From contig CAVRAY010000002.1 of assembly GCA_963719225.1 (NCBI GenBank), positions 512,001-576,000 on the forward strand: 64,000 bases of DNA, in the 5' to 3' direction. The notes beneath the pieces were generated by a model. It saw only the letters and a list, made by a program, of their open reading frames with translations. It did not search any database and was not told the origin of the DNA. Every line of letters starts with the position of its first letter. Position 1 is the stretch's first letter. The position numbers and the translations under genes were made by a program. Source of the stretch: Thermoanaerobaculia bacterium (GTDB lineage: Bacteria > Acidobacteriota > Thermoanaerobaculia > UBA5066). Positions 1 through 64,000 of this stretch are shown piece by piece.

Positions 1-474
1 CTGCGTGCCCGCGCCCACGCGGATCCCGAGGCCGTTCAGGACGAGGAGGGCGAGCATCAGCCCCAGCGAGACCCAGAGCACGCTCCTGCCGCCGCGCGGC
101 ACCGGCGGAAGGAGCAGTCCGACGAGGTATTCCGCCCCGATGAACGCGACTCCCGCCGCCCCCGCGCCCTGCATGAGCGTCTGCGCCCAGTTCAGGCTGA
201 ACGCGAGCGCCGGGTGGTAGCAGTCGGCGACGACGCGGTAGTAGCCGCCCGCGCGCGGATGCCTCGAGCCGATCTCCGCGAACACGAGCGCCCCGACGAG
301 GCTCACGAGGCCGCCGATTCCCCACGCGAGGAGGAAGAGGCCCTGGGTTCCCGTCGCGCGCGCCACGATCGCGGGCGTCCGGAAGATCCCGATGCCGACG
401 ACGAGGCTCACGACGACCATCGCCGTGTCGAACGTCCCGAGCCTGGCGTCGATCTTCTCGGAGTCCGCCTTCAC
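1..474 (-). CDS. APC-family amino acid permease (5' part; runs off window start)
   Basis: Manual translation from GTG 474: VKADSEKIDARLGTFDTAMVVVSLVVGIGIFRTP...FAEIGSRHPRAGGYY, typical APC TM1/TM2 motifs; start overlaps the stop of the upstream gene. Confidence 0.85.
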   Translation of the reverse strand, partial: MKADSEKIDARLGTFDTAMVVVSLVVGIGIFRTPAIVARATGTQGLFLLAWGIGGLVSLVGALVFAEIGSRHPRAGGYYRVVADCYHPALAFSLNWAQTLMQGAGAAGVAFIGAEYLVGLLLPPVPRGGRSVLWVSLGLMLALLVLNGLGIRVGAGTQ

Positions 475-1643
475 TTCAGGGCCTCGACGAGGAGACCCGC
501 GAGCCTGACGTACTGCTCCTCGGTGTTGTAGAGCTGCGCGGAGACGCGCACGAGCTTTCCGCGGCCGGCCGGCCAGTCGTAGAACCACGGCTCGGCGCCG
601 CGCACGCGCATCCAGTCCGCGAGCGCCTCCCGCCCGAGCTTCCGGGCGGGAGTCGTCGGCCCGGAGACGGGCAACGGCACCGACGCCATCGAGCCGAGCA
701 TCGATTCGGGCGCGGGCGCCGGAATGCCGAGGGTCGCGCAGATCGCCGCGCGCGCCTTCAGCGCGAGCGCATGGTTCGTCGCCATCAGCTCCGGCCAGCC
801 GCCGGGCAGAAGGCCGCCGAGATACGCGATGCAGTCGGGGATGCAGAGAGCGGCCGTGGGATCGGCCGTGCCCGTCCAGTCGAACTCGTCCTTGAAACGC
901 GTCTCGCCTCCGGCATAGCCGTGGCTGATCGAGACGGGATGCAGGCCCTTCTGCCGGTCCTTGCGCACGTGCAGAAACGCGGCGCCCTTCGGCGCGCAGA
1001 GCCACTTGTGGGCGTTCGCCGTGTAGTACGCCGCGCCGAGGCGCCCGAGATCGAGCGGAACCATCGCGAGCGCGTGCGCGCCGTCCACGAGCGTGTCCAC
1101 GCCGCGCGCGGAGAGCTCGGCGACGAGCCGCCCGATCGGGAAGACGAGCGCCGTCGGGCTTGTGACGTGATCCAGCATCGCGAGGCGCGTGTGAGGCGTG
1201 ACGCGCGAGAGAACGCCGGAAACGACCTCCTCCTCGGAACGCAGCGGAAAAGGAATCTCCGCCACCACGACGCGCGCGCCCGTCCGGGATGCCGCGTAGT
1301 CGAGCGTCTTCCTGCACGCGGCGTAGGCGTGGTCCGTCGTGAGGAGCTCGTCGCCGGGAGAGAACGGGAGCGAGCGGACGACCGCGTTGACGCCCGCCGT
1401 CGCGTTCGGGACGAAAGCGAGATCCTCGCCGTCCGCACCCACGAACGCCGCCAGCGCCCCGCGCGCGCCGGCGACCAGCTCCGGAAGCTCGCGGATGAAG
1501 AAGTCCACCGGCTCCCTCTCGAGCCGGCTCCTGAGCTCCGACTGCTTCGCGAGGATCGCCTTCGGGCACGCCCCGAACGAGCCGTGGTTCAGGTAGTCGA
1601 CCGCCGGGTCGAGGAGCCAAAGATCGGCCCAGGGATTCGTCAC
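471..1643 (-). CDS. Class V PLP aminotransferase (isopenicillin N epimerase/cysteine desulfurase-like)
   Basis: YLNHGSFG, VDGAH and ANAHKWLCAPKG motifs; GTG start at 1643 overlapping the Fic stop. Confidence 0.9.
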   Translation of the reverse strand: MTNPWADLWLLDPAVDYLNHGSFGACPKAILAKQSELRSRLEREPVDFFIRELPELVAGARGALAAFVGADGEDLAFVPNATAGVNAVVRSLPFSPGDELLTTDHAYAACRKTLDYAASRTGARVVVAEIPFPLRSEEEVVSGVLSRVTPHTRLAMLDHVTSPTALVFPIGRLVAELSARGVDTLVDGAHALAMVPLDLGRLGAAYYTANAHKWLCAPKGAAFLHVRKDRQKGLHPVSISHGYAGGETRFKDEFDWTGTADPTAALCIPDCIAYLGGLLPGGWPELMATNHALALKARAAICATLGIPAPAPESMLGSMASVPLPVSGPTTPARKLGREALADWMRVRGAEPWFYDWPAGRGKLVRVSAQLYNTEEQYVRLAGLLVEALK

Positions 1644-2800
1644 TGCTCGAGAACTCCGAGGATGCCGCGGGCCACGAAGACGCGGTTGCGCCCCCGCCCC
1701 GTGACCTCCGCGACGACGCCGGACTGAACGAGCTTCATGACGTTCAGCGTGGCGGCGCGGTGCGTGATCTTCAGCCGCTTCGCGGCCTGGGGGATCGTCA
1801 GGACAGGTGCCTCGAGGAGACCGTCCACGAGCTTCAGGAGCAGAGCCGACGACCGGGCGGACTCGAACTGCGCCCGATAGCGCTGGCGGAGGTCGAGGAG
1901 CGCTTTCGCGCGCCGGATCGCGTCGTGCGATTGCTCCTCGACGCCGGTCAGGAAGAACTCGATCCAGCGAGTCCAGGCTCCCTTGCGGCTCACGTCGAGC
2001 AGCAGCCGGTAGTAGTCCTTTCGCCGGCGCTCGAAGAACGCGCTGAGAGAAAGGAGAGGCTGGGCCAGGAGCCCCTCGCTCTGGAGAAGAAGGGAGATCA
2101 GGAGCCGTCCGACGCGGCCGTTCCCGTCGATGAACGGATGAATCGCCTCGAACTGGTAATGGACGAGCGCGATGCGGACGAGCGGCGGGAGCTCGGACGA
2201 GGCGTGTACGAACGACTCGAGGTCGCGGAGGCATCGCTCCATCGCGGCGACCGGCGGAGGCACGAAGACCGCATCGTCGAGCGGCGATTCCGGCGGGCCG
2301 ATCCAGTTCTGTCGCCTTCGAAACTCGCCCGGCGTCACGCCGGCTCCGCCGATTCCCTTCATCAGGCGCGCGTGAAGCTCCCGGAGGAGGCGGAGGCTCA
2401 CCGGGAGCGTCTCGAGGCGCGCGAGCCCGTCGTCGAGCGCCGCCACGTAATTCGCGACCTCACGGACGTCTTCCGGCGGGGTCGCGTCCGAGGATTTCGC
2501 GAACGCGGGACCGGACTCGAAGAAGAACAGGTCGGAAAGCGATGCCTGGGTGCCCTCGATCTGGCTCGAAAGAACGGCCTCGCGCCTGACGAGGGGCGCC
2601 ACGAGGAGCTGCGGGTTCGGCAACGTGCGCGCGGCGCCGGCCAGCTCGGCAAGCGCGCGGTCGGCACGCGAGACGGCCGAGCTCAGCGCCCACGTGGGCG
2701 CGAGTGGCGGCGGCAGCGGCCGCGGGACGAAGGCTTCGTAACCAACGGCGATGCGGACGAGCCGGCCCCAGCTGTCGGCCGAGAAATCGGAGGCTTTCAT
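1640..2800 (-). CDS. Fic family protein with C-terminal wHTH
   Basis: EAVLSSQIEGT and HPFIDGNGRVGR Fic motifs. Confidence 0.92.
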   Translation of the reverse strand: MKASDFSADSWGRLVRIAVGYEAFVPRPLPPPLAPTWALSSAVSRADRALAELAGAARTLPNPQLLVAPLVRREAVLSSQIEGTQASLSDLFFFESGPAFAKSSDATPPEDVREVANYVAALDDGLARLETLPVSLRLLRELHARLMKGIGGAGVTPGEFRRRQNWIGPPESPLDDAVFVPPPVAAMERCLRDLESFVHASSELPPLVRIALVHYQFEAIHPFIDGNGRVGRLLISLLLQSEGLLAQPLLSLSAFFERRRKDYYRLLLDVSRKGAWTRWIEFFLTGVEEQSHDAIRRAKALLDLRQRYRAQFESARSSALLLKLVDGLLEAPVLTIPQAAKRLKITHRAATLNVMKLVQSGVVAEVTGRGRNRVFVARGILGVLEQ

Positions 2801-2940
2801 TCCTGCGATACCTTGTTACGACCCGCTCATGGTAATGATACTTTAGGCGGTAAAAGTATCATAACGCTGCCCTCAACGTCATCGGGCATTCCTGATGACA
2901 TCTCCGGGGGTCCTTCCAAGAATGTAATCTGACCTCGGGT

Positions 2941-4289
2941 ATGAAGGCCGGAGCGTTCGCCCTCGTTCTCTCGCTTGCCGCCGTTGCCGGCGCACGGACC
3001 TTGCCTGCGCCCGTCGACCGCGCGGAGATGGCGCGGAGGGTCCGGGCCGAGATGCTCCATGCGTGGAAAGGCTACGAGGCGTACGCCTGGGGCCACGACG
3101 AGCTCAAGCCCCTGAGCGGGACAGCGCACGACTGGTACGGCCCGTCGCTCTTCATGACGCCCGTCGACGCGCTCGACACGCTCCTCCTCATGGGCCTCAC
3201 CGATGAGGCCGACAAGGCGAAGGCCCTCGTCCTCGCGAAGCTCGATTTCGACCGCGACATCTCCGTCAAGAACTTCGAGATCACGATCCGGCTCCTCGGG
3301 GGGCTGCTTTCGAGCTACCAGCTCACGGGTGACGCGCGGCTCCTCGCGCTGGCGGACGACCTTGGCAGGCGGCTGCTGCCCGCCTTCGACTCCCCGACGG
3401 GCATGCCATACGTGAACGTGAACCTAAGACGGGAAAGGCGAGCGGCAGGGTCTCCAACCCCGCCGAGATCGGGACGCTTCTCCTCGAGCTCGGCACGCTC
3501 TCGAAGCTCACGAGAAAGCCCGTCTATTACGACAAGGCGAAACACGCGCTCGTGACGCTCTACGGCCGGCGCTCGACTCTCGGCCTCGTCGGCGAGGAGA
3601 TCGACGTCGAGACGGGCGAGTGGAAGAGCCGGCAGAGCCACGTGGGCGGCGGCATCGATTCGTACTACGAGTACCTCCTCAAATGCGCGCGTCTCTTCGG
3701 CGACAAGGAATGCGACACGATGTGGAGGGACAGCGTTCGCGCCCTGAACACCCGCCTCGCCGACGACACGCGAAAGGGCCTGTGGTACGGGCAGGTCGAC
3801 ATGGAGACCGGCCGGCGGACCGCGTCCGAGTTCGGGGCCCTCCACGCGTTCCTCCCCGGGGTCCTCGCGCTGTCCGGCGATCTCGGGAGGCGCCCGCCGC
3901 CTCCAGGAGTCGTGCTTCAGGATGTGGACCCTTCACGGCATCGAGCCCGAGGTCCTCGACTACCGGGCGATGAAGGTCCTCGGCGCGGGCTACCAGCTCC
4001 GGCCCGAGATCATCGAGTCGGCGTACACCTCCATCGCGTCACGAAGGACCGGCGGTACCTCGAGATGGGCAGGACGTTCTTCGAAAGCCTCGTGAAGCAC
4101 TGCCGCACCGAGCGCGGCTACACGACGCTGAAGAGCGTCGTCACGAAGGAGAAGGGCGACCTCATGCCCAGCTACTTCCTCGCCGAAACGCTCAAGTACC
4201 TCTACCTTCTTTTCGCTCCCGACGAGACGCTCGACTTCGGCACCGTCGTCTTCAACACCGAGGCCCATCCCCTGAAACGGACGTGGTGA
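2941..4289 (+). CDS. Glycoside hydrolase family 47 alpha-1,2-mannosidase (frameshifted in this sequence)
   Basis: AWGHDELKP, FEITIRLLGGLLS, DSYYEYLLK, SYFLAETLKYLYLLF and NTEAHP spread over frames; signal peptide. Confidence 0.88.
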
Positions 4290-4338
4290 CCGAACCGTAC
4301 GTCTCGTGAAATACTCCCGCACCCCCACGGGAAGTTCC

Positions 4339-7226
4339 ATGAAGAGAGTCCTCGCCAGCCTCGTCCTCCTCGCGGCCGCGTCGCTCGCGCCCGCGAACGA
4401 CATGCTCGTGTCGACCGACTGGCTCGCCGAGCACCGGGGCGAGGAGAACCTCGTCCTCCTGCACGTCGGGGTGCCCGCCGACTTCGAGAAGGAGCACATT
4501 CCCGGCGCGATCCCCGTGAACCCGCAGGACCTCTCGTTCCCGCGCTCCGAGGGCGCTCTCGTCCTCCAGCTCCTTCCTCCCGACCAGCTCCGCGCGAAGC
4601 TCGAGGGCTACGGCATCGGCGACGACTCGCGCATCGTCGTCTACTTCGCGAAGGACTGGGTCTCGCCGACCACGCGCGTCTACTTCAGCCTCGATGCGGC
4701 CGGCCTCGGCGCGAGGACCTCCATTCTCGACGGGGGCATGCCGGCGTGGAAAGCCGAGGGCGGAACGGTCGTCGCGTCGGTGAACGACCCCGCGTCGGCC
4801 ATCCAGAGGAAGCCCGGGAAGATCACGGCCCGGCCGCATCCCGAGCTCGTGGTCGATCTCGAATACGTGAAGGCGAATCTCGGCACGCCCGGCGTCACGC
4901 TCGTCGACGCGCGCAACACGAGGTTCTTCCTCGGCACCGAGGCGGGCGCGATGCCGCGCGCCGGCCACATCCCAGGCGCGAAGAGCCTGCCGTTCGACAC
5001 CCTCGTCACCGACGACGACCGGATGAAGAGCCCCGCCGACACGGCGAGGCTGCTGGCGGCCGCGGGCGTCAAACCGGGCGACACCGTCGTGAGCTATTGC
5101 CACATCGGGCAGCAGGCCAGCGTCGTGTACTTCGCGGCCAAGCGCCTCGGCTACAAGGCGCGCCTGTACGACGGCTCGTGGGACGAGTGGAGCCGGAAGA
5201 GCGAGCTGCCGATCGAGAAGAACGGCTCGAGCTCCCCGGTCGCCGCCGCTTCCGCAGCCGCGGCGCCTCAGCCGATGCCGGCGGCGCCCGCGCCCGTTCC
5301 CGAGCGCGTCGCCGCCGACACGCCGAAGACGACGCCCGGCGGCACGCAACTTCAAGGCGCCCGCCGGCTGGACGATCACGACGAAGGGCCCGATGGTCGT
5401 CCTCGAGCCGCCGGAACCCGACATGCACGTCGCGATCGTGGACGTCGAGGCGAAGGACGCCGACGCCGCGGTCGCCGCGGGCTGGGCCGCCTTCCAGCCG
5501 GACTTCAAGCGGCCCTTGAAGATCGCGCAGCCCGCGGCGGCGCGCGACGGCTGGGACGAACGGCGCGGCTACGTCTACGAGACCTCGCCGAACGAAAAGC
5601 TGACCGTCTTCGCCCTCGCCTGGCGCGCCGGCAAGGTCTGGACCGTGACGCTCGTCGACGCCGCCGACGCGACGATGGAAAAGCGCGGCGGACCGGTCTC
5701 GCTGATCGTGAGCAGCCTGCGACCGAAGGGCTACGCGCGCGAGACGTTCGCGGGAAAGAAGGCGCACCCGGTCGACGCGAAGATGATCGCGGCTCTGAAG
5801 GACTTTCTCTCGACGGGGATGAAGCTCTTCGACGTTCCCGGCGTCGGCTTCAGCCTCATCGACGGCGGGAAGGTCGTCACCGAGGGCGGGCTCGGCGTCA
5901 AGGATCTGGGGGTGCCGGACCCGGTGAACGCGAACACGCTCTTCGCGATCGCGTCGAACACGAAGGCGCTCACGACGCTCCTCCTCGCGGAGCTCGTCGA
6001 CGAGAAGAAGCTGCGCTGGGACGAGCCCGTCACGGAGGCCTACCCCGCGTTCAAGCTCGGCGACGCCGCGACGACGAAGCACGTCCTCGTCGAGCACCTC
6101 ATCTGCGCCTGCACCGGCATGCCGCGCCAGGACTACGAGTGGCTCTTCGAGTTCGCGAACGCGACGCCGGCGTCGGCGCTCGGCGATGCTCGGCTCCATG
6201 CAGCCGACGAGCAAGTTCGGCGAGGTCTTCCAGTACAGCAACCTCATGGCGGCGGCGGCTGGATACGTCGGCGGCTCGATCGCGTATCCCGGCAAGGAGC
6301 TCGGTGCCGCGTACGACAAGGCGATGCAGAAGAGGGTCTTCGGCCCGCTCGGCATGAAGCACACGACGTTCGACTTCAAGAGGGCCCTGAGAGGCGACGT
6401 CGCGCAGCCGCACGGCGAAGACGTGGACGGCAACCCGGCGCGCGCGCGGATGGACCCGAACAAGTCGCTCGTCCCGGTGCGCCCCGCGGGCGGCGCCTTC
6501 TCGAGCGCGCACGACCTTTCGAAGTACGTGGAGATGGAGCTCGCGAAGGGCCTCCTGCCGAACGGCAAGCGGCTCGTCTCCGAGGAGAACCTCCTGGCCC
6601 GCCGCGCGCCGCACGTCATCGTCGGCGACGACGTCACGTACGGCATGGGCCTCTTCGTCGACAAGAGGTGGGGGATCCCGGTCGTGCACCACGGAGGCTC
6701 CCTCTTCGGCTACAAGAGCGACATGATCTGGCTGCCCGAGCACGGCGTCGGCGCCGTCCTTCTGACGAACTCGGATTCCGGGTACTCGCTCCTGGGCCCG
6801 TTCCAGCGCCGGCTCCTCGAGCTGCTCTTCGACGGAAAGCCCGAGGCCGAGGAGCTGCTCCGCGTCAACGCCGTCCAGAGAAAAGCCGCCATCGCGAAGG
6901 AGCGCGAGCGCCTCGTCGTCCCGGCCGACGCCGCCGAGGCCGCGAAGCTCGCGCCCCGCTACGCCAACGCCGCGCTCGGCGAGGTGATCGTGAAAAAGGG
7001 ACCTGGCGGCGCCGTCGTCTTCGACGCCGGGGAGTGGTACAGCACCGTGGCCTCCCGCAAGAACGACGACGGGACCGTCTCCTTCATCACGATCGACCCG
7101 TCGATCTCCGGCTTCGAGTTCGTCGTCGCCGACAAGGACGGCAAGCGCGCGCTCGTCGCCCGCGACGCCCAGCACGAGTACGTGTTCAACGAGCTCGAGG
7201 TCGAGAAAGGCGCGGCGAAGCAATGA
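4339..7226 (+). CDS. Secreted tandem-rhodanese sulfurtransferase apparently fused to a beta-lactamase-like serine hydrolase (two frameshifts)
   Basis: GHIPGA x2, YCHIGQQAS, YDGSWDEW; Pro/Ala linker; then FAIASNTK (SxxK), YSN and HHGG; frameshifts near 5350 and 6185. Confidence 0.7.
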
Positions 7227-7248
7227 GCGTGCGGGCGGCACGCCCGTT

Positions 7249-7674
7249 TCAGCGACGCCTGCCCTTCGCCCGTGCGCGCGGCCGCGGCTTCGCCTTCGTC
7301 GGGCGGGCCGCGGACGCGCCTTTCGCCGCGATCTTCTTCGCAGACTGGCGTGCCGCGACGTCCGCGTATCCCTCGAGCACGAGGCCCGCGATGACCTTCC
7401 AGTCGAGCCCGCTCTCGAGGCGGATGCCGACCCAGCCGGCCGTGCCGACATAGGGCGGCACGTAGAAGTGCTCGGGGCTCGACGTGACGAGCTCTTCCTG
7501 GGCGCCCTCCGGCAGCTTGAGCCACAGCCCGGCGAAGCCGACACCGTGGTGGTCGTCCGCGAACATCGCGAACTGCCGCTCGCCGACGCGAAAGGTCGGC
7601 GCGCTCCACGCGACCTTCTCGTACGCGCCGGGCAGCGCGAGACAGATTTTTCGGACGCGGTCGAGGAGCGTCAT
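7249..7674 (-). CDS. MmcQ/YjbR family DNA-binding protein
   Basis: RKICLALPGA..PTFRV..FYVPPYVGTAGWVG; Lys/Arg-rich tail. Confidence 0.85.
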   Translation of the reverse strand: MTLLDRVRKICLALPGAYEKVAWSAPTFRVGERQFAMFADDHHGVGFAGLWLKLPEGAQEELVTSSPEHFYVPPYVGTAGWVGIRLESGLDWKVIAGLVLEGYADVAARQSAKKIAAKGASAARPTKAKPRPRARAKGRRR

Positions 7675-7903
7675 CGGAGGGGCAGCATAGTCGATAGAAT
7701 TCCCCTCATGAATCGCGGCCCGAAGGTTCAGCGCGTCACCGTCGCGTGACACGGCTTCCGAGGCCCACAGGCAAAGAGCTCCTCACGGTCGCGCTGCGCC
7801 CCCATCCGTCGCAAGGTCGGCCGAGGGTTTCACAAGGGAGACGTAACGCTGTCCCATCGTAGAGACGCAGCAGCGGGTACCGGGGTTGCAACATCGTTGC
7901 GAC

Positions 7904-9640
7904 ATGAAGTGGGCCCTCCGGCTCGCCTTCGCAATCGGCCTCGCGCTGGCGCCGCGGGCCTGGGCCGGAGACACGTTCGAGGCGATCCTGGTCGGCTCCA
8001 ACGAGGTTCCCGGCCCCGGGATCTCCGAAGGCAGCTTCGATGCGGTCGTGGTCCTCGAGGGGACGAAAGTCACCCTGACCCTGACGCCGAAGGGGATCAG
8101 GGGCTGGATGTCCGCACACATCCACAAGGGAGCCGCGGGCGTCGACGGCAAGCTGGTAACGGAGTTTCCCTGGGAATCGGGCGACGGCTCGCCGCGCCGG
8201 TACGTCGGCTCGGTCTCCGAAAAGGTCGCAGTCGACATGGCCGCGAATCCCGGGAAGTACTACGTGCACGTCCATCTCCCGAACTTTCCGGCCGGGGGAG
8301 CTCGAGGGCAGCTCGCCGCGCACCCGAACACGGAGCCTACCCAGCCCCCGTTGCTCGCGCAGGTCCAGGCAATGGGGCAGCGCCCTCTCCCGCCTGGACC
8401 GGGGATTTCGCGGGCCTTCCCGGGTCCCGGCGTAGGCGGGACCGAGTCGGTGGCGTACGCGTCTCGTCCGCAATTCCGGTCTCCCTCAGCGTCGACTTAC
8501 GCGTTCTTCTTTAACCGCCTCGCGGACCTCGACGAGGCCGCCGGCGACGACGAAGCAGCGGGCCTCGACCCCAACGCTGCTGAAAAGCGCCAGCGCGAAA
8601 CGCGAGCCGCGGGGCTCACGGAAAGGGAAGGGACGATCCTGAAAGAGGTCGCGTTCGACTGCAACCGGGCTCTCGCGCCTTTGGAAGCGAAGCTTCAGGC
8701 ATCGAGGGATGGTGGCCTCTGGCAGGAAGCAAGTCGGCTTTGGGACGAGAGAAGCCGCATCGCCGAACCGTACGTCGTTCGCCTGCGGGCACGCCTCGGC
8801 GAAGCCGCCTTCGCGAATCTCGACACCTACGTCGGAGACCACTTCGGGGCGATGCCGGACCCGCCGCAGACGCCCGTGCCCGCCTCGAGACGCGCCCAGA
8901 CCATCAACTTCTTACCCGCGAGGTCCAGGGTCTACCGGGACGGTGACTTCAGGCTGGACGCCTCCGCGAGCTCGGGGCTCCGCGTCTTCTTCACCGGGTC
9001 CGGCGACTGCACGGTGTACGGCTCGACCGTCCACATCCTCTCGGCCGGCAAGTGCTGGGTGACCGCGCACCAGCCCGGCGACGCGCGATTCGAAGCGGCG
9101 CCGGACGTCGACCAGCTGATTCCGATCGCGAAAGCGGGCCAGGGGATCGCCGGCGCCCCGCCGGAATTCAAGACGTACCTCGATCCCGACTTCCCGCTCG
9201 ATATGTCCGCGACGTCTGGGCTTTCCGTCGTCTTCTTCGCCTGGGGCGATTGCGCCGTCAACGGGCCTTACATCCACATCACCGGAGCGGGCAGCTGCTC
9301 GCTGACGGCGCACCAGCCCGGCGACTCGAACTACCTGGCGGCACGCATCGTCGACGGACAGTTCCCGATCGCCAAGGCCGACCAGACGATCGACTTTTCG
9401 GATCCCCCGAATCCGTACTACGGCAACGTCGACTTCCAGCTTTACGCGCGCGCCTCCTCGGGCCTGCCGGTCGTCTTCAGCGCTTCGGGCGTGTGCACGA
9501 TGGCCGCTACCTCCTCGATACACGTCATCGACTCGGGAGAGTGCTCGGTGACCGTGGACCAGGCGGGCGACAGGAACTTCAACGCGGCACCCTCCGTGAA
9601 GAAAACGTTCCAGATCGTCGTCCCGCCCCCGCCGACCTAG
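7904..9640 (+). CDS. Secreted CHRD-domain protein with three C-terminal Ig-like repeats
   Basis: Signal peptide; CHRD motifs AHIHKG and YVHVH..FPAGGARGQL; three repeats of the type QTI.F...A.ASSGL.V.F...G.C...H....G.C..TA.Q.GD. Confidence 0.75.
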   Translation: MKWALRLAFAIGLALAPRAWAGDTFEAILVGSNEVPGPGISEGSFDAVVVLEGTKVTLTLTPKGIRGWMSAHIHKGAAGVDGKLVTEFPWESGDGSPRRYVGSVSEKVAVDMAANPGKYYVHVHLPNFPAGGARGQLAAHPNTEPTQPPLLAQVQAMGQRPLPPGPGISRAFPGPGVGGTESVAYASRPQFRSPSASTYAFFFNRLADLDEAAGDDEAAGLDPNAAEKRQRETRAAGLTEREGTILKEVAFDCNRALAPLEAKLQASRDGGLWQEASRLWDERSRIAEPYVVRLRARLGEAAFANLDTYVGDHFGAMPDPPQTPVPASRRAQTINFLPARSRVYRDGDFRLDASASSGLRVFFTGSGDCTVYGSTVHILSAGKCWVTAHQPGDARFEAAPDVDQLIPIAKAGQGIAGAPPEFKTYLDPDFPLDMSATSGLSVVFFAWGDCAVNGPYIHITGAGSCSLTAHQPGDSNYLAARIVDGQFPIAKADQTIDFSDPPNPYYGNVDFQLYARASSGLPVVFSASGVCTMAATSSIHVIDSGECSVTVDQAGDRNFNAAPSVKKTFQIVVPPPPT

Positions 9641-9688
9641 GCTTACCGCGACTTGCGTGTTAGCCATGAGTCAGTATTTAATACATAC

Positions 9689-9934
9689 ATGAAGCGCAAG
9701 CTCGTCCAGGCCGGCAGCTCTCTCGCCGTGACGCTCCCCGCGGAGGTCGTCCACGCCTTCGGCCTCGAAAAAGGCCAGGAGGTGGACGTCACGGTTCATC
9801 CCGTCAGCGGCGCCGTCATCGTGCGTGCCGGCACCGCGCACTACGAGGACGGCGAGGTCACGCCCCGATTCCGTCGGACCGTCGCCTCTCTCCTGAAAAG
9901 GCGCGCTTCGGTCTACCGAGCCCTCGCGAAGTGA
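9689..9934 (+). CDS. AbrB/MazE-type antitoxin
   Basis: MKRKLVQAGSSLAVTLP signature; coupled to Doc gene. Confidence 0.85.
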   Translation: MKRKLVQAGSSLAVTLPAEVVHAFGLEKGQEVDVTVHPVSGAVIVRAGTAHYEDGEVTPRFRRTVASLLKRRASVYRALAK

Positions 9935-10323
9935 TCGTCACCCTCTCGGCGGGCCAGCTCGTCGCCCTTCACGGCGAGTTGATGAAGGCCTTCGGCGGGC
10001 GCCGGGGCCTGCGGGACCGCGGAGCCCTCGAGGCAGCCGCCGCGCGACCGGGCATGACGTTCGACGGTGAGGATCTCTATCCCGACCTCGCCGCGAAGGC
10101 GGCGGCGCTCATGCACTCGCTCGTCGTGAACCACGGCTTCGTGGACGGGAACAAGCGCGTCGGCGCGGCGGCGGCCGAGCTCGTGGTGGAGGTCAACGGC
10201 TACCGCCTCCGGGCGGAGGACTCCGACCTCGAGAAGATCACGTTCTCCGTGGCCCGGGGCGAGCTGTCCGCCGAAGCGCTCGCAATCTGGTTTCGCCAGA
10301 GGCTCGAGCCTGCCGAGGAGTGA
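9931..10323 (+). CDS. doc: Death-on-curing (Doc) toxin
   Basis: NHGFVDGNKR motif; GLRDRGALE. Confidence 0.9.
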   Translation: MIVTLSAGQLVALHGELMKAFGGRRGLRDRGALEAAAARPGMTFDGEDLYPDLAAKAAALMHSLVVNHGFVDGNKRVGAAAAELVVEVNGYRLRAEDSDLEKITFSVARGELSAEALAIWFRQRLEPAEE

Positions 10324-10376
10324 CGGACTCTGTTACTGCGCGACCTTCCGTCCCGAGAGGAGCGGCAGCTTCTCCG

Positions 10377-10583
10377 TCAAACGGAGATGTCCACCTGGTG
10401 GACGGCGACGGTCAGCGGCATTCCCTTCTCGGTTCTGACCTCGAGGCACTCGCGGATGGCGTTCTCGATGTTCTTCAGGGCCTCCGTCTCGGTGACGCCC
10501 TGGCTGACACACCCGGGAATCGCCGGACACTCGGCGACGAAGAACCCGTCCTCATCGCGGTCGACGGTCACGACAAACTTCAT
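10377..10583 (-). CDS. hicB: HicB family antitoxin (orphan)
   Basis: DEDGFFVAECPAIPGCVSQGVTETEALKNI. Confidence 0.85.
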   Translation of the reverse strand: MKFVVTVDRDEDGFFVAECPAIPGCVSQGVTETEALKNIENAIRECLEVRTEKGMPLTVAVHQVDISV

Positions 10584-10591
10584 ACGGTAGA

Positions 10592-10646
10592 CCCTCAGCA
10601 ACTCCGAAACGGCGGGGGAGAGAGCGTTATCGACGAAAAACTTCAC
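10592..10646 (-). pseudogene. DUF5615 PIN-toxin N-terminal remnant fused in frame to hicB
   Basis: MKFFVDNALSPAVSELLR directly after the DUF433 gene; rest of gene absent. Confidence 0.65.
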
Positions 10647-10873
10647 GCACCGACCGACAGCGGGAGCTCGCGCTCCCGAACCGCTTCGGCGGCATACCGC
10701 AGGGCCTCACGGACATCTTCCTCGACGAGATCCGGAAACGCCTTGAGAATCTCGGCGGTCGTCATCCCGTCCGCCACCATCCCTACGACCGTGGCTACCG
10801 GGATCCGCAAGCCACGGATGGTCGGAACTCCACCCATCTGGTCGGAATTGACGGTGATGCGAGCGAACGTCAC
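10643..10873 (-). CDS. DUF433 antitoxin
   Basis: RITVNSDQMGGVPTIRGLRIPV...FPDLVEEDVREAL. Confidence 0.88.
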   Translation of the reverse strand: MTFARITVNSDQMGGVPTIRGLRIPVATVVGMVADGMTTAEILKAFPDLVEEDVREALRYAAEAVRERELPLSVGA

Positions 10874-10946
10874 GGCGGTTCTCCTTACGACGTTCATTCT
10901 AGCTCCCACCCTAGCCGCAATCAGCTCGATGCGCGCAGGTCCACCG

Positions 10947-10965
10947 ATATCAGATCTGATATACT
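10947..10965 (+). promoter_or_regulatory. Putative TA operator overlapping a -10 box
   Basis: Perfect 16-bp palindrome ATATCAGATCTGATAT overlapping TATACT, just upstream of the toxin start. Confidence 0.6.
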
Positions 10966-10971
10966 CGTTGC

Positions 10972-11309
10972 GTGGCGAAGGCGCTTCGGATTCTCCACGG
11001 CGTAATCAAGACGCCGCCGATGTCCATCGAAGCCAGGAGGGAGGTCGGCTTCCTTTTGCGGCAGCTACAGGAGGGAATCGCGCTTCCCTGCCAGCATCGC
11101 GGCCGATGCCGGAGATCGAGAGCAGATGTCACGAGCTTAGAGTCAAGGACGAGAGTCATGACTGGAGAGTCGTCTACGCGGTCGAGCGAGATGCAATCCT
11201 GATCCTCGAAGTCTTCGAAAAGGGCTCGAGGAAGACCCCGAGACAAGCAAAGGAAGTCTGTCGCAGGCGCGTCCGCGAATATCGGCGACTAATTCGGGAG
11301 GAAGAATGA
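10972..11309 (+). pseudogene. RelE/ParE (Gp49-like) toxin, frameshifted
   Basis: IKTPPMSIEARREVGFLLRQLQEG, then in another frame SRPMPEIESRCHELRV..WRVVY..VFEK; paralog of 35846-36178. Confidence 0.8.
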
Positions 11310-11680
11310 GCGAGAGCAAGGAAGCCAGGAGGTCCGCCCGGCTCGAGAAAGCCGGCTGGAAGACGTCTACGGTCCAGGAGTTTCTCGGGCTCTCGGACGA
11401 AGACATGGCGGTCATCGAAGTGAAGCTGGCGCTCGCGAAGCGGCTCCGTACGCAGAGGGCGCGCGCGGGCCTGAGCCAGGTCGAGGTGGCGAAGATCGTC
11501 CGGTCCAGCCAACCGCGAGTCGCGAAGATGGAAGCGGCCGATAAGACCGTTTCGATCGATCTTCTGGTGAAGGCGCTTGTGAAGACCGGGGTCTCAGTTC
11601 AGGATATCGGCAGATCGCTCGAGAAGATCACGAACGCGAAGGTGAAACCGAGACGCGGGCAACGTCTGGCCCACGCCTGA
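11306..11680 (+). CDS. XRE/HTH antitoxin
   Basis: LSQVEVAKIVRSSQPRVAKME HTH; paralog of 35530-35841. Confidence 0.88.
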   Translation: MSESKEARRSARLEKAGWKTSTVQEFLGLSDEDMAVIEVKLALAKRLRTQRARAGLSQVEVAKIVRSSQPRVAKMEAADKTVSIDLLVKALVKTGVSVQDIGRSLEKITNAKVKPRRGQRLAHA

Positions 11681-11744
11681 AGGCCGGAATCGTTTGGCTA
11701 CGTCGACACCGACTCAAGCTCGTTGAGCCTGGGCGGCCCTCCGG

Positions 11745-12207
11745 TTACGGCTCTTCCAACAGCTTTCGCAGTAAATCCGGCCGAGCGCGGAAACTCGTCT
11801 TCTGAAGATCCGCGACCACCTTAGGAAGGTCGACAAGCTTGCGGCGGCCCGCGTCAACAAGAACGCCAAGTGTGCCGCTCAAGTGAAGCCCGCGAAGCGA
11901 CGCGACCGCCGGGAGCGAGGAGAAGGACATCTGGGTTCAACCGCTCGGCAAGAAGGATCGCGGAGCGCTCGCCTACGTGGAGACGAGCAAGCTCGGGCGG
12001 AGCGTTCGTGTCGTCCACCTCCGCCACCGTCAGCCAGTCAGGAGGCGTCGACATCCACCTCCGTATGGCCTCCGGGGCGCGCTTGTCGAGGAGTTCGTCT
12101 CGAACTTGCTCCGGAATCGAGATAGACGAGAACGTCTTTGGCAGAAGCTCGGACTGCCCTATCAGAATCAGGTATCCGAGCGGAGATGTATCCGAGACGG
12201 CCTTCAC
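11745..12207 (-). pseudogene. DUF3368 PIN-domain toxin, frameshifted
   Basis: VSDTSPL..L, LHVGERSAI, then GTLGVLVDA in another frame; the expected acidic LIDE motif is missing at the junction. Confidence 0.75.
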
Positions 12208-12470
12208 GAGGCCCGAAGGCGTCGAAGCACTTCAAGATCTCGGGTCAAATCTTCCTGGGTATAGTCGAGATGGACCATCGACCGCTTCAAGAAGGCTTCC
12301 GTGTCCCAGCGTGTCGACAGCCGCAGCAGTTCCTGAACCTCTGCCGCGGTGAGAGCACCGCCGCGGTAGGCCTCCACGGCAACGGCCTCGAGGGCCTTTC
12401 GAGGGACGTCGCCCCACTGCGCGCGAAGGCGCTGAACGAGGTCATCCGGGATGTCTATGGCGACTGTCAC
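12204..12470 (-). CDS. UPF0175 family antitoxin
   Basis: AVEAYRGGALT..LSTRWDTEAFLK..YTQEDLTRD; coupled to the PIN gene. Confidence 0.8.
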   Translation of the reverse strand: MTVAIDIPDDLVQRLRAQWGDVPRKALEAVAVEAYRGGALTAAEVQELLRLSTRWDTEAFLKRSMVHLDYTQEDLTRDLEVLRRLRAS

Positions 12471-12670
12471 GCGTGCGATTCTCCCTGCGGCTCTTCTCGA
12501 ATCCGCCGGAATGAGTTTACAGGAAGGGTGATCCGCCGGCCGGGGCCGGACGGCAGACCATGAGCAAGTCCGGTAGCCCGCCTCGACCTCGGTGGCTGCT
12601 TGTCAGCTGCCCCCCTGTCCCAGACACTCCCCGACACATCTCAGACACATCCGCTCCTCGAACCCTCCCC

Positions 12671-12781
12671 GGACATCGCCTGTCCCAGCGCCTTCTCAAC
12701 CTTTGCATTCGGCGCTTTCCGCCACTTTTCGACTGATGCATTTGCATTTTTCCCGACACTTCCCGGACACGCCGTGTCCGG
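12671..12781. promoter_or_regulatory. Two GGACA-N5-TGTCC inverted repeats, candidate WYL operators
   Basis: GGACATCGCCTGTCC at 12671-12685 and CCGGACACGCCGTGTCCGG at 12763-12781, upstream of the WYL gene. Confidence 0.55.
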
Positions 12782-12832
12782 ATGCCCCGCCAAACGCGGT
12801 GGACGCGGAATTGCAAGGCTCCCGACCCGCCC

Positions 12833-13873
12833 ATGCCCTTCAACGACCGGCCCTACTTCCGTAGGCTCCTGGACTTCGACGACCTCGTGCGCCGCGGGCG
12901 CCCCGTCACGTGCGAGTCCCTCGCCGGGCGCTGGGAGACGTCCACGAAGACCGTCCAGCGCTTCGTCGACCAGATCCGCGCCGACTTCGACGCCCCCGTC
13001 GTCTTCGACCGCAGGAAGCGCTCCTTCCGCTACGAGGACCCCGGCTGGCGCTTCCCGTTCCTCGACGTCTCCGGCGCCGACCTCTTCGCCATCGGCGTCG
13101 CCATGAAGGTCTTCCAGATCTACGACGGCACGCCCGTCCTCAAGGACCTCAGGGCCACCTTCGACCGCATCGCGCGCCTCCTGCCGGAATCGGTCCGCGT
13201 CCAGCCGTCGTCTCTCGTGGAAAAGCTCTGGGTCCACCCGCAGCCCGTGCGCGCCATCGCGCGCGACGTGTGGGCCGCCACCGCCAACGCCCTGCGCGAG
13301 AAGACCCAGCTCGAGATCGACTACCGAAAGCCCACGGGCCTCTCCTCGCGCCGCCTCGTCGAGCCGCTCGTCCTCGCCCACATGAACTGGGACTGGTTCC
13401 TCGCCGCGCGCGACCCCGAGGACGGCGTCATCAAGACCTTCTACCTGTCGCGTGTCCAAGGAGCCAAGAACACGAACTTCCACTTCACCCCGCCGAAGGA
13501 CTTCGACGCCGCCACGCACTTCGGCGACTCCATCGGCCTCTACGTCGGCGGCAAGCCCTTCCGCTTCAAGGTGCGCGTCGCGAAGGAGATCGCCCCCTGG
13601 ATCACCGAGGTGCGCTGGCACCCCGCGCAGAAGCTCGAGACCCTGAAGAACGGCGACGTCGTCCTCGACCTCCCGGCCGGCTCCCTCATCGAAGCCAAGC
13701 GCTTCGTCCTGTCGCTGGGGAGGTTCGGGAAGGCGCTGGGGCCGAAGGAGCTGGTGGAGGAGATGAGGAACGAGGTGGAGGAACTGGACCGGATCTATCT
13801 CCAGAGGTTAACCAGGACAAATACACGCCGACAGGCTGGAACTAGCCAGACATCGGCGGAGCAACCATGTTGA
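12833..13873 (+). CDS. WYL-domain transcriptional regulator (HTH-WYL-WCX)
   Basis: HTH LAGRWETSTKTVQR; WYL region RRLVEPLVL..WDWFLAARD..KTFYLSRV; WCX region VLSLG..ALGPKELVEEM. Confidence 0.9.
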   Translation: MPFNDRPYFRRLLDFDDLVRRGRPVTCESLAGRWETSTKTVQRFVDQIRADFDAPVVFDRRKRSFRYEDPGWRFPFLDVSGADLFAIGVAMKVFQIYDGTPVLKDLRATFDRIARLLPESVRVQPSSLVEKLWVHPQPVRAIARDVWAATANALREKTQLEIDYRKPTGLSSRRLVEPLVLAHMNWDWFLAARDPEDGVIKTFYLSRVQGAKNTNFHFTPPKDFDAATHFGDSIGLYVGGKPFRFKVRVAKEIAPWITEVRWHPAQKLETLKNGDVVLDLPAGSLIEAKRFVLSLGRFGKALGPKELVEEMRNEVEELDRIYLQRLTRTNTRRQAGTSQTSAEQPC

Positions 13874-13993
13874 GCTTTTCGGCAGAGATGAGCCGGTGGC
13901 CGCGTCAATGCAGCCTGGGGCTTCATCTCGAAAGAGCCGGCCAAACGTTGACCGGCATTTGCAGTCTTGCCTTCCCTAAAGAAAGGTCGCTTC

Positions 13994-14653
13994 ATGAAAC
14001 GCCCGTCGTTACTCGCCGCCCTCCTTCTTGCAGTCCCGTTTACGGGCTGCGCCTTTGGTAACCGCGACCTCAATCTAACGTATCCCCCGAATACGAAGGG
14101 CGCGTCCGCACAGCGCGCCTCTGCGGAGCCGCTTCCTACGGTAATGCTCATCGACTTCCTAGATCAACGTACCGAGAAGGCCGCGGTGGGAGCCATTCAC
14201 AACGGGTTTGGAGCCCATACCGCGGACGCAATTACTAAGAGTAACGTTGCTGATTGGGTAGTGAACGCGGTAACGCTCGAGCTTCAGGGTGCTGGCTTCA
14301 AGGTCGTTCGAGCACACTCTGTACCGAAGTACTCAGAGAACTCCGTAATTACTGGAGAGGTCCTTACCGTCTATTGCAATATGTATTCCAAGTACGAGGG
14401 CAACGTGTCCTTCTCTATTAGTGTTAGATACCAGGGGCGAGAGCTACTCCACAAGACGTATGACGGAAAAATCACTTACAAAAGCCATAGCACTAAATTC
14501 GGCCCGCAATTTGCCGAGGCTCTAAGCCAATCGCTAGAGGGTGCCGCTAAGGCGTTTACCGCGGAGCTTAGTCGAGATCTGCCGGCGGCGACGATAAACC
14601 CAGACCTTACGTCTACCCCGAGTACCAGCTTTGTCCCTTTGGGGGGTAAGTAG
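13994..14653 (+). CDS. Lipoprotein (YajG-like), lower GC than backbone
   Basis: Lipobox FTGC after a hydrophobic stretch; FLDQR motif; AT-richer codon usage. Confidence 0.65.
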   Translation: MKRPSLLAALLLAVPFTGCAFGNRDLNLTYPPNTKGASAQRASAEPLPTVMLIDFLDQRTEKAAVGAIHNGFGAHTADAITKSNVADWVVNAVTLELQGAGFKVVRAHSVPKYSENSVITGEVLTVYCNMYSKYEGNVSFSISVRYQGRELLHKTYDGKITYKSHSTKFGPQFAEALSQSLEGAAKAFTAELSRDLPAATINPDLTSTPSTSFVPLGGK

Positions 14654-14669
14654 AGGTTCTCTAACTGTT

Positions 14670-14720
14670 CGCGCCGCGCAGTCTTGTGTTGGCGGGGATG
14701 CCGCCTCCAGCCGCGGCGCG
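14670..14720. other. Palindromic hairpin (REP- or terminator-like)
   Basis: CGCGCCGCG...GGCGG-ggatg-CCGCC...CGCGGCGCG nested stems. Confidence 0.4.
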
Positions 14721-14739
14721 ACCACCGTTCCTGAAGGCT

Positions 14740-14838
14740 CTGTCGCTCGGTAGGTTCGGGAAGGCGTTGGGGCCGAAGGAGTTGGTGGAGGAGATGAGGG
14801 AGGAGATCAGCCAGATGAGGAAGGACGGCGGGGCATGA
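14740..14838 (+). repeat. Duplicate of the WYL gene 3' end (alternative C-terminus)
   Basis: 14740-14799 matches 13709-13768 at 56/60 nt, all four differences synonymous; reads LSLGRFGKALGPKELVEEMREEISQMRKDGGA*. Confidence 0.9.
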
Positions 14839-15540
14839 AGCGGACGCCCAGGATTTATCTCGTAATGAGCAAGAGGGCGCGCCTCGCCTACGTAGGAAAG
14901 GGTGCGGACGGTCGAATCGATCATGAACACAGCGCGCCTTTCCAGCACGTCGTGCGACAGCGTGATGCGACGCAGTGGGAGTCCGCGCCGTTTTCCTCGG
15001 AGAAGGACGCTCTTATCGCTGAGGCGGCTGCGATTCGGATCCTCGGATGCGTCGGAACCAAAACGCGGCTACTCAATGTTCAGAAGTCTCATGAAAAGCG
15101 GTTCTTTCCGAGATACCCCATACCGTTTGTAGACGGCCGAGTCACGAAGGCCGCCCTTCCTCGAGAGATCGTCGTGACGCTTTGCCCCGACGTTCTCGAG
15201 GACGATCATCGCGCGGCACCCAATTCGCCGTGGAAGCCTGAGGAACTGGCCGAGCGCGCGAGAAAATTCTGGCGATTTCGGCCTTCGCGGGTGAAGGGAT
15301 GGGTCACGGGAAAGGGCGCCCCCAATGTCCTCATTGCGGTGGCAAAGGCGAGCGCAAGGATTCTCGGTGCTTTCGAAATCGATAACACCGGCTGGCTCTC
15401 GGATCCGGAGAATCGGAAGGTATTCCGAGCGATCCCGGCTGAAGAACCGCAACAAGCCGAACTTCAACGGTGTGCAGGGAATGGAATACATCGGAAATCG
15501 GCGAGGCGGAGCTGTGACATACGGCGTTGAAGTAGCGTGA
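14835..15540 (+). CDS. Putative GIY-YIG-like nuclease (frameshift near C-terminus)
   Basis: RIYLV...AYVGKG..RIDHEH...AEAAAI...LLNV resembles the GIY-YIG core. Confidence 0.5.
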
Positions 15541-15621
15541 CTTCGGTGATCGAAGCCAAGCGGGGCGGCATGAGGCCGGTTCCTTTGACCGCGCCCTCGT
15601 TCCGGCCTACGATTCGAGGTC

Positions 15622-15828
15622 ATGAGCGAAGTGATCTTCCTCGTGGAGGACGCGCTGGAAGGCGGCTACACGGCCAAGGCCGTGGGGGCGGCGATCTTCA
15701 CGCAGGCGAAAGACCTCGATGAGCTCCAGGAGCGCGTGCGCGACGCGGTTCGTTGCCATTTCGATGATGGCTCAGCTCCGAAGCTCATTCGGTTGCACTT
15801 CGTCAAAGACGTCGTCATCGCCGCATGA
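15622..15828 (+). CDS. HicB-like antitoxin
   Basis: IFLVEDALEGGYTAKA..IFTQA..VRDAVRCHF. Confidence 0.75.
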   Translation: MSEVIFLVEDALEGGYTAKAVGAAIFTQAKDLDELQERVRDAVRCHFDDGSAPKLIRLHFVKDVVIAA

Positions 15829-15875
15829 GGCTGCCGCGGGACTGTCTGGTCTCGATCTGGCGACGAGGCTCTTCT
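15825..15875 (+). pseudogene. HicA toxin N-terminal remnant
   Basis: ATGA-coupled MRLPRD/LSGLDLATRL, then the sequence breaks off. Confidence 0.5.
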
Positions 15876-15911
15876 CCTAGCGGACGTTGACTTGGTCGAG
15901 GGGCACCGCTA

Positions 15912-18900
15912 ATGCACCTCTCCTCCGGCCGCCTCACCCTCGCCGCCACCGACCTCGGTCGCTTCCTCGCGTGCCGGCATTCCACCGGCCTCGACATCGA
16001 GGTCGCGTTCGGCAGGCGCGCGAAGCCGCCGAAGTACCCGGACCCTTTCCTCGACCTCCTCATCCAGCGCGGTCTCGCCCACGAGAAGGACTACACGGGA
16101 AAGATCGAGAAGGGCGGCTCGCGCGTCCTCGACCTCACCGGTCCCAGGGCGCCGACGCCGTCGCCGCACCATCGAAGCCATGAAGGCGGGGAAGCCCGCC
16201 ATCGCACAGGGCGCGCTCGCGGCCGACGGCTGGTTCGGCCGGCCCGACTTCCTCCAGAAGGTCGGAGAAGCCGAGCGCCCTCGGCGCGTGGTCGTACGAG
16301 GCCTCGGACACGAAGCTCTCGCGCGAGACCCGCGGCTCGACCATCCTCCAGCTCTCCTTCTACTCCGAGCTCCTCGGCGCCGTGCAAGGCATCCAGCCCG
16401 AGTTCTTCCACGTCGTCACCCGCTTCGAGCGGAGCACTACCGCGTCGCCGACTTCGCCGCCTACTACCGCCTCGTCAAGCGGCGCCTCGAGGAAGCGGCC
16501 GCAGGCGACACCACGGCCCTCCTCTCCTCCAACTACCCCGAGCCCGTCGACTACTGCGACGTCTGCCGCTGGGGCCAGCAGTGCGACGAGCGCCGGCACG
16601 CCGACGACCACCTCTCCCTCGTCGCCGGCATCACGCGCCTCAACCGGCGCGAGTTCGAGGCGAACGACGTCAAGACGCTCGAGCGCCTCGGCGACCTCGT
16701 CCTCCCCATCCCCTTCAAGCCGGCCAAGTGCTCGAAGGAGTCGCTCGAGAAGGCGCAGGGCCAGGCCCGCATCCAGCTCGCGGGGCGCCGCGCCCATGCG
16801 CCCATCCACGAGCTGCTGCCCATCGAGGACGGCCGCGGCCTCGCTCTCCTGCCCGAGCCCTCGCCCGGCGACGTCTTCCTCGACCTCGAAGGCGACCATT
16901 TCGCCGCCGAAGGCCCGCGCGAGTACCTCTTCGGCATGACCGTCCTGGCCCGAAGGGCGAGACATCCCACCTCAGCCTCTGGGCCCACACCGACGCCGAA
17001 GAGAAAGCCGTCTTCGAGACGATCCTCGACCGCATCGGCGAGCTCTGGAAAGCCAACCCAGGGCTCCACGTCTACCACTACGCGCCCTACGAGCCCACCG
17101 CGTTCAAGAGGCTCATGGGCCGGCACGCCACGCGCGCCCGCGAGCTCGACCGCATGCTGCGCGCCGAGCTGTTCGTCGACCTCCTGGCCGTCGTCAAGCA
17201 GGGCCTGAGGGCCAGCGTCGAGTCCTACTCCATCAAGAAGCTCGAGGAGTTCTACGGCTTCACGCGCAAGGCCGACCTGCGCGACGCGGGCGCCGCCCGC
17301 CGGGCCGTCGAGTTCTCTCTCCAGACGGGCGACCTCACCGTCCTCACCCCCGAGGTCAAACGCCTCGTCGCCCTCTACAACGAGGAAGACTGCGTCTCGG
17401 CCCTGCGCCTGCGCGACTGGCTCGAAACCCTGCGGCCCGACATCCCCCGGCCGCCGCGCAAGGACGGCGACGAGAGCGAGCAGCAGGAGCAGCGCAGCAA
17501 GGACGTCCAGGACGCGATGGACGCGCTCCTGAAGGGCGTGCCCGACGAGAAGACCGAGCGCACGAGCGAGCAGCACGCCCGCTGGCTCCTCGCCCACATG
17601 CTCGAGTTCCACCGCCGCGAAGACAAGGTCACGTGGTGGGAGTTCTACCGGCTGCGCGACCTCACCGACGAAGACGACCTCCTCGACGAGCGCAAGGTGA
17701 TCGCGGGAATGAGATTCCTGAAGAGGGTCGGAGGGACGAAGAAGTGCCCGATCGACCGATACACGTTTCCTTCGCAGGACATCGACGCCCGCGAAGACGA
17801 CACGCTGAAGACCAGCGACGAAGGAACCCTCGGGCACATCGAAGCCATCGACCGCGACAAGCGCACCGTCGACATCAAGAAAACGCAGAAGAAGGCCGAC
17901 GAGCACCCTTCGTGGGCATTCGTCCATTCCTACATCTCCTCGAAGGAAATCGTCGCCTCCCTCATGAGCCTCGCCGCCGACATCGCGAAGAACGGCTTCA
18001 CCCCGAAGTCCGCCGCCCGCGACCTCCTCCTCGGCAATCCCCCGCGCCTGAAGAAGGGCGCGTTCGGGCCGACGAAGGGCGAAGATCCGGTCGAATTCGC
18101 GAAGCGCACCGTCCTCTCCCTCGACCGCTCGCTCCTCGCCATCCAGGGCCCGCCCGGAGCGGGGAAGACCTACACCGGCGCGCGGATGATCGTCGCCTGC
18201 GTCGACGCGGGCCTCAAGGTCGGCATCACCGCCGTCAGCCACAAGGTCATCCGCAACCTCCTCGACGCCGTCCTCGAAGCCGCCCGCGAGATGAAGGTCT
18301 CCGTCCCGTGCGTCCAGAAGATCAAGACGGGCGCCGAGAAGTCCGACCCGCCCATCCCCGGCATCGTCGAAGTCACCGACAACGCCGGCGTCCTCGCCGC
18401 GCTCGACGACGGCTCCGCTCAGGTCGGCGCCGGCACGGCGTGGATGTGGTCGCGCGACGAGTACGCCGGCGCCGTCGACGTCCTCTTCGTGGACGAGGCC
18501 GGCCAGGCCTCCCTCGCCAACGTCCTCGCCATGGCCCAGGCCGCGAAAAGCGTCGTCCTCCTCGGCGACCCGCAGCAGCTCGAGCAGCCGCAGCGCGGCA
18601 CGCACCCCGAAGGCGTCGACGCCTCGGCCCTCGAGCACCTCCTCGCCGGCAGCAAGACCATGCCGAACGACCGCGGCATCTTCCTCGACAAGACGTGGCG
18701 CCTCCCGCCCGCCATCTGCGCCTTCACGTCCGAGCTGTTCTACGAAGGCCGCCTCGAATCGCGCCCCGAGCAGGAGAAGCAGAAGCTCTCCGGCGCGCCG
18801 CCCTACGAGGGCGCGGGGCTGTGGTTCGTGCCCGTCGAGCACGACGGCAACACGAACTCCTCCGCCGAGGAAGTGAAAGCCGTCGAGGCCATCGTCGAGA

Positions 18901-19302
18901 CGCTCCTGAAGAAGGGCAGCCGCTGGACGAACCAGAAGGGCGAGACGAAACAGGTCACGCCCGACGACATCCTCGTCGTCGCCCCCTTCAACGCGCAGGT
19001 CAACCGCCTGCAGGACGCGCTCGAACTCGAAGGGCATCCGCGTCGGCACGGTGGACAGGTTCCAGGGGCAGGAAGGCGCCATCGTCATCTACTCGATGGC
19101 CACTTCACGGCCCGAAGACGCGCCGCGAGGGATGGAATTCCTCTACGATCTCAACCGCTTGAACGTCGCGACGTCGAGGGCCCGCTGTGCGTGCATTCTC
19201 GTGGCGTCGCCGCGCCTGCTCGAGCCTGACTGCAAGACGCCGAGGCAGATGCGGCTGGCGAATGCGATGTGCAGCTTTACCGAACGGAAGCGGGCTAGGT
19301 GA
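15912..19302 (+). CDS. TM0106-family RecB-like nuclease / RNase H-like / SF1 helicase (frameshifted)
   Basis: GRPDFL, DTKL, FLDLEG, YHYAPYE, SYSIKKLE, YNEEDC, QGPPGAGKT, DEAGQ, GDPQQL, TVDRFQGQE and NRLNVATSRA across frames. Confidence 0.88.
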
Positions 19303-20886
19303 CAGCGATGAAGGCTGCTCACACCGGAGAGAAGGGTCGAATACCAGTCGTGGATCTATTTGCGGGCCCCGGGGGCTTGGCCGAAGGATTCTCCGCTTTC
19401 AGTGGTTCCACCGCTGGCCATCCATTTCGCGTAGCGCTTTCAATAGAAAAGAACGCGGATGCTCACGCGACGCTCGAGCTAAGGAGTTTCTTCCGGTCGT
19501 TTTCGAAGGGAGATGTCCCTGAGGCGTATTTCCAAGTTCTAAGGGGTGAGCTCGGAACGGAGCAACTCTACTCTGAGTTTCCACGGGAGGCGGCAAAGGC
19601 GAGGGCTGAGGCGTGGAAAGCGGAGCTTGGTGTGGAGAGTCGGCATGAACTCGGACGGCAGATCTCGGCAGCCGTTTCGGGGAATGAGCCGTGGGTGCTC
19701 GTCGGTGGGCCCCCCTGTCAGGCCTACTCCTTGGTCGGCAGATCCAGAAACCGCGGCACGAGGGGCTACGTCCCAGAACTCGACAAGCGACAAACACTCT
19801 ACGTGGAGTACCTGCAGGTTCTGGCAGATCACGCGCCCTCGGTCTTCGTGATGGAAAATGTTAAGGGCCTCTTGTCGGCACATCTTGAAGGCAATGCTCT
19901 TTTTGAAAGGATACGGGAAGATCTTGCTGCGCCTACCAAGGCATTGCGGCGCGAACGCCGGCCGACTTCTCGGCGGTCTGTGCGATATACCCTTTACGCC
20001 TTTTCTAGCTCTGGCTTGCCGGTCGGAACTCTTTAGGCGGGCTAGCGACTTCATTGTCCGATCGGAACACTTCGGAATACCGCAAGCCCGCCACAGGGTA
20101 ATCATCCTGGGCGTCCGGGATGACCTGCGAGATCCCTTTGCCAGCGGCACTCGTGCAAGTTGAATCAATACCTGTTTCGCGTGTTCTCTCTGGGCTTCCT
20201 AGGCTGCGAAGTCGCATTTCGGGTGGGACTGACACAGGAATGCGCTGGAAGGATTCGCTGAAGAGCGCGAAAACCGCTCGTTGGGTAGCGGAACTGAGGT
20301 CGAGCGGGGACCGCGATGTTGCTAAAAGAGTCCTGTCAGCGCTTGATACGTTAACGATTCCGTCGGCCGAGAATGGCGCGGAATTTTTGGCCTGGCCGGC
20401 GCCACATATTGCCTATGGCCAGATTGGTATCTCAGGATTCGCGCGTCCGAGGTATCGCGAACCACACAGCGCGTTCACACATGACGGGAGACCTATATCG
20501 CTATCTCTTCTGTGCGTGCTACGCGGAGGTTAGGGGCCATTCGCCCGGTCTCTCCGAGTTTCCCGCCAAGTCTGCTGCCCGCACACAAGAATGTGAAGCG
20601 GGCACTTGCAGGTAGTCTGTTTTCTGACCGCTTTCGGGTTCAGTCTGCTGGGCGCCCGGCGACGACCGTAACGAGCCACATAGCCAAGGATGGCCATTAC
20701 TTCATCCACTTCGATCCGACGCAATGTCGAAGTCTGACCGTGCGAGAAGCAGCCCGCCTGCAAACGTTCCCGGATAACTACTACTTCAGTGGAGGCAGGA
20801 CCTCCCAGTACGTTCAGGTCGGCAACGCCGTTCCGCCTCTTCTCGCCCGGTCCTTAGCCGAAATCGTCTATGGAATCCTCAGGTAA
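19299..20886 (+). CDS. dcm: DNA (cytosine-5) methyltransferase (frameshifted)
   Basis: [48 protein letters not shown]. Confidence 0.9.
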
Positions 20887-20892
20887 AGGCAG

Positions 20893-21318
20893 ATGGATTC
20901 GCTAAGCCCTGAACGCCGCAGCTGGAACATGTCGCGAATCCGGAGTCGCAACTCGGGCCCGGAGGTCGCGGTGCGGTCGGCTTTACATCGGCTGGGTTTT
21001 CGGTTTCGACTTATCTCTAGAAGACTCCCTGGCCGACCGGACGTCGTGCTTACGAGGCACCGTATCGCGGTCTTCGTGCACGGCTGCTTTTGGCATCGCC
21101 ATAAGGGTTGCCGCCTCGCGTATACGCCAGGCAGCAACAAGGCGTTCTGGGCAAAGAAGTTCCTCGAAAACGTGCGGCGGGATCGGGCGGTCCGCCAGCG
21201 GTTGGAGGCCTCGGGCTGGCACGTTCTCACAGTCTGGGAATGTGCCGTTCGGCGAACTTCTCCTGACTCCCTGCGAATCTACCTGGCCGGAAGGCTATTG
21301 AAACTGCGCATTCGCTGA
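20893..21318 (+). CDS. vsr: Very short patch repair endonuclease
   Basis: RSWNMSRIRS, LPGRPD, FVHGCFWH, VWEC. Confidence 0.93.
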   Translation: MDSLSPERRSWNMSRIRSRNSGPEVAVRSALHRLGFRFRLISRRLPGRPDVVLTRHRIAVFVHGCFWHRHKGCRLAYTPGSNKAFWAKKFLENVRRDRAVRQRLEASGWHVLTVWECAVRRTSPDSLRIYLAGRLLKLRIR

Positions 21319-21329
21319 AAGAGAGCCAC

Positions 21330-22796
21330 ATGCGATTCGTCGAGCTGCCTCCTGATGCGCCCACATTGCTTGAATCAATGCGTGCCATCGGATATTCGTT
21401 CGAGGCCGCGGTGGCCGACATCCTCGACAACAGTCTTGCCGCCGGCGCGACCGCCATCGACATCCTCTTCGACTCAATTGGTCAGCCATATGTTGCAATA
21501 CTCGATGATGGCCTTGGAATGACGGCCAAGGAGCTCCGCACAGCAATGCGTCACGGCGGCCGCAACCCGCGGGGCGTCGGGGAAGGCGTCGACCTCGGAA
21601 GGTTTGGTCTGGGGATGAAGACGGCATCTCTTTCACAATGTCGTTGTCTCACGGTTGTCTCGAAGAAGGATGGCCGTACATCGGGAGCAAGATGGGACCT
21701 CGATACAGTCGCAAGCAGGGGCAGCTGGTCTCTCGAGGAACTCGATGAAAGTGACTTGGCCACTGTCCCGGAAGTCTCACGGCTGGTCACGCTAGGCCAG
21801 GGGACACTTGTCGTCTGGCAGAGGCTGGATCGCGTCGTAGCTGGAGAGGCGTCGAGCGACCGTGCGGTCCAGGGGAAGATTGATAACGCGCGAAGGCATG
21901 TGGAACTCGTGTTCCATCGGTTCTTGGAGTCTGGCCCACACACAGTCAAGCTCCGAATCAACAATTTCGAAGTAGTGGGTCGCGATCCCTTTCTGCGCTC
22001 TCGGACCGGTACACAGGTGCTTCCTGGCGAAGCGATTCCGATTGGCGATCAACGGATCGAGGTGCAGGCCTACATCCTGCCGCACGCATCGCGGCTTACG
22101 CAGGCCGACCTGGACATCGCTGGCGGCTTCGATGGTCTTCGACTCAGCCAGGGATTTTACGTCTACCGGAACCGCCGCCTGATCATCTGGGGCACGTGGT
22201 TCCGGTTAGCTCGCCAGGAGGAGATGGCCAAGCTCGCAAGAGTCATGGTCGACGTGCCTAGCACACTGGACAGCCTCTGGTCCCTTGACATCAAGAAGTC
22301 TGCCGCCTACCCCCCGGAATCCGTCCGGGATGGCCTGAAACGCATCGTTGCCCGTATCGTCGATTCGAGTAGACGCGTCTATACGTTTCGAGGTCGTACC
22401 GTCAGGGAGCCCGGGATCATTCGACTGTGGGAGCGCTCTGAGGGCCGAGACGGCGCCGTTAGTTACTCGGTCAACAGAGAGAGCCCTGTCGTAGAGGCGC
22501 TTCGGTCATCGCTGCCCGCGGACCGGCGGGATCTCTTGGAGGGGTGCCTTCAGGCTGTCGAGCGTACCTATCCCGTAGGCGCTGTATACGCGGATCTAGC
22601 TTCTGACCGCAAACTCGCTGATTCGGAGAAACCGCAGAAGATCGAGGCAGATCTTCTGGAGATTGCCAATGAACTCCTTGATGTGCTTGGGCGAGACTCT
22701 GCCGAAGCCATCACCCTGATACAGAAGCTCCACCTTGTCGAACCATTCGCGCTGCACCCGGCTGAAACAGAGCGGGTAAAGGAGATGCTCGGCTAG
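21330..22796 (+). CDS. MORC/MutL-like GHKL ATPase
   Basis: IGYSFEAAVADILDNS, DDGLGM, DLGRFGLGMKTAS, QGFYVYRNRRLI. Confidence 0.9.
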   Translation: MRFVELPPDAPTLLESMRAIGYSFEAAVADILDNSLAAGATAIDILFDSIGQPYVAILDDGLGMTAKELRTAMRHGGRNPRGVGEGVDLGRFGLGMKTASLSQCRCLTVVSKKDGRTSGARWDLDTVASRGSWSLEELDESDLATVPEVSRLVTLGQGTLVVWQRLDRVVAGEASSDRAVQGKIDNARRHVELVFHRFLESGPHTVKLRINNFEVVGRDPFLRSRTGTQVLPGEAIPIGDQRIEVQAYILPHASRLTQADLDIAGGFDGLRLSQGFYVYRNRRLIIWGTWFRLARQEEMAKLARVMVDVPSTLDSLWSLDIKKSAAYPPESVRDGLKRIVARIVDSSRRVYTFRGRTVREPGIIRLWERSEGRDGAVSYSVNRESPVVEALRSSLPADRRDLLEGCLQAVERTYPVGAVYADLASDRKLADSEKPQKIEADLLEIANELLDVLGRDSAEAITLIQKLHLVEPFALHPAETERVKEMLG

Positions 22797-25535
22797 TGCT
22801 CTCACAACGAGGAGAAAGAATCGCTACCACGGTCGCGGTCTGTGTCGGCGGGCACGTTCCCAGCGAAGAGGAGCTGCGCGACTTGGCGCAGAAGATGCGC
22901 TCGGTCCTCGCACCCGCAACCGACCCGATCTCGGACGAGGAATTCGCCGAAATCATCCGGACGCTCCATGCACGCCTAGCGGTGACCATGGACATGGGTG
23001 CGGCGCTCCAGGAAGAGGATCATCGTCCATGGCTGAATGCGCGGCGCGCGGAGATCGAGCCGTTTACTGGAAACGCTATTCCGAACTGCTCCACCAGAGG
23101 CACTGGTCGCCATCAGTGATCGGGGTGATGGACAGGGTAACGGACGAGATTCTCGACCTCGCCGGAGATCCAAAACGGGCAACAGGATGGAAGCGACGAG
23201 GGCTGGTCATAGGCGACGTACAGTCAGGGAAAACCGCGGCGTACACAGCCCTCTGCTGCAAAGCCGCGGATGCAGGATATCGACTCGTCATTCTCCTTAC
23301 TGGTACTCTCGAGAGTCTCCGGCGCCAGACCCAGCTTCGACTCGACGAGGGCTTCGTCGGGCGCGATAGTTCAGACATCCTGTCCGCAACTGCGAGGGCG
23401 AAACGAGTCGTAGGAGCTGGCGAATTTGACCAGCGGCGCTTTGCCGGAGTGTTTACATCGCGCTCGCGCGATTTCAGTCGCGTCCTTCTGACCCAGCTCG
23501 GAATTACGCTGGCATCGATCAACGAGCCCGTCCTTGTTGTCGTCAAGAAGAACAAGAAGATACTCGATAACCTCGAGGGATGGCTGCGCGGAAACAATGC
23601 GGATGCAGCTGGACAGATCCACGAGCCCCTGCTCTTGATTGACGATGAAGCGGACAATGCGTCTGTAAATACAGCGGACCCAGACAACACGCCAACAGCA
23701 ATAAACGACAGTATCCGTGGGCTGATTTCACTCTTCAGCCGAGTGGCGTATGTGGGGTTTACGGCGACTCCATTCGCCAACATCTTCATCGATCCCGACA
23801 CCGCCGACGAAATGCGTGGACAGGACCTCTTCCCGCGCGACTTTATCTATGCGCTGGAACCACCCACAAACTACCTCGGACCCGCGAGACTGTTTGGAGA
23901 CGAGATCGTAAATGGGCTTATATGTCCGATTAAGGACGCCGACGACTACTTTCCACGCGGTCACAAGGGAACGCTCGCGGTCGCCATACTGCCTCAGAGC
24001 CTGCGGGACGCGGTCGACCAGTTTGTCCTAGCGAATGTCATAAGGGATCTTCGTGGCGAGGGCCTGACGCATCGCTCGATGCTGATCAATGTCAGCCGAT
24101 TTACAGCAGTACAGGATGGAGCAGCAGAGCGTGTCGACGAGTGCCTGAAGGCGCTCCAGCAGGATGTACGGAACTACAGCCAGCTGGATGATTCCCGCGC
24201 CCTCGCGAACCCAACCCTTGTGCGGTTGAAGAAGCGGCTTGAAACGGACTTCAAGGAAGCAGGGTGTAGATGGCCCGAGGTGTCGCGGCAGCTGCCCGCG
24301 AGTGCCCTACCTATCGTCGTAAGGGCGGTTAATCAGCGCACGGGAGCGTCTGTTCTTGACTACGCGAGCCACGTTGATGCCGGCCTGCGGGTCATCGCGG
24401 TCGGCGGCAACAGCCTCTCGAGGGGTCTGACGTTGGAAGGGCTCTGTACTAGCTATTTCTTCAGGAATTCCCAGATGTACGACACCCTCCTTCAAATGGG
24501 CCGGTGGTTCGGCTATCGGGACAACTACGCCGACCTCTGCAGGCTCTGGCTGACGACGGAGGCTGAAGGCTGGTATCGACACATCACCCTTGCTTCAGAG
24601 GAACTCCGCCAAGAGGTGCGCAGGATGCAGGGCCTTGGCCTGACGCCAGCGGACTTTGGCTTAAAAGTGAGGTCACATCCGGATGCGTTGATTGTCACGG
24701 CCCGGAACAAGATGCGTGCTGCTAAGGAAGTGATTCGTCAGATTTCATTCAGCGGAGAGGCACCGGAGACGACGCGCCTGAGTCGAGATATCTCGACAAT
24801 CCGGCGGAACTACCGGGCCGTCGTGCGGCTAGTCGGCGAAATAAGGGCGGCGGGCCTAAGTGCTACGCAATCGGAATGGGGTACGACATACATCTGGCGG
24901 GGCGTGCCGAAAGAAGCAGTCGGAAGGTTCCTAGCCGCCTTTCAGAGCGATCCACGGACGTTTACGTTCTTCAGTCCCGAAGATGAGGGGGCTGGCTCGG
25001 GCCTCGCGAAGTTCGTCCGCGAAACCACCGATCCGACGCTCCAGCAGTGGGACGTTGCGATGCCTTCCGGCGAAGAGGATGAGATCAGTCTTCCGACGCT
25101 CGAACCTGCAGATCGCCCGAGAAGACGGAACGTGGCTCTTCCGATACAACCACAATGCTCGTGTCGGGCAGGAATGCCCGCGTAGGCTCACGTGGAGATG
25201 AGAGGCAAGGGCTAACGCCAGAGGAGGCCGAGGCAACCGAGCGCCAGTTCCGTGCGGCGAACCCCGACAAGAAGGAAGTCCCTGACCGTGCCTATAGAAC
25301 CGTACGCAAGCGGCCTCTACTGCTCCTGCACGTGATCAAGCCTCGGGTGGATGGCGTTGAACTTTCCTTAGGCGTAGAAGAGCCGGTCGTGGCACTTGGC
25401 CTAAGTTTCCCGCCGTTCGACGACGAGGATGTAGCCAAGCGCGTCGCCTATCAGGTCAACAAGGTCGAATACCGAAGTCTCTTCGAGGCCGAGGCGGACG
25501 ACGAAATCGAGACCAGTGATGCCGACCCGGATTGA
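22796..25535 (+). CDS. Z1-domain helicase/endonuclease (frameshifted)
   Basis: GDVQSGKT, IDDEAD, GFTATP, HRSMLIN, LSRGLTLEGL, YDTLLQMGRWFGYR. Confidence 0.88.
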
Positions 25536-26455
25536 ACCGCTTTGGCGGGAACTCCTGCAGGCCGGTGAGTGCCCGGCGCACCTCCGCGTGAGCGCGAGCC
25601 ACCCGTTGGATTTGTATGCGGAGGTAGCAGAGGGTGGCCAGCTCGGACTGCTGGCTGTTGTCGAAGAAGAGCCACCAGCAGCGCCGACCTTCGGGTCAAT
25701 TGCAGTTCAGATCAACCGGCGAGCGGACGCTCGTTGGGCCATTTCAATTCTCTTGCAGCGCCCCGACCTGCGATCTCTGTTTGCAACCCTCTGCGATGAC
25801 ATCATCGAAGCCGGGGGCGGTCTGCCCCCGAACAGATGCCGGTAGGTTCGTCCTGACTCGGCTGGAGCGATGGCGCAGGCTTACAGAGAAAGGCTCCAGC
25901 GGGCTGTTGAGCGATTCAGAGCAGAGGGGGCTGGCCGGGGAGCTGGTCTTCCTGGAAAAGGCAATCCAGCGTTTTGGCCCACGAATCGCGGTGGAAGGTT
26001 GGGTGGGGCCACTCGATGCCGCACGCGATTTCGACCTTCCGGAAGAGTTATCCGAGGTCAAGACGATATCTCCGGGCAGCTTGACCGTACAGATCAGCTC
26101 CCTGGAGCAGCTCGAAGGAGAGCCATACCTCGTCGTGTATGAACTAGCTCACGTTCAATCTCAAGGAACGGGGACGTTCTCACTCCCAGATGCAGTTACG
26201 GGGGTGAGAAAGGCAATAGAAGGCGATGACGCTGCAGCGGAGGAGTTCGAGCGCAGGCTGCGACTAGCTGGTTACGAGCCCCGCAAAGAATACGAGACGA
26301 TTCACTTTCGGCTTCTCGACAGCTATGTCTTCAAAGTCGCACAGGCCTTCCCCCGCCTGGTGCGCAGTGCTGTTAGTAAAGGCGTCGTCGAGGCCAAGTA
26401 TTCACTCTACCTACCTGATCTGAAGCAGTTTCGCTATGGCGGGACGGGCGAATGA
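25516..26455 (+). CDS. PD-(D/E)XK motif protein (DUF4420-like), frameshifted
   Basis: GLAGELVFL..WVGP..DF..EVKT..VQISSLEQL. Confidence 0.82.
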
Positions 26456-28521
26456 GCGAAGAACTCTCCGCGTTCCGTGCCGAACTGCTCGCCGAGGTCA
26501 AAACTCTAGCGAGCGCTGACGGCAATTTCATGCACACGGCGTTCGTCGAGCGTGCGGGCGAGCTGCTTGAAGAAGCCGAAGAGATCTTCGATTTTGCGTC
26601 GTGCTATTACCGCGGTACGGGCTCGCGGCACAGAAGCTCCGGCGTCGATGGCTACGCGTTCGATGACGCGGACGAATCTCTCCGCTGTGTAATAGCGGAA
26701 TTCTCGGGTGGCCCGGAACTTCCGACCCTGAACCAGACTACCGCTCGTGGGATGTTTGGACGTGCACAGACTTTCGTCGAGGATTCACTCTCCGGCCGGA
26801 ACCACGCACAGCTTGAAGAGAGCACACCAGCCTACGATCTGGCCCGTGAGATTCAGCGCAGGGCAACGGGGGTATCAAAGTGCCGGTTCTTCCTCGTCAC
26901 CGACTCGGTACTGAGTGAGCGGGTTCGTGATTGGCCGGAGGCAGAAGTCGCCGGAATGCGGGCCGAGTTTCACATCTGGGACGTGTCACGGTTCCATCGC
27001 CTGCGCCTCTCCAAGACCGGCCGGGATGAGCTCTACGTTGACTTCAGAGAGTCGGTTCCGGGAGGCGTTCCCGGAATCCAGGCGAGCATGGCAACAACGG
27101 AGTACGCCGCCTATCTGTGCGTCCTGCCTGGGCGCGCTCTAGCCGATATCTACGATAAGTACGGTAGTCGACTACTGGAAGGCAATGTTCGCTCGTTCCT
27201 GAGCGCGACGGGCAAGATCAATAAAGGTATCCGGGCGACGATTCTGAAGGAGCCCGGAATGTTCTTTGCCTATAACAACGGTATCGCCTGCACTGCATCA
27301 GCCCTTACGCTGAACGAAGAGTCCGGCGCGCTGAGAATCGAGGGTGCAAAGGACTTTCAGATAGTCAATGGCGGGCAGACAACAGCCTCCCTAGCCAACG
27401 CACGCCGTCGCGATGGCGCATCGCTGGATGGCACGTTTGTTCAAATGAAACTCTCCGTCATCGACAACGAAACCTCGGGCGCCATTATCCCGCGGATATC
27501 ACGGTACGCCAACTCCCAGAACCGAGTGTCGGACGCTGATTTCTTCTCAAACCATGACTATCACAGGCTCTTGGAGTCGATATCCCGGCGGTTGCGTGCA
27601 CCTGCGAGGGCCGGAGCGCAGATTGAAACGTTCTGGTTCTACGAACGGGCTAGGGGCAGTACGCCTCCGAGTTAGCCGCTTGACGGCGGCACAGCGGCGG
27701 CGATTCGAATTGGACCATCCTCGCACTCAGGTTATTACGAAGACGGATCTGGCGAAGGTGGAGAACGCGTGGCGACTGCTACCACATGAGGTAAGTAAGG
27801 GGGCCCAGAAGAACTCTCCTGGAAGTTCGCTGAGTTCGTGACCGAAGAGTGGGACCGCAAGTCAGATCAATTCAGCGATGAGTACTTTCGTGCAGTAGTC
27901 GCGCATTCAATTGTCTGGCGGCGTCTTGAGGCGATTGTGCCGAAGCAGCCGTGGTACGGGGGTGGATATCGCGCGAACATCGTTGCATTTGCCTTCGCCC
28001 GCCTGGCGCGTCTGATTCAGGAGGAAATGGACGGAAGCGCGCTAAACGTGCCCGCGATATGGCGTGGCCAGGCAGTCTCTCCGACCTTTGAGGCACAGCT
28101 AGTCGCCATTGCAAAAGCGGTGTTTGACGTTATCGTCGCCCCGGAGGCAGGCATACAGAACGTCACGGAGTGGTGCAAGAAAGAGCTATGTACGCAACGC
28201 GCTCTCGCGGTGCCCGTTGACGTGGTTGCGGGCTTCGAGGATGAACTGGCTGAGGGTGATGAGGAACGTGCGCGGCTTCGAGAGGGACGGGAGGGAGCGC
28301 GCATTGCGGCAGGCCTGGAGGCGACCACGGCGGTCCTTGAATACGGCGCGGAAAACTGGCGGCGGGTACGCGACTGGGCTAGGGGGAAAAGTTCGGTCAG
28401 CCCAGTAGAAGACCGGCTCCTTAGCCTTGTATGTGGTGCGGGGCGTATCCCGAACCCCCGTCAAAGCGGCGAGCTTCTGGGGATTCTGAGCCGGTTGGAG
28501 GGCGAGGGATTCAGCCGGTGA
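26452..28521 (+). CDS. AIPR family protein (frameshifted)
   Basis: LLEGNVRSFL, FFAYNNGI, QIVNGGQT, NSQNRV, WFYERARG, NVTEWCKKE. Confidence 0.9.
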
Positions 28522-28663
28522 TTTGGGGCAAGGATCTACACTCTCGGCGAAACGTCCCTCGCCAGCGACGCAAGTCGTTGAATGGCAGCTGGATAGAGCC
28601 TTGGTGGCCTGGCACAGGACTAGGAAACACCCCGGGGCAACACGCGGAATGATCGAGGTGGAG

Positions 28664-30978
<2,315 letters not shown>

Positions 30979-31065
30979 TTCTACGCGACGAGGGCCCAAG
31001 ACCCTGGCATAAGATAGGCGGCGCCCTGAGGCAGAAGCACCAGAAGACGAAGAAAGAGGGGCCTC

Positions 31066-31791
31066 GTGGCTAACTTCTTCGAGGACGAGAAGAAGTATCC
31101 GGACAACAAACCTCGGGAGAACTTCATCTTTCTCGGATACCCGTTCGAACCGCCGCTCCCCTTGGACGATTATCGGAAGGCGGTCAAGGAGCTTCAGGCA
31201 GAACTGCCGCTTCGGTTCTGGTACTTTCTCGACGAGATCACGACCGCCGAGATGATGCGAAAGATCTGGCGCGCAATCCTCCGCTCCGATCTTGCGGTAT
31301 TCGATATCTCGCGCGGGAACCCGAATGTCGCACTCGAGCTCGGTCTCGCCTTAGGAGTGAATAAGACGTGCATGACGATCCTGAAGACCGGAGAAGCTAA
31401 TCCGCTCGGGAGGGCCGACCTCGGCTATGCGGAACGGGCGGAATACCAGTCGGTAACGACCCTGAAGGACACCCTACGACGACTCGCGGTAGCGAAGTCC
31501 TCGGGCCTCCGGAAGATCCGCGATATCTCCTACCGATTGCACGACCCGGCTCAAGGTACTCGCGAGGATCTGGAGAAGCAGATTGCGCAGGTGCTCCACA
31601 CTGTGTTTGTCTCGAAGAAAGTGACGAAGGCACACGCGGAGAAGACCCTTGGCCAGCGGAGAGCCGCTGACTCGGTCTTGGACACACTCCGAGAGAACGG
31701 CGTCCTCCAGATCGAGGGGCAAAAGGGCGGCGCAAAGTGGGTCTTCACCGACGCGTGGGTTCACGGCGATCACGAAGTCGCCGGAGAATAG
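31066..31791 (+). CDS. Hypothetical protein with nucleoside deoxyribosyltransferase-like N-domain and possible wHTH
   Basis: AILRSDLAVFDISRGNPNVALELGLA motif; C-terminal VLDTLRENGVL..GAKW. Confidence 0.55.
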   Translation: MANFFEDEKKYPDNKPRENFIFLGYPFEPPLPLDDYRKAVKELQAELPLRFWYFLDEITTAEMMRKIWRAILRSDLAVFDISRGNPNVALELGLALGVNKTCMTILKTGEANPLGRADLGYAERAEYQSVTTLKDTLRRLAVAKSSGLRKIRDISYRLHDPAQGTREDLEKQIAQVLHTVFVSKKVTKAHAEKTLGQRRAADSVLDTLRENGVLQIEGQKGGAKWVFTDAWVHGDHEVAGE

Positions 31792-32460
31792 AATCGACCT
31801 GCTCCCCGAGGATGGGCCACTCAGGATGTGAGAGCTCGCCCCCCCGGTGAGCCGCCGCTGCTTCGGCGCGGGGGTCAGCGAAAGAATCATGCCTGTTGTC
31901 GCCGGATCGGGAATGAAAACAGGTAGTCATCGTTGCCTTCACGCCAAAGCCCGATGGCGATGTCTCCCAAGGGCGCCCATCGGGCGATTACTCCAGTATC
32001 AGCGTCCTGTCCCGCAAAGAAGCCCTCGCGAGTCCGTGTTCCGTTGATCAGGAACCCGTCGTGGCTGCGTTTGCCCGTCGAGAGGTTTATCCCATACCAC
32101 TCAGGATCGTCAGGAACATAGAGAACCGTTGTGTCAGCGTCGACCGTCCTGATCTCGATGGTCACATGACTGTCTGAATCGCACGATATGAAGTGAGCCG
32201 TCGTGGTGTAGCCTCGCGATTCGGCATGAAGGCGTTGGTGTCGCTTGCCTCTATTGGGTGCCGGCGAAGTCTTCACTTGGCGCTCCGCGATGCGGCGCGC
32301 TCGCGATGAAGGACGTGTCCTCCTGAGGGCGGGCACCAGTGTTTCATGCAGGGCCCCTCTTATATCTAACGATACCGAGTTCACCGGGGAGCGCAAGTAG
32401 AGTGAACTGCGGGGGTGCACTCCGCAAGGCCGAGGCGGAGGTTGGGGCCAGAAGGCATAG

Positions 32461-33288
32461 GCCGCCGCGCGTCTGAACAAGTCACAGCCGGCCGTGACGA
32501 TGACGGTGAAGGCTCTGGAGCGGGAGATGGGTGTGCCCCTCTTTGCGCGGGAGGGCCGCGGAAAGAGGCTGACGGCGGCGGGAGCGAGGCTGGCCGCGAA
32601 GGCCGCGGGCATCCTGGAGGGCGCGCGGCGATTGAAGGAGGATGTCGCCGGAGAGCCGGAGGTGCCCCGGGGGCCCGTGCGGGTGGGGGCCGGGGAGGCC
32701 GCCATCGTCTACTTCCTGCTTCCGCTTCTTCGAAGGATTCGCGAGGCGTACCCGTCCCTGGCTCTCGAGGTGCGAAACCAGCGCGACATGGAGTCGTTCG
32801 ATCAGTTGCTCGCGGGCGAGCTGGACCTGGCGGTTCGGTCCCGGGAGGCGCTGCCGCACGGTTTGAGGTTCGAGCCGCTGTTCGCGTCGGATCGAATGCT
32901 GATCGTGCCGCGTGGTCACGAGCTGGCGGGGAAGAAGCGCCCGACGCTCAGAGACCTCGCTCGCCATGCGTTCGTGATCCCCCCGGCGGGTTCGACGTCG
33001 CGCCGCCTGATCGAGGCCGCGTTCCTGCGGGCCGGCCTGAGGCTGGAGATCGCGATGGAGGCGGGAGGCTGGGAGATCGTGAAGCGCCTGGTGCGGGCAG
33101 GGGTGGGCGTGGCGGTGGTTCCTCGATTCTGTTGGAGGCTCCTGATCTCAGGAGCGGTGGCGATTCCGGCGGGGCATCTCTTCCCTCCGGATGTCCATGG
33201 GCTGGTGACGCGGGAGGGCACCGGCGCCTCATCCGCAACGGCCGCCGTGACGCGGGTGCTGGAGGAGGCGGGGAGGAGGGTGGGGTAG
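32461..33288 (+). pseudogene. LysR-family regulator fragment, copy 1 (lacks the HTH N-terminus)
   Basis: AAARLNKSQPAVTMTVKALEREMGVPLFAR..LTAAG..GELDLAV..VRAGVGVAVVP; in-frame TAG immediately upstream. Confidence 0.9.
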
Positions 33289-33304
33289 GGGGGCTTTACA
33301 TGAC

Positions 33305-33332
33305 TTGCGAGTATACGCAGAATGCGTATACT
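33305..33332 (+). promoter_or_regulatory. Promoter and operator of the HigBA-like cassette
   Basis: TTGCGA-16-TATACT overlapped by the perfect inverted repeat AGTATACGCA-gaa-TGCGTATACT. Confidence 0.65.
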
Positions 33333-33339
33333 TTCAGGC

Positions 33340-33683
33340 GTGAAAGGCGTGTTCGTCGAGCTGCCCGCCTTCGAACGACATCGGACGAATTACCTCGATG
33401 ACGAGGCGTTCCGGAGCCTCCAGAGCCTTCTCATGAAGGATCCGTCGGCGGGCGACCCGATCCCGGGGACCGGAGGCCTGCGAAAACTTCGCTTCGCCGA
33501 TGTGCGGCGGGGAAAAGGAAGCGAGGCGGGCTCAGGGTGATCTATTACTGGTGGCAGGCCGGGCTGCAGTTCTGGCTCTTCACCATCTACGCCAAGGACG
33601 AGATGTCGGACTTGACCGCGGCCCAGCGCGAAGCGCTGAAGAGAATGATCAAGGCGGAACTGGAAGCAAGGAGAACGTCATGA
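33340..33683 (+). CDS. RelE/HigB-like toxin (frameshifted at an A-run)
   Basis: VFVELPAFER..GDPIPGTGGLRKLRF..RGKG / RGGLRVIYY..LFTIYAKDE. Confidence 0.82.
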
Positions 33684-34027
33684 AGATCGAAGGCGGAGGC
33701 AGGCGGGCGCGTTCGGGCAAGCGCGACCTGTTCGTCGAGCTGAGCGAGGGAGTCGCCGCTCTCACCGAAGCGCGTGAGGGGAAGCGGACGCTGCGATCTC
33801 ACACGGTCGAGTACAAGCCGGCGCCAAAGGTGACACCACAGGAGTTGATTCGCGTTCGCGAGCACCTGAACCTGTCGCGCGCCCTCTTTGCCGTCTATCT
33901 GCGGACCAACGTGCGAACTCTGGAGAACTGGGAGCAGGGCCGCGCCAAGCCGAATGCGCAGGCGGCTCTTCTGATCAACCTGGTCAAGAAGTACCCGGAC
34001 ACGGTCGAGCGGCTCGCAGCGATCTGA
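33680..34027 (+). CDS. HigA-like HTH antitoxin
   Basis: LSRALFA..NVRTLENWEQGRAKP. Confidence 0.88.
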   Translation: MKIEGGGRRARSGKRDLFVELSEGVAALTEAREGKRTLRSHTVEYKPAPKVTPQELIRVREHLNLSRALFAVYLRTNVRTLENWEQGRAKPNAQAALLINLVKKYPDTVERLAAI

Positions 34028-34062
34028 TCAGGAGCCTTAGCCGGTAAGCTTGACCCTGGGCA

Positions 34063-34995
34063 ATGAGCTACGACCTTTTCTTCCGGTTTCGTCCCGGCGC
34101 ACTTCACGCCTCCGCCAGCGAGATCCTGGACTTCTTCAAATCGCGTCCCGGATATGAGTGCTCCGAGACGCAGGCCTGGTACTCGAACGAAACGACGGGC
34201 GTCTATTTCTCGTTCGAGATTGAGGAACGGGGAACTGCGGAAGAGGCGGGCGAGCAGTTCGACGAGGAAGCACCTCCGCCAGATCCTGACGCGGCGCCCG
34301 TTTCCTTCAACATCAACTACTACCGCCCGCACTTCTTCGGGCTGGAGGCCGAGCCGGAGCTGACGCTGTTCGTGAAGCTCTTCGACCTGCTCGTGTCCGA
34401 CCCGCAGGTCAGCGGGATGGGCGATGGGGAGTACACGCCAGAAGGATTCTTGGCGGGCTGGAACGCAGGAAACGTCGTCGGATATCGCGCCGCTGCTGCG
34501 TCAATCGAGGACGAAAAACCTCACCTTCTGCCCACCGCGGTACTGGAGCGGATCTGGCGTTGGAACTACACCCGCCCCAATCGCGCGGAGGCGCTCGGCG
34601 AGGAGACATACGTGCCCCGGATCTTCCACTTCCAGAAAGACGGCCAGCTGCAGTCGGGCATCGTATGGGGCGATGCGATGCCTATCCTGATTCCGCGGGT
34701 CGACCTGATCCTTGCCCCTCGCGAAAAACTAGCCCCTCGCAGGTTCTTCAAGGCGCAAGAGGACAAGGTGCTGTGCACATGGGGCGAGATCGAGCCGCTC
34801 CTCACGACGTTTCCTCAGGTGAACGACTATCTGCCGGCTTGGCGTCTTTCCTATCGGGAGATTCCGCGGGCCATCGAGGCGTTCTTCCGCTCGCATGAGC
34901 CGCTCCTTGATACGTCGGCAGGCATGAAGATCGTCGCGATGGACCTCGTGCTGAACGCGGAGATCTATGAAGAGGCGCGAAAGCCTCGCACCTAG
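34063..34995 (+). CDS. Hypothetical protein (cargo)
   Basis: Clean 310-aa ORF; its stop abuts LysR copy 2. Confidence 0.7.
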   Translation: MSYDLFFRFRPGALHASASEILDFFKSRPGYECSETQAWYSNETTGVYFSFEIEERGTAEEAGEQFDEEAPPPDPDAAPVSFNINYYRPHFFGLEAEPELTLFVKLFDLLVSDPQVSGMGDGEYTPEGFLAGWNAGNVVGYRAAAASIEDEKPHLLPTAVLERIWRWNYTRPNRAEALGEETYVPRIFHFQKDGQLQSGIVWGDAMPILIPRVDLILAPREKLAPRRFFKAQEDKVLCTWGEIEPLLTTFPQVNDYLPAWRLSYREIPRAIEAFFRSHEPLLDTSAGMKIVAMDLVLNAEIYEEARKPRT

Positions 34996-34996
34996 C

Positions 34997-35518
34997 GGCG
35001 TACCCGTCCCTGGCTCTCGAGGTGCGAAACCAGCGCGACATGGAGTCGTTCGATCAGTTGCTCGCGGGCGAGCTGGACCTGGCGGTTCGGTCCCGGGAGG
35101 CGCTGCCGCACGGTTTGAGGTTCGAGCCGCTGTTCGCGTCGGATCGAATGCTGATCGTGCCGCGTGGTCACCTTAGAAACCCCTCGCTCGCCATGCGTTC
35201 GTGATCCCCCCGGCGGGTTCGACGTCGCGCCGCCTGATCGAGGCCGCGTTCCTGCGGGCCGGCCTGAGGCTGGAGATCGCGATGGAGGCGGGAGGCTGGG
35301 AGATCGTGAAGCGCCTGGTGCGGGCGGGGGTGGGCGTGGCGGTGGTTCCTCGATTCTGTCTGGAGGCTGCTGATCTCAGGAAGCTGGTGGCGATTCCGGC
35401 GGGGCATCTCTTCCCTCCGGATGCTTATGGGCTGGTGACGCGGGCGGGCACCGGCGCCTCATCCGCAACGGCCGCCGTGACGCGGTTGCTAGAGGAGGCG
35501 GGGAGGAGGGTGGGGTAG
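34997..35518 (+). repeat. LysR fragment copy 2
   Basis: Near-identical to the 3' part of copy 1; ~27-bp internal deletion; ends GGGTGGGGTAG. Confidence 0.95.
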
Positions 35519-35529
35519 GGGGGGCGGGG

Positions 35530-35841
35530 CTATCTGGCCACGGCCCGGGCGATCTCTCGAGGCCGTTTCCCGGTGGCGAGAAGCGACCGAACGATGAGAT
35601 CGAGGCTGACCTGCGCGTCAGCGGCCTCCATCTTCGCGACTCGGGACTGGCTCGAGCCCAGCTTCGAGGCGAGCGCCGTCTGGGACAGCCCCTTCTTCAA
35701 GCGCGCCTTCTTGAGTTCGCGAGCGAGGCTGAGCTTGATCTCGATGTAGGCCGATTCCTCGGGGGTCAGGCCGAGGAAGGTCTCGGCGGATCCGAATGTC
35801 CAGCCCTTCTTCGTGAGGCGAGCCTTCTTCGTCTTGTCCAT
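35530..35841 (-). CDS. XRE/HTH antitoxin
   Basis: LSQTALASKLGSSQSRVAKME. Confidence 0.88.
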   Translation of the reverse strand: MDKTKKARLTKKGWTFGSAETFLGLTPEESAYIEIKLSLARELKKARLKKGLSQTALASKLGSSQSRVAKMEAADAQVSLDLIVRSLLATGKRPREIARAVAR

Positions 35842-35845
35842 CTGA

Positions 35846-36178
35846 TTACTCCCTGTCCCATGCCGCGAGGCGCTGCGCGCAGGCGGCGATCACGGCTTTC
35901 GGCGTGCGTTGAGTGCCCTTCTTCTCGACTCCCAGTACCACGATCGCGTCATGCCGAACTGCATAGAAGATCCGCCAGTCGACGTTCCCGTCGGGCACTC
36001 GGAGCTCGTGGCAACCCTTCCCGATCCCCGGCATCGGTCGAGAATCCGGCAGCGAAAGCACGTCCCCCTGCTGAAGGCCCCTCAAGAGGTATCCGGCACG
36101 AACCCGCCCCTCCTTCGAAAAGGGCGGAGACTTGATTCCACCGTGCATCCACGCGAGGGGTTTCTCGGGGAGCTTCAT
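35846..36178 (-). CDS. RelE/ParE (Gp49-like) toxin
   Basis: SRPMPGIGKGCHELRV..WRIFY..KKGTQRTP. Confidence 0.88.
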   Translation of the reverse strand: MKLPEKPLAWMHGGIKSPPFSKEGRVRAGYLLRGLQQGDVLSLPDSRPMPGIGKGCHELRVPDGNVDWRIFYAVRHDAIVVLGVEKKGTQRTPKAVIAACAQRLAAWDRE

Positions 36179-36212
36179 TTCACCCGGAACGAGATTAGGG
36201 TGATTAGTGGTC

Positions 36213-36230
36213 TATGTCAAGACTGACATA
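36213..36230. promoter_or_regulatory. Putative TA operator
   Basis: TATGTCA-agac-TGACATA upstream of the minus-strand toxin. Confidence 0.55.
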
Positions 36231-36231
36231 T

Positions 36232-36566
36232 GTCCCCGGAGGTGCTGCCGCACGGTTTGAGGTTCGAGCCGCTGTTCGCGTCGGATCGAATGCTGATCGT
36301 GCCGCGTGGTCACGAGCTGGCGGGGAAGAAGCGCCCGACCCTCAGAGACCTCGCTCGCCATGGGTTCGTGATCCCCCCGGCGGGTTCGACGTCGCGCCGC
36401 CTGATCGAGGCCGCGTTCCTGCGGGCCGGCCTGAGGCTGGAGATCGCGATGGAGGCGGGAGGCTGGAGATCGTGAAGCGCCTGGTGCGGGCAGGGGTGGG
36501 CGTGGCGGTGGTTCCTCGGCCGCCGTGAGGAGGGTGCTGGAGGAGGCGGGGAGGAGGGTGGGGTAG
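36232..36566 (+). repeat. LysR fragment copy 3
   Basis: Near-identical; unique 3' internal deletion; same stop and G-tract end. Confidence 0.95.
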
Positions 36567-36575
36567 GGGTGGCTG

Positions 36576-36788
36576 TTAGGCGTAGGCGAGGCGGCCGCGG
36601 GCCTCGGGAATGGGTCGCCCGAGCGACTTTGCGGTCTCGATCCACTCGCGAATGACTACCTCGGCGGCCGCGAGAGCCTCGGCGTAGGACGCACCATCGG
36701 CCATGCAGCCCGGCAGCTCGGGAACCTCGGCGACGAACGCCTCGTCCTCTTTGCTCCAGTAGATGATGACTTCGTACTTGGGGCTCAT
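36576..36788 (-). CDS. hicB: HicB antitoxin
   Basis: YWSKEDEAFVAEVPELPGCMADG..EAL..GRPIP. Confidence 0.9.
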   Translation of the reverse strand: MSPKYEVIIYWSKEDEAFVAEVPELPGCMADGASYAEALAAAEVVIREWIETAKSLGRPIPEARGRLAYA

Positions 36789-37039
36789 AGCGCACCTGAA
36801 AGTTTATACCGGACGAGAATCGATCGCACCTGCTTGACCTGATAAGGCTTAGCTTTCGAACCCTTGGGCTGAATGTTGAGGATCTCGACGACCCCGTCCT
36901 TCGTGAAGATGTGATGGCTGCCTCGGGTGCGACTCTCGAACCCGAGTTCCTCGAGGAGAGCGCAGAGATCTGAGAAGCGGATGTTTGCGTCCGAGGCTCC
37001 GGTCAGGATCTGCTCCAGAAGCCGGCTGTGCCGAGTCAC
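36785..37039 (-). CDS. hicA: HicA toxin
   Basis: LGFESRTRGSHHIF..AKPYQVKQ. Confidence 0.9.
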   Translation of the reverse strand: MTRHSRLLEQILTGASDANIRFSDLCALLEELGFESRTRGSHHIFTKDGVVEILNIQPKGSKAKPYQVKQVRSILVRYKLSGAL

Positions 37040-37144
37040 GGGAGAACGCTAGCACGCCGAGCGACTCGCGAGCCGGCGCCGGAGGGGCTGGACTTGCCCC
37101 GATTTCGGGCGATAGGATTTGCCTCGCCAACCGGGGGTACATCG

Positions 37145-39001
37145 ATGACGCGGTCGCTCATATCGGCCTTGGCTTCGCTTCTCCTCGCAGTGGATGTCCG
37201 GGCGGCCGACCCCCGCTGGACGGTCGAATTCAAGGAAGGCGCGCGCACCTTCCTCACGGCGACGGGCCTCGAGGTCGGACAGAAGACAACTCCGGGCGCG
37301 ACGATCGCGGGATACCTCGTCGTCAAGCTGCCAGCCGACGTCGACCCCGCCACCACGAACCGCGGCGTGTTTCTCGGCCGCGTGCGTGTGCCCGAGCGGC
37401 GTGTCACTTGGCTGAAAGGGGACGAGTTTGCGGCCGGTGCGCTGCTGCCCGCGCAGCACCTCATCGCCGTCACTCCCAACGCCGGCTTCGAGCCCGGGTT
37501 GTGGGCGGTGAAGGTCCGCGACACCGTCAAGGACCGCAACGGGCGCCCGGTCAATCCCACGAACGCCACGTGGACGGTCGAGATCGGGGAACCGCGTGTA
37601 CGGCCGGACGAAAGCGGCCCGGCTCGTAACACGCTGAAGCTGAAGTTCACGACCGAGGTCGATCCGGCGACGTACGCGGACGGGATCGTCGTGGAGAAGC
37701 AGGTCGCGGGAGGCTGGGAGGAGGAGCCGCGGGGCAGCGCGACGATCGCGCCGCGGGAGCACGGCGGGTCGGTCAACGAGATCGGTCTCCGGCCCCTCGG
37801 CGGGTGGGAACGTGGGGCGACGTACCGCGTGCGCGTCACGGAGGCAATCCGCGACCTTCGTGGGCTCCCCCTGACGAACGCCGAAGACTTCAGCTTTGTT
37901 GTGCCGAAGTCCGGGCCGTTCGACACGCGTCACGAGCCGCGGCGGCCGGTGGCGCAGGCGAGTGCACAGGCGGCCTCTGCAGGGCCGGCGTTCCCGGGCG
38001 GGCAGGCGCTGGGCTGGCACGGGCACTGGACCGACCCCGTCACCGGGCTCATCTACATGCGCCACCGCTGGTACGACCCGCGGACGGGGACGTTCCTGTC
38101 GCCGGATCCGCTCGAAGACATCGACTCGCCGAACCAGTACCTGTTCGGCGCGGGCAGGCCGCACGAGGTGGTGGATCCGCTGGGGCTGTGTCTAGGTCTG
38201 GACAAGGAAGGGCGCCCCTGCGGTTACTACGCTGACAGGATCGACGACTACCTAGTCGAGACGGCGAAGCTGCGAAGAGACCGAACCGGGGTTCCACTGG
38301 CCCTCGATCGTCTGCTGCTCAGTCCGGTCACGGGGATTCTGCGACTCGGCGAGGCGCAGGGTCGACTCGGCTATCGATACGCCGAGGCTTTGACCAATCC
38401 CAGGGTCGCCCTGCCGCCAGGCGCGACCGTCACGAGCGAGACGAACGAGGTCGGAGCCGACCTGCTTCAGGCTGCCGGCGACGCAGCGCTGCTGGCGCCG
38501 CTGACGAGGGGCCTGGTTGGCATGCGCACCGCTGCCTCGCCTGCCGCTTTAGTCCCCATTGCGGAGTCGATGCGTCCGTCTCTGCCGGTGCTGAACCCGC
38601 ATTTCACCCCCGACCCAAAGGCGGTGTTGCAGAACCTGGCCACCTTCCAGAACGCACGGCTTGCTGCGAATCCGGCGCTCGCAGAAACGGTCCTGACACG
38701 CCCGGAGTACGCTGCCGCCACGAAGAACATCGGCATCGCGCGGATGGAGTGGGGGAACGCGGTTGAACGGCTAATGGCGGGAGAGGTTCGTGAGCAGCCC
38801 TCACTCAGATCTATGTTCGAACACCAGGGCGGACCAAACAGGCCAGATTTCATAGGAAGAGGCGCCTTCGATGGGCTGAAATTCGAGGTGACGACACCCG
38901 GACAAGTACGGGCGCACTTGGCTCGGCCCCGATACGGACTAGGATTGAATGTAGTCACCTACCAGAGGCCCGCGGGCTTTACTCTATTCCCGCCACAATG
39001 A
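37145..39001 (+). CDS. Mini-Rhs polymorphic toxin 1 (signal-like N-terminus, Ig-like domains, Rhs core end, putative nuclease CT)
   Basis: TGLIYMRHRWYDPRTGTFLSPDP..NQYLF..VDPLG; CT contains GNAVE..RPDF..FEVTT. Confidence 0.8.
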   Translation: MTRSLISALASLLLAVDVRAADPRWTVEFKEGARTFLTATGLEVGQKTTPGATIAGYLVVKLPADVDPATTNRGVFLGRVRVPERRVTWLKGDEFAAGALLPAQHLIAVTPNAGFEPGLWAVKVRDTVKDRNGRPVNPTNATWTVEIGEPRVRPDESGPARNTLKLKFTTEVDPATYADGIVVEKQVAGGWEEEPRGSATIAPREHGGSVNEIGLRPLGGWERGATYRVRVTEAIRDLRGLPLTNAEDFSFVVPKSGPFDTRHEPRRPVAQASAQAASAGPAFPGGQALGWHGHWTDPVTGLIYMRHRWYDPRTGTFLSPDPLEDIDSPNQYLFGAGRPHEVVDPLGLCLGLDKEGRPCGYYADRIDDYLVETAKLRRDRTGVPLALDRLLLSPVTGILRLGEAQGRLGYRYAEALTNPRVALPPGATVTSETNEVGADLLQAAGDAALLAPLTRGLVGMRTAASPAALVPIAESMRPSLPVLNPHFTPDPKAVLQNLATFQNARLAANPALAETVLTRPEYAAATKNIGIARMEWGNAVERLMAGEVREQPSLRSMFEHQGGPNRPDFIGRGAFDGLKFEVTTPGQVRAHLARPRYGLGLNVVTYQRPAGFTLFPPQ

Positions 39002-39690
39002 GGGTATTCGAAGGGCGCGAATTTCGTTCCTTTTACGACGATGGGGACTCGCTCTTCGAGGACATCGAGTTCCGGCGATGCTCCTTCATCAGTTCGGCGA
39101 TCTCGATCACGAGAAACCCCGGTCGAAGGTCGACGGCTCGACGTTGTCGTGTCATTTCGTGTGAACAGCGAGGGTGCGCGATCGATACAGCCGTCCTTGA
39201 GGATGTGCTCGTGGACGGATTTCTCACGCATGGCCTCTTGCAGACTTGGGGGGCCGTCTTCAAGCACGTCACGCTTCGGGGCCGGATGGGGCGAATCATG
39301 ACGAGTGACCGCATCGCTACGGGCACCGCTACGGCTGCCGAGCAGAGCGCCTTCGATGAAGCGAACGCTGCCTACTACGCCGCTGTCGATTGGGCCCTGG
39401 ACCTGCGCGAGGCGGAGTTCACAGACGAACCGGACTTCAGGGGCATCCCCGCGAGGCTTGTCATCCGAGACCCTGATTCACAGGTTGTGGTGACGCGAGA
39501 GAGGGCGATGCAGGGGACGTGGAGGCAGGTCGACCTCTCGGGCACCTCCTGGGAGGCGTACATCCAGGGAATGCTGAGGGACGGCTATCCCGACGTCATC
39601 CTCGTCGCACCTAAGCGGAGTCGGAAGTTCCGGGACCTGCTCAATGGGCTCATGAGACTGAAAGACGCCGGCGTTACGGAACCGTATTGA
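38998..39690 (+). CDS. Putative immunity protein
   Basis: ATGA-coupled to the Rhs toxin. Confidence 0.6.
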   Translation: MRVFEGREFRSFYDDGDSLFEDIEFRRCSFISSAISITRNPGRRSTARRCRVISCEQRGCAIDTAVLEDVLVDGFLTHGLLQTWGAVFKHVTLRGRMGRIMTSDRIATGTATAAEQSAFDEANAAYYAAVDWALDLREAEFTDEPDFRGIPARLVIRDPDSQVVVTRERAMQGTWRQVDLSGTSWEAYIQGMLRDGYPDVILVAPKRSRKFRDLLNGLMRLKDAGVTEPY

Positions 39691-40088
39691 TGGCATCGAG
39701 GATCATCGCGCACCGTGTGGAACTGCCGGGAGAAGGAATCCACGAAGTCTCCCTCGAGGCCTCGGACCACGGCCTTGTCATCGACGTCAACGCATCCACG
39801 GCCTACCACTACATCACGAACCGGGACTTCTCCGAGATCTTCGACGCACTGCACCTATACGATCGCGGCACCGCTGATGAGCTTCAGGGCGGAGAGTCAG
39901 CGTTCGTCGTGTGGTCGCCCGAACTCCAACGAGCCGGCGTCTTCTATCGGGGCAGGTTTCAGGCCGCTGTGGACTTTGAACGACACGAGGCGCGCTGCCG
40001 CAGCGGGTTTCCGACGTTGCCAAACACTCCGTGGCTTCGATCGGGCCACGGGTGGGACGATGAGCTCGTAAAGGGGCTGGAACCCTGA
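39687..40088 (+). CDS. Hypothetical protein, possible orphan immunity
   Basis: Overlapping start in the post-toxin gene run. Confidence 0.5.
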   Translation: MMASRIIAHRVELPGEGIHEVSLEASDHGLVIDVNASTAYHYITNRDFSEIFDALHLYDRGTADELQGGESAFVVWSPELQRAGVFYRGRFQAAVDFERHEARCRSGFPTLPNTPWLRSGHGWDDELVKGLEP

Positions 40089-40113
40089 ATTTACAGACCC
40101 CCAGCAGGCCTGC

Positions 40114-40953
40114 GTGGCTCAGTCTAGATCCGCTCTTCACGAAATGAACGGTCTGACGGATCTCGGCGCCTCCATCGCGATGAATGGCACGCCGGCCGTG
40201 CAGCAGGTCAGATTTCCCGGAAGGTTTCGTTGGACCAGGCGGCTGAACGTAAACCGCTTGTTTGACGACGTGGACCTTGGTGATGTGCATGGCCGCCCAC
40301 GGCTCTGGGGCCATGTCTCATTTGAAGGCTGTGCCTTTCGGGGCGTGACGCTGGACGGGGCGCGGCTCGAACGAGCGTCGTTCACGGGATGCCGATTTGA
40401 GCGTGTCAGATTCGGGCATCGCCTGATGGGGCTTATCAAAGGCTGTACGTTTGAGCACTCGACGTTCTCGGAGGTGGCGTTCGGTGGGGCCCAGATCATT
40501 GATTCCGGCTTTGCGTCATGCGAATTTGACCGAGTGGATGCGAGAGACCTCATGTTTCGGCAGACTCATATTCAGGGGCTCACGCTATCTGGCAACGTTT
40601 CGTCCTGCAACTTAGTCGACTGCACTGTGTCGGAGCTCGACGCCGGCAGAGCCTACGTTGAAGACCTCGGAATCGTCGGGGGCAGCCTGAGGGACGTGAC
40701 TTGGCCGCACCACGACTCGAACTTCGCGGTAGCCCCGTCCTCATTGATCGAGGTAATGGCAGAGGTGGAGCCGAAGCTCCGATTGGAGTCCCGGGCCCGC
40801 TACGAGGAAATGGCGCGTCTGTATTCCGCGTCATCGAGTCCGGTCGTGATGATTGCGAAGTCGGGCGTTAGGGAAATGACTGACGTGGAGTCGGACGCGG
40901 TCATAGGGGCTCTTCGGCGTTTCGGAGTCTCAAAGTCACCCGAGCCCAAGTGA
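40114..40953 (+). CDS. Pentapeptide-repeat protein, possible orphan immunity
   Basis: VSFEG-CAFRG-VTLDG-ARLER-ASFTG-CRFER pentapeptide periodicity. Confidence 0.7.
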   Translation: MAQSRSALHEMNGLTDLGASIAMNGTPAVQQVRFPGRFRWTRRLNVNRLFDDVDLGDVHGRPRLWGHVSFEGCAFRGVTLDGARLERASFTGCRFERVRFGHRLMGLIKGCTFEHSTFSEVAFGGAQIIDSGFASCEFDRVDARDLMFRQTHIQGLTLSGNVSSCNLVDCTVSELDAGRAYVEDLGIVGGSLRDVTWPHHDSNFAVAPSSLIEVMAEVEPKLRLESRARYEEMARLYSASSSPVVMIAKSGVREMTDVESDAVIGALRRFGVSKSPEPK

Positions 40954-41059
40954 CGAAGCCAAACGTTCTCACGCAGCACGTTTTCGCGTGCCTTATGCCG
41001 ACGCCTGGACTCGTTGCGCTGCGCTCCGATTTCCGTTCTTGTCCGACGTGAAGACGATC

Positions 41060-41852
41060 CGCGTCTGAACAAGTCACAGCCGGCCGTGACGATGACGGTG
41101 AAGGCTCTGGAGCGGGAGATGGGTGTGCCCCTCTTTGCGCGGGGGCCGCGGAAAGAGGCTGACGGCGGCGGGAGCGAGGCTGGCCGCGAGGGCCGCGGGC
41201 ATCCTGGAGGGCGCGCGGCGATTGAAGGAGGATGTCGCCGGAGAGCCGGAGGTGCCCCGGGGGCCCGTGCGGGTGGGGGCCGGGGAGGGGGACTCGGATT
41301 CGCGAGGCGTACCCGTCCCTGGCTCTCGAGGTGCGAAACCAGCGCGACATGGAGTCGTTCGATCAGTTGCTCGCGGGCGAGCTGGACCTGGCGGTTCGGT
41401 CCCGGGAGGCGCTGCCGCACGGTTTGAGGTTCGAGCCGCTGTTCGCGTCGGATCGAATGCTGATCGTGCCGCGTGGTCACGAGCTGGCGGGGAAGAAGCG
41501 CCCGACGCTCAGAGACCTCGCTCGCCATGCGTTCGTGATCCCCCCGGCGGGTTCGACGTCGCGCCGCCTGATCGAGGCCGCGTTCCTGCGGGCCGGCCTG
41601 AGGCTGGAGATCGCGATGGAAGCGGGAGGCTGGGAGATCGTGCAGCGCCTGGTGCGGGCAGGGGTGGGCGTGGCGGTGGTTCCTCGATTCTGTCTGGAGG
41701 CTGCTGATCTCAGGAAACTGGTGGCGATTCCGGCGGGGCATCTCTTGCCTCCGGATGTCCATGGGCTGGTGACGCGGGAGGGCACCGGCGCCTCATCCGC
41801 AACGGCCGCGGTGAGGAGGGTGCTGGAGGAGGCGGGGAGGAGGGTGGGGTAG
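41060..41852 (+). repeat. LysR fragment copy 4
   Basis: Starts 6 nt after the copy 1 start; deletion of the AIVYFLLPLL segment; same 3' end. Confidence 0.95.
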
Positions 41853-41860
41853 GGGGGAAG

Positions 41861-41920
41861 CTAAGCGACTTGATAGATGGCGGGCTTGAAGGACGGGGGC
41901 GGTATGGTCTTACCCGCCTC
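41861..41920 (-). pseudogene. hicB 3'-end remnant
   Basis: Encodes EAGKTIPPPSFKPAIYQVA*, matching the hicB C-terminus at 50596-50655. Confidence 0.8.
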
Positions 41921-42257
41921 CACCCTTGGACAAGAGTTCCTTGACGGCTGCCTCGAGGCCCGGCAACTCTTCGTTAACCGCCTGCCAGACGATGTCGAGA
42001 TCGGCGACGAAGTACTGGTGCGCGAGGACGTCGCGCATTCGGGCAAACCCACGCCAGTCGACAGCGGGATGGCGCTCCGTGAGTGCCTCCGGGAGCTTCT
42101 TGATGGCTTCCCCGATGACCCCGAGGTTGTGGAGGACGGCGTCGCGCGTGCGCACGTCGGAATCGAGCGTCTGCCGCGACGCGCCCGCGAGGTAGGTCCG
42201 CACGCGGGTTGCGGCCTCGAGGATGTCCTCCAGGTAGAGCCTAAAGTCCCGGGACAT
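41910..42257 (-). CDS. HEPN (DUF86) RNase toxin
   Basis: YLEDILEA..IGEAIK..MRDVLAHQY (RX4HXY). Confidence 0.9.
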   Translation of the reverse strand: MSRDFRLYLEDILEAATRVRTYLAGASRQTLDSDVRTRDAVLHNLGVIGEAIKKLPEALTERHPAVDWRGFARMRDVLAHQYFVADLDIVWQAVNEELPGLEAAVKELLSKGGGG

Positions 42258-42570
42258 CCTGGGCTTCTGCGAGGACCCTCTCGCGAACGAGGGGCCTGAT
42301 CGTCTCGCGGATCACGAGGTCCACCTTGTGTCCGAGCAGTTTCTCGAGGAAGTCTGCGAGGCCCATGTAGTTCCGGAACGTCTTCCTGTCGAAGTCGACG
42401 AGGAAGTCGAGATCGCTCTCGGGCCGCGCCTCACCTCGAACGGTCGAACCGAACAATGAAAGCCGCCGGACGCCAAAGGCCTTTAGCGCACCGACCTCAC
42501 CCGCAAGGGCAGTAAGGACGTCCTCGGCGCGGAGCGCTTGGTGGTGGGGCCGATGGGCTATGGTACGCAT
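42241..42570 (-). CDS. MNT nucleotidyltransferase antitoxin
   Basis: LFGSTVRGEARPESDLDFLV. Confidence 0.9.
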   Translation of the reverse strand: MRTIAHRPHHQALRAEDVLTALAGEVGALKAFGVRRLSLFGSTVRGEARPESDLDFLVDFDRKTFRNYMGLADFLEKLLGHKVDLVIRETIRPLVRERVLAEAQDVPGL

Positions 42571-42658
42571 GGCTGGCCGATTATCGCTCTCCGGCCGAGG
42601 GTCTGGACTTGCCCTGATTTCAAGCGATAGGATTTGCCCCGCCACCGGGGGTACATCG

Positions 42659-44216
42659 ATGAAGCGGTCGCTCATATCGGCCTTGGCTTCGCTTCTCCTC
42701 ACGGTAGACGTCCGGGCGGCCGAGCCTCGCTGGACGGTCGAATTCAAGGAAGGCGCGCACACATTCCTGACGGCGACGGGCCTCGAGGTCGGGCAGAAGA
42801 CAAGTCCCGGGGCGATCGCGGGTTACCTCGTCATCAGGCTTCCCGCCGACGTCGACCCCGCCACGACAAATCGCGGGATCTTTCTCGGTCGCGTGCGTGT
42901 GCCCGAGCGCCGGGTCACGTGGCTGAAGGAGGACGCAGTAAAGGTGCGCGACACGGTCAAGGACCGCAGCGGGCGCCCGATCAACCCCACGAACGCTACG
43001 TGGACGGTCGAGATCGGGGAGCCTCGCGCGCGTCCGAACGACTCCGGTCCGGCGCGCAACACCCTCAAATTGAAGTTCACGACCGAGGTCGACCCGGCGA
43101 CGTACGCGGACGGGATCGTCGTGGAGAAACAGGTCGCGAGCGGGTGGGAAGAGGAGCCGCGGGGCAGCGCGACGATCGCACCGAGCGCGCACGGCGGCTC
43201 GGTTAACGATATCGGACTCCGGCCGCTGGGCGGATGGGAGCGCGGCTCGACGTACCGCGTGCGCGTCACGGAGGCGATCCGCGACGTGCGCGGACAGCCG
43301 CTGACGAACGCCGAGGACTTCAGCTTCACCGTGCCGAAGTCCGGGCCGTTCGACACGCGCCACGAGCCGAAGCGGCCCGTGGCGCAGGCGAGCGCACAGG
43401 CGGCATCAGCAGGGCCGGCGTTCCCGGGCGGGCAGGCGCTCGGGTGGCACGGGCACTGGACGGACCCCGTCACCGGCCTGATCTACATGCGCCACCGCTG
43501 GTACGACCCGCGGACGGGGACGTTCCTCTCGCCGGACCCGCTGGAGGACATCGACTGGCCGAACCAGTACCTGTTCGGAGCGGGTAGGCCGCACGAAGTG
43601 GTGGATCCGCTGGGGCTGGCGGTGACGGTGAAGTGGGAGAAAGGCGTTCTCTGCAGGGGCTGTCTGACGTTTGGCGCCGACCTCGGGTTGACGATGGGAG
43701 GAACCGGAGTTCCAGTTCGCAAAGGACGTGGCCGGTGTCTATCTGCCCCGTCTCTTCGCCAGGCCGCGGCCTCGGGTTGCCACAGCCGGTGTCAGAGGTT
43801 CGGCCCCGATTGGTCCGGTGGGTCCGGTTCAGGCACTCGAGCCGGGGCAATGGGTGAGAGCCAGCGAGTCCATGAGTGCACGCGCTGCGGCCTACCAAAC
43901 GCAGATCTCTGGCCGGGCCGCCGGTGAGGTCTACCTGGTGGACGGAGTGAATTTCGATGCATTTCGCGGCGGAACGCTCCTCGACGCGAAGGGCCCGGGC
44001 TATGCGACCTTTACGAAAGACGGACGCTTTCGGGAGTTCTTTCAGGGTGCCGAGGATCTGCTTAGCCAGGCGGCTCGACAGGTGCGGGCCGCTGGCAAGA
44101 CATCCATCGAATGGCATGTCGCCGAAAGGGAGGCCGCCGACGCCATCACGACGTTGTTGCGTGAGGCGGGCTATTCTTCTCGGATCAATGTTGTCTTCAC
44201 ACCTCCAGTGCCGTGA
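42659..44216 (+). CDS. Mini-Rhs polymorphic toxin 2 with Tox-REase-5-like CT (frameshift after DPLG)
   Basis: N-terminal part homologous to toxin 1; CT has YQTQISG..DGVNFD..LLDAKG..IEWHVAE. Confidence 0.8.
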
Positions 44217-44941
44217 TGGCGGATAGCTTCGTTGTCGGCGCCTACTGGGGGAGCCGGTCGGAGATGCCGGAGGGCTGCGCACAAAGGCTGAATCAACTGC
44301 TCGCCGGGCTGAAGTCCCTGGACCCGGTGTTTGCTGGATGGTTCGCAAAAGGGCCTTCTGCGGGAATAGACCGAACAAAGAATCTCTCGCCCGCGGACAT
44401 CAATGATCTCGCTATGCGTGGAGTGAATCGGCGCGACCTCGGCGCCTCGCCCATCCCTGCGCTTGGCGTGCGAATCGGAGTTTGGAACGGCGGCCGCGAG
44501 GGAACGACCGCGGTGGGCATCAGCACGCGCTGTGGCTCCTTCGATGAGTCCGGCGGCGTGCCGGCCTTGAACTCACTTCTCATCAGCCTGCCGAATCAAG
44601 GCCCGGACGCCGATCGCATTCTCAACATCGAGGCACTTGAAGAAATGCTCGAAGTGGTCGTTCGCGCCTACGACCCGGACTGGGCGGTCGTGGCATCACG
44701 AGAACACATGAAGCTGTGGCCTTCTGGTCCTGAGGGCGGGCCCCACGCGGGCTGGATCACATATCTGTCCAGACGAAATAGAGAAGCGACGTTGGCGGCC
44801 AACGGTTTGGCCCTGAAACGCCTTGAGTTCGCTGCTTTCGGGACAGCCTGGGTCACGACGGAGGAGAGGTTTTCTCTTAGCAACCCCACTCACATCGCAC
44901 AGGGGCGCGTGTTGGAACAAGCCATCAGCCGAAGACCGTAG
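44213..44941 (+). CDS. Imm52-like immunity protein
   Basis: GAYWGSRSE..CAQRL..W, YDPDWA, GWITYL; coupled to the REase-5 CT. Confidence 0.75.
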   Translation: MMADSFVVGAYWGSRSEMPEGCAQRLNQLLAGLKSLDPVFAGWFAKGPSAGIDRTKNLSPADINDLAMRGVNRRDLGASPIPALGVRIGVWNGGREGTTAVGISTRCGSFDESGGVPALNSLLISLPNQGPDADRILNIEALEEMLEVVVRAYDPDWAVVASREHMKLWPSGPEGGPHAGWITYLSRRNREATLAANGLALKRLEFAAFGTAWVTTEERFSLSNPTHIAQGRVLEQAISRRP

Positions 44942-44987
44942 ACGAATGTAGTGTCACCCGACCAGTCTCACTGCGGGTGTGTGCAGC

Positions 44988-45646
44988 GCTCTGGAGCGGG
45001 AGATGGGTGTGTCCCTCTTCGCGCGGGAGGGTCGCGGAAAGAGGCTGACGGCGGCGGGAGCGAGGCTGGCCGCGAAGGCCGCGGGCATCCCGGAGGGCGC
45101 GCGGCGATTGAAGGAGGATGTCGCCGGAGAGCCGGAGGTGCCCCGGGGGCCGGTGCGGGTGGGGGCCGGCGAGGCCGCCATCGTCTACTTCCTGCTTCCG
45201 CTTCTTCGACGGATTCGCGAGGCGTACCCGTCCCTGGCTCTCGAGGTGCGAAACCAGCGCGACATGGAGTCGTTCGATCAGTTGCTCGCGGGCGAGCTGG
45301 ACCTGGCGGTTCGGTCCCGGGAGGCGCTGCCGCACGGTTTGAGGTTCGAGCCGCTGTTCGCGTCGGATCGAATGCTGATCGTGCCGCGTGGTCACGAGCT
45401 GGCGGGGAAGAAGCGCCCGACGCTCAGAGACCTCGCTCGCCATGCGTTCGTGATCCCCCCGGCGGGTTCGACGTCGCGCCGCCTGATCGAGGCCGCGTTC
45501 CTGCGGGCCGGCCTGAGGCTGGAGATCGCGATGGAGGCGGGAGGCTGGATGTCCATGGGCTGGTGACGCGGGAGGGCACCGCCGCCTCATCCGCAACGGC
45601 CGCCGTGAGGAGGGTGCTGGAGGAGGCGGGGAGGAGGGTGGGGTAG
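44988..45646 (+). repeat. LysR fragment copy 5
   Basis: Near-identical; ~120-bp 3' deletion (GGAGGCTGG|ATGTCC); same end. Confidence 0.95.
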
Positions 45647-45681
45647 GGGGGGACCCACCTACGCCACGATAGAATGCTCGA

Positions 45682-45927
45682 GTGAGCCGAGACCCGCTGC
45701 TCGCCAGAATCACGCTGGACCCCAAGGTCATGGTGGGGCAACCCGTGGTCCGTGGCACGCGCCTGACCGTCTCCTTCATCCTGGGCCGTCTCGCCCACGG
45801 ATCCGCGGTGGAGGACCTGCTGAGCGAGTATCGCGGGCTGACCCAGGAAGACGTTCAGGCCTGCCTGCTCTTCGCTGCGGAAGCGGTGGGCGACAACACC
45901 TTCGCCCCCCTCGCCAACGCGAAGTAA
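45682..45927 (+). CDS. DUF433 antitoxin
   Basis: RITLDPKVMVGQPVVRGTRL..LTQEDVQACL. Confidence 0.88.
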   Translation: MSRDPLLARITLDPKVMVGQPVVRGTRLTVSFILGRLAHGSAVEDLLSEYRGLTQEDVQACLLFAAEAVGDNTFAPLANAK

Positions 45928-46111
45928 GTGCGTTTTCTCGTCGACGAATCGACGGGGCCTGACGTGGCGCGGTGGCTTCGAGCGCCCGGCAAACAAGAAG
46001 GCGGTTCTGGAGAGGCTCCTTCAGGGGCACGGTAAGGACATTCCCGGCAGTTTCGTCGTCGTGTCGGAGGACACCGTGAGGATCACGCGGTTCTCGGGTG
46101 GCGGGAGCTGA
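45928..46111 (+). pseudogene. DUF5615 PIN toxin with large internal deletion
   Basis: MRFLVDESTGPDVARWLRA joined to C-terminal ..GSFVVVSEDTVRITR; stop codon overlaps LysR copy 6. Confidence 0.7.
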
Positions 46112-46429
46112 GGCGTACCCGTCCCTGGCTCTCGAGGTGCGAAACCAGCGCGACATGGAGTCGTTCGATCAGCTGCTCGCGGGCGAGCTGGACCTCGCGG
46201 TTCGGTCCCGGGAGGCGCTGCCGCACGGTTTGAGGTTCGAGCCGCTGTTCGCGTCGGATCGAATGCTGATCGTGCCGCGTGGTCACCTCAGAAACCCCTC
46301 GCTCGCCATGCGTTCGTGATCCCCCCGGCGGCTGTCCATGGGCTGGTGACGCAGGAGGGCACCGGCGCCTCATCCGCAACGGCCGCCGTGAGAAGGGTGC
46401 TGGAGGAGGCGGGGAGGAGGGTGGGGTAG
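46110..46429 (+). repeat. LysR fragment copy 6
   Basis: Two internal deletions; same end. Confidence 0.95.
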
Positions 46430-46448
46430 GGGGTAACATTCTGAAGGT

Positions 46449-46772
46449 ATGAGCCCCGCGCAAGTGCTTTCAAGCGGACGGATTACGGTGCCTCGGGAGG
46501 CCATTGCGGGCTTCTGCCGGAAGCACCACATCCGGCGGCTGGCTCTGTTCGGGTCGGTGCTTCGAGACGACTTTCGAGGTGACAGCGACGTGGACGTCCT
46601 GGTCGAGTTCGAACCCACCCACGTTCCCGGGTTCTTCGGGCTTTTCGGAATGGAGCAGGAGCTTGGGGAGATCGTCGGCCGCAAGGTGGACCTGAACACG
46701 CCGGGCTCGCTGAGCAAGTACTTCCGGGCCCGGGTATTGGCCGAGGCCGTGCCGCTGCATGACGCGGCATGA
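46449..46772 (+). CDS. MNT antitoxin
   Basis: [20 protein letters not shown]. Confidence 0.9.
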
Positions 46773-47097
46773 CGAGGACGCGCGCCTCCGGCACATGCTG
46801 GACGCTTCGCGCGAGGCCGTCGGCTTCGCGAAAGGGAGATCGAGAGCAGACCTGCACGCCGACCGCGGCTTGCAGCTGATTCTCACGAGGCTTCTCGAAA
46901 TTGTCGGCGAGGCGGCGAACAAGGTGCCGCAGGCGACACGCGACCTCTACCCTGAGATTCCCTGGTCGGCCGCGATCGCGATCCGAAACCGCCTGATCCA
47001 CGGCTACGAGGACGTCGACCTCGACATCGTCTGGCAGACTGTCAACGAGGATCTGCCGAAGTTGATCCGGGCACTGGAGATCGCTGTCGGCGGGTAA
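46759..47097 (+). CDS. HEPN (DUF86) toxin
   Basis: [20 protein letters not shown]. Confidence 0.9.
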
Positions 47098-47117
47098 AGG
47101 GACGACGCAACGACGTT

Positions 47118-47711
47118 CTACCTTTTCCCCTTCGGCGCCTGCGGCCGGAACAGCTTGAGGATCTCGTTGACCAGGTTCAGATCGAAACGTTCCGGGTTGT
47201 ACCGCGGGCCGGCCCAGGTTCGCACGCGGTCGTGCTCCTCGTGCGCCGGGTCGCGCCAGGCCTCGAGAAACCCCACGTAGCCGCCGGTGCCTCCGCAGTC
47301 CTCGGGCGGTGCGGCACGGGCGCCTCCGAGACAGACCGGATAACGGATGGCGGGGTCGGGCGAGAAGCGCTTCTCGACGGCGATGTCGTGGATCCAGTCG
47401 TCCCCGAAGTCGTACGTGTACGAGAAGCGCGTGACGTCGCGTGTCACGAGGTCGCCGAGCCGCGTCATGCGCGGGTGACGGGGACGGACGTCCTCCGGGA
47501 ATTCCGGGTCGGGTTCTGTCACTCGCGACGTCCCGACCTCGAACGCGTAGAGGTGGCTGTGCTCCCACCCGAAAGACCACTGGATGATCTCGTGAAGGAG
47601 ATGGAACGTGCGCGTGTTCGTGACGTGAATGACGCGATAGATCGGCCGCTCGACGTCGCGGATCCGAATCCGGAGCTGAAGGACCTCTTCAGGGAAAGCG
47701 GCGGGTTTCAT
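47118..47711 (-). CDS. pRiA4b ORF-3 family protein
   Basis: LHEIIQWSFGWEHSHL, YTYDFGDDWIH, APPEDCGG. Confidence 0.88.
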   Translation of the reverse strand: MKPAAFPEEVLQLRIRIRDVERPIYRVIHVTNTRTFHLLHEIIQWSFGWEHSHLYAFEVGTSRVTEPDPEFPEDVRPRHPRMTRLGDLVTRDVTRFSYTYDFGDDWIHDIAVEKRFSPDPAIRYPVCLGGARAAPPEDCGGTGGYVGFLEAWRDPAHEEHDRVRTWAGPRYNPERFDLNLVNEILKLFRPQAPKGKR

Positions 47712-47730
47712 CGAGCACATTGTGCGCGGG

Positions 47731-48369
47731 GCCGCCGCGCGTCTGAACAAATCACAGCCGGCCGTGACGATGACGGTGAAGGCTCTCGAGCGGGGAAAGA
47801 GGCTGACGGCGGCGGGAGCGAGGCTGGCCGCGAAGGCCGCGGGCATCCTGGAGGGCGCGCGGCGATTGAAGGAGGACGTCGCCGGAGAGCCGGAGGTGCC
47901 CCGGGGGCCGGTGCGGGTGGGAGGGGATTCGGATTCGCGAGGCGTACCCGTCTCTGGCTCTCGAGGTGCGAAACCAGCGCGACATGGAGTCGCTCGATCA
48001 GTTGCTCGCGGGCGAGCTGGACCTGGCGGTTCGGTCCCGGGAGGCGCTGCCGCACGGCTTGAGGTTCGAGCCGCTGTTCGCGTCGGATCGAATGCTGATC
48101 GTGCCGCGTGGTCACGAGCTGGCGGGGAAGAAGCGTCCGACGCTCAGAGACCTCTCTCGCCATGCGTTCGTGATCCCCCCGGCGGGTTCGACGTCGCGCC
48201 GCCTGATCGAGGCCGCGTTCCTGCGGGCCGGCCTGAGGCTGGAGATCGCGATGGAGGCGGGAGGCTGGCTGTCCATGGGCTGGTGACGCGGGAGGGCACC
48301 GGCGGCGCCTCATCCGCAACGGCCGCCGTGAGGCGGTTGCTGGAGGAGGCGGGGAGGAGGGTGGTGTAG
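47731..48369 (+). repeat. LysR fragment copy 7
   Basis: Same 5' boundary as copy 1 (GCCGCCGCGCGTCTGAAC); three internal deletions. Confidence 0.95.
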
Positions 48370-48388
48370 GGGGTAACATTCTGCTGGT

Positions 48389-48712
48389 ATGAGCCCCGCG
48401 CAAGTGCTTTCAAGCGGACGGATTACGGCGCCTCGAGAGGCCGTTGCGGGCTTCTGCCGGAAGCACCACATCCAGCGGCTGGCTCTGTTCGGGTCGGTAC
48501 TTCGAGACGACTTTCGCCCCGAGAGCGACGTGGATGTCCTGGCCGAGTTCGAGCCCGGGGGCGTGCCGGACTTTTTCGAGCTGGTCGGAATGAAAGAAGA
48601 GCTTTCTTCGATCTTCGGCCGCCGGGTGGACCTCAAGACCCCGAACTCTCTGAGTCCGTATTTCCGCGACCGGGTTCTCGCCGAAGCTTTCCGCCTCCAT
48701 GACGCGGCATGA
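48389..48712 (+). CDS. MNT antitoxin
   Basis: [19 protein letters not shown]; N-terminal half nearly identical to 46449. Confidence 0.9.
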   Translation: MSPAQVLSSGRITAPREAVAGFCRKHHIQRLALFGSVLRDDFRPESDVDVLAEFEPGGVPDFFELVGMKEELSSIFGRRVDLKTPNSLSPYFRDRVLAEAFRLHDAA

Positions 48713-49034
48713 CGAGCTGATTCGCCTTCAGCACATGCTGGACGCGGCCCGTGAGGCGGTCGAGCTCGTCCGCGGTCGGACCTCGCAGCAAATCGAGGAA
48801 GACCGCCTTCGGGTGCTCGCACTCGAGAGGCTGTTCGAGATCATCGGAGAAGCGGCTGCACAGACCTCTGACGGCGTCCGGGCGCGATACCCGGAGATTC
48901 CGTGGAGCCGGATCGTCGGGATGCGCAACGAGATCATCCACGGCTATTCGACGATCGATCTCGAGATAGTCCTCAAGACGGTGGAGAACCGGCTCCCAGC
49001 GCTGATCAGGCAACTCGAAGCGGCTCTGAAGTAG
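48699..49034 (+). CDS. HEPN (DUF86) toxin
   Basis: EIIGEAA..MRNEIIHGY. Confidence 0.9.
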   Translation: MTRHDELIRLQHMLDAAREAVELVRGRTSQQIEEDRLRVLALERLFEIIGEAAAQTSDGVRARYPEIPWSRIVGMRNEIIHGYSTIDLEIVLKTVENRLPALIRQLEAALK

Positions 49035-49052
49035 TCGGCTGCTCCTGACGCA

Positions 49053-49461
49053 GGATTCGCGAGGCGTACCCATCCCTGGCTCTCGAGGTGCGAAACCAGC
49101 GCGACATGGAGTCGTTCGATCAGTTGCTCGCGGGCGAGCTGGACCTGGCGGTTCGGTCCCGGGAGGCGCTGCCGCACGGCTTGAGGTTCGAGCCGCTGTT
49201 CGCGTCGGATCGAATGCTGATCGTGCCGCGTGGTCACCCCAGAGACCTCTCTCGCCATGCGTTCGTGATTCCCCCGGCGGGTTCGACGTCGCGCCGCCTG
49301 ATCGAGGCCGCGTTCCTGCGGGCCGGCCTGAGGCTGGAGATCGCGATGGAGGCGGGAGGCTGGATGTCCATGAGCTGGTGACGCGGGAAGGCACCGGCGC
49401 CTCATCCGCAACGGCCGCCGTGAGGCGGTTGCTGGAGGAGGCGGGGAGGAGGGCGGGGTAG
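49053..49461 (+). repeat. LysR fragment copy 8
   Basis: Both common deletions; same end. Confidence 0.95.
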
Positions 49462-49584
49462 GGGGCTATCTGGCCACCACCCGAGGAGAGCCCGGCGAAG
49501 GACGAGCCGTTCGACGTGACGTGCGTCCCCGGCTTCTACGACGGCGAGGGCGACCTCTGCGGCGGGGCCTTTTCTTGGCCCGGT

Positions 49585-49926
49585 CTACGGTGTGGCAGGG
49601 CTGCCGAGGATTTCGATTACCTTGGCCTTCAACGCAGGCACGTCCCGCGCAACGGCGACCCAGACTTCCTCGAGGTCAATGCCGAAGTAGTCGTGTACGA
49701 GGATGTTCCGCATGGCGGCTATCTGACTCCACGGGACATCCGGGTGCGCGGCGCGAATCCCCTCCGAAAGGCCACGCACAGCTTCGCCAATGATCTGAAG
49801 GTGATGGACGATCCAGGTCTGGACCAACTCGTCGCCGTCAAACGGAGTCCGGCCGCCGCTCGCATACTTCTCGATGCGCTCGATCGCCTCAAGGATGTCT
49901 TCGAGGCGTTGCCGGTCCCGCTTCAA
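49585..49926 (-). CDS. HEPN (DUF86) toxin
   Basis: LEDILEAI..IIGEA..MRNILVHDY. Confidence 0.9.
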   Translation of the reverse strand: MKRDRQRLEDILEAIERIEKYASGGRTPFDGDELVQTWIVHHLQIIGEAVRGLSEGIRAAHPDVPWSQIAAMRNILVHDYFGIDLEEVWVAVARDVPALKAKVIEILGSPATP

Positions 49927-50213
49927 AGCGGAACGGCCTCTTTCAGGACTCGGTCCCGGATTCGGGACCGCAGCCCGCGGGCGACGGCGACGTCGACTCT
50001 GCGGCCGAGCAAGGCTTCGAGCTCTATCACCAGGGCGGCGTGATCGAGAAGGCTACGGCCGGGCTCGAGATCGACGAGCAGGTCCACGTCGCTATCCGCC
50101 GAAGCTTCGCCGCGCGCGACTGATCCAAACACGCGCACGTTGCCCGCTCCGTGGGCCTTGGCCGCGCGGAGGATCGCAGGCCGGTTCTCGCTGAGGAATT
50201 CTTCGATTCCCAT
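49923..50213 (-). CDS. MNT antitoxin
   Basis: VFGSVARGEASADSDVDLLV. Confidence 0.9.
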   Translation of the reverse strand: MGIEEFLSENRPAILRAAKAHGAGNVRVFGSVARGEASADSDVDLLVDLEPGRSLLDHAALVIELEALLGRRVDVAVARGLRSRIRDRVLKEAVPL

Positions 50214-50243
50214 GGTCGCCTCAAGGAGATTGTAGTCGCTGGG

Positions 50244-50590
50244 GATCAGTTGCTCGCGTGCGAGCTGGACCTGGCGGTTCGGTCCCGGGAGGCGCTGCCG
50301 CACGGTTTGAGGTTCGAGCCGCTGTTCGCGTCGGATCGAATGCTGATCGTGCCGCGTGGGTCACCTTAGAAACCCCTCGCTCGCCATGCGTTCGTGATCC
50401 CCCCGGCGGGTTCGACGTCGCGCCGCCTGATCGAGGCCGCGTTCCTGCGGGCCGGCCTGAGGCTGGAGATCGCGATGGAGGCGGGAGGCTGGATGTCCAT
50501 GGGCTGGTGACGCGGGAGGGCACCGGCGCCTCATCCGCAACGGCCGCCGTGACCCGGTTGCCGGAGGAGGCGGGGAGGAGGGTGGGGTGG
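50244..50590 (+). repeat. LysR fragment copy 9
   Basis: Both common deletions; stop changed TAG to TGG within the G-tract. Confidence 0.95.
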
Positions 50591-50595
50591 GGGGG

Positions 50596-50814
50596 CTAAG
50601 CGACTTGATAGATGGCAGGCTTGAACGACGGGGGCGGGATCGGCTTTCCCGCCTCCTTGGCAGCCTCCAGCCAGGCGGCCTTCGCCTTCAACACTTCCTC
50701 GAGCGCCTTTTCAGGCGTCTCTCCAAAGGCGGAGCAGTGCGGCAGATCGGGGATATCGGCGATGTAACCGCCATCCTCGTCGCTCTGGAAGATGTTGATG
50801 TGGTAGTCCTTCAT
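50596..50814 (-). CDS. hicB: HicB antitoxin
   Basis: EDGGYIADIPDLPHCSAFGETPEKAL. Confidence 0.9.
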   Translation of the reverse strand: MKDYHINIFQSDEDGGYIADIPDLPHCSAFGETPEKALEEVLKAKAAWLEAAKEAGKPIPPPSFKPAIYQVA

Positions 50815-51058
50815 TCGTCGCCTGCGAGCTTTAGATTATGCCGCTCTACGAGTTGGAGCAACTGCTTGATCTGATAAGGCTTGGCCTGTCCGTGAACTTC
50901 CTGGAGATTCAGGAGCTGCGGGATTGCACGAAGATGTGGTGGCTCCCACTTACGCGACTGAGACGGAACCCGAAGGCCTCAGCGAGCGCCCGGGCCTCGG
51001 CGAACCTGAAGTTGTTTGGAGAGGCCAGCGCCCTCTGGAGGAGCTTTCGGGGGTTCAT
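50811..51058 (-). pseudogene. hicA: HicA toxin, frameshifted
   Basis: Manual translation: MNPRKLL..GFRLSRVSGSHHIFV / IPQLLNLQEVHGQAKPYQIKQ. Confidence 0.8.
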
Positions 51059-51084
51059 TGGCTGAACCTAAACCTAGCACGCCT

Positions 51085-51458
51085 GCGAGGCGTACCCGCC
51101 CCCAGGCTCTCGAGGTGCGAAACCAGCGCGACATGGAGTCGTTCGATCAGTTGCTCGCGGGCGAGCTGGACCTGGCGGTTCGGTCCCGGGAGGCGCTGCC
51201 GCACGGTTTGAGGTTCGAGCCGCTGTTCGCGTCGGGTCGAGTGCTGATCGTGCCGCGTGGTCACCTTAGAAACCCCTCGCTCGCCATGCGTTCGTGATCC
51301 CCCCGGCGGGTTCGACGTCGCGCCGCCTGATCGAGGCCGCGTTCCTGCGGGCCGGCCTGAGGCTGGAGATCGCGATGGAGGCGGGAGGCTGGACGTCCAT
51401 GGGCTGGTGACGCGGGAGGGCACCGGCGCCTCATCCGCAACGGCCGCCGTGAGGAGGG
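51085..51458 (+). repeat. LysR fragment copy 10 (also 3'-truncated)
   Basis: Both common deletions; ends ~30 nt before the stop. Confidence 0.92.
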
Positions 51459-51460
51459 GG

Positions 51461-51660
51461 CCATAGAACTCGGCGACGGCCGTTTGCACCGCCCCGGCCG
51501 CGAGAGCACGGTCGACATGAGCGAGAAGCGTCCGGGCGAGGTCCGCGTCGATCCGGTTCAAGGTCCGCCAGAGGCTCTCCTCCGGATTCGAGCGCTCCGC
51601 ACCCAGGCAGCAGGCCTTGTACTTCTTCCCGCTCCCGCACGGACACGGTGCGGCCGCGCG
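51461..51660 (-). pseudogene. SEC-C motif protein fragment
   Basis: PCPCGSGKKYKACC. Confidence 0.65.
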
Positions 51661-51798
51661 CGGGCGCTCGACTCGAAGACGTGGGGCGAGTTTCGGAGCC
51701 GCATCCCCGCCGAGGAGTAGAAGGAGCTGGCCTCGAAGCTCGAGGAGATCCCGGCGAAAGACGAGCCGTTCGACGTGGCGTGCGTTCCCGGTTTCTGC

Positions 51799-51831
51799 GA
51801 GTCGTCCGATCAGTTGCTCGCGGGCGAGCTG
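51799..51831 (+). repeat. 33-bp LysR micro-remnant (copy 11)
   Basis: GAGTCGTcCGATCAGTTGCTCGCGGGCGAGCTG matches the other copies with one mismatch. Confidence 0.85.
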
Positions 51832-51862
51832 AGAGCGTTGCGCCCGAGCATCCAGACACGCG

Positions 51863-52192
51863 ATGTCTGTGCGGGTGCACCACCTTTTCACCATGGACAC
51901 TCGAAGACCAGGCGACCGCGTCATCCAGATCCCGCTCGAGTGGCCGGCGCGCTGCGGGACGGTGCTGGAGGTGAAGGCAGCTCCGCCTGCAGAGGTGCTC
52001 ATCGGATGGGATGACGGCCGGCGAGATTGGCTCGAAGACGGGGATCTGCGCTCCCTCCGGATCTGGTTCATCGACGAGGCCGGAACGGAAGTCGAGCCGA
52101 GACCGGGCCCATTGGAGACGCAGCTTTCCACGTTTCTGGGAATCGAGGCCGGGCGGTCGAAGCCGTTTCGCTTCCCGAAAGGACGCTCATGA
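51863..52192 (+). CDS. Hypothetical protein
   Basis: ORF with plausible composition; no motif recognised. Confidence 0.35.
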   Translation: MSVRVHHLFTMDTRRPGDRVIQIPLEWPARCGTVLEVKAAPPAEVLIGWDDGRRDWLEDGDLRSLRIWFIDEAGTEVEPRPGPLETQLSTFLGIEAGRSKPFRFPKGRS

Positions 52193-52488
52193 CCACTCAA
52201 AGCGGAAGACGACTCGATTTCCCGTCACCGCCGCGTCGGAAAGCGCCGCTCGGCGCGTGGCCCGCCATGAGAAGAGGCTCGCCGAGACGCTCGGCGCGCT
52301 GGAGGAGGATCAGTCCGCCTGGGCCGTTCTGCACGGGCTGAAGAGGGTGCGGGCTTGAAGGCGACGTCGAAGGGCTGGATGACGAAGCCGCTCCCGGCCC
52401 GGGCGCCTCGGCCGGATCCGGCTTGCCGGCGATATGATTTGCGGAGGCACGAAAAAGGCCATACGCTCTGAATCTCCAGGAGGTTGTG

Positions 52489-53025
52489 ATGAGAACGAGT
52501 CTTAGTCGCCGTCGAGCGGGATTCACCTTGATCGAGCTTCTCGTCGTCATCGCCATCATCGCGGTCCTCATCGGTTTGCTCCTGCCGGCCGTCCAGAAGG
52601 TGCGGGAGTCGGCCGCGAAGGGGTCTCGAACCGCGGTCTGGGCCGAGGGGGTCGAGAGGACCCTTCTGAAGCTGAAACCGATCGTGGAGAACGGCAAGTC
52701 GCGCATGGAGAGGGCGAAAGGCGGGCATGAAAGGCTGGCCGACACCTATTTTCACTCGATGCGCTCGAGCCTCCGGGAGGCCGAGAAGGACGTCGCGCGT
52801 CAGATCACGGATCTCGAGCACCTCAAGGTCGCCCGGAACGAATCCCTCAGGGCGGGCGCGGCCGGCAAACCGGGGTCTCTGTCTCTTGCCCCAGCGGCCC
52901 ATCCCCCCGAGATTCCGCAGGGGGTCGAGGACGACCTGAGGAAGCTGCAGCAGGAGATCGTGAAGGCGAGGAAGCTCCTCGAAACCAATCACGTCGAGCA
53001 GGCGCCGGCGACGCAGGTGAAATAG
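52489..53025 (+). CDS. Prepilin-type N-terminal cleavage/methylation protein
   Basis: [30 protein letters not shown]; AGGAGG RBS. Confidence 0.85.
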
Positions 53026-53111
53026 CGCCTCGCCGTCCGCGCGCGCCTGGGCGGCGGCGCGGTGGCGCGGCATGTCGTGCTCGTTCTGGTACGTCGCTTG
53101 CTGCCGCCGCG

Positions 53112-54071
53112 GTGGAGGCGCGTCGTGAAGAAAAGCTCCCGACCGCGGCGGTGCCGGCGCACGCCGATGAAGGCGAAGGACGAGCTCCGGGCCCTGTACG
53201 GCCGGTGAGGTTTTCCGCGTTCCTCGAGCAGCCGGCGGCCCCCGTTCTCGGCTTCGTCCGGCGCGTCCTCCGGAATTTCCACGAGAACCAGGGCTTTCTC
53301 CTCGCGAGCGCGGTTGCGTACAACACGCTTCTCTCCATCGTTCCGCTCTTCGCGGTGCTCCTCGTCCTCGCCTCGAACGTCACGGACGAAGGGAGCCTCG
53401 TCGCGACGGTCGCGGTCTACGCCGAGCTGCTCCTTCCGGGCCGCTCCGCGGCCGTCATGGACCAGGTGCGGGCGCTCCTCGAGCACCGGGAGGTCATCGC
53501 GGGCGTCGGCGGCCTCGCGCTCCTGTTCTTCAGCTCCATCGCGTTCTCGGTTCTCGAGGGTGCGATGGAGGTGATCTTCTTCCACCGCCTCGTGAGCCGG
53601 CGCCGCCATTTCCTGTGGTCGGCGGCGCTCCCGTACCTCTTCATCATGGCGCTCGGCGCGGGACTCCTGCTCGTGAGCATCATCTCGGGCGCACTCCAGA
53701 CCGTCGGGCGCGACACGATCCCGCTCTTCGGCCGTTCGTGGTCGCTCGCGGGTCTCTCGCGCGCGATCCTGTGGTTCCTGGGCGTCGCCGGCCTCGCGCT
53801 GCTCCTCACGGCCCTCTACATGGTCATGCCCGTCGGGCGTCTCTCGTTCCGGCACGCGCTCGCGGGCGGCGTCACGGCGACGGTCCTGTGGGAGGTCGTG
53901 CGCCGCGTCCTGAGGTGGTACTTCGCGACGCTCTCGATGGTGAACGTCGTCTACGGCTCTCTCGCGAGCACGATCGGCGTCCTCCTGACGCTGGAGGCGG
54001 CCGCGCTCGTGCTGCTCCTCGGCGCGCAGGTCATCGCCGAGCTCGAGAGGTCGCGGGTCCCGGCGGCCTAG
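53112..54071 (+). CDS. YihY/virulence factor BrkB family membrane protein
   Basis: ASAVAYNTLLSIVP..VYGSL..LLGAQ. Confidence 0.88.
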   Translation: MEARREEKLPTAAVPAHADEGEGRAPGPVRPVRFSAFLEQPAAPVLGFVRRVLRNFHENQGFLLASAVAYNTLLSIVPLFAVLLVLASNVTDEGSLVATVAVYAELLLPGRSAAVMDQVRALLEHREVIAGVGGLALLFFSSIAFSVLEGAMEVIFFHRLVSRRRHFLWSAALPYLFIMALGAGLLLVSIISGALQTVGRDTIPLFGRSWSLAGLSRAILWFLGVAGLALLLTALYMVMPVGRLSFRHALAGGVTATVLWEVVRRVLRWYFATLSMVNVVYGSLASTIGVLLTLEAAALVLLLGAQVIAELERSRVPAA

Positions 54072-54484
54072 GGCTGCTCGACCTTCTCCGTCAGCGGCTT
54101 GCCCTTCTCCGCCACGAAGACGACGGCGAGCCGCGCGGGCGCCGACGACTCGTTCACGGCGAAGTGGAGCTGCCGCGGGAGGACGTGGAACATGGCGCCC
54201 GCCTTGACGACCTTCTTCTCGGCGCCCTCGCCGTGGAACGTCATCGTCCCTTCGACGACGAACCCGAAGATCTCGGCGTTGTGCATGTGCGGGCGCTCGC
54301 CCGCGCCGGGCGCGAAGTCCACCCACACCGTGTGGACCTCGCGGCCGGGCACGCCCGCGAGGTCGTACTTCTCCGAGTCCCCGTGCGTCGGCGCCTTCAT
54401 CTCGTCGGCGCGCGACGGGAAGGGCGCGAGCGCGAGAGCGGCCGCGAGGGCGCCGAGAGCGATACCGTGAAGCGGGCGGGTCAT
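54068..54484 (-). CDS. Secreted cupin-domain protein
   Basis: HMH..FVVEG..LHFAVN; signal peptide. Confidence 0.85.
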   Translation of the reverse strand: MTRPLHGIALGALAAALALAPFPSRADEMKAPTHGDSEKYDLAGVPGREVHTVWVDFAPGAGERPHMHNAEIFGFVVEGTMTFHGEGAEKKVVKAGAMFHVLPRQLHFAVNESSAPARLAVVFVAEKGKPLTEKVEQP

Positions 54485-54639
54485 GGGGCCTCCTTGCACG
54501 AGGTGAGAATGGGTCGCGACTCTAGCGCGCGGGTCGCGCGCGCGTAAAGGAGCCCCGCCGGCCCGGCCCAACGGAAGCTTGCCGGTCCCGGCCCCGGCCG
54601 ATACTGTATGGAGCAACCGACGACGCCCGCGAGGGGAAG

Positions 54640-56427
54640 ATGACAGCCATCGACAAGCGCAACCTGGTCGCCCAGTGGGCGTTCGACACCCGGCCCGTGC
54701 TGCTCCGTTTCCACCTGTGGCTCGAGGACGTCGAGCTGGAGCGCTCGCAGCCGGAGCCCGTCTCGGATCACGCGTTCACGCCGCGCGGCATCGCCCGATG
54801 CCTCGCGATGACGTCCGCGGCCACCGCGCTCGGGACGCGCCTGTTCGGCGGATTCGGCGGGGGCGCGGGCAAGGACAAGGCGACGCTGAACCAGGTGAAG
54901 AAATCGGCGGACGCGATCAGCGCCTACGTGATGAGCGAGGGGCTCTGGCACCTGACGCGCACGCTTCCCGAGAACCACGCGATCATGGTCTCCCTCGGCG
55001 AGGGCCTGATGCCGAAGGCGGGAGAGTCGCCGGAGATGGGCGCGAACCCGCTGCTCGGTTTCGGCCGCGTCTACGCCCGCCCCGAGGTGGCGCGCGTCCT
55101 GGACCGGAGGGTCCGCCGGCTGCTGAACGACCCCGGATACACGTTCGAGCAGTTCTACGGCTGGCTCCACGCGCGGGGCATCACGATCTGGGGCGCCGCC
55201 GTGGACACTCTCGAGAACACCGCGCGCTTTGCGGAGGGGAAGTCGACGGGCCCGATGGCGGTGTTCCACCTCTTCAACTCGCCGCTCGTCCTCGCGCGCC
55301 CGTACGAGTCGTACATGGGCTGCCTCACCGTGCCGGGGCGCGTGGCCGTGGCGGCCGACCGGGTCTCGCTGCTCCTCGACTACCGGACGCCGCGCGCGCA
55401 GGTGACGCAGGCGATCGAGGCGGCCTACCCCGGCGTCAAGCGCGGAAACATCCACGTCTGGACGCTGAGGGGCCAGAACCGGCTCGGGCGGCTCGGAAAG
55501 CTGTGGGAGGAGTGGACCGCGCTCGGCGTCCACCTCGTCGAGGACGGCTGGAAGGCGCCGTCGGGCTTCGAGGTGTTCACGGACTCGGGGACGTACGCGC
55601 CGACGTTCCTGATCGGGAGCTGGGCGGACGAGGCGGGAGACACGCACGTCTTTCTCTGCGACGGCTACGCCGCCACGGCCGAGGCGATGCAGGCGGCGAG
55701 CCTCGCGGAGGTGCTGGACGTCGACGCTTCGATGGCGCTCTTCTCCCCGGGCTTCGAGCTCCCGTGCGGCACCGAGGGACGGCTCATGGCGCTCGATCCC
55801 GACAGGCCCGACTTCCCGCAGAGAGTGCGCGAGGCGCTGGGCGGGCGAAACGCCGAGGCGGGCCGGGCCGTCAAGTACGGGGAGGCGATCCGCGAGGCGC
55901 GGGAATGCAACGTGCCGACGGGCCGGCCCGTCCTCAGGCCCGACGACTTCGTCCCCGAGAAGAACTGGAGCGTGCTCGCGTCGACGGGCTACATCTGCGA
56001 CGACCCCTACACGGGAACGGCGGGCGTCACGCGCGTGGCCGACGACGTCTACCGGGTGACGACGCGGCTCGCCGCGCGCCAGGCCTCGAGCCGCATCACG
56101 TTTACGTTCCGGCTCATGGAGCCGCTCGAGAGGGCGTGCCACGTCTTCAGCCCTCTGCTCGTGCGCTTCATGTCGGGCGTGGACCACACGACGCGCCCCG
56201 TGAAGATTTCCGACTCGGGCCGCATCCGCAACGAGCTGCAGACGATGTTCTCCCAGGCGCTCGAGCACGACGGCGACAAGATCCGGATCCACTTCAACCG
56301 CCTCGACGAGAAGGTCGTGCCGCGCGACAAGCAGAAGACGATCCGCAAGGTGCTCGAGTGGTACCGCGCGAATCACCCGGTCTGGTTCGACTGGGTCGAG
56401 ATCGGGGAGACGACACGGGGCATCTGA
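54640..56427 (+). CDS. Divergent GlpX/FBPase class II-like protein
   Basis: KKSADA, VSLGEG, AAVDTLENT echo GlpX motifs (KxAAD, IGEG, DPLEGT). Confidence 0.45.
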   Translation: MTAIDKRNLVAQWAFDTRPVLLRFHLWLEDVELERSQPEPVSDHAFTPRGIARCLAMTSAATALGTRLFGGFGGGAGKDKATLNQVKKSADAISAYVMSEGLWHLTRTLPENHAIMVSLGEGLMPKAGESPEMGANPLLGFGRVYARPEVARVLDRRVRRLLNDPGYTFEQFYGWLHARGITIWGAAVDTLENTARFAEGKSTGPMAVFHLFNSPLVLARPYESYMGCLTVPGRVAVAADRVSLLLDYRTPRAQVTQAIEAAYPGVKRGNIHVWTLRGQNRLGRLGKLWEEWTALGVHLVEDGWKAPSGFEVFTDSGTYAPTFLIGSWADEAGDTHVFLCDGYAATAEAMQAASLAEVLDVDASMALFSPGFELPCGTEGRLMALDPDRPDFPQRVREALGGRNAEAGRAVKYGEAIREARECNVPTGRPVLRPDDFVPEKNWSVLASTGYICDDPYTGTAGVTRVADDVYRVTTRLAARQASSRITFTFRLMEPLERACHVFSPLLVRFMSGVDHTTRPVKISDSGRIRNELQTMFSQALEHDGDKIRIHFNRLDEKVVPRDKQKTIRKVLEWYRANHPVWFDWVEIGETTRGI

Positions 56428-56504
56428 GGCGCGCCGCGGGCCGCATGGTGTTTTGACACGGCGTCTCAGCGGTCCTAATCTGATCCGCGGTCGGGAGGTG
56501 ACCC

Positions 56505-56999
56505 ATGGACGGACGTCGCGCCATTCTGAAAGCCGGTCTCGTCGCCATCGGGAACGTTGTCCTCGGGCCGGCCCGCATCCTGCTGGGCGCCGTGACGTCG
56601 AAGGCTCCGGCGCCGCGGGCGCACCTCCTGCCTTCCGAAGAGAAGACAGTCCGCTCGTACTACGAGGCCGGCTGGAACAAGGGCGACAAGAACTTCCTCC
56701 TGGCGGTTTCCAGAACTGGTGAACAGTGCGCGAGGGAGCTCGACCGTTATCGGGGCGCGTTTCCCGACCTTCGATTCGACGTCGGTTCGGTGCAGAAGGT
56801 GGGGGATGAAATCCATGTGCGATGGACAGCGCAGGGCACGAACCGCGGGGCGCTCGACGGCCGGGCGGCGACGGGACGCCGGGCGACGATTCAAGGCCTG
56901 ACGAAGTTCAAGGTCGTGGAAGGCAAGATCGTCTCCGCGGCGCCGGAGTGGGATCAGGCCGCGCTGCAACGGCAGCTCGGGGCCAGGACCGCAGGCTGA
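56505..56999 (+). CDS. SnoaL-like ester cyclase, possible Tat signal
   Basis: AFPDLRF..VRWTAQGT..G..ATGRR..GKIV; GRRAILK N-terminus. Confidence 0.75.
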   Translation: MDGRRAILKAGLVAIGNVVLGPARILLGAVTSKAPAPRAHLLPSEEKTVRSYYEAGWNKGDKNFLLAVSRTGEQCARELDRYRGAFPDLRFDVGSVQKVGDEIHVRWTAQGTNRGALDGRAATGRRATIQGLTKFKVVEGKIVSAAPEWDQAALQRQLGARTAG

Positions 57000-58489
57000 C
57001 CGACCTCTTCCACGAGGTCCTTCTCTCCGCGTGCGCCGGACGCGGCGCGCGGCCTGCCTTCATCGACGCCGCGACCGGGCGCACGGTTCGCTTCGACGAG
57101 ATTCGGCCGGTGGTCGAAGGCCTGTCCGCACGCCTCCGCGCGACGGGCGTCGGGGGCGGCGACGTCGTGGCGCTTCTCGCGAGAAACGCGCCGGAGTATC
57201 TCCCGACCGTTTGCGGCATCCTCGCAGCGGGCGCGGCCGTCGCGCCCGTGAACCCCGCGTTTCTGCCGCACGAGATCGCGCGCCAGCTCGGGGAGAGCGG
57301 CGTCTCGACCCTCGTCGTCGCCGACGCGCTCGCCGGAAGGGCGGCGGGCTTTCCGCCGATTCCGGGCCTCGTGCGTGTCATTGCCCTGGACGACGCGTAC
57401 GGTCTCCGGCCGCTCGCGAGATCCGCGGGCGCTCCCGGGCTCCCCACGGAGAAAGGCGACGCGCTTCTCGCATGGTCCGTGGGGCTCGGCGGCCTGCCCG
57501 GGCCCGCGCGGCACACGCACGAGAGCCTTTCCGCCGCGCTCCTCGGGCTCGCCGCCGTCGCGCCGTGGCGCGAGAGCGACGTCGTGTACTCGGCGATCTC
57601 GCCGTACGACCTGTACGGGCTCGTCGCGACGCTCGCTCTGTCGCTTCACAGGGGTCTCACGGCGGTGACGTCGGCGCGGTTCGACCCGGCGTCCTTCGCG
57701 GCCGCCGTGAAACGCTTCGGCGTGACGGTGTCGAATGTCGTGCCGTCGATCGTGCACGCGCTGAGCCAGGCCGCGGCGCCGGCGGGCGCGCTCGCACCCC
57801 TGCGCCTTCTCATCTCCGGCGGCGCGCCGCTCGCACCCCACGTATCGCGCGCGTGCGCGGCGCGGCTCTGCATGACCGTCGTGCAGGGCTATGGTCTCGC
57901 CGAGTGCGCGGGCGCGACGCATCTCGACTGGGACCTCGACCGCGCCGACGTGCCGTCGAGCGGGCGGCCCCTCCCCGGCATGGCGACGCGCGTCGTCGAT
58001 GCGGCCGGCGACCCCGTGAAGGAGGGGGAGGAAGGCGAATTGTGGCTGAAGGGCGCGCAGATGCTCATCGGATACCGAGGGCGGCCCGAGAAGACGGCGG
58101 CCACGCTGACGGAGGACGGCTGGCTCCGCACGGGCGATCTCGTCCGCGAGGACGCGTCGAAGCGACTGACCGTCGTCGGCCGCACGAAGCGGCTCGTGAA
58201 GGTCAAGGGATTCCAGGTGTCTCCCGAGGAGATCGAGCATGCGCTGCGTGCGCATCCGGCGGTCGTGGACGCCGCGGCGTTCCCGGCATGGGACCCGGAG
58301 TCGGGCGAGGAGTCGGCGCGCGTGTACGCGGTGGCGGGGAGCAACGTGTCGTCCGACGCGCTCGTCGACTGGTGCGCGGCGCGCCTCGCGCGCCACAAGA
58401 GGCCGGTGCGCGTCAATATCGTGCCGGAGCTTCCGCCCGACGCGGACGGCCCGTGGCGGTTCCCGTGGCTCGGGACGACCCGAGGGTGA
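56996..58489 (+). CDS. AMP-binding (ANL) enzyme homolog with degenerate motifs; start uncertain
   Basis: SGGAPL, QGYGLAEC, GWLRTGD, KGFQVSPEEIE. Confidence 0.8.
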   Translation: MTDLFHEVLLSACAGRGARPAFIDAATGRTVRFDEIRPVVEGLSARLRATGVGGGDVVALLARNAPEYLPTVCGILAAGAAVAPVNPAFLPHEIARQLGESGVSTLVVADALAGRAAGFPPIPGLVRVIALDDAYGLRPLARSAGAPGLPTEKGDALLAWSVGLGGLPGPARHTHESLSAALLGLAAVAPWRESDVVYSAISPYDLYGLVATLALSLHRGLTAVTSARFDPASFAAAVKRFGVTVSNVVPSIVHALSQAAAPAGALAPLRLLISGGAPLAPHVSRACAARLCMTVVQGYGLAECAGATHLDWDLDRADVPSSGRPLPGMATRVVDAAGDPVKEGEEGELWLKGAQMLIGYRGRPEKTAATLTEDGWLRTGDLVREDASKRLTVVGRTKRLVKVKGFQVSPEEIEHALRAHPAVVDAAAFPAWDPESGEESARVYAVAGSNVSSDALVDWCAARLARHKRPVRVNIVPELPPDADGPWRFPWLGTTRG

Positions 58490-58572
58490 GACGGCCTCAC
58501 TTCCTTGCGAAAGCCGTCCTCCGCCGAGGAATACCCGATCCGGGACCGCAGTCTCCTAGACTTGGAGTCTCC

Positions 58573-61191
58573 ATGCGCACCGCTCCCGCACGAGCCGTAA
58601 CACTCGCCGGAATCGTCGTCGCGGCGGGCGCCCTTCTCGGCGCGAGGCCGGCGCGGCGGTCGCCGCTCGCGGTCTCGATCCCGAACCCGATTCTCTTCGT
58701 GACGCAGATGCCCGTGCCGGGCGACTTCACCACCGTCGCGTCGGTGTTCGGGAACGCGTCGGGCGGCCTCGAGGCCGCGCCGCGCGGCGGCGACCTGTGG
58801 ATCCAGTATCCGGACGGGACGAAGAAGAACCTGACGCAGCTCGCGGGCTACGGGCAGGCGGGCTCGCAGGACGGCGCGGGCATCGCGGTGCGCGAGCCGT
58901 CGGTCCACTGGAGCGGCACGAAGGCCGTCTTCTCGATGGTCGTCGGCGCACCCTCCGCGCAGTACGCACAGGGGACGTGGTTCTGGCAGCTCTACGAGGT
59001 GACGGGCCTCGGCGAGGCGGAGGTGCCGGTCATCACGAAGGTCCCGAACCAGCCCGCCGGCTTCGACAACGTCGCGCCGATCTACGGCACGGACGAGCGG
59101 ATCCTCTTTGCGTCCGACCGGCCGCGAAACGGCGCCGCGCATCTCTACCCGCAGCTGGACGAGTACGAGGAGGCGCCGACGGTGACGGGCCTCTGGAGCC
59201 TGAACCCCGCGACGGGCGACCTCAGGATGCTGAACCACTCGCCGAGCGGCGTTTTCTCGCCGACGATCGACTCCTTCGGGCGCGTCGTCTTCACCCGCTG
59301 GGACCACCTGCAGCGCGACCAGCAGGCCGACGGCGACGGCCCGTCCGGCCCTTTCGACCAGGCGAACCCGTACGGCACGTTCAACTACGCCGACGAGTCG
59401 GCCGGGGCCGCGAAGCTCGCGACGCGGGCCGAGGTGTACCCCGAGCCGCGCGCGGCGAGGCCGGACCTTCTCGCCGGGACGAACCTCGTGGGGCACTCCC
59501 TGAACCACTTCTTCCCGTGGCAGGTCCGCGAGGACGGCACGGAGGAGGAGACGCTGAACCACATCGGGCGGCACGAGTTGCACGACTACTTCAGCCGCGT
59601 CTTCGACGACGACGGCAACGTCGTGGACTTCATCTCGGCGACGTCCGGCCGCGTCAACGCGAACGGCATCCAGAACTTCCTCGAGATCAAGGAAGACCCG
59701 ACGACGCCCGGCCGCTTCTTCGGGATCGACGCGCCGGAGTTCCAGACGCACGCGGGCGGGCAGATCGTGCGGATGGACCTGCCGGTCGGCCAGCACCCGG
59801 ACCAGATCGCGGTCGGCTACGTGACGAACCGCGCGACGTCGAGCCCGCGCCTCGACACGGACCCGGTGCCGCCGGGACATTCGGGCTTCTACCGAAATCC
59901 GCTCCCGCTCTCGGACGGGATGCTTCTCGCCGTCCACACGTCCGAGACGCGCGCCGACCTGAACGAGGGCACGCGCGCGGCGCCGGTCTCGCGGTACGCG
60001 TTCCGGATCCAGTCTCTCGCTCCGGTCGGCGACGGCACGCTCACGGCGAGCCAGACGCTCACGACGGGGATCGTGAAGAGCGCGTCGTACTGGGATCCGG
60101 ACGTTCGCGTGACGTACACGAACGCGACGCTCTGGGAGCTCGATCCCGTCGAGGTGAAGGCGCGCGCGAAGCCCGTGGCGCCGCCGTCGACGCTGCCCGG
60201 GCCTGAGTCGGCGATCTTCACGCAGGAAAACGTGGATCCCGTCGCGTTCAGGGCGTGGCTCGCGCAGCGGAACCTCGCCGTGATCGTGAGCCGCGACGTG
60301 ACGACGCGCGACGCGCTCGACAGGCAGCAGCCGTTCAACCTCCGGATCGCCGGGACGTCCCACCAGACGGCGCCCACGGGCGGCAAGCTCTACGACGTCG
60401 CGCACATGCAGCTCTTCCAGGCCGACCAGATCCGCGGCGTCGGGGGCACGGCGAGCCCGCGGGCCGGGCGCCGCGTCCTCGCGCAGGTGATGCACGACGC
60501 CGTGGCCCTCGGCACGAACCCCGTGAACCCCGGCGGGCCGACCGGCAGCGTGCGGCTCGGCAACGACGGCTCCATGGCGGCGTTCGTGCCCGCGCACCGC
60601 GCCGTCACGTGGCAGATGACGGACCCGGCCGGGACGCCCGTCGTGCGCGAGCGTTACTGGCTGACGTTCCAGCCCGGCGAGGTGCGCGTCTGCACGTCGT
60701 GCCACGGCCTCTCGAGCCACGACCAGATGGGACGTCCCGAGCCCGTGAACCCTCCGGAGGCGCTGCGGCAGGTCGTGCGCTATTACCGCGACGTCCTGAA
60801 CCCGGCCTCGACCCCCGTCGCGTCGAGCTTCTACACGCTTCCGCCGTGCCGTCTCCTCGACACGCGCAGGCCGGCGGGCCCGCTCGGCGCGCCGGCGCTC
60901 GCGGCGTTCGGCCAGCGCGTCGTCACGCTCACGGGCGCGTGCGGCGTTCCGTCCGGCGCAACGGCGCTCGCGCTGAACGTCACGGTGACGCAGACGCTCG
61001 GCGCGGGCTCTCTGCGCCTCTATCCGGGCGACAGCGTGCCGACGTCCGCGACGACGATCTCGTTCGCGCAGGGCGCCACGCGCGCGAACAACGCGCAGGT
61101 GAGGCTCGCGCCGGACGGGAGCGTCGGGATCTCGAACGACGCCGGCGGCGCCGTCCACCTGATCCTCGACGTCTTCGGGTACTACCGGTGA
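58573..61191 (+). CDS. Large secreted beta-propeller protein with a CxxCH heme motif (hydrazine synthase alpha-like middle domain)
   Basis: Signal peptide; GRVVFTRWDH; FQPGEVRVCTSCHG; C-terminal PCRLLDTR..LNVTV..HLILDVFGY domain. Confidence 0.65.
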   Translation: MRTAPARAVTLAGIVVAAGALLGARPARRSPLAVSIPNPILFVTQMPVPGDFTTVASVFGNASGGLEAAPRGGDLWIQYPDGTKKNLTQLAGYGQAGSQDGAGIAVREPSVHWSGTKAVFSMVVGAPSAQYAQGTWFWQLYEVTGLGEAEVPVITKVPNQPAGFDNVAPIYGTDERILFASDRPRNGAAHLYPQLDEYEEAPTVTGLWSLNPATGDLRMLNHSPSGVFSPTIDSFGRVVFTRWDHLQRDQQADGDGPSGPFDQANPYGTFNYADESAGAAKLATRAEVYPEPRAARPDLLAGTNLVGHSLNHFFPWQVREDGTEEETLNHIGRHELHDYFSRVFDDDGNVVDFISATSGRVNANGIQNFLEIKEDPTTPGRFFGIDAPEFQTHAGGQIVRMDLPVGQHPDQIAVGYVTNRATSSPRLDTDPVPPGHSGFYRNPLPLSDGMLLAVHTSETRADLNEGTRAAPVSRYAFRIQSLAPVGDGTLTASQTLTTGIVKSASYWDPDVRVTYTNATLWELDPVEVKARAKPVAPPSTLPGPESAIFTQENVDPVAFRAWLAQRNLAVIVSRDVTTRDALDRQQPFNLRIAGTSHQTAPTGGKLYDVAHMQLFQADQIRGVGGTASPRAGRRVLAQVMHDAVALGTNPVNPGGPTGSVRLGNDGSMAAFVPAHRAVTWQMTDPAGTPVVRERYWLTFQPGEVRVCTSCHGLSSHDQMGRPEPVNPPEALRQVVRYYRDVLNPASTPVASSFYTLPPCRLLDTRRPAGPLGAPALAAFGQRVVTLTGACGVPSGATALALNVTVTQTLGAGSLRLYPGDSVPTSATTISFAQGATRANNAQVRLAPDGSVGISNDAGGAVHLILDVFGYYR

Positions 61192-61235
61192 AGGGCCCTT
61201 CCGGCGGAGCCGGGCGGCGTAATAGATCGCCGTGG

Positions 61236-61760
61236 GTGCGCGAACCGAAGTTCCACCTGCGGTTTCCCGTGTCGTCCGTCGAGAGGTGGGCGGCGCGGTT
61301 CTCCGACGCGTCGGAGTCCTTCATCGAGACGGAGGTCGCGCCCGCGGTGCGCCGGCAGGGCTACCTGACGCGCGAACAGTTCCTCGGAATCGCCGAGTGG
61401 AAGACGGCGCGGTCGCGGCCGCGCTGCGAGAGGAACGAGGAGGAGTTCGTCCGGGAGGTGACGCGTGCGGCGCTCGCGACCACGGACGAGCGGTTCAAGA
61501 TCCACGCGCTCCGGCTCCTCGAGGGCGTCGAGTGGCCCACGGCGTCCGTCATCCTCCACTTCTGCGACCGCGGCCGGTACCCGATCCTCGACGTGCGCGC
61601 CCTCTGGTCCTCGGGCCTCGACGGGTCGCCTTCCCACTCGTTCGGGCTGTGGACACGGTACACGGAGTTCCTGCGCGGGGCCGCGGAGAAGGCGGGCGTC
61701 TCGATGCGCACGCTCGACAAGGCGCTCTGGCAGTACTCGAAGGAGAGACAGGGAAGCTGA
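61236..61760 (+). CDS. Hypothetical protein, HhH DNA-glycosylase-like
   Basis: LEGVEWPTASVILHF..YPILDVR. Confidence 0.5.
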   Translation: MREPKFHLRFPVSSVERWAARFSDASESFIETEVAPAVRRQGYLTREQFLGIAEWKTARSRPRCERNEEEFVREVTRAALATTDERFKIHALRLLEGVEWPTASVILHFCDRGRYPILDVRALWSSGLDGSPSHSFGLWTRYTEFLRGAAEKAGVSMRTLDKALWQYSKERQGS

Positions 61761-61781
61761 GAGCGGCGCGGCGCGGGACGC

Positions 61782-62039
61782 CTAACGCGCCGCGCGGCGG
61801 TACGTCGCCGAGAGGCGCGCCTCGGCGAGGACGTGGCCCTCCATCGCCGCCTCCCCGGGCGCGCCGGCGACGGCGAGAGGCGGCGAGAGGTTCTCGCCGT
61901 CGCACGTGTGGCGCTCCGGGATCGCGCCGCCCGGCGCGAACGCCGGCGACGTGAGCGCCATCCCGTGGCTCCTGTCCTTCGCGGCGCAGGAGACCGCGAG
62001 AAAGGGGAGAAGGAGAAGGAGCGCGGCAGGAGAACGCAA
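61782..62039 (-). pseudogene. YbhB/YbcL (PEBP) lipoprotein with internal deletion
   Basis: LTSPAF..IPERHTCDGENLSPPL joined directly to AMEGHVLAEARL; central DPDAP/HW region absent. Confidence 0.7.
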
Positions 62040-62071
62040 CGGGCCATTTTCGCCGAGGGCGCCTCCGCGTC

Positions 62072-62467
62072 CTAGCGCTCCGGGGCCTTCTGCACCACGA
62101 GGCCGAAGGCGTGGTAGCCGGCCCCTTCCGAGACACGCATCGCGCGGCGCACCTCGGACATCCGGAGGCGGCCGTCCGCGAAGAGGACGAGCTCCTTGGC
62201 GGGCGTGCGCTCCCGGATCTCCTTCAGGCGGTCGCCGAGGAGCGATTCCTCGATCAGGGTGTCCTCGAGCCAGAGGTCCCCGCGCTCCCCGATCGCGACC
62301 TTGACCTGCCGCGACCGGTCCTTCCGGCCCTCGTCCGGGTGGGTGGTGCGGGGCAGCGTCACGCGCTCGACGATCATCGGCGTGACGACCATGAAGATAA
62401 TGAGCATGACGAGGCACACGTCGACGAGCGGCGTGACGTTGATTTCGCAGCGAGGCCTGTCGTCCAT
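62072..62467 (-). CDS. exbD: ExbD/TolR biopolymer transporter
   Basis: INVTPLVDVCLVMLIIFMV. Confidence 0.88.
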   Translation of the reverse strand: MDDRPRCEINVTPLVDVCLVMLIIFMVVTPMIVERVTLPRTTHPDEGRKDRSRQVKVAIGERGDLWLEDTLIEESLLGDRLKEIRERTPAKELVLFADGRLRMSEVRRAMRVSEGAGYHAFGLVVQKAPER

Positions 62468-62667
62468 CGCGTCACCTCCATCACGGGATCGACGGGGAGA
62501 CCCCGCGGAGGCCGGAGAAGTTCCCGGAACGTCGTCGCGCCTCGACGAAGTAGGGACCGGGAAAAGTCAGGACCGAGCGGGGGGCGGAGGCACCCTCGCC
62601 GACCACGCGACTTTCTCGTAGGCGCCGGGGAAGGCGAGACAGACGCGGCGCAGGCGGTCGAGGACGT

Positions 62668-63246
62668 TCATCTGCGCAGGGCAACGCGCGAGAGGTCGGC
62701 ACGGCCGAGCTTGCCCTCGACGCCTCGTGCGGCGGCGACGAGCTGGGCAACGCGGTCCGGGGCAGGCGTGGGCGTCTTCGTGGGCTGGAGGACGACCAGC
62801 GTCTGCCTATTCTGGAGAGGCGATCGCTCCAGCGCCTTCGCGTTGTTGATCGCCTTCATGCTTTTCATGATCGCCCTCAGGTCTTCCTGCGCCGATCTGG
62901 ACGCGGCCATCAGGACGAGGAAGCAGAGCGCCTCGATGTCGGCGCCTTCCATGCTCCCGAGGGCGGCCCAGGTCGTGGCCTTCGTCCTCTCGACCGTGCC
63001 CGCGTGGGGAGGGGAGATGCCGAAGTGCGCGCGGACGGTCGCCCGGAGAGCCGCGGCGTCGATCGGGCCCGAGGCTTTCGCGAGGCGCGCGCCCTCCTCG
63101 TGCACCCAGGCGAGCACCGCCGGCGATGCCGTGCGCGACGTCGCGTCGGCGCGGGCCTGAAGGTCGGCCGGGATGGTCGTCGCGCGCATGGAGAGCGCGG
63201 GCAGGAGAAAGGAGACGCCGAGGGCTTTCGCGAGCCGCAGCTTCAT
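62668..63246 (-). CDS. Secreted hypothetical protein
   Basis: Signal-like N-terminus, 192 aa. Confidence 0.55.
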   Translation of the reverse strand: MKLRLAKALGVSFLLPALSMRATTIPADLQARADATSRTASPAVLAWVHEEGARLAKASGPIDAAALRATVRAHFGISPPHAGTVERTKATTWAALGSMEGADIEALCFLVLMAASRSAQEDLRAIMKSMKAINNAKALERSPLQNRQTLVVLQPTKTPTPAPDRVAQLVAAARGVEGKLGRADLSRVALRR

Positions 63247-63325
63247 GTCCGAATCCTATCGCGACGACGGTGCTCGCCGCAGACCGCCCACCGTCGCGGC
63301 GAACCGGCCTAGACTCCAGGCGCTC

Positions 63326-64000
63326 ATGACGACGTCCGCTCCCGGCGGCCTCCCGCCCGACGGGGATCTGACCCTCGACCGCGACCCGTCGCGTCCGCCG
63401 GCGGATGCGGGCGGTGGCGCGTTACCGCGCGAGATCGGCGGGTTCCGCATCCTCGGAAAGCTCGGCGAGGGCGGAATGGGAATCGTCTACGAGGCCGAGC
63501 AGCGGAGCCCGCACCGGCGGGTCGCGCTCAAGGTCGTCCGCGCCGGGCACTTCGTCGACGACCAGTACCTGAGGATGTTCCGGCGCGAGACCGAGACGCT
63601 GGCCCGGCTCACGCACCCGAACATCGCGGCGCTCTACGAGGCGGGGCGCACGGACGACGGACAGCACTTCTTCACGATGGAGCTCGTCCTCGGCGAGACG
63701 CTCGCCGCGTGGGCGAAGAAGCGCCTCGGCGGCGACGCGCCGAGCCCCGCCGAGACGCGCGAGCGCCTGCGCCTGTTCGTCACGATCTGCCAGGCCGTGA
63801 ACTACGCGCATCAGCGCGGCGTGATTCACCGCGACCTCAAGCCCTCGAACGTCGTCGTCACGGACGCGGGCCCGAAGATCCTGGACTTCGGCCTCGCGCG
63901 CATCACGGATGCGGACGTGGCGGCGGCCACGGTGATGACCGAGGTCGGCGCGATCCAGGGGACGCTTCCGTACATGAGCCCGGAGCAGACGCGCGGCGAC
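63326..64000 (+). CDS. Hanks-type Ser/Thr protein kinase (runs off window end)
   Basis: GEGGMG, VALK, HRDLKPSN, DFGLA, GTLPYMSPE. Confidence 0.93.
   Translation, partial: MTTSAPGGLPPDGDLTLDRDPSRPPADAGGGALPREIGGFRILGKLGEGGMGIVYEAEQRSPHRRVALKVVRAGHFVDDQYLRMFRRETETLARLTHPNIAALYEAGRTDDGQHFFTMELVLGETLAAWAKKRLGGDAPSPAETRERLRLFVTICQAVNYAHQRGVIHRDLKPSNVVVTDAGPKILDFGLARITDADVAAATVMTEVGAIQGTLPYMSPEQTRGD

Follow-up and report, generated by a model that had tools for sequence, protein, structure and literature searches.

Repeated gene copies that recombine beside a G-rich motif are known from Neisseria, in which a 16-bp parallel quadruplex (G4) is located upstream of pilE. Mutation of this element blocks nicking and variation, and a cis small RNA (sRNA) is needed (PMC4412290). 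The promoter of the pilE sRNA is placed approximately 300 bp upstream in a further report (PMC13463697). Meningococcal tpsA/tpsC cassettes are described as recombining by homology, environmental DNA included (PMC3848433). A combination of one-sided homology and an illegitimate joint at the other end has been described for transformation and conjugation (PMC3240628). The locus studied here resembles the pilE G4/gar sRNA system in that a G-run motif lies beside recombining repeated gene copies with signs of gene conversion. A first-pass annotation had proposed that a G-quadruplex-like tract at the ends of LysR gene pieces might be the real recombination signal. The strict form of this signal was contradicted, and the quadruplex-signal idea overall is unproven; the main find was the array rather than the quadruplex.

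The window was a 64,000-nt stretch of contig CAVRAY010000002.1 (positions 512,001 to 576,000) from a Thermoanaerobaculia bacterium, the genome bin of which is called the source bin (G000). Ten partial LysR copies were located at 32460-51461, with identities to copy 1 of 86-100%, together with one 33-nt remnant. The cassettes between the copies contained one or two genes and comprised Gp49/HTH, HicAB, four MNT-HepT pairs, DUF433, pRiA4b ORF3 and two Rhs-like ORFs. The features were as follows.

32460..33293, plus strand: LysR copy 1, without approximately the first 22 codons of the intact gene of 296-297 aa
32669..32698, plus strand: internal (second) G-rich tract of LysR
33270..33293, plus strand: G-rich tract of copy 1, formed by the last LysR codons (GRRVG and stop) and the G-run after the stop; cargo junction
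33322..34995, plus strand: cargo 1, a RelE-like/HigA-like pair and a 310-aa ORF without a Pfam match
34997..35529, plus strand: LysR copy 2, 5'-truncated, with a 27-nt internal deletion; G-tract at 35500-35529
35530..36178, minus strand: cargo 2, Gp49 (RelE-type) toxin and HTH antitoxin
36232..36570, plus strand: LysR copy 3; G-tract at 36548-36569
36576..40953, no single strand: cargo 3, HicAB (minus strand), a Big_5/Rhs-like ORF, then small ORFs (DUF2251, pentapeptide)
41060..41857, plus strand: LysR copy 4; G-tract at 41834-41857
41861..44941, no single strand: cargo 4, a HicB-end remnant, MNT-HepT (minus strand), a second Rhs-like ORF with a Tox-REase-5 tip, and Imm52
44988..45652, plus strand: LysR copy 5; G-tract at 45628-45652
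45682..46109, plus strand: cargo 5, DUF433 and a shortened partner gene
46110..46433, plus strand: LysR copy 6; G-tract at 46411-46433
46449..47711, no single strand: cargo 6, MNT-HepT (plus strand) and a pRiA4b ORF3-like gene (minus strand)
47730..48373, plus strand: LysR copy 7; third G-run broken
48389..49034, plus strand: cargo 7, an MNT-HepT pair
49049..49465, plus strand: LysR copy 8; G-tract at 49443-49465
49466..50243, minus strand: cargo 8, remnants of two other genes, then an MNT-HepT pair
50244..50595, plus strand: LysR copy 9; G-tract at 50572-50595, with TGG where the others have TAG
50596..51058, minus strand: cargo 9, HicB and its upstream partner
51085..51461, plus strand: LysR copy 10, stopping short of the tract
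51799..51831, plus strand: internal LysR remnant of 33 nt

The pattern G3+N1-7 x4 was matched in copies 1-6, 8 and 9, as the annotation had stated; the third run is broken in copy 7, and copy 10 is without the tract. The end sequence attributed to the copies in general was exact, as a 19-mer, in copies 1-6, but a single change falls in a loop of copy 8, and TGG replaces TAG in copy 9. Cargo had been placed within approximately 5-35 nt of the copies. This spacing was found in six of the nine copies, as measured to the start or stop of the first intact cargo ORF, whereas the gaps were 51, 57 and 123 nt in copies 1, 4 and 8; these longer gaps contain a predicted promoter or remnants of earlier cargo. 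The suggestion that the LysR 3' end is preferentially kept was borne out, with 52-58 of the 70 complete pieces covering the last 60 nt versus 4-13 of 70 over the first 270 nt. Intact LysR proteins (296-297 aa) share the C-terminus EEAGRRVG, and the tract is coding up to TAG. The internal G-tract adjoins a shared deletion joint and, in relatives, also adjoins cargo joints. Three promoter-like matches were predicted in the array, at 33295-33337, downstream of tract 1. The same scan gave no pilE-like sRNA promoter site upstream of any tract; none of the tracts showed a site resembling an intrinsic terminator, and Rfam gave no match at gathering score within 31000-53000.

The toxin frame of cargo 1 is broken, and its antitoxin gave a weak MqsA-type Pfam match. 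Cargo 9 is 94% identical to the cassette at G000:C1:10200-10694. The Big_5/Rhs-like genes (window 37028-44941; L178, L209, L211) have a constant front, varied toxin tips and immunity genes, and they are island cassettes found across the genus. A defence island is located 5' of the array at window 19299-28521 and includes a C-5 methylase (split), Vsr, HATPase, Z1, DUF4420 and AIPR (split); genes resembling this island also precede LysR in G038. Furthermore, a second copy of the 3' portion of a WYL-domain gene lies behind a cargo gene (window 13709-13774 and 14740-14805), and the codons, judged by eye, turn from C-ending to G-ending at the start of the repeat.

Three further LysR copies were found in the source bin at G000:C1:9393-13522. 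This locus is a second version of the window locus, with flanks approximately 74-85% identical and LysR pieces 96-99% identical. The bin probably mixes two populations, as indicated by two tmRNAs with different tags and a contamination of 6.2%; hence, the window and the G000:C1 locus represent a comparison between populations. Two versions of the same loci, at approximately 80% identity, were also observed at C1:1-45000 and C2:544000-603000 of the bin, and C2 has inverted duplicates and is possibly chimeric. At G000:C1:54920-56040, a poly-G/GT stretch of approximately 1 kb has been joined to an ORF resembling Lon protease; this misassembly raises G4 counts artificially. A candidate third anchor at G000:C1:55069 was rejected as a poly-G assembly artefact.

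Among 30 relatives, LysR matches with E below 1e-7 were obtained in G008, G012, G014, G015 and G016 of the same genus, and four others were weak. Across Thermoanaerobaculia, 5'-truncated LysR copies punctuate toxin-antitoxin cassette arrays as 117 pieces at 51 loci, drawn from the relatives and 59 metagenome loci with three loci left out (two G012 duplicates and one distant match). The pieces within a locus face the same way in all 51 loci. In independent public contigs, the same internal LysR deletions recur and alignment with the reference breaks off at 33280 and 33291; the array is therefore not an artefact of this assembly. The viral contigs searched contained no relative of the array. A search for an array-free LysR ortholog with its native downstream gene returned none, and the close homologues were mostly fragments. 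Counting against a pilE-type signal, G038 carries one near-intact, single LysR copy in which the tract is present, and intact proteins end in the same residues. Downstream of this single copy is a cassette end that is also present in L072. A pilin-like gene to the right of the array was discarded as a genus-wide landmark, since it occurred in only 2 of 29 genomes.

The positions at which cargo is joined were evaluated on the distinct right ends away from contig edges. As had been predicted, the breakpoints cluster at the 3' edge of the tract, and 61 of these 77 ends lie within reference positions 810-834, the final 25 positions of the 834-nt reference. Left ends, of which 73 were distinct, are scattered along the gene. 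To avoid selection on the tract itself, 3' ends were also gathered with a 30-nt anchor upstream of it, which gave 72 matches, 68 of them long enough and 62 distinct. Identity collapsed at reference 833-835 for 56 ends (six were left out for early breaks or an indel), and the 62 ends led into 25 cargo-start clusters. A G-run of at least four, with the G of TAG counted, followed the stop in 48 of the 56 ends. By eye, the linkers before one cassette vary by a few bases and often retain 5-15 nt of the start of an earlier cassette. The G-rich end of LysR is a true hot spot where cargo is joined. Among 2118 crudely called ORFs of the bin, LysR ends ranked second and third in G-richness, behind only the poly-G artefact; no true gene end of the bin is thus richer in G than that of LysR, and this richness is not a chance property within the bin. 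Internal LysR breakpoints were not significantly enriched at G-rich sites (24 sites; p = 0.22 for exits and 0.21 for entries).

The proposal that the tract is the recombination signal was partly sustained. Cargo is joined at the tract edge and the second anchor described below also tends to be G-rich, but the strict G3x4 motif is predicted in only 36 of the 62 ends (10 of 12 from the source bin, 26 of 50 from other sources). The second G3 run is lost in 18 of 56 ends through a G-to-A substitution that replaces Arg with Lys. This allele is common or fixed in several arrays, and L032 and L066, which have the A allele, still hold several copies with different cargo. Variable cells amounted to 5.0% in the tract versus 2.8% upstream, although the cells lack independence and the anchor portion had itself been used to select the ends; there were 20 distinct alleles in the 19 sites of the tract versus 43 in the preceding 50 sites. 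On these alignments, the tract appears no better conserved than the preceding 50 nt, and there is no sign of extra constraint on the tetrad Gs. G4Hunter scores were at least 2 in 55 of the 62 ends. ViennaRNA predicted a quadruplex in 60 of the 62 ends and a two-layer form in 55, with energies that were implausibly low and non-discriminating. Weaker quadruplexes, two-tier or bulged, are possible at LysR ends on the G4Hunter scores. The competing idea that the tract merely reflects LysR codons and a G-rich 3' flank accounted for a part of it: synonymous recoding of the last 12 LysR codons gave the motif in 10.5% of trials with genome codon use or 28% with the gene's own codon use. G-ending codons are preferred throughout the LysR gene, and the motif was found across the stop in 2 of 1564 long ORFs (the two uninspected).

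Cassettes of the LysR arrays recur in genus members without the LysR repeat. The same HicAB cassette was found behind gene ends without a G-run, namely the G-poor ends in G006 and L114, which counts against a pilE-type three-tier quadruplex as the signal. A DUF433 cassette away from LysR opens with a 6-nt purine word that is present in the tract, and L114 is joined through that word. In L177:15560-15680 (G006), the last 40 codons of another gene are extremely G-rich and stand directly before a RelE/HigA cassette in a LysR-free island. A second anchor, unrelated to LysR, was provided by a chaperone gene with a TY-Chap1 domain, 3' pieces of which are repeated two to four times with cargo at the stop in G004 (L181), G038 (L182), G031 (L211) and G001 (L209/L210). 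The TY-Chap1 arrays draw on the same toxin-antitoxin cassette pool as the LysR arrays. TY-Chap1 ends were G-richer in the four multi-copy loci than in eleven single-copy loci (one-sided p = 0.015 by locus, with kin not independent and short contigs possibly hiding copies). A run of at least two G followed the stop in 6 of the 10 ends of multiplied copies, in 1 of the 11 ends of single copies and in none of the 4 ends with a native neighbour. The comparison of native with other neighbours gave p = 0.08. The strict G4 pattern occurred in 2 of the 21 TY-Chap1 ends, both in G031; the 21 were obtained with a stricter match, and a looser one added three multiplied copies and a G012 end. A junction of the stop, five G and the HicB end occurs both at a LysR end, in L111, and at a TY-Chap1 end, in G001; therefore, it was probably transferred from one anchor to the other through a few bases of homology. 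At L211:4420-4465 (G031), a short LysR piece ends at the internal G-tract and is followed by cargo, and the rest of that array uses TY-Chap1.

The reading preferred here, with a probability slightly above even (about 0.52), is that cassettes are exchanged without an integrase by homologous recombination via the LysR arms and that the G-run provides microhomology for the joint. The unit would consist of cargo and a LysR 3' piece, and it could insert or swap by a single crossover or by gene conversion; insertion via LysR homology would leave the 3' piece duplicated. Exchange tracts would stop where homology ceases, at the G-run, and imprecise resolution or slippage at this point may give rise to the variable linkers. 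New cargo may first be joined through short G-rich microhomology, for which the stop codon and the G-run are the likely joint. A quadruplex would be dispensable in this scheme, and G-richness would probably favour the joint. All four combinations of two internal LysR deletions occur among the window copies; provided that each deletion had a single origin, recombination has thus taken place within LysR. At the site 10 nt ahead of the stop, the allele was uniform within a locus regardless of cargo, with 59 of 64 pairs in agreement versus 37.3 expected, a value reached in 0 of 5000 shuffles (one duplicate locus was left out). Homogenisation of alleles extends up to the tract. The repeat architecture, the clustered right ends, the higher identity of LysR pieces than of flanks between the two locus versions, the recurrence of one cassette behind different anchor genes, and the lack of attC or a recombinase near the arrays also favour this reading. 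A ComEC gene and rho are present in the bin. Toxin-antitoxin addiction would hold cassettes in place. The microhomology was traced for only two cargo types. Many island cassettes abut one another without an anchor piece, and so the anchors are not the sole route. The contigs analysed showed neither a circle nor an empty site nor an exchange event, and the comparison with public contigs gave no back-joint, a result of no weight on its own. Also counted against the homology reading were the rank of the anchor as the G-richest real gene end of the bin and the greater G-richness of the second anchor where it is multiplied, both of which fit a structural role equally well.

Such a structural role would be played by a G-strand quadruplex, two- or three-tier and perhaps opened by transcription, that stalls the fork or stops 3' trimming and triggers recombination at the junction. 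The junctions abutting the 3' edge of the tract, the G4Hunter scores, a quadruplex placed by ViennaRNA in a 38-nt piece of copy 1 (with an unreliable three-layer count), the fit of both G031 TY-Chap1 ends to the strict motif and the cargo joints at the internal G-tract all favour this trigger; moreover, the guanines lie on the sense strand of LysR, which, judged from GC skew, is probably the leading strand in both G000 loci. It was nevertheless judged unlikely, since the strict motif is confined to 36 of 62 ends, the run-breaking allele is fixed in the multi-copy L032 and L066, the tetrad Gs are without excess conservation, internal breakpoints are unenriched at G-rich sites, and HicAB follows G-poor ends. 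The pilE G4 is single and non-coding and lies approximately 300 bp upstream with an sRNA promoter (PMC13463697), and no such arrangement was found here. Because its conservation and placement did not agree with those of the pilE element, the LysR tract lies outside that class and is not a pilE-type G4. A broader form of the idea, somewhat more doubtful again, is that any gene with a 3' end G-rich enough to fold a quadruplex becomes an anchor, multiplies as 3' fragments and captures toxin-antitoxin or defence cassettes at the quadruplex edge; the result would be an integrase-free analogue of the integron, with LysR and TY-Chap1 convergent and cassettes traded between species. At the other extreme, the stop codon alone might set the joint, with selection for an unbroken head gene and a deletion bias bringing cargo near, copies inheriting the edge, and G-richness arising incidentally from codon or strand bias. 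The coding nature of the tract up to TAG in intact proteins, the G-ending codons along the whole gene with the 10-28% of recoding trials that yield the motif, and four kinds of HicAB junction that share a stop 5-8 nt upstream and not a G-run are as this account would have it. It was considered quite improbable because the head copy is itself no longer intact at the two G000 loci and in G012, the G-run after the stop is kept in 48 of 56 ends, and at TY-Chap1 such a run follows multiplied ends (6/10) far more than single ends (1/11) or those with a native neighbour (0/4).

Rho prefers C-rich RNA, and the antisense, C-rich unstructured stretch could be a Rho loading site or a roadblock that insulates convergent toxin-antitoxin operons, with selection keeping the 3' pieces. 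The presence of rho, the many cargo genes that end head-on, 5-11 nt from the stop, and the absence of an intrinsic terminator-like site at every tract are consistent with this role, but plus-strand cargo is joined at the same point and the variable linkers are unexplained, which makes it very improbable. The least probable account is that cleavage at the G-run is carried out in trans by a site-specific enzyme of the integron integrase, Xer or rolling-circle transposase type. One-ended rolling-circle transposition produces fixed 3' ends and variable 5' ends, and the LysR pieces resemble this pattern; in addition, IntI is present in the bin and an attC-like half-site lies just upstream of copy 1. 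Against such an enzyme, the junctions differ by several bases and in G-run length, and no attC was found in the 20.7-kb window array or in the 16-kb C1 array by a simple scan (no covariance model) that recovered four plus-strand matches in the bin's own attC array as a control. The sole IntI of the bin, at G000:C1:1115046-1115984, is over 1 Mb from the C1 array and has its own attC array. Six PF00589 tyrosine recombinase matches were found in G000, none of them within the arrays. Y1 or Y2 HUH transposases (PF01797, PF04986) were absent from G000, which is 97% complete, and Y2 occurred in 1 of 29 genus genomes. The half-site spans window 32359-32410 and matches C1:2207812-2207844, and in a public contig it extends into a full attC-like site. 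At G000:C1:2196700-2210200, approximately 1.1 Mb from the sole IntI, a distinct array of attC cassettes was observed; its 60-nt sites are nearly identical, and several have a 1.5-kb IS inserted at one common position. KOPS is the FtsK-orienting motif GGGNAGGG. A KOPS or Chi reading of the junction 8-mer was rejected for want of strand skew, as 60% of 678 GGGNAGGG sites and 50% of 24 sites of the junction variant were on the leading strand. The 7-mer GGGGGAG was 72% leading-strand over the whole contig G000:C1 (n = 654) and is a candidate polar motif of the lineage.

The array is a platform for cassette exchange built from a broken regulator gene in a little-studied lineage, with a toxin-antitoxin pool common to related species. 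It suggests that an integron-like stockpile can arise without an integrase. Strict G4, broken G4 and no G-run form a natural allele series at one junction, and thus G4-started recombination in bacteria outside Neisseria is directly testable. Searches of an open-access library returned no description of cassette arrays built on LysR or chaperone fragments in Acidobacteria.

In comparison with the pilE G4, 8 of the 10 window copies fit the same three-tier pattern of four G3 runs with short loops, on prediction only. Unlike the pilE element, the LysR motif is coding, present in repeated copies, situated at the junction, without a detected promoter of its own and broken in 26 of 62 ends. Moreover, whole cargo genes vary here, whereas segments of the expressed antigen vary at pilE. 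Unconventional circularizable structures similarly have long same-strand repeats, which can be genes, flanking cargo and a unit without a recombinase (PMC7843796); a unit of the LysR arrays, too, would consist of cargo plus one repeat. The LysR arrays, known from contig sequence only, differ from them in their many tandem units, common 3' end and ragged 5' ends, and they carry toxin-antitoxin cargo with interchangeable anchor genes, whereas the cargo in that account is resistance genes. The order of gene, cargo and a directly oriented 3' fragment of the gene, repeated, is shared with the tandem islands of Islander (PMC4383910). In contrast to those islands, the LysR target is a protein gene, the fragments are approximately 30-830 nt with shared internal deletions, and the units are 1-4 kb without an integrase. 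Integrase-built islands have one fixed crossover point, whereas the LysR arrays have 73 different left ends. The meningococcal tpsA/tpsC arrays likewise alternate 5'-truncated gene copies with small toxin/immunity genes, but the 3' tip of tpsC is variable (PMC3848433), whereas that of LysR is constant and its cargo is unrelated to the repeat. Integrons and CALINs are similar in that cassettes of one or two genes, many of them toxin-antitoxin pairs, form ordered arrays that are shuffled; they differ in that the LysR arrays are without attC or attI and an adjacent IntI, hold cassettes in both orientations with their own promoters, and use gene remnants as spacers. One-ended transposition of the IS91/IS200 HUH type differs too, given the lack of a Y1 or Y2 HUH transposase in G000. 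The integrase-free toxin-antitoxin cassette array with swappable G-rich anchor genes is a new form of the known repeat-bounded cargo systems.

Follow-up and report, generated by a model that had tools for sequence, protein, structure and literature searches.

The window, a stretch of 64,000 nucleotides from a Thermoanaerobaculia bacterium, contains a row of ten LysR gene fragments (c0 to c9). All of them are on the forward strand and they are spaced by toxin-antitoxin (TA) and other cassettes (Table 1). The pairwise identity of the fragments is 95.5-98.9% (45 pairs). An earlier note on this DNA numbered the same fragments as copies 1-10 and placed them at 34997..51458; c0, its copy 1, falls outside that interval. 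Insertion as a MITE or retro-copy was rejected, since all the LysR copies of this genome lie in two one-strand clusters and are not dispersed in both orientations. One cassette of the window (cassette 9) has a 93.6% identical copy in the array of C1, the other contig of the genome.

Table 1. Components of the LysR array, in window coordinates.
Feature	Position	Strand	Description
half attC-like site	32365..32395	+	just upstream of c0; nhmmer E=0.0034, model of the genome's own attC sites
c0	32459..33293	+	leader LysR fragment without the first ~20 codons; ends with stop codon and G-run; PF00126, PF03466
cassette 1	33300..34995	+	putative toxin (no Pfam match; which we take to be RelE-like) and HTH/MqsA-like antitoxin, then unknown 310-aa ORF
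c1	34997..35523	+	LysR fragment, deletion A only
cassette 2	35530..36178	-	Gp49 (RelE-like) toxin and HTH_3 antitoxin
c2	36232..36569	+	LysR fragment, private 118-bp deletion
cassette 3	36576..41059	mixed	HicA/HicB (-), then Big_5 protein (presumably with an Rhs-like core), unknown ORF, DUF2251 and pentapeptide protein (+)
c3	41060..41857	+	LysR fragment, deletion C, without A and B
cassette 4	41860..44987	mixed	HicB-like tail remnant, HepT/MNT pair (-), then Big_5 protein, Tox-REase-5, Imm52 (+)
c4	44988..45651	+	LysR fragment, deletion B only
cassette 5	45655..46109	+	DUF433 and PIN-like gene with internal deletion
c5	46110..46433	+	LysR fragment, deletion A and enlarged 204-bp B-type deletion
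cassette 6	46437..47729	mixed	MNT-HepT pair (+), pRiA4b ORF3-like gene (-)
c6	47730..48373	+	LysR fragment, deletions C and B and private 36-bp deletion
cassette 7	48377..49048	+	second MNT-HepT pair, 83% identity to cassette 6
c7	49049..49465	+	LysR fragment, second A allele and B
cassette 8	49470..50243	-	HepT/MNT pair after short scar of the end of cassette 2
c8	50244..50595	+	LysR fragment, deletions A and B
cassette 9	50596..51084	-	small gene pair resembling HicA/HicB (by resemblance, not Pfam)
c9	51085..51461	+	LysR fragment, A and B deletions; tail stops 29 nt short of the stop-codon end
c10	51799..51831	+	eleventh piece, 33-bp LysR remnant

The fragments were compared with a larger set of 94 LysR copies in 36 loci from this genus and from metagenomes, to which the same deletions are common. 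Before counting, four of 40 metagenome loci were dropped for lack of a LysR copy and six as redundant; four further probable duplicate arrays were removed before the cassette-adjacency and within-locus tests. The downstream junctions fall into 41 classes, which are not fully independent because several hold scars of an earlier cassette and the copies are kin; 30 of them end at the LysR stop codon or its G-run and 11 cut into the LysR tail. No right arm is common to the 41 classes. The starts of the 42 upstream classes are scattered from position 1 to 869 of 899, and the shortest copy consists of the last 29 nt only. The cargo begins after the LysR stop codon in both orientations, and none of the 36 loci is of mixed orientation.

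The same layout is found behind unrelated genes. Co-oriented TY-Chap gene tails precede the same cassette kinds in four genomes (G044, G001, G020 and G004), and in G054 these kinds stand behind co-oriented tails of a HIRAN gene. The HIRAN array comprises four fragments and an intact gene, which sits inside it; all end within ~3 nt of the stop position and three of the five carry three different stop codons. This array occurs in one genome only, with single matches in 5 other genomes of 175. Among 10 further regions around MNT-HepT matches, anchor-like repeats are clear in at least two genomes (G053 and G054). The three unrelated anchor genes (LysR, TY-Chap and HIRAN) share no site.

LysR pieces (E<=1e-8) are present in 6 of 28 other genomes of the genus and in 0 of 34 other genomes of the family. 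None of the conclusions relies on G025, an unpublished genome. Intact LysR proteins of 296-297 aa exist elsewhere, in metagenomes (P0043, P0044). No intact lysR was found in this genome (G000), G012, G008 or G044, so no live leader is seen heading a LysR array. The viral contigs and the plasmid collection gave no match that would indicate phage or plasmid carriage. The source reads were not recovered among the public sequencing runs, in which at most 0.19 of the words matched. Contigs of one RNA run extend over parts of c0, without thereby demonstrating transcription. A comEC-family gene is present in the genome.

Deletion alleles of the LysR copies

The three internal deletions described in the earlier note are present in the copies that it named. 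Deletion A is found in copies 2, 6, 8, 9 and 10 (c1, c5, c7, c8, c9), deletion B (121 bp) in copies 5 and 7-10 (c4, c6, c7, c8, c9) with an enlarged form of 204 bp in copy 6 (c5), and deletion C in copies 4 and 7 (c3, c6). All four combinations of A and B also occur, as the note had stated. The A by B table of the large set reads 10/24/1/6 over 41 scorable copies, where the class carrying A only is still the single copy c1.

Identity of the deletion endpoints between copies holds for part of the alleles. The same B junction is common to 24 copies, several species and short-read metagenome contigs, and is seen in contigs from 2 of the 4 public runs examined; therefore, it is not a long-read error. 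On the other hand, deletion A comprises two alleles, a 27-bp deletion with a linked 2-nt insertion (c1, c5, c8, c9) and one without the insertion (c7). Deletion E has two alleles of equal length with shifted endpoints, deletion B has an equal-length variant with shifted endpoints that is restricted to one locus, and the endpoints of deletion C are not identical in c3 and c6, the c6 form looking like the c3 allele with a further small deletion. Some deletions recur with shifted endpoints and therefore homoplasy adds some noise. Microhomologies at the deletions, the other property raised in the note, span 0-5 nt (2 nt for B). Hairpin-assisted recurrent deletion was rejected: in a comparison with segments of equal length, the 5% level was reached by only 1 of 18. 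The same deletion alleles stand beside unrelated cassettes and in more than one species, and copies with a retained start codon (P0074, L015) carry them too, which supports the earlier proposal that already-dead fragments were propagated.

Exchange between the copies

Four-gamete incompatibility affects 14 of 36 marker pairs in the window and 132 of 297 in the larger set. Copies with the same upstream cassette have the same downstream cassette in 1 of 49 pairs, with ~1 expected (46 of 2145 overall), and r2 falls with distance (r=-0.235, permutation p=0.0014). Over the central part of the gene, divergence is lower between copies of the same locus (1.65% vs 3.06%, p=0.0005). These three results (unlinked cassettes, r2 decay and within-locus similarity) support recombination or gene conversion between copies, which the note had proposed from the deletions. 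A test resembling the PHI test that it named, on the incompatibility of near sites, gave no significant signal (p=0.47). Similarity within loci was not significant over the tail as a whole (p=0.39), and junction-adjacent SNPs did not significantly track the adjacent cassette, either downstream (p=0.07) or upstream (p=0.43). One tail variant is carried by 7 of the 13 copies of this genome and by 0 of the 8 other loci with at least 3 copies. Among shared SNPs, 32 of 52 are synonymous against an expected 0.28-0.32, compared with 59 of 158 singletons; this synonymous-rich pattern indicates that live alleles also fed the pool. Cassettes re-associate freely across loci, the LysR copies likely behave as crossover points, and the fragments may be kept for a function.

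The locus is a row of TA and other small cassettes, and every cassette follows a truncated 3' piece of lysR. The cassettes are probably re-ordered and swapped by homologous recombination within the pieces. Recombination of this kind would leave the deletions assorted among copies. The cassettes would move as units flanked by LysR homology, through circle excision and re-integration, unequal crossover or DNA uptake, using the general recombination of the host without a dedicated enzyme. The mechanism is read from static sequence, with no recombination event, circle or transfer observed. The genome contains two adjacent PDDEXK_1 proteins and no RecC match, and a search for a Chi-like site gave no tail word that is at once strand-skewed and over-represented.

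The chances are about even that a cassette first attaches behind a still-functional lysR and that the redundant copy is later cut back from its 5' side. A cassette joined behind a functional lysR would have its junction barred from the open reading frame and so trimmed to the stop codon. The second, redundant lysR copy could then be shortened anywhere from the 5' side. Dead LysR copies far outnumber live ones, yet only 11 of the 41 classes enter the tail, so selection on the live reading frame alone may not suffice. The fixed junction may originate either from selection on the live gene or from a G-tract hotspot.

Alternative explanations

The second of these origins is rather unlikely. In it the G-rich tail sets the junction: a G-quadruplex or G-tract would stall replication, be nicked or block end resection, and cassettes would join just 3' of it. 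This replaces the junction step only, and shuffling by homologous recombination would still follow. The LysR tail has a G4Hunter-type score of 1.87, above all 1343 long-gene ends scored in the genome, and the canonical four-tract motif is kept in 39 of 64 LysR tails. For TY-Chap the mean score is 1.24 in cassette-linked tails (n=16) and 0.56 in the native operon (n=5), with p=0.014 for copies that are not independent. The G-rich strand lies on the leading-strand side in both arrays of the genome, by GC skew, all 5 genomes checked encode Ku, and the copy reduced to 29 nt is also in keeping with this origin. However, the fixed junction is found in the HIRAN array too, where the tails score 0.13-0.33. 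Moreover, the motif is absent in 25 of 64 LysR tails, a variant breaking one G-tract occurs in 20 of 65 LysR copies, and the LysR tail varies more than the middle of the gene (~4.8% vs 3.1%).

An integrase or transposase encoded elsewhere could insert at the 3' end of lysR and regenerate it, the fragments being displaced attachment-site pieces of tandem islands decayed to TA modules. In this genome, G012 and G044 the arrays do occupy an accessory island close to tmRNA. A stretch of the LysR tail agrees with the final 14 nt of tmRNA at 13 of 14 positions and points the same way as the nearer tmRNA, and the repeats of the G053 array, beside a tmRNA, end exactly at such a 14-mer. An integron integrase is also present, TIGR02249 being above cut-off only at C1:1115046 on the other contig. 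This explanation is nevertheless quite improbable. Displaced attachment pieces are expected to share their 5' start, whereas it is the 3' end that is constant here, with 5' ends spread across 869 nt; the LysR junction lies ~15-20 nt past the tmRNA-like 14-mer, and neither a common right arm nor a site common to the three anchor genes exists. Tandem islands at a gene 3' end were rejected on the scattered 5' crossover positions (42 upstream classes) and on the lack of an integrase gene in the island (PF00589, PF00239).

The recombinase search covered PF00589 and PF00239. It found no tyrosine recombinase within ~250 kb of the window array (the nearest, on C2, is ~250 kb off) and no PF00239 resolvase in this genome. 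A first heuristic attC scan, with 1 match in the true integron, was too insensitive and was replaced by a profile search. The profile, built from 17 of the attC sites of the genome itself, recovers the clusters on C1, where the true integron and attC cluster lie (~1.10-1.12 Mb and 2.20 Mb); it finds no full attC in the array and only the half site in the window, although very divergent attC sites could escape it. An integron or CALIN was rejected, as no integrase lies next to the array and no attC follows each cassette. Rfam gave 0 matches at E<=0.5 within 30-54 kb. A KOPS-like octamer spelled by the LysR junction, judged by the consensus that we take for KOPS, was also rejected: it is unskewed (12 vs 12) and the other anchors lack it.

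Mixed strains or long-read consensus errors could have produced the mosaic during assembly, but such an artefact is very improbable. Contamination of the assembly amounts to 6.2% and small frameshifts are many; contig C2 may be chimeric, as it carries ~200 kb of core genes twice, at ~75% identity and inverted. Nevertheless, these junctions and deletions are also present in 30 metagenome loci, in other species and in public-run contigs. Cassette-plus-flank units of the window are found again in L081, L103 and L074, and the order of the whole array is known from the assembly alone. A history of serial tandem duplication in which independent deletions recurred at shared hotspots and the copies exchanged nothing is extremely improbable. 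The shifted or paired alleles of E, B and A and the single A-only copy speak for it; against it stand the short microhomologies, hairpins no commoner than chance, incompatible SNP pairs, linkage that decays with distance and a cassette order randomised across loci.

Beyond the exchange of cassettes by homologous recombination within lysR pieces, a broader and tentative reading is that any gene tail of the island (LysR, TY-Chap, HIRAN) may act, without an integrase, as a self-propagating joint for a shared pool of TA cassettes. Tails able to form G-quadruplexes would be favoured and enriched as setters of the capture point, and dead alleles might return to the parent gene and inactivate it. Cassette exchange at gene tails would in itself be a route to integron-like cassette arrays without a dedicated enzyme or an evolved site, in which a pseudogene tail serves and the anchor gene is interchangeable. 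Arrays of this sort would go undetected by integron finders, and their present annotation is probably that of pseudogene debris. Gene tails that are co-oriented and end at the stop codon provide a simple signature to search for in other genomes. The growth of TA and defence hotspots, and a possible steering of bacterial gene capture by G-tracts, also become testable.

Comparison with known systems

No description of this layout was found in the open-access literature. The LysR array resembles integrons and CALINs in being a co-oriented, compact cassette array, rich in TA modules, whose order varies between genomes, but it is devoid of attI, IntI and full attC sites. The available portions of the account of PeSL cassettes in T4-type phages (Arbiol et al. 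2010, PMC2839356) describe an integrase-free shuffling of accessory genes via interspersed repeats and mini-circles. The PeSLs belong to phages and are functional promoter and terminator units, whereas the LysR repeats are pseudogene pieces of 30-830 bp in a bacterial island.

In the G4-initiated gene conversion at Neisseria pilE, as covered by the accessible part of a review (PMC4412290), a G-rich tract also lies beside recombining gene copies. There, one G4 upstream of the expressed locus is required, as shown by mutation, whereas every LysR repeat ends in a G-tract whose role is only a candidate one. By score, a G4-capable tract is present in the LysR and TY-Chap tails and not in the HIRAN array.

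The T6SS effector-immunity arrays of Vibrio are attributed to homology-facilitated illegitimate recombination (Kirchberger et al. 2017, PMC5361080, in the parts available). Modules are proposed to be added through homology to a conserved upstream anchor sequence, and then to be exchanged between strains by ordinary recombination. The anchor of those arrays is not repeated between modules and their cargo is the effector-immunity pairs of one secretion system.

The whole scheme proposed for the LysR array would amount to an rhs-type displacement with an ordinary gene as anchor. The rhs C-terminal displacement arrays and CDI orphan modules, in the accessible portions of Jackson et al. (2009, PMC2935791) and Poole et al. 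(2011, PMC3150448), likewise consist of successive 3' portions of a conserved gene, variable in length and each with variable cargo at a fixed junction, for which homologous recombination via circular intermediates and no integrase is proposed. The LysR copies show the same arrangement, with 30 of 41 downstream classes at the fixed end and starts from 1 to 869. However, the cargo of the rhs and CDI arrays is an in-frame toxin tip, with an immunity gene, the fixed junction is a protein motif and the anchor is an rhs or cdiA gene. The LysR cargo instead follows the stop codon, which is itself the junction, and consists of self-contained TA operons in either orientation. The anchor here is an ordinary regulator, all of whose copies may be dead, and genes unrelated to it can take its place.

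Organization of the arrays

The source assembly consists of two contigs, C1 and C2, and the window lies on C2 (512001-576000). Its ten co-oriented LysR fragments (c0 to c9) alternate with toxin-antitoxin (TA) pairs and other small genes. The cargo comprises Gp49/HTH, HicAB, MNT-HepT (three or four times), DUF433 and a Tox-REase-5/Imm52 module, and defence-type genes (WYL, helicase, methylase, Z1 and AIPR) are placed on the left side of the array. A second array of LysR tails is located on C1. The two arrays have one cassette in common (93.6% identity). They also share a tail variant that is private to them and absent from all other loci compared, in keeping with one gene pool. The intact LysR parent gene was not found in this genome, the sole other match being a 32% paralogue.

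Two Big_5 proteins with an Rhs-like core, 88% identical and differing in their C-terminal toxin/immunity parts, appear to form a small displacement pair of their own within the LysR array. In forward cassettes of the window and related loci, a -10-like hexamer lies only ~5-10 nt ahead of the start codon, a position that suggests candidate leaderless transcripts. Two words counted over the whole C1 contig are candidate polarity motifs for the lineage: runs of eight G, at 143 versus 8 on the leading strand, and one 7-mer rich in G, at 483 versus 186.

Coordinates of the arrays and associated features
Feature	Location	Remark
LysR fragment array	window 32.4-51.5 kb	ten fragments
Half attC	window 32365-32395	directly upstream of leader copy c0
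Big_5 proteins	window 37028-39001; 42560-44941	
-10-like hexamers	window 46437-46449; 45672-45682	
Presumed IS-like element, labelled from its ORFs	window 28840-30048	98.9% identical to C1:2204976, within the attC cluster
Second LysR-tail array (L001)	G000:C1:9364-13521	three copies
Integron with integrase	G000:C1:1103006-1115984	
attC cluster without integrase	G000:C1:2197217-2210607	separate from the integron
Doubled core genes	C2:609753-801307; C2:6294-222780	inverted, ~75% identity
HIRAN array (genome G054)	L130:7157-11882	one intact gene, four fragments
TA array beside tmRNA (genome G053)	L132:5527-7863	

Probable cassette shuffling and the fixed junction

The junction into the following LysR piece is particular to each cassette type and is in many cases kept across loci. 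Among copy pairs with a common upstream cassette, the downstream cassette was the same in 1/49, compared with 46/2145 pairs overall. Since the upstream junctions are often conserved and the downstream cassettes are random, the switch point lies within the LysR piece. This cassette structure is the clearest evidence of recombination. The layout, the shared alleles and the unlinked cassettes are direct observations; homologous recombination through the LysR repeats probably moves the cassettes and mixes the deletions.

Of the 41 downstream junction classes, 30 fall on the stop codon or its G-run, and the start positions of the 42 upstream classes are scattered from 1 to 869. Several junctions still carry a few bases of an earlier cassette, so not every class is independent, and deletion within the arrays gave rise to some of them. 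A junction might form behind a live gene and then be trimmed to the stop codon, with redundant copies eroding from the 5' side, a scheme with less support than the shuffling.

When the same cassettes were examined where LysR is lacking, the tail of a TY-Chap3/TY-Chap1 gene emerged as a second anchor. Its arrays are co-oriented and contain the same cassette kinds (L121 in G044, L122 and L123 in G001, L115 in G020 and L127 in G004). Four copies in G004 are 92-94% alike and only ~72% like other TY-Chap copies. TY-Chap tails next to cassettes are G-richer than the native-operon copies, and G-rich tails in both anchors at first suggested a G-quadruplex hotspot. That the G-tract itself sets the junction, which is compatible with shuffling, is nevertheless rather unlikely: in the array of a third anchor, a HIRAN gene of G054 that came from an out-of-sample look in another genus, TA cassettes separate one intact gene and four fragments, each of which ends at the stop position, and the tails are not G-rich. 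Three unrelated genes thus point to the stop codon as a common rule; the G-tract would not be required and may help. In the G053 TA array beside tmRNA, the repeats are instead the 5' piece of a gene; they stop inside an ORF, at a 14-mer that resembles the 3' end of tmRNA and may be a secondary attachment site.

Insertion of the cassettes by an unseen integrase is improbable, as no tyrosine recombinase or resolvase was found near the arrays. The integron and the attC cluster are located elsewhere in the genome. The half attC, the only attC match in the window, suggests a broken integron cassette at the array head.

Deletions, spread of the repeat and sources of alleles

The earlier note had described internal deletions assorting among the LysR copies in all combinations. 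Its deletion table was correct. Deletion A has two alleles, the 'A only' class is the single copy c1, and the endpoints of deletion C differ between copies by a secondary deletion. Four-gamete incompatibility affects 14/36 marker pairs within the window and 132/297 scorable pairs in the mapped copy set, where all four classes are present in 5/21 deletion pairs. The A x B table is 10/24/1/6 and the C x B table 3/2/1/4. Linkage r2 declines with distance (r=-0.235, p=0.0014), and within-locus copies resemble each other more in the gene's central part (p=0.0005). Near-site incompatibility of LysR markers (p=0.47) and within-locus similarity over the tail overall (p=0.39) were not significant, nor did SNPs significantly track neighbouring cassette identity. 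The observation is real, and the note's reading of recombination between copies stands.

Judging from the sequences compared, the mosaic is not an assembly artefact, an explanation that we consider very improbable. The LysR repeat (92-99% identity) is found in 6/28 other genomes of the genus, in 0/34 other family genomes searched and in 30 non-redundant metagenome loci. The 94 copies, in 36 loci, that were mapped to a reference of 297 codons show mixed orientation at no locus, and the B junction has one position in 24 copies, with a microhomology of only 2 nt. On the other hand, C2 has a doubled stretch of ~200 kb of core genes, tmRNA and tRNA-Pro among them, at ~75% identity; the contig could be chimeric at some point, or the doubling may be a very large transfer. 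A 1.5-kb contig titled Dormibacterales (L065) shares the LysR repeat and the cassettes, with 94-100% identity; it is probably misbinned, the alternative being cross-phylum transfer. Pure duplication with homoplasy is barely credible: recurrent variants of deletions E and B add some homoplasy, but the cassettes are unlinked, r2 decays and a hairpin-driven origin was not supported when the deleted stretches were tested.

Intact LysR proteins of 296-297 aa, nearly identical to the reference, occur in metagenomes, and the remaining homologues have 34-47% identity. Shared SNPs are synonymous-rich (32/52, against 59/158 singletons and 0.28-0.32 expected, the kinship of copies overstating the significance), which argues that the pool is fed by selected alleles. 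Dead alleles also spread, as the earlier note proposed for dead fragments: the protein P0074 and the locus L015 keep the start codon, yet carry deletions that occur in fragments, and this suggests a flow back into full-length copies.

Relation to known systems

The layout, co-oriented gene-tail repeats between cassettes, was without description in the open-access literature searched. In its workings the LysR array resembles rhs C-terminal displacement (PMC2935791) and the orphan arrays of CDI (PMC3150448), with parallels in Vibrio T6SS arrays (PMC5361080) and phage PeSL shuffling (PMC2839356). The LysR array belongs to none of these systems: its anchor is a regulator gene rather than a toxin gene, its cargo has no in-frame fusion, and it does not show the integron features looked for.
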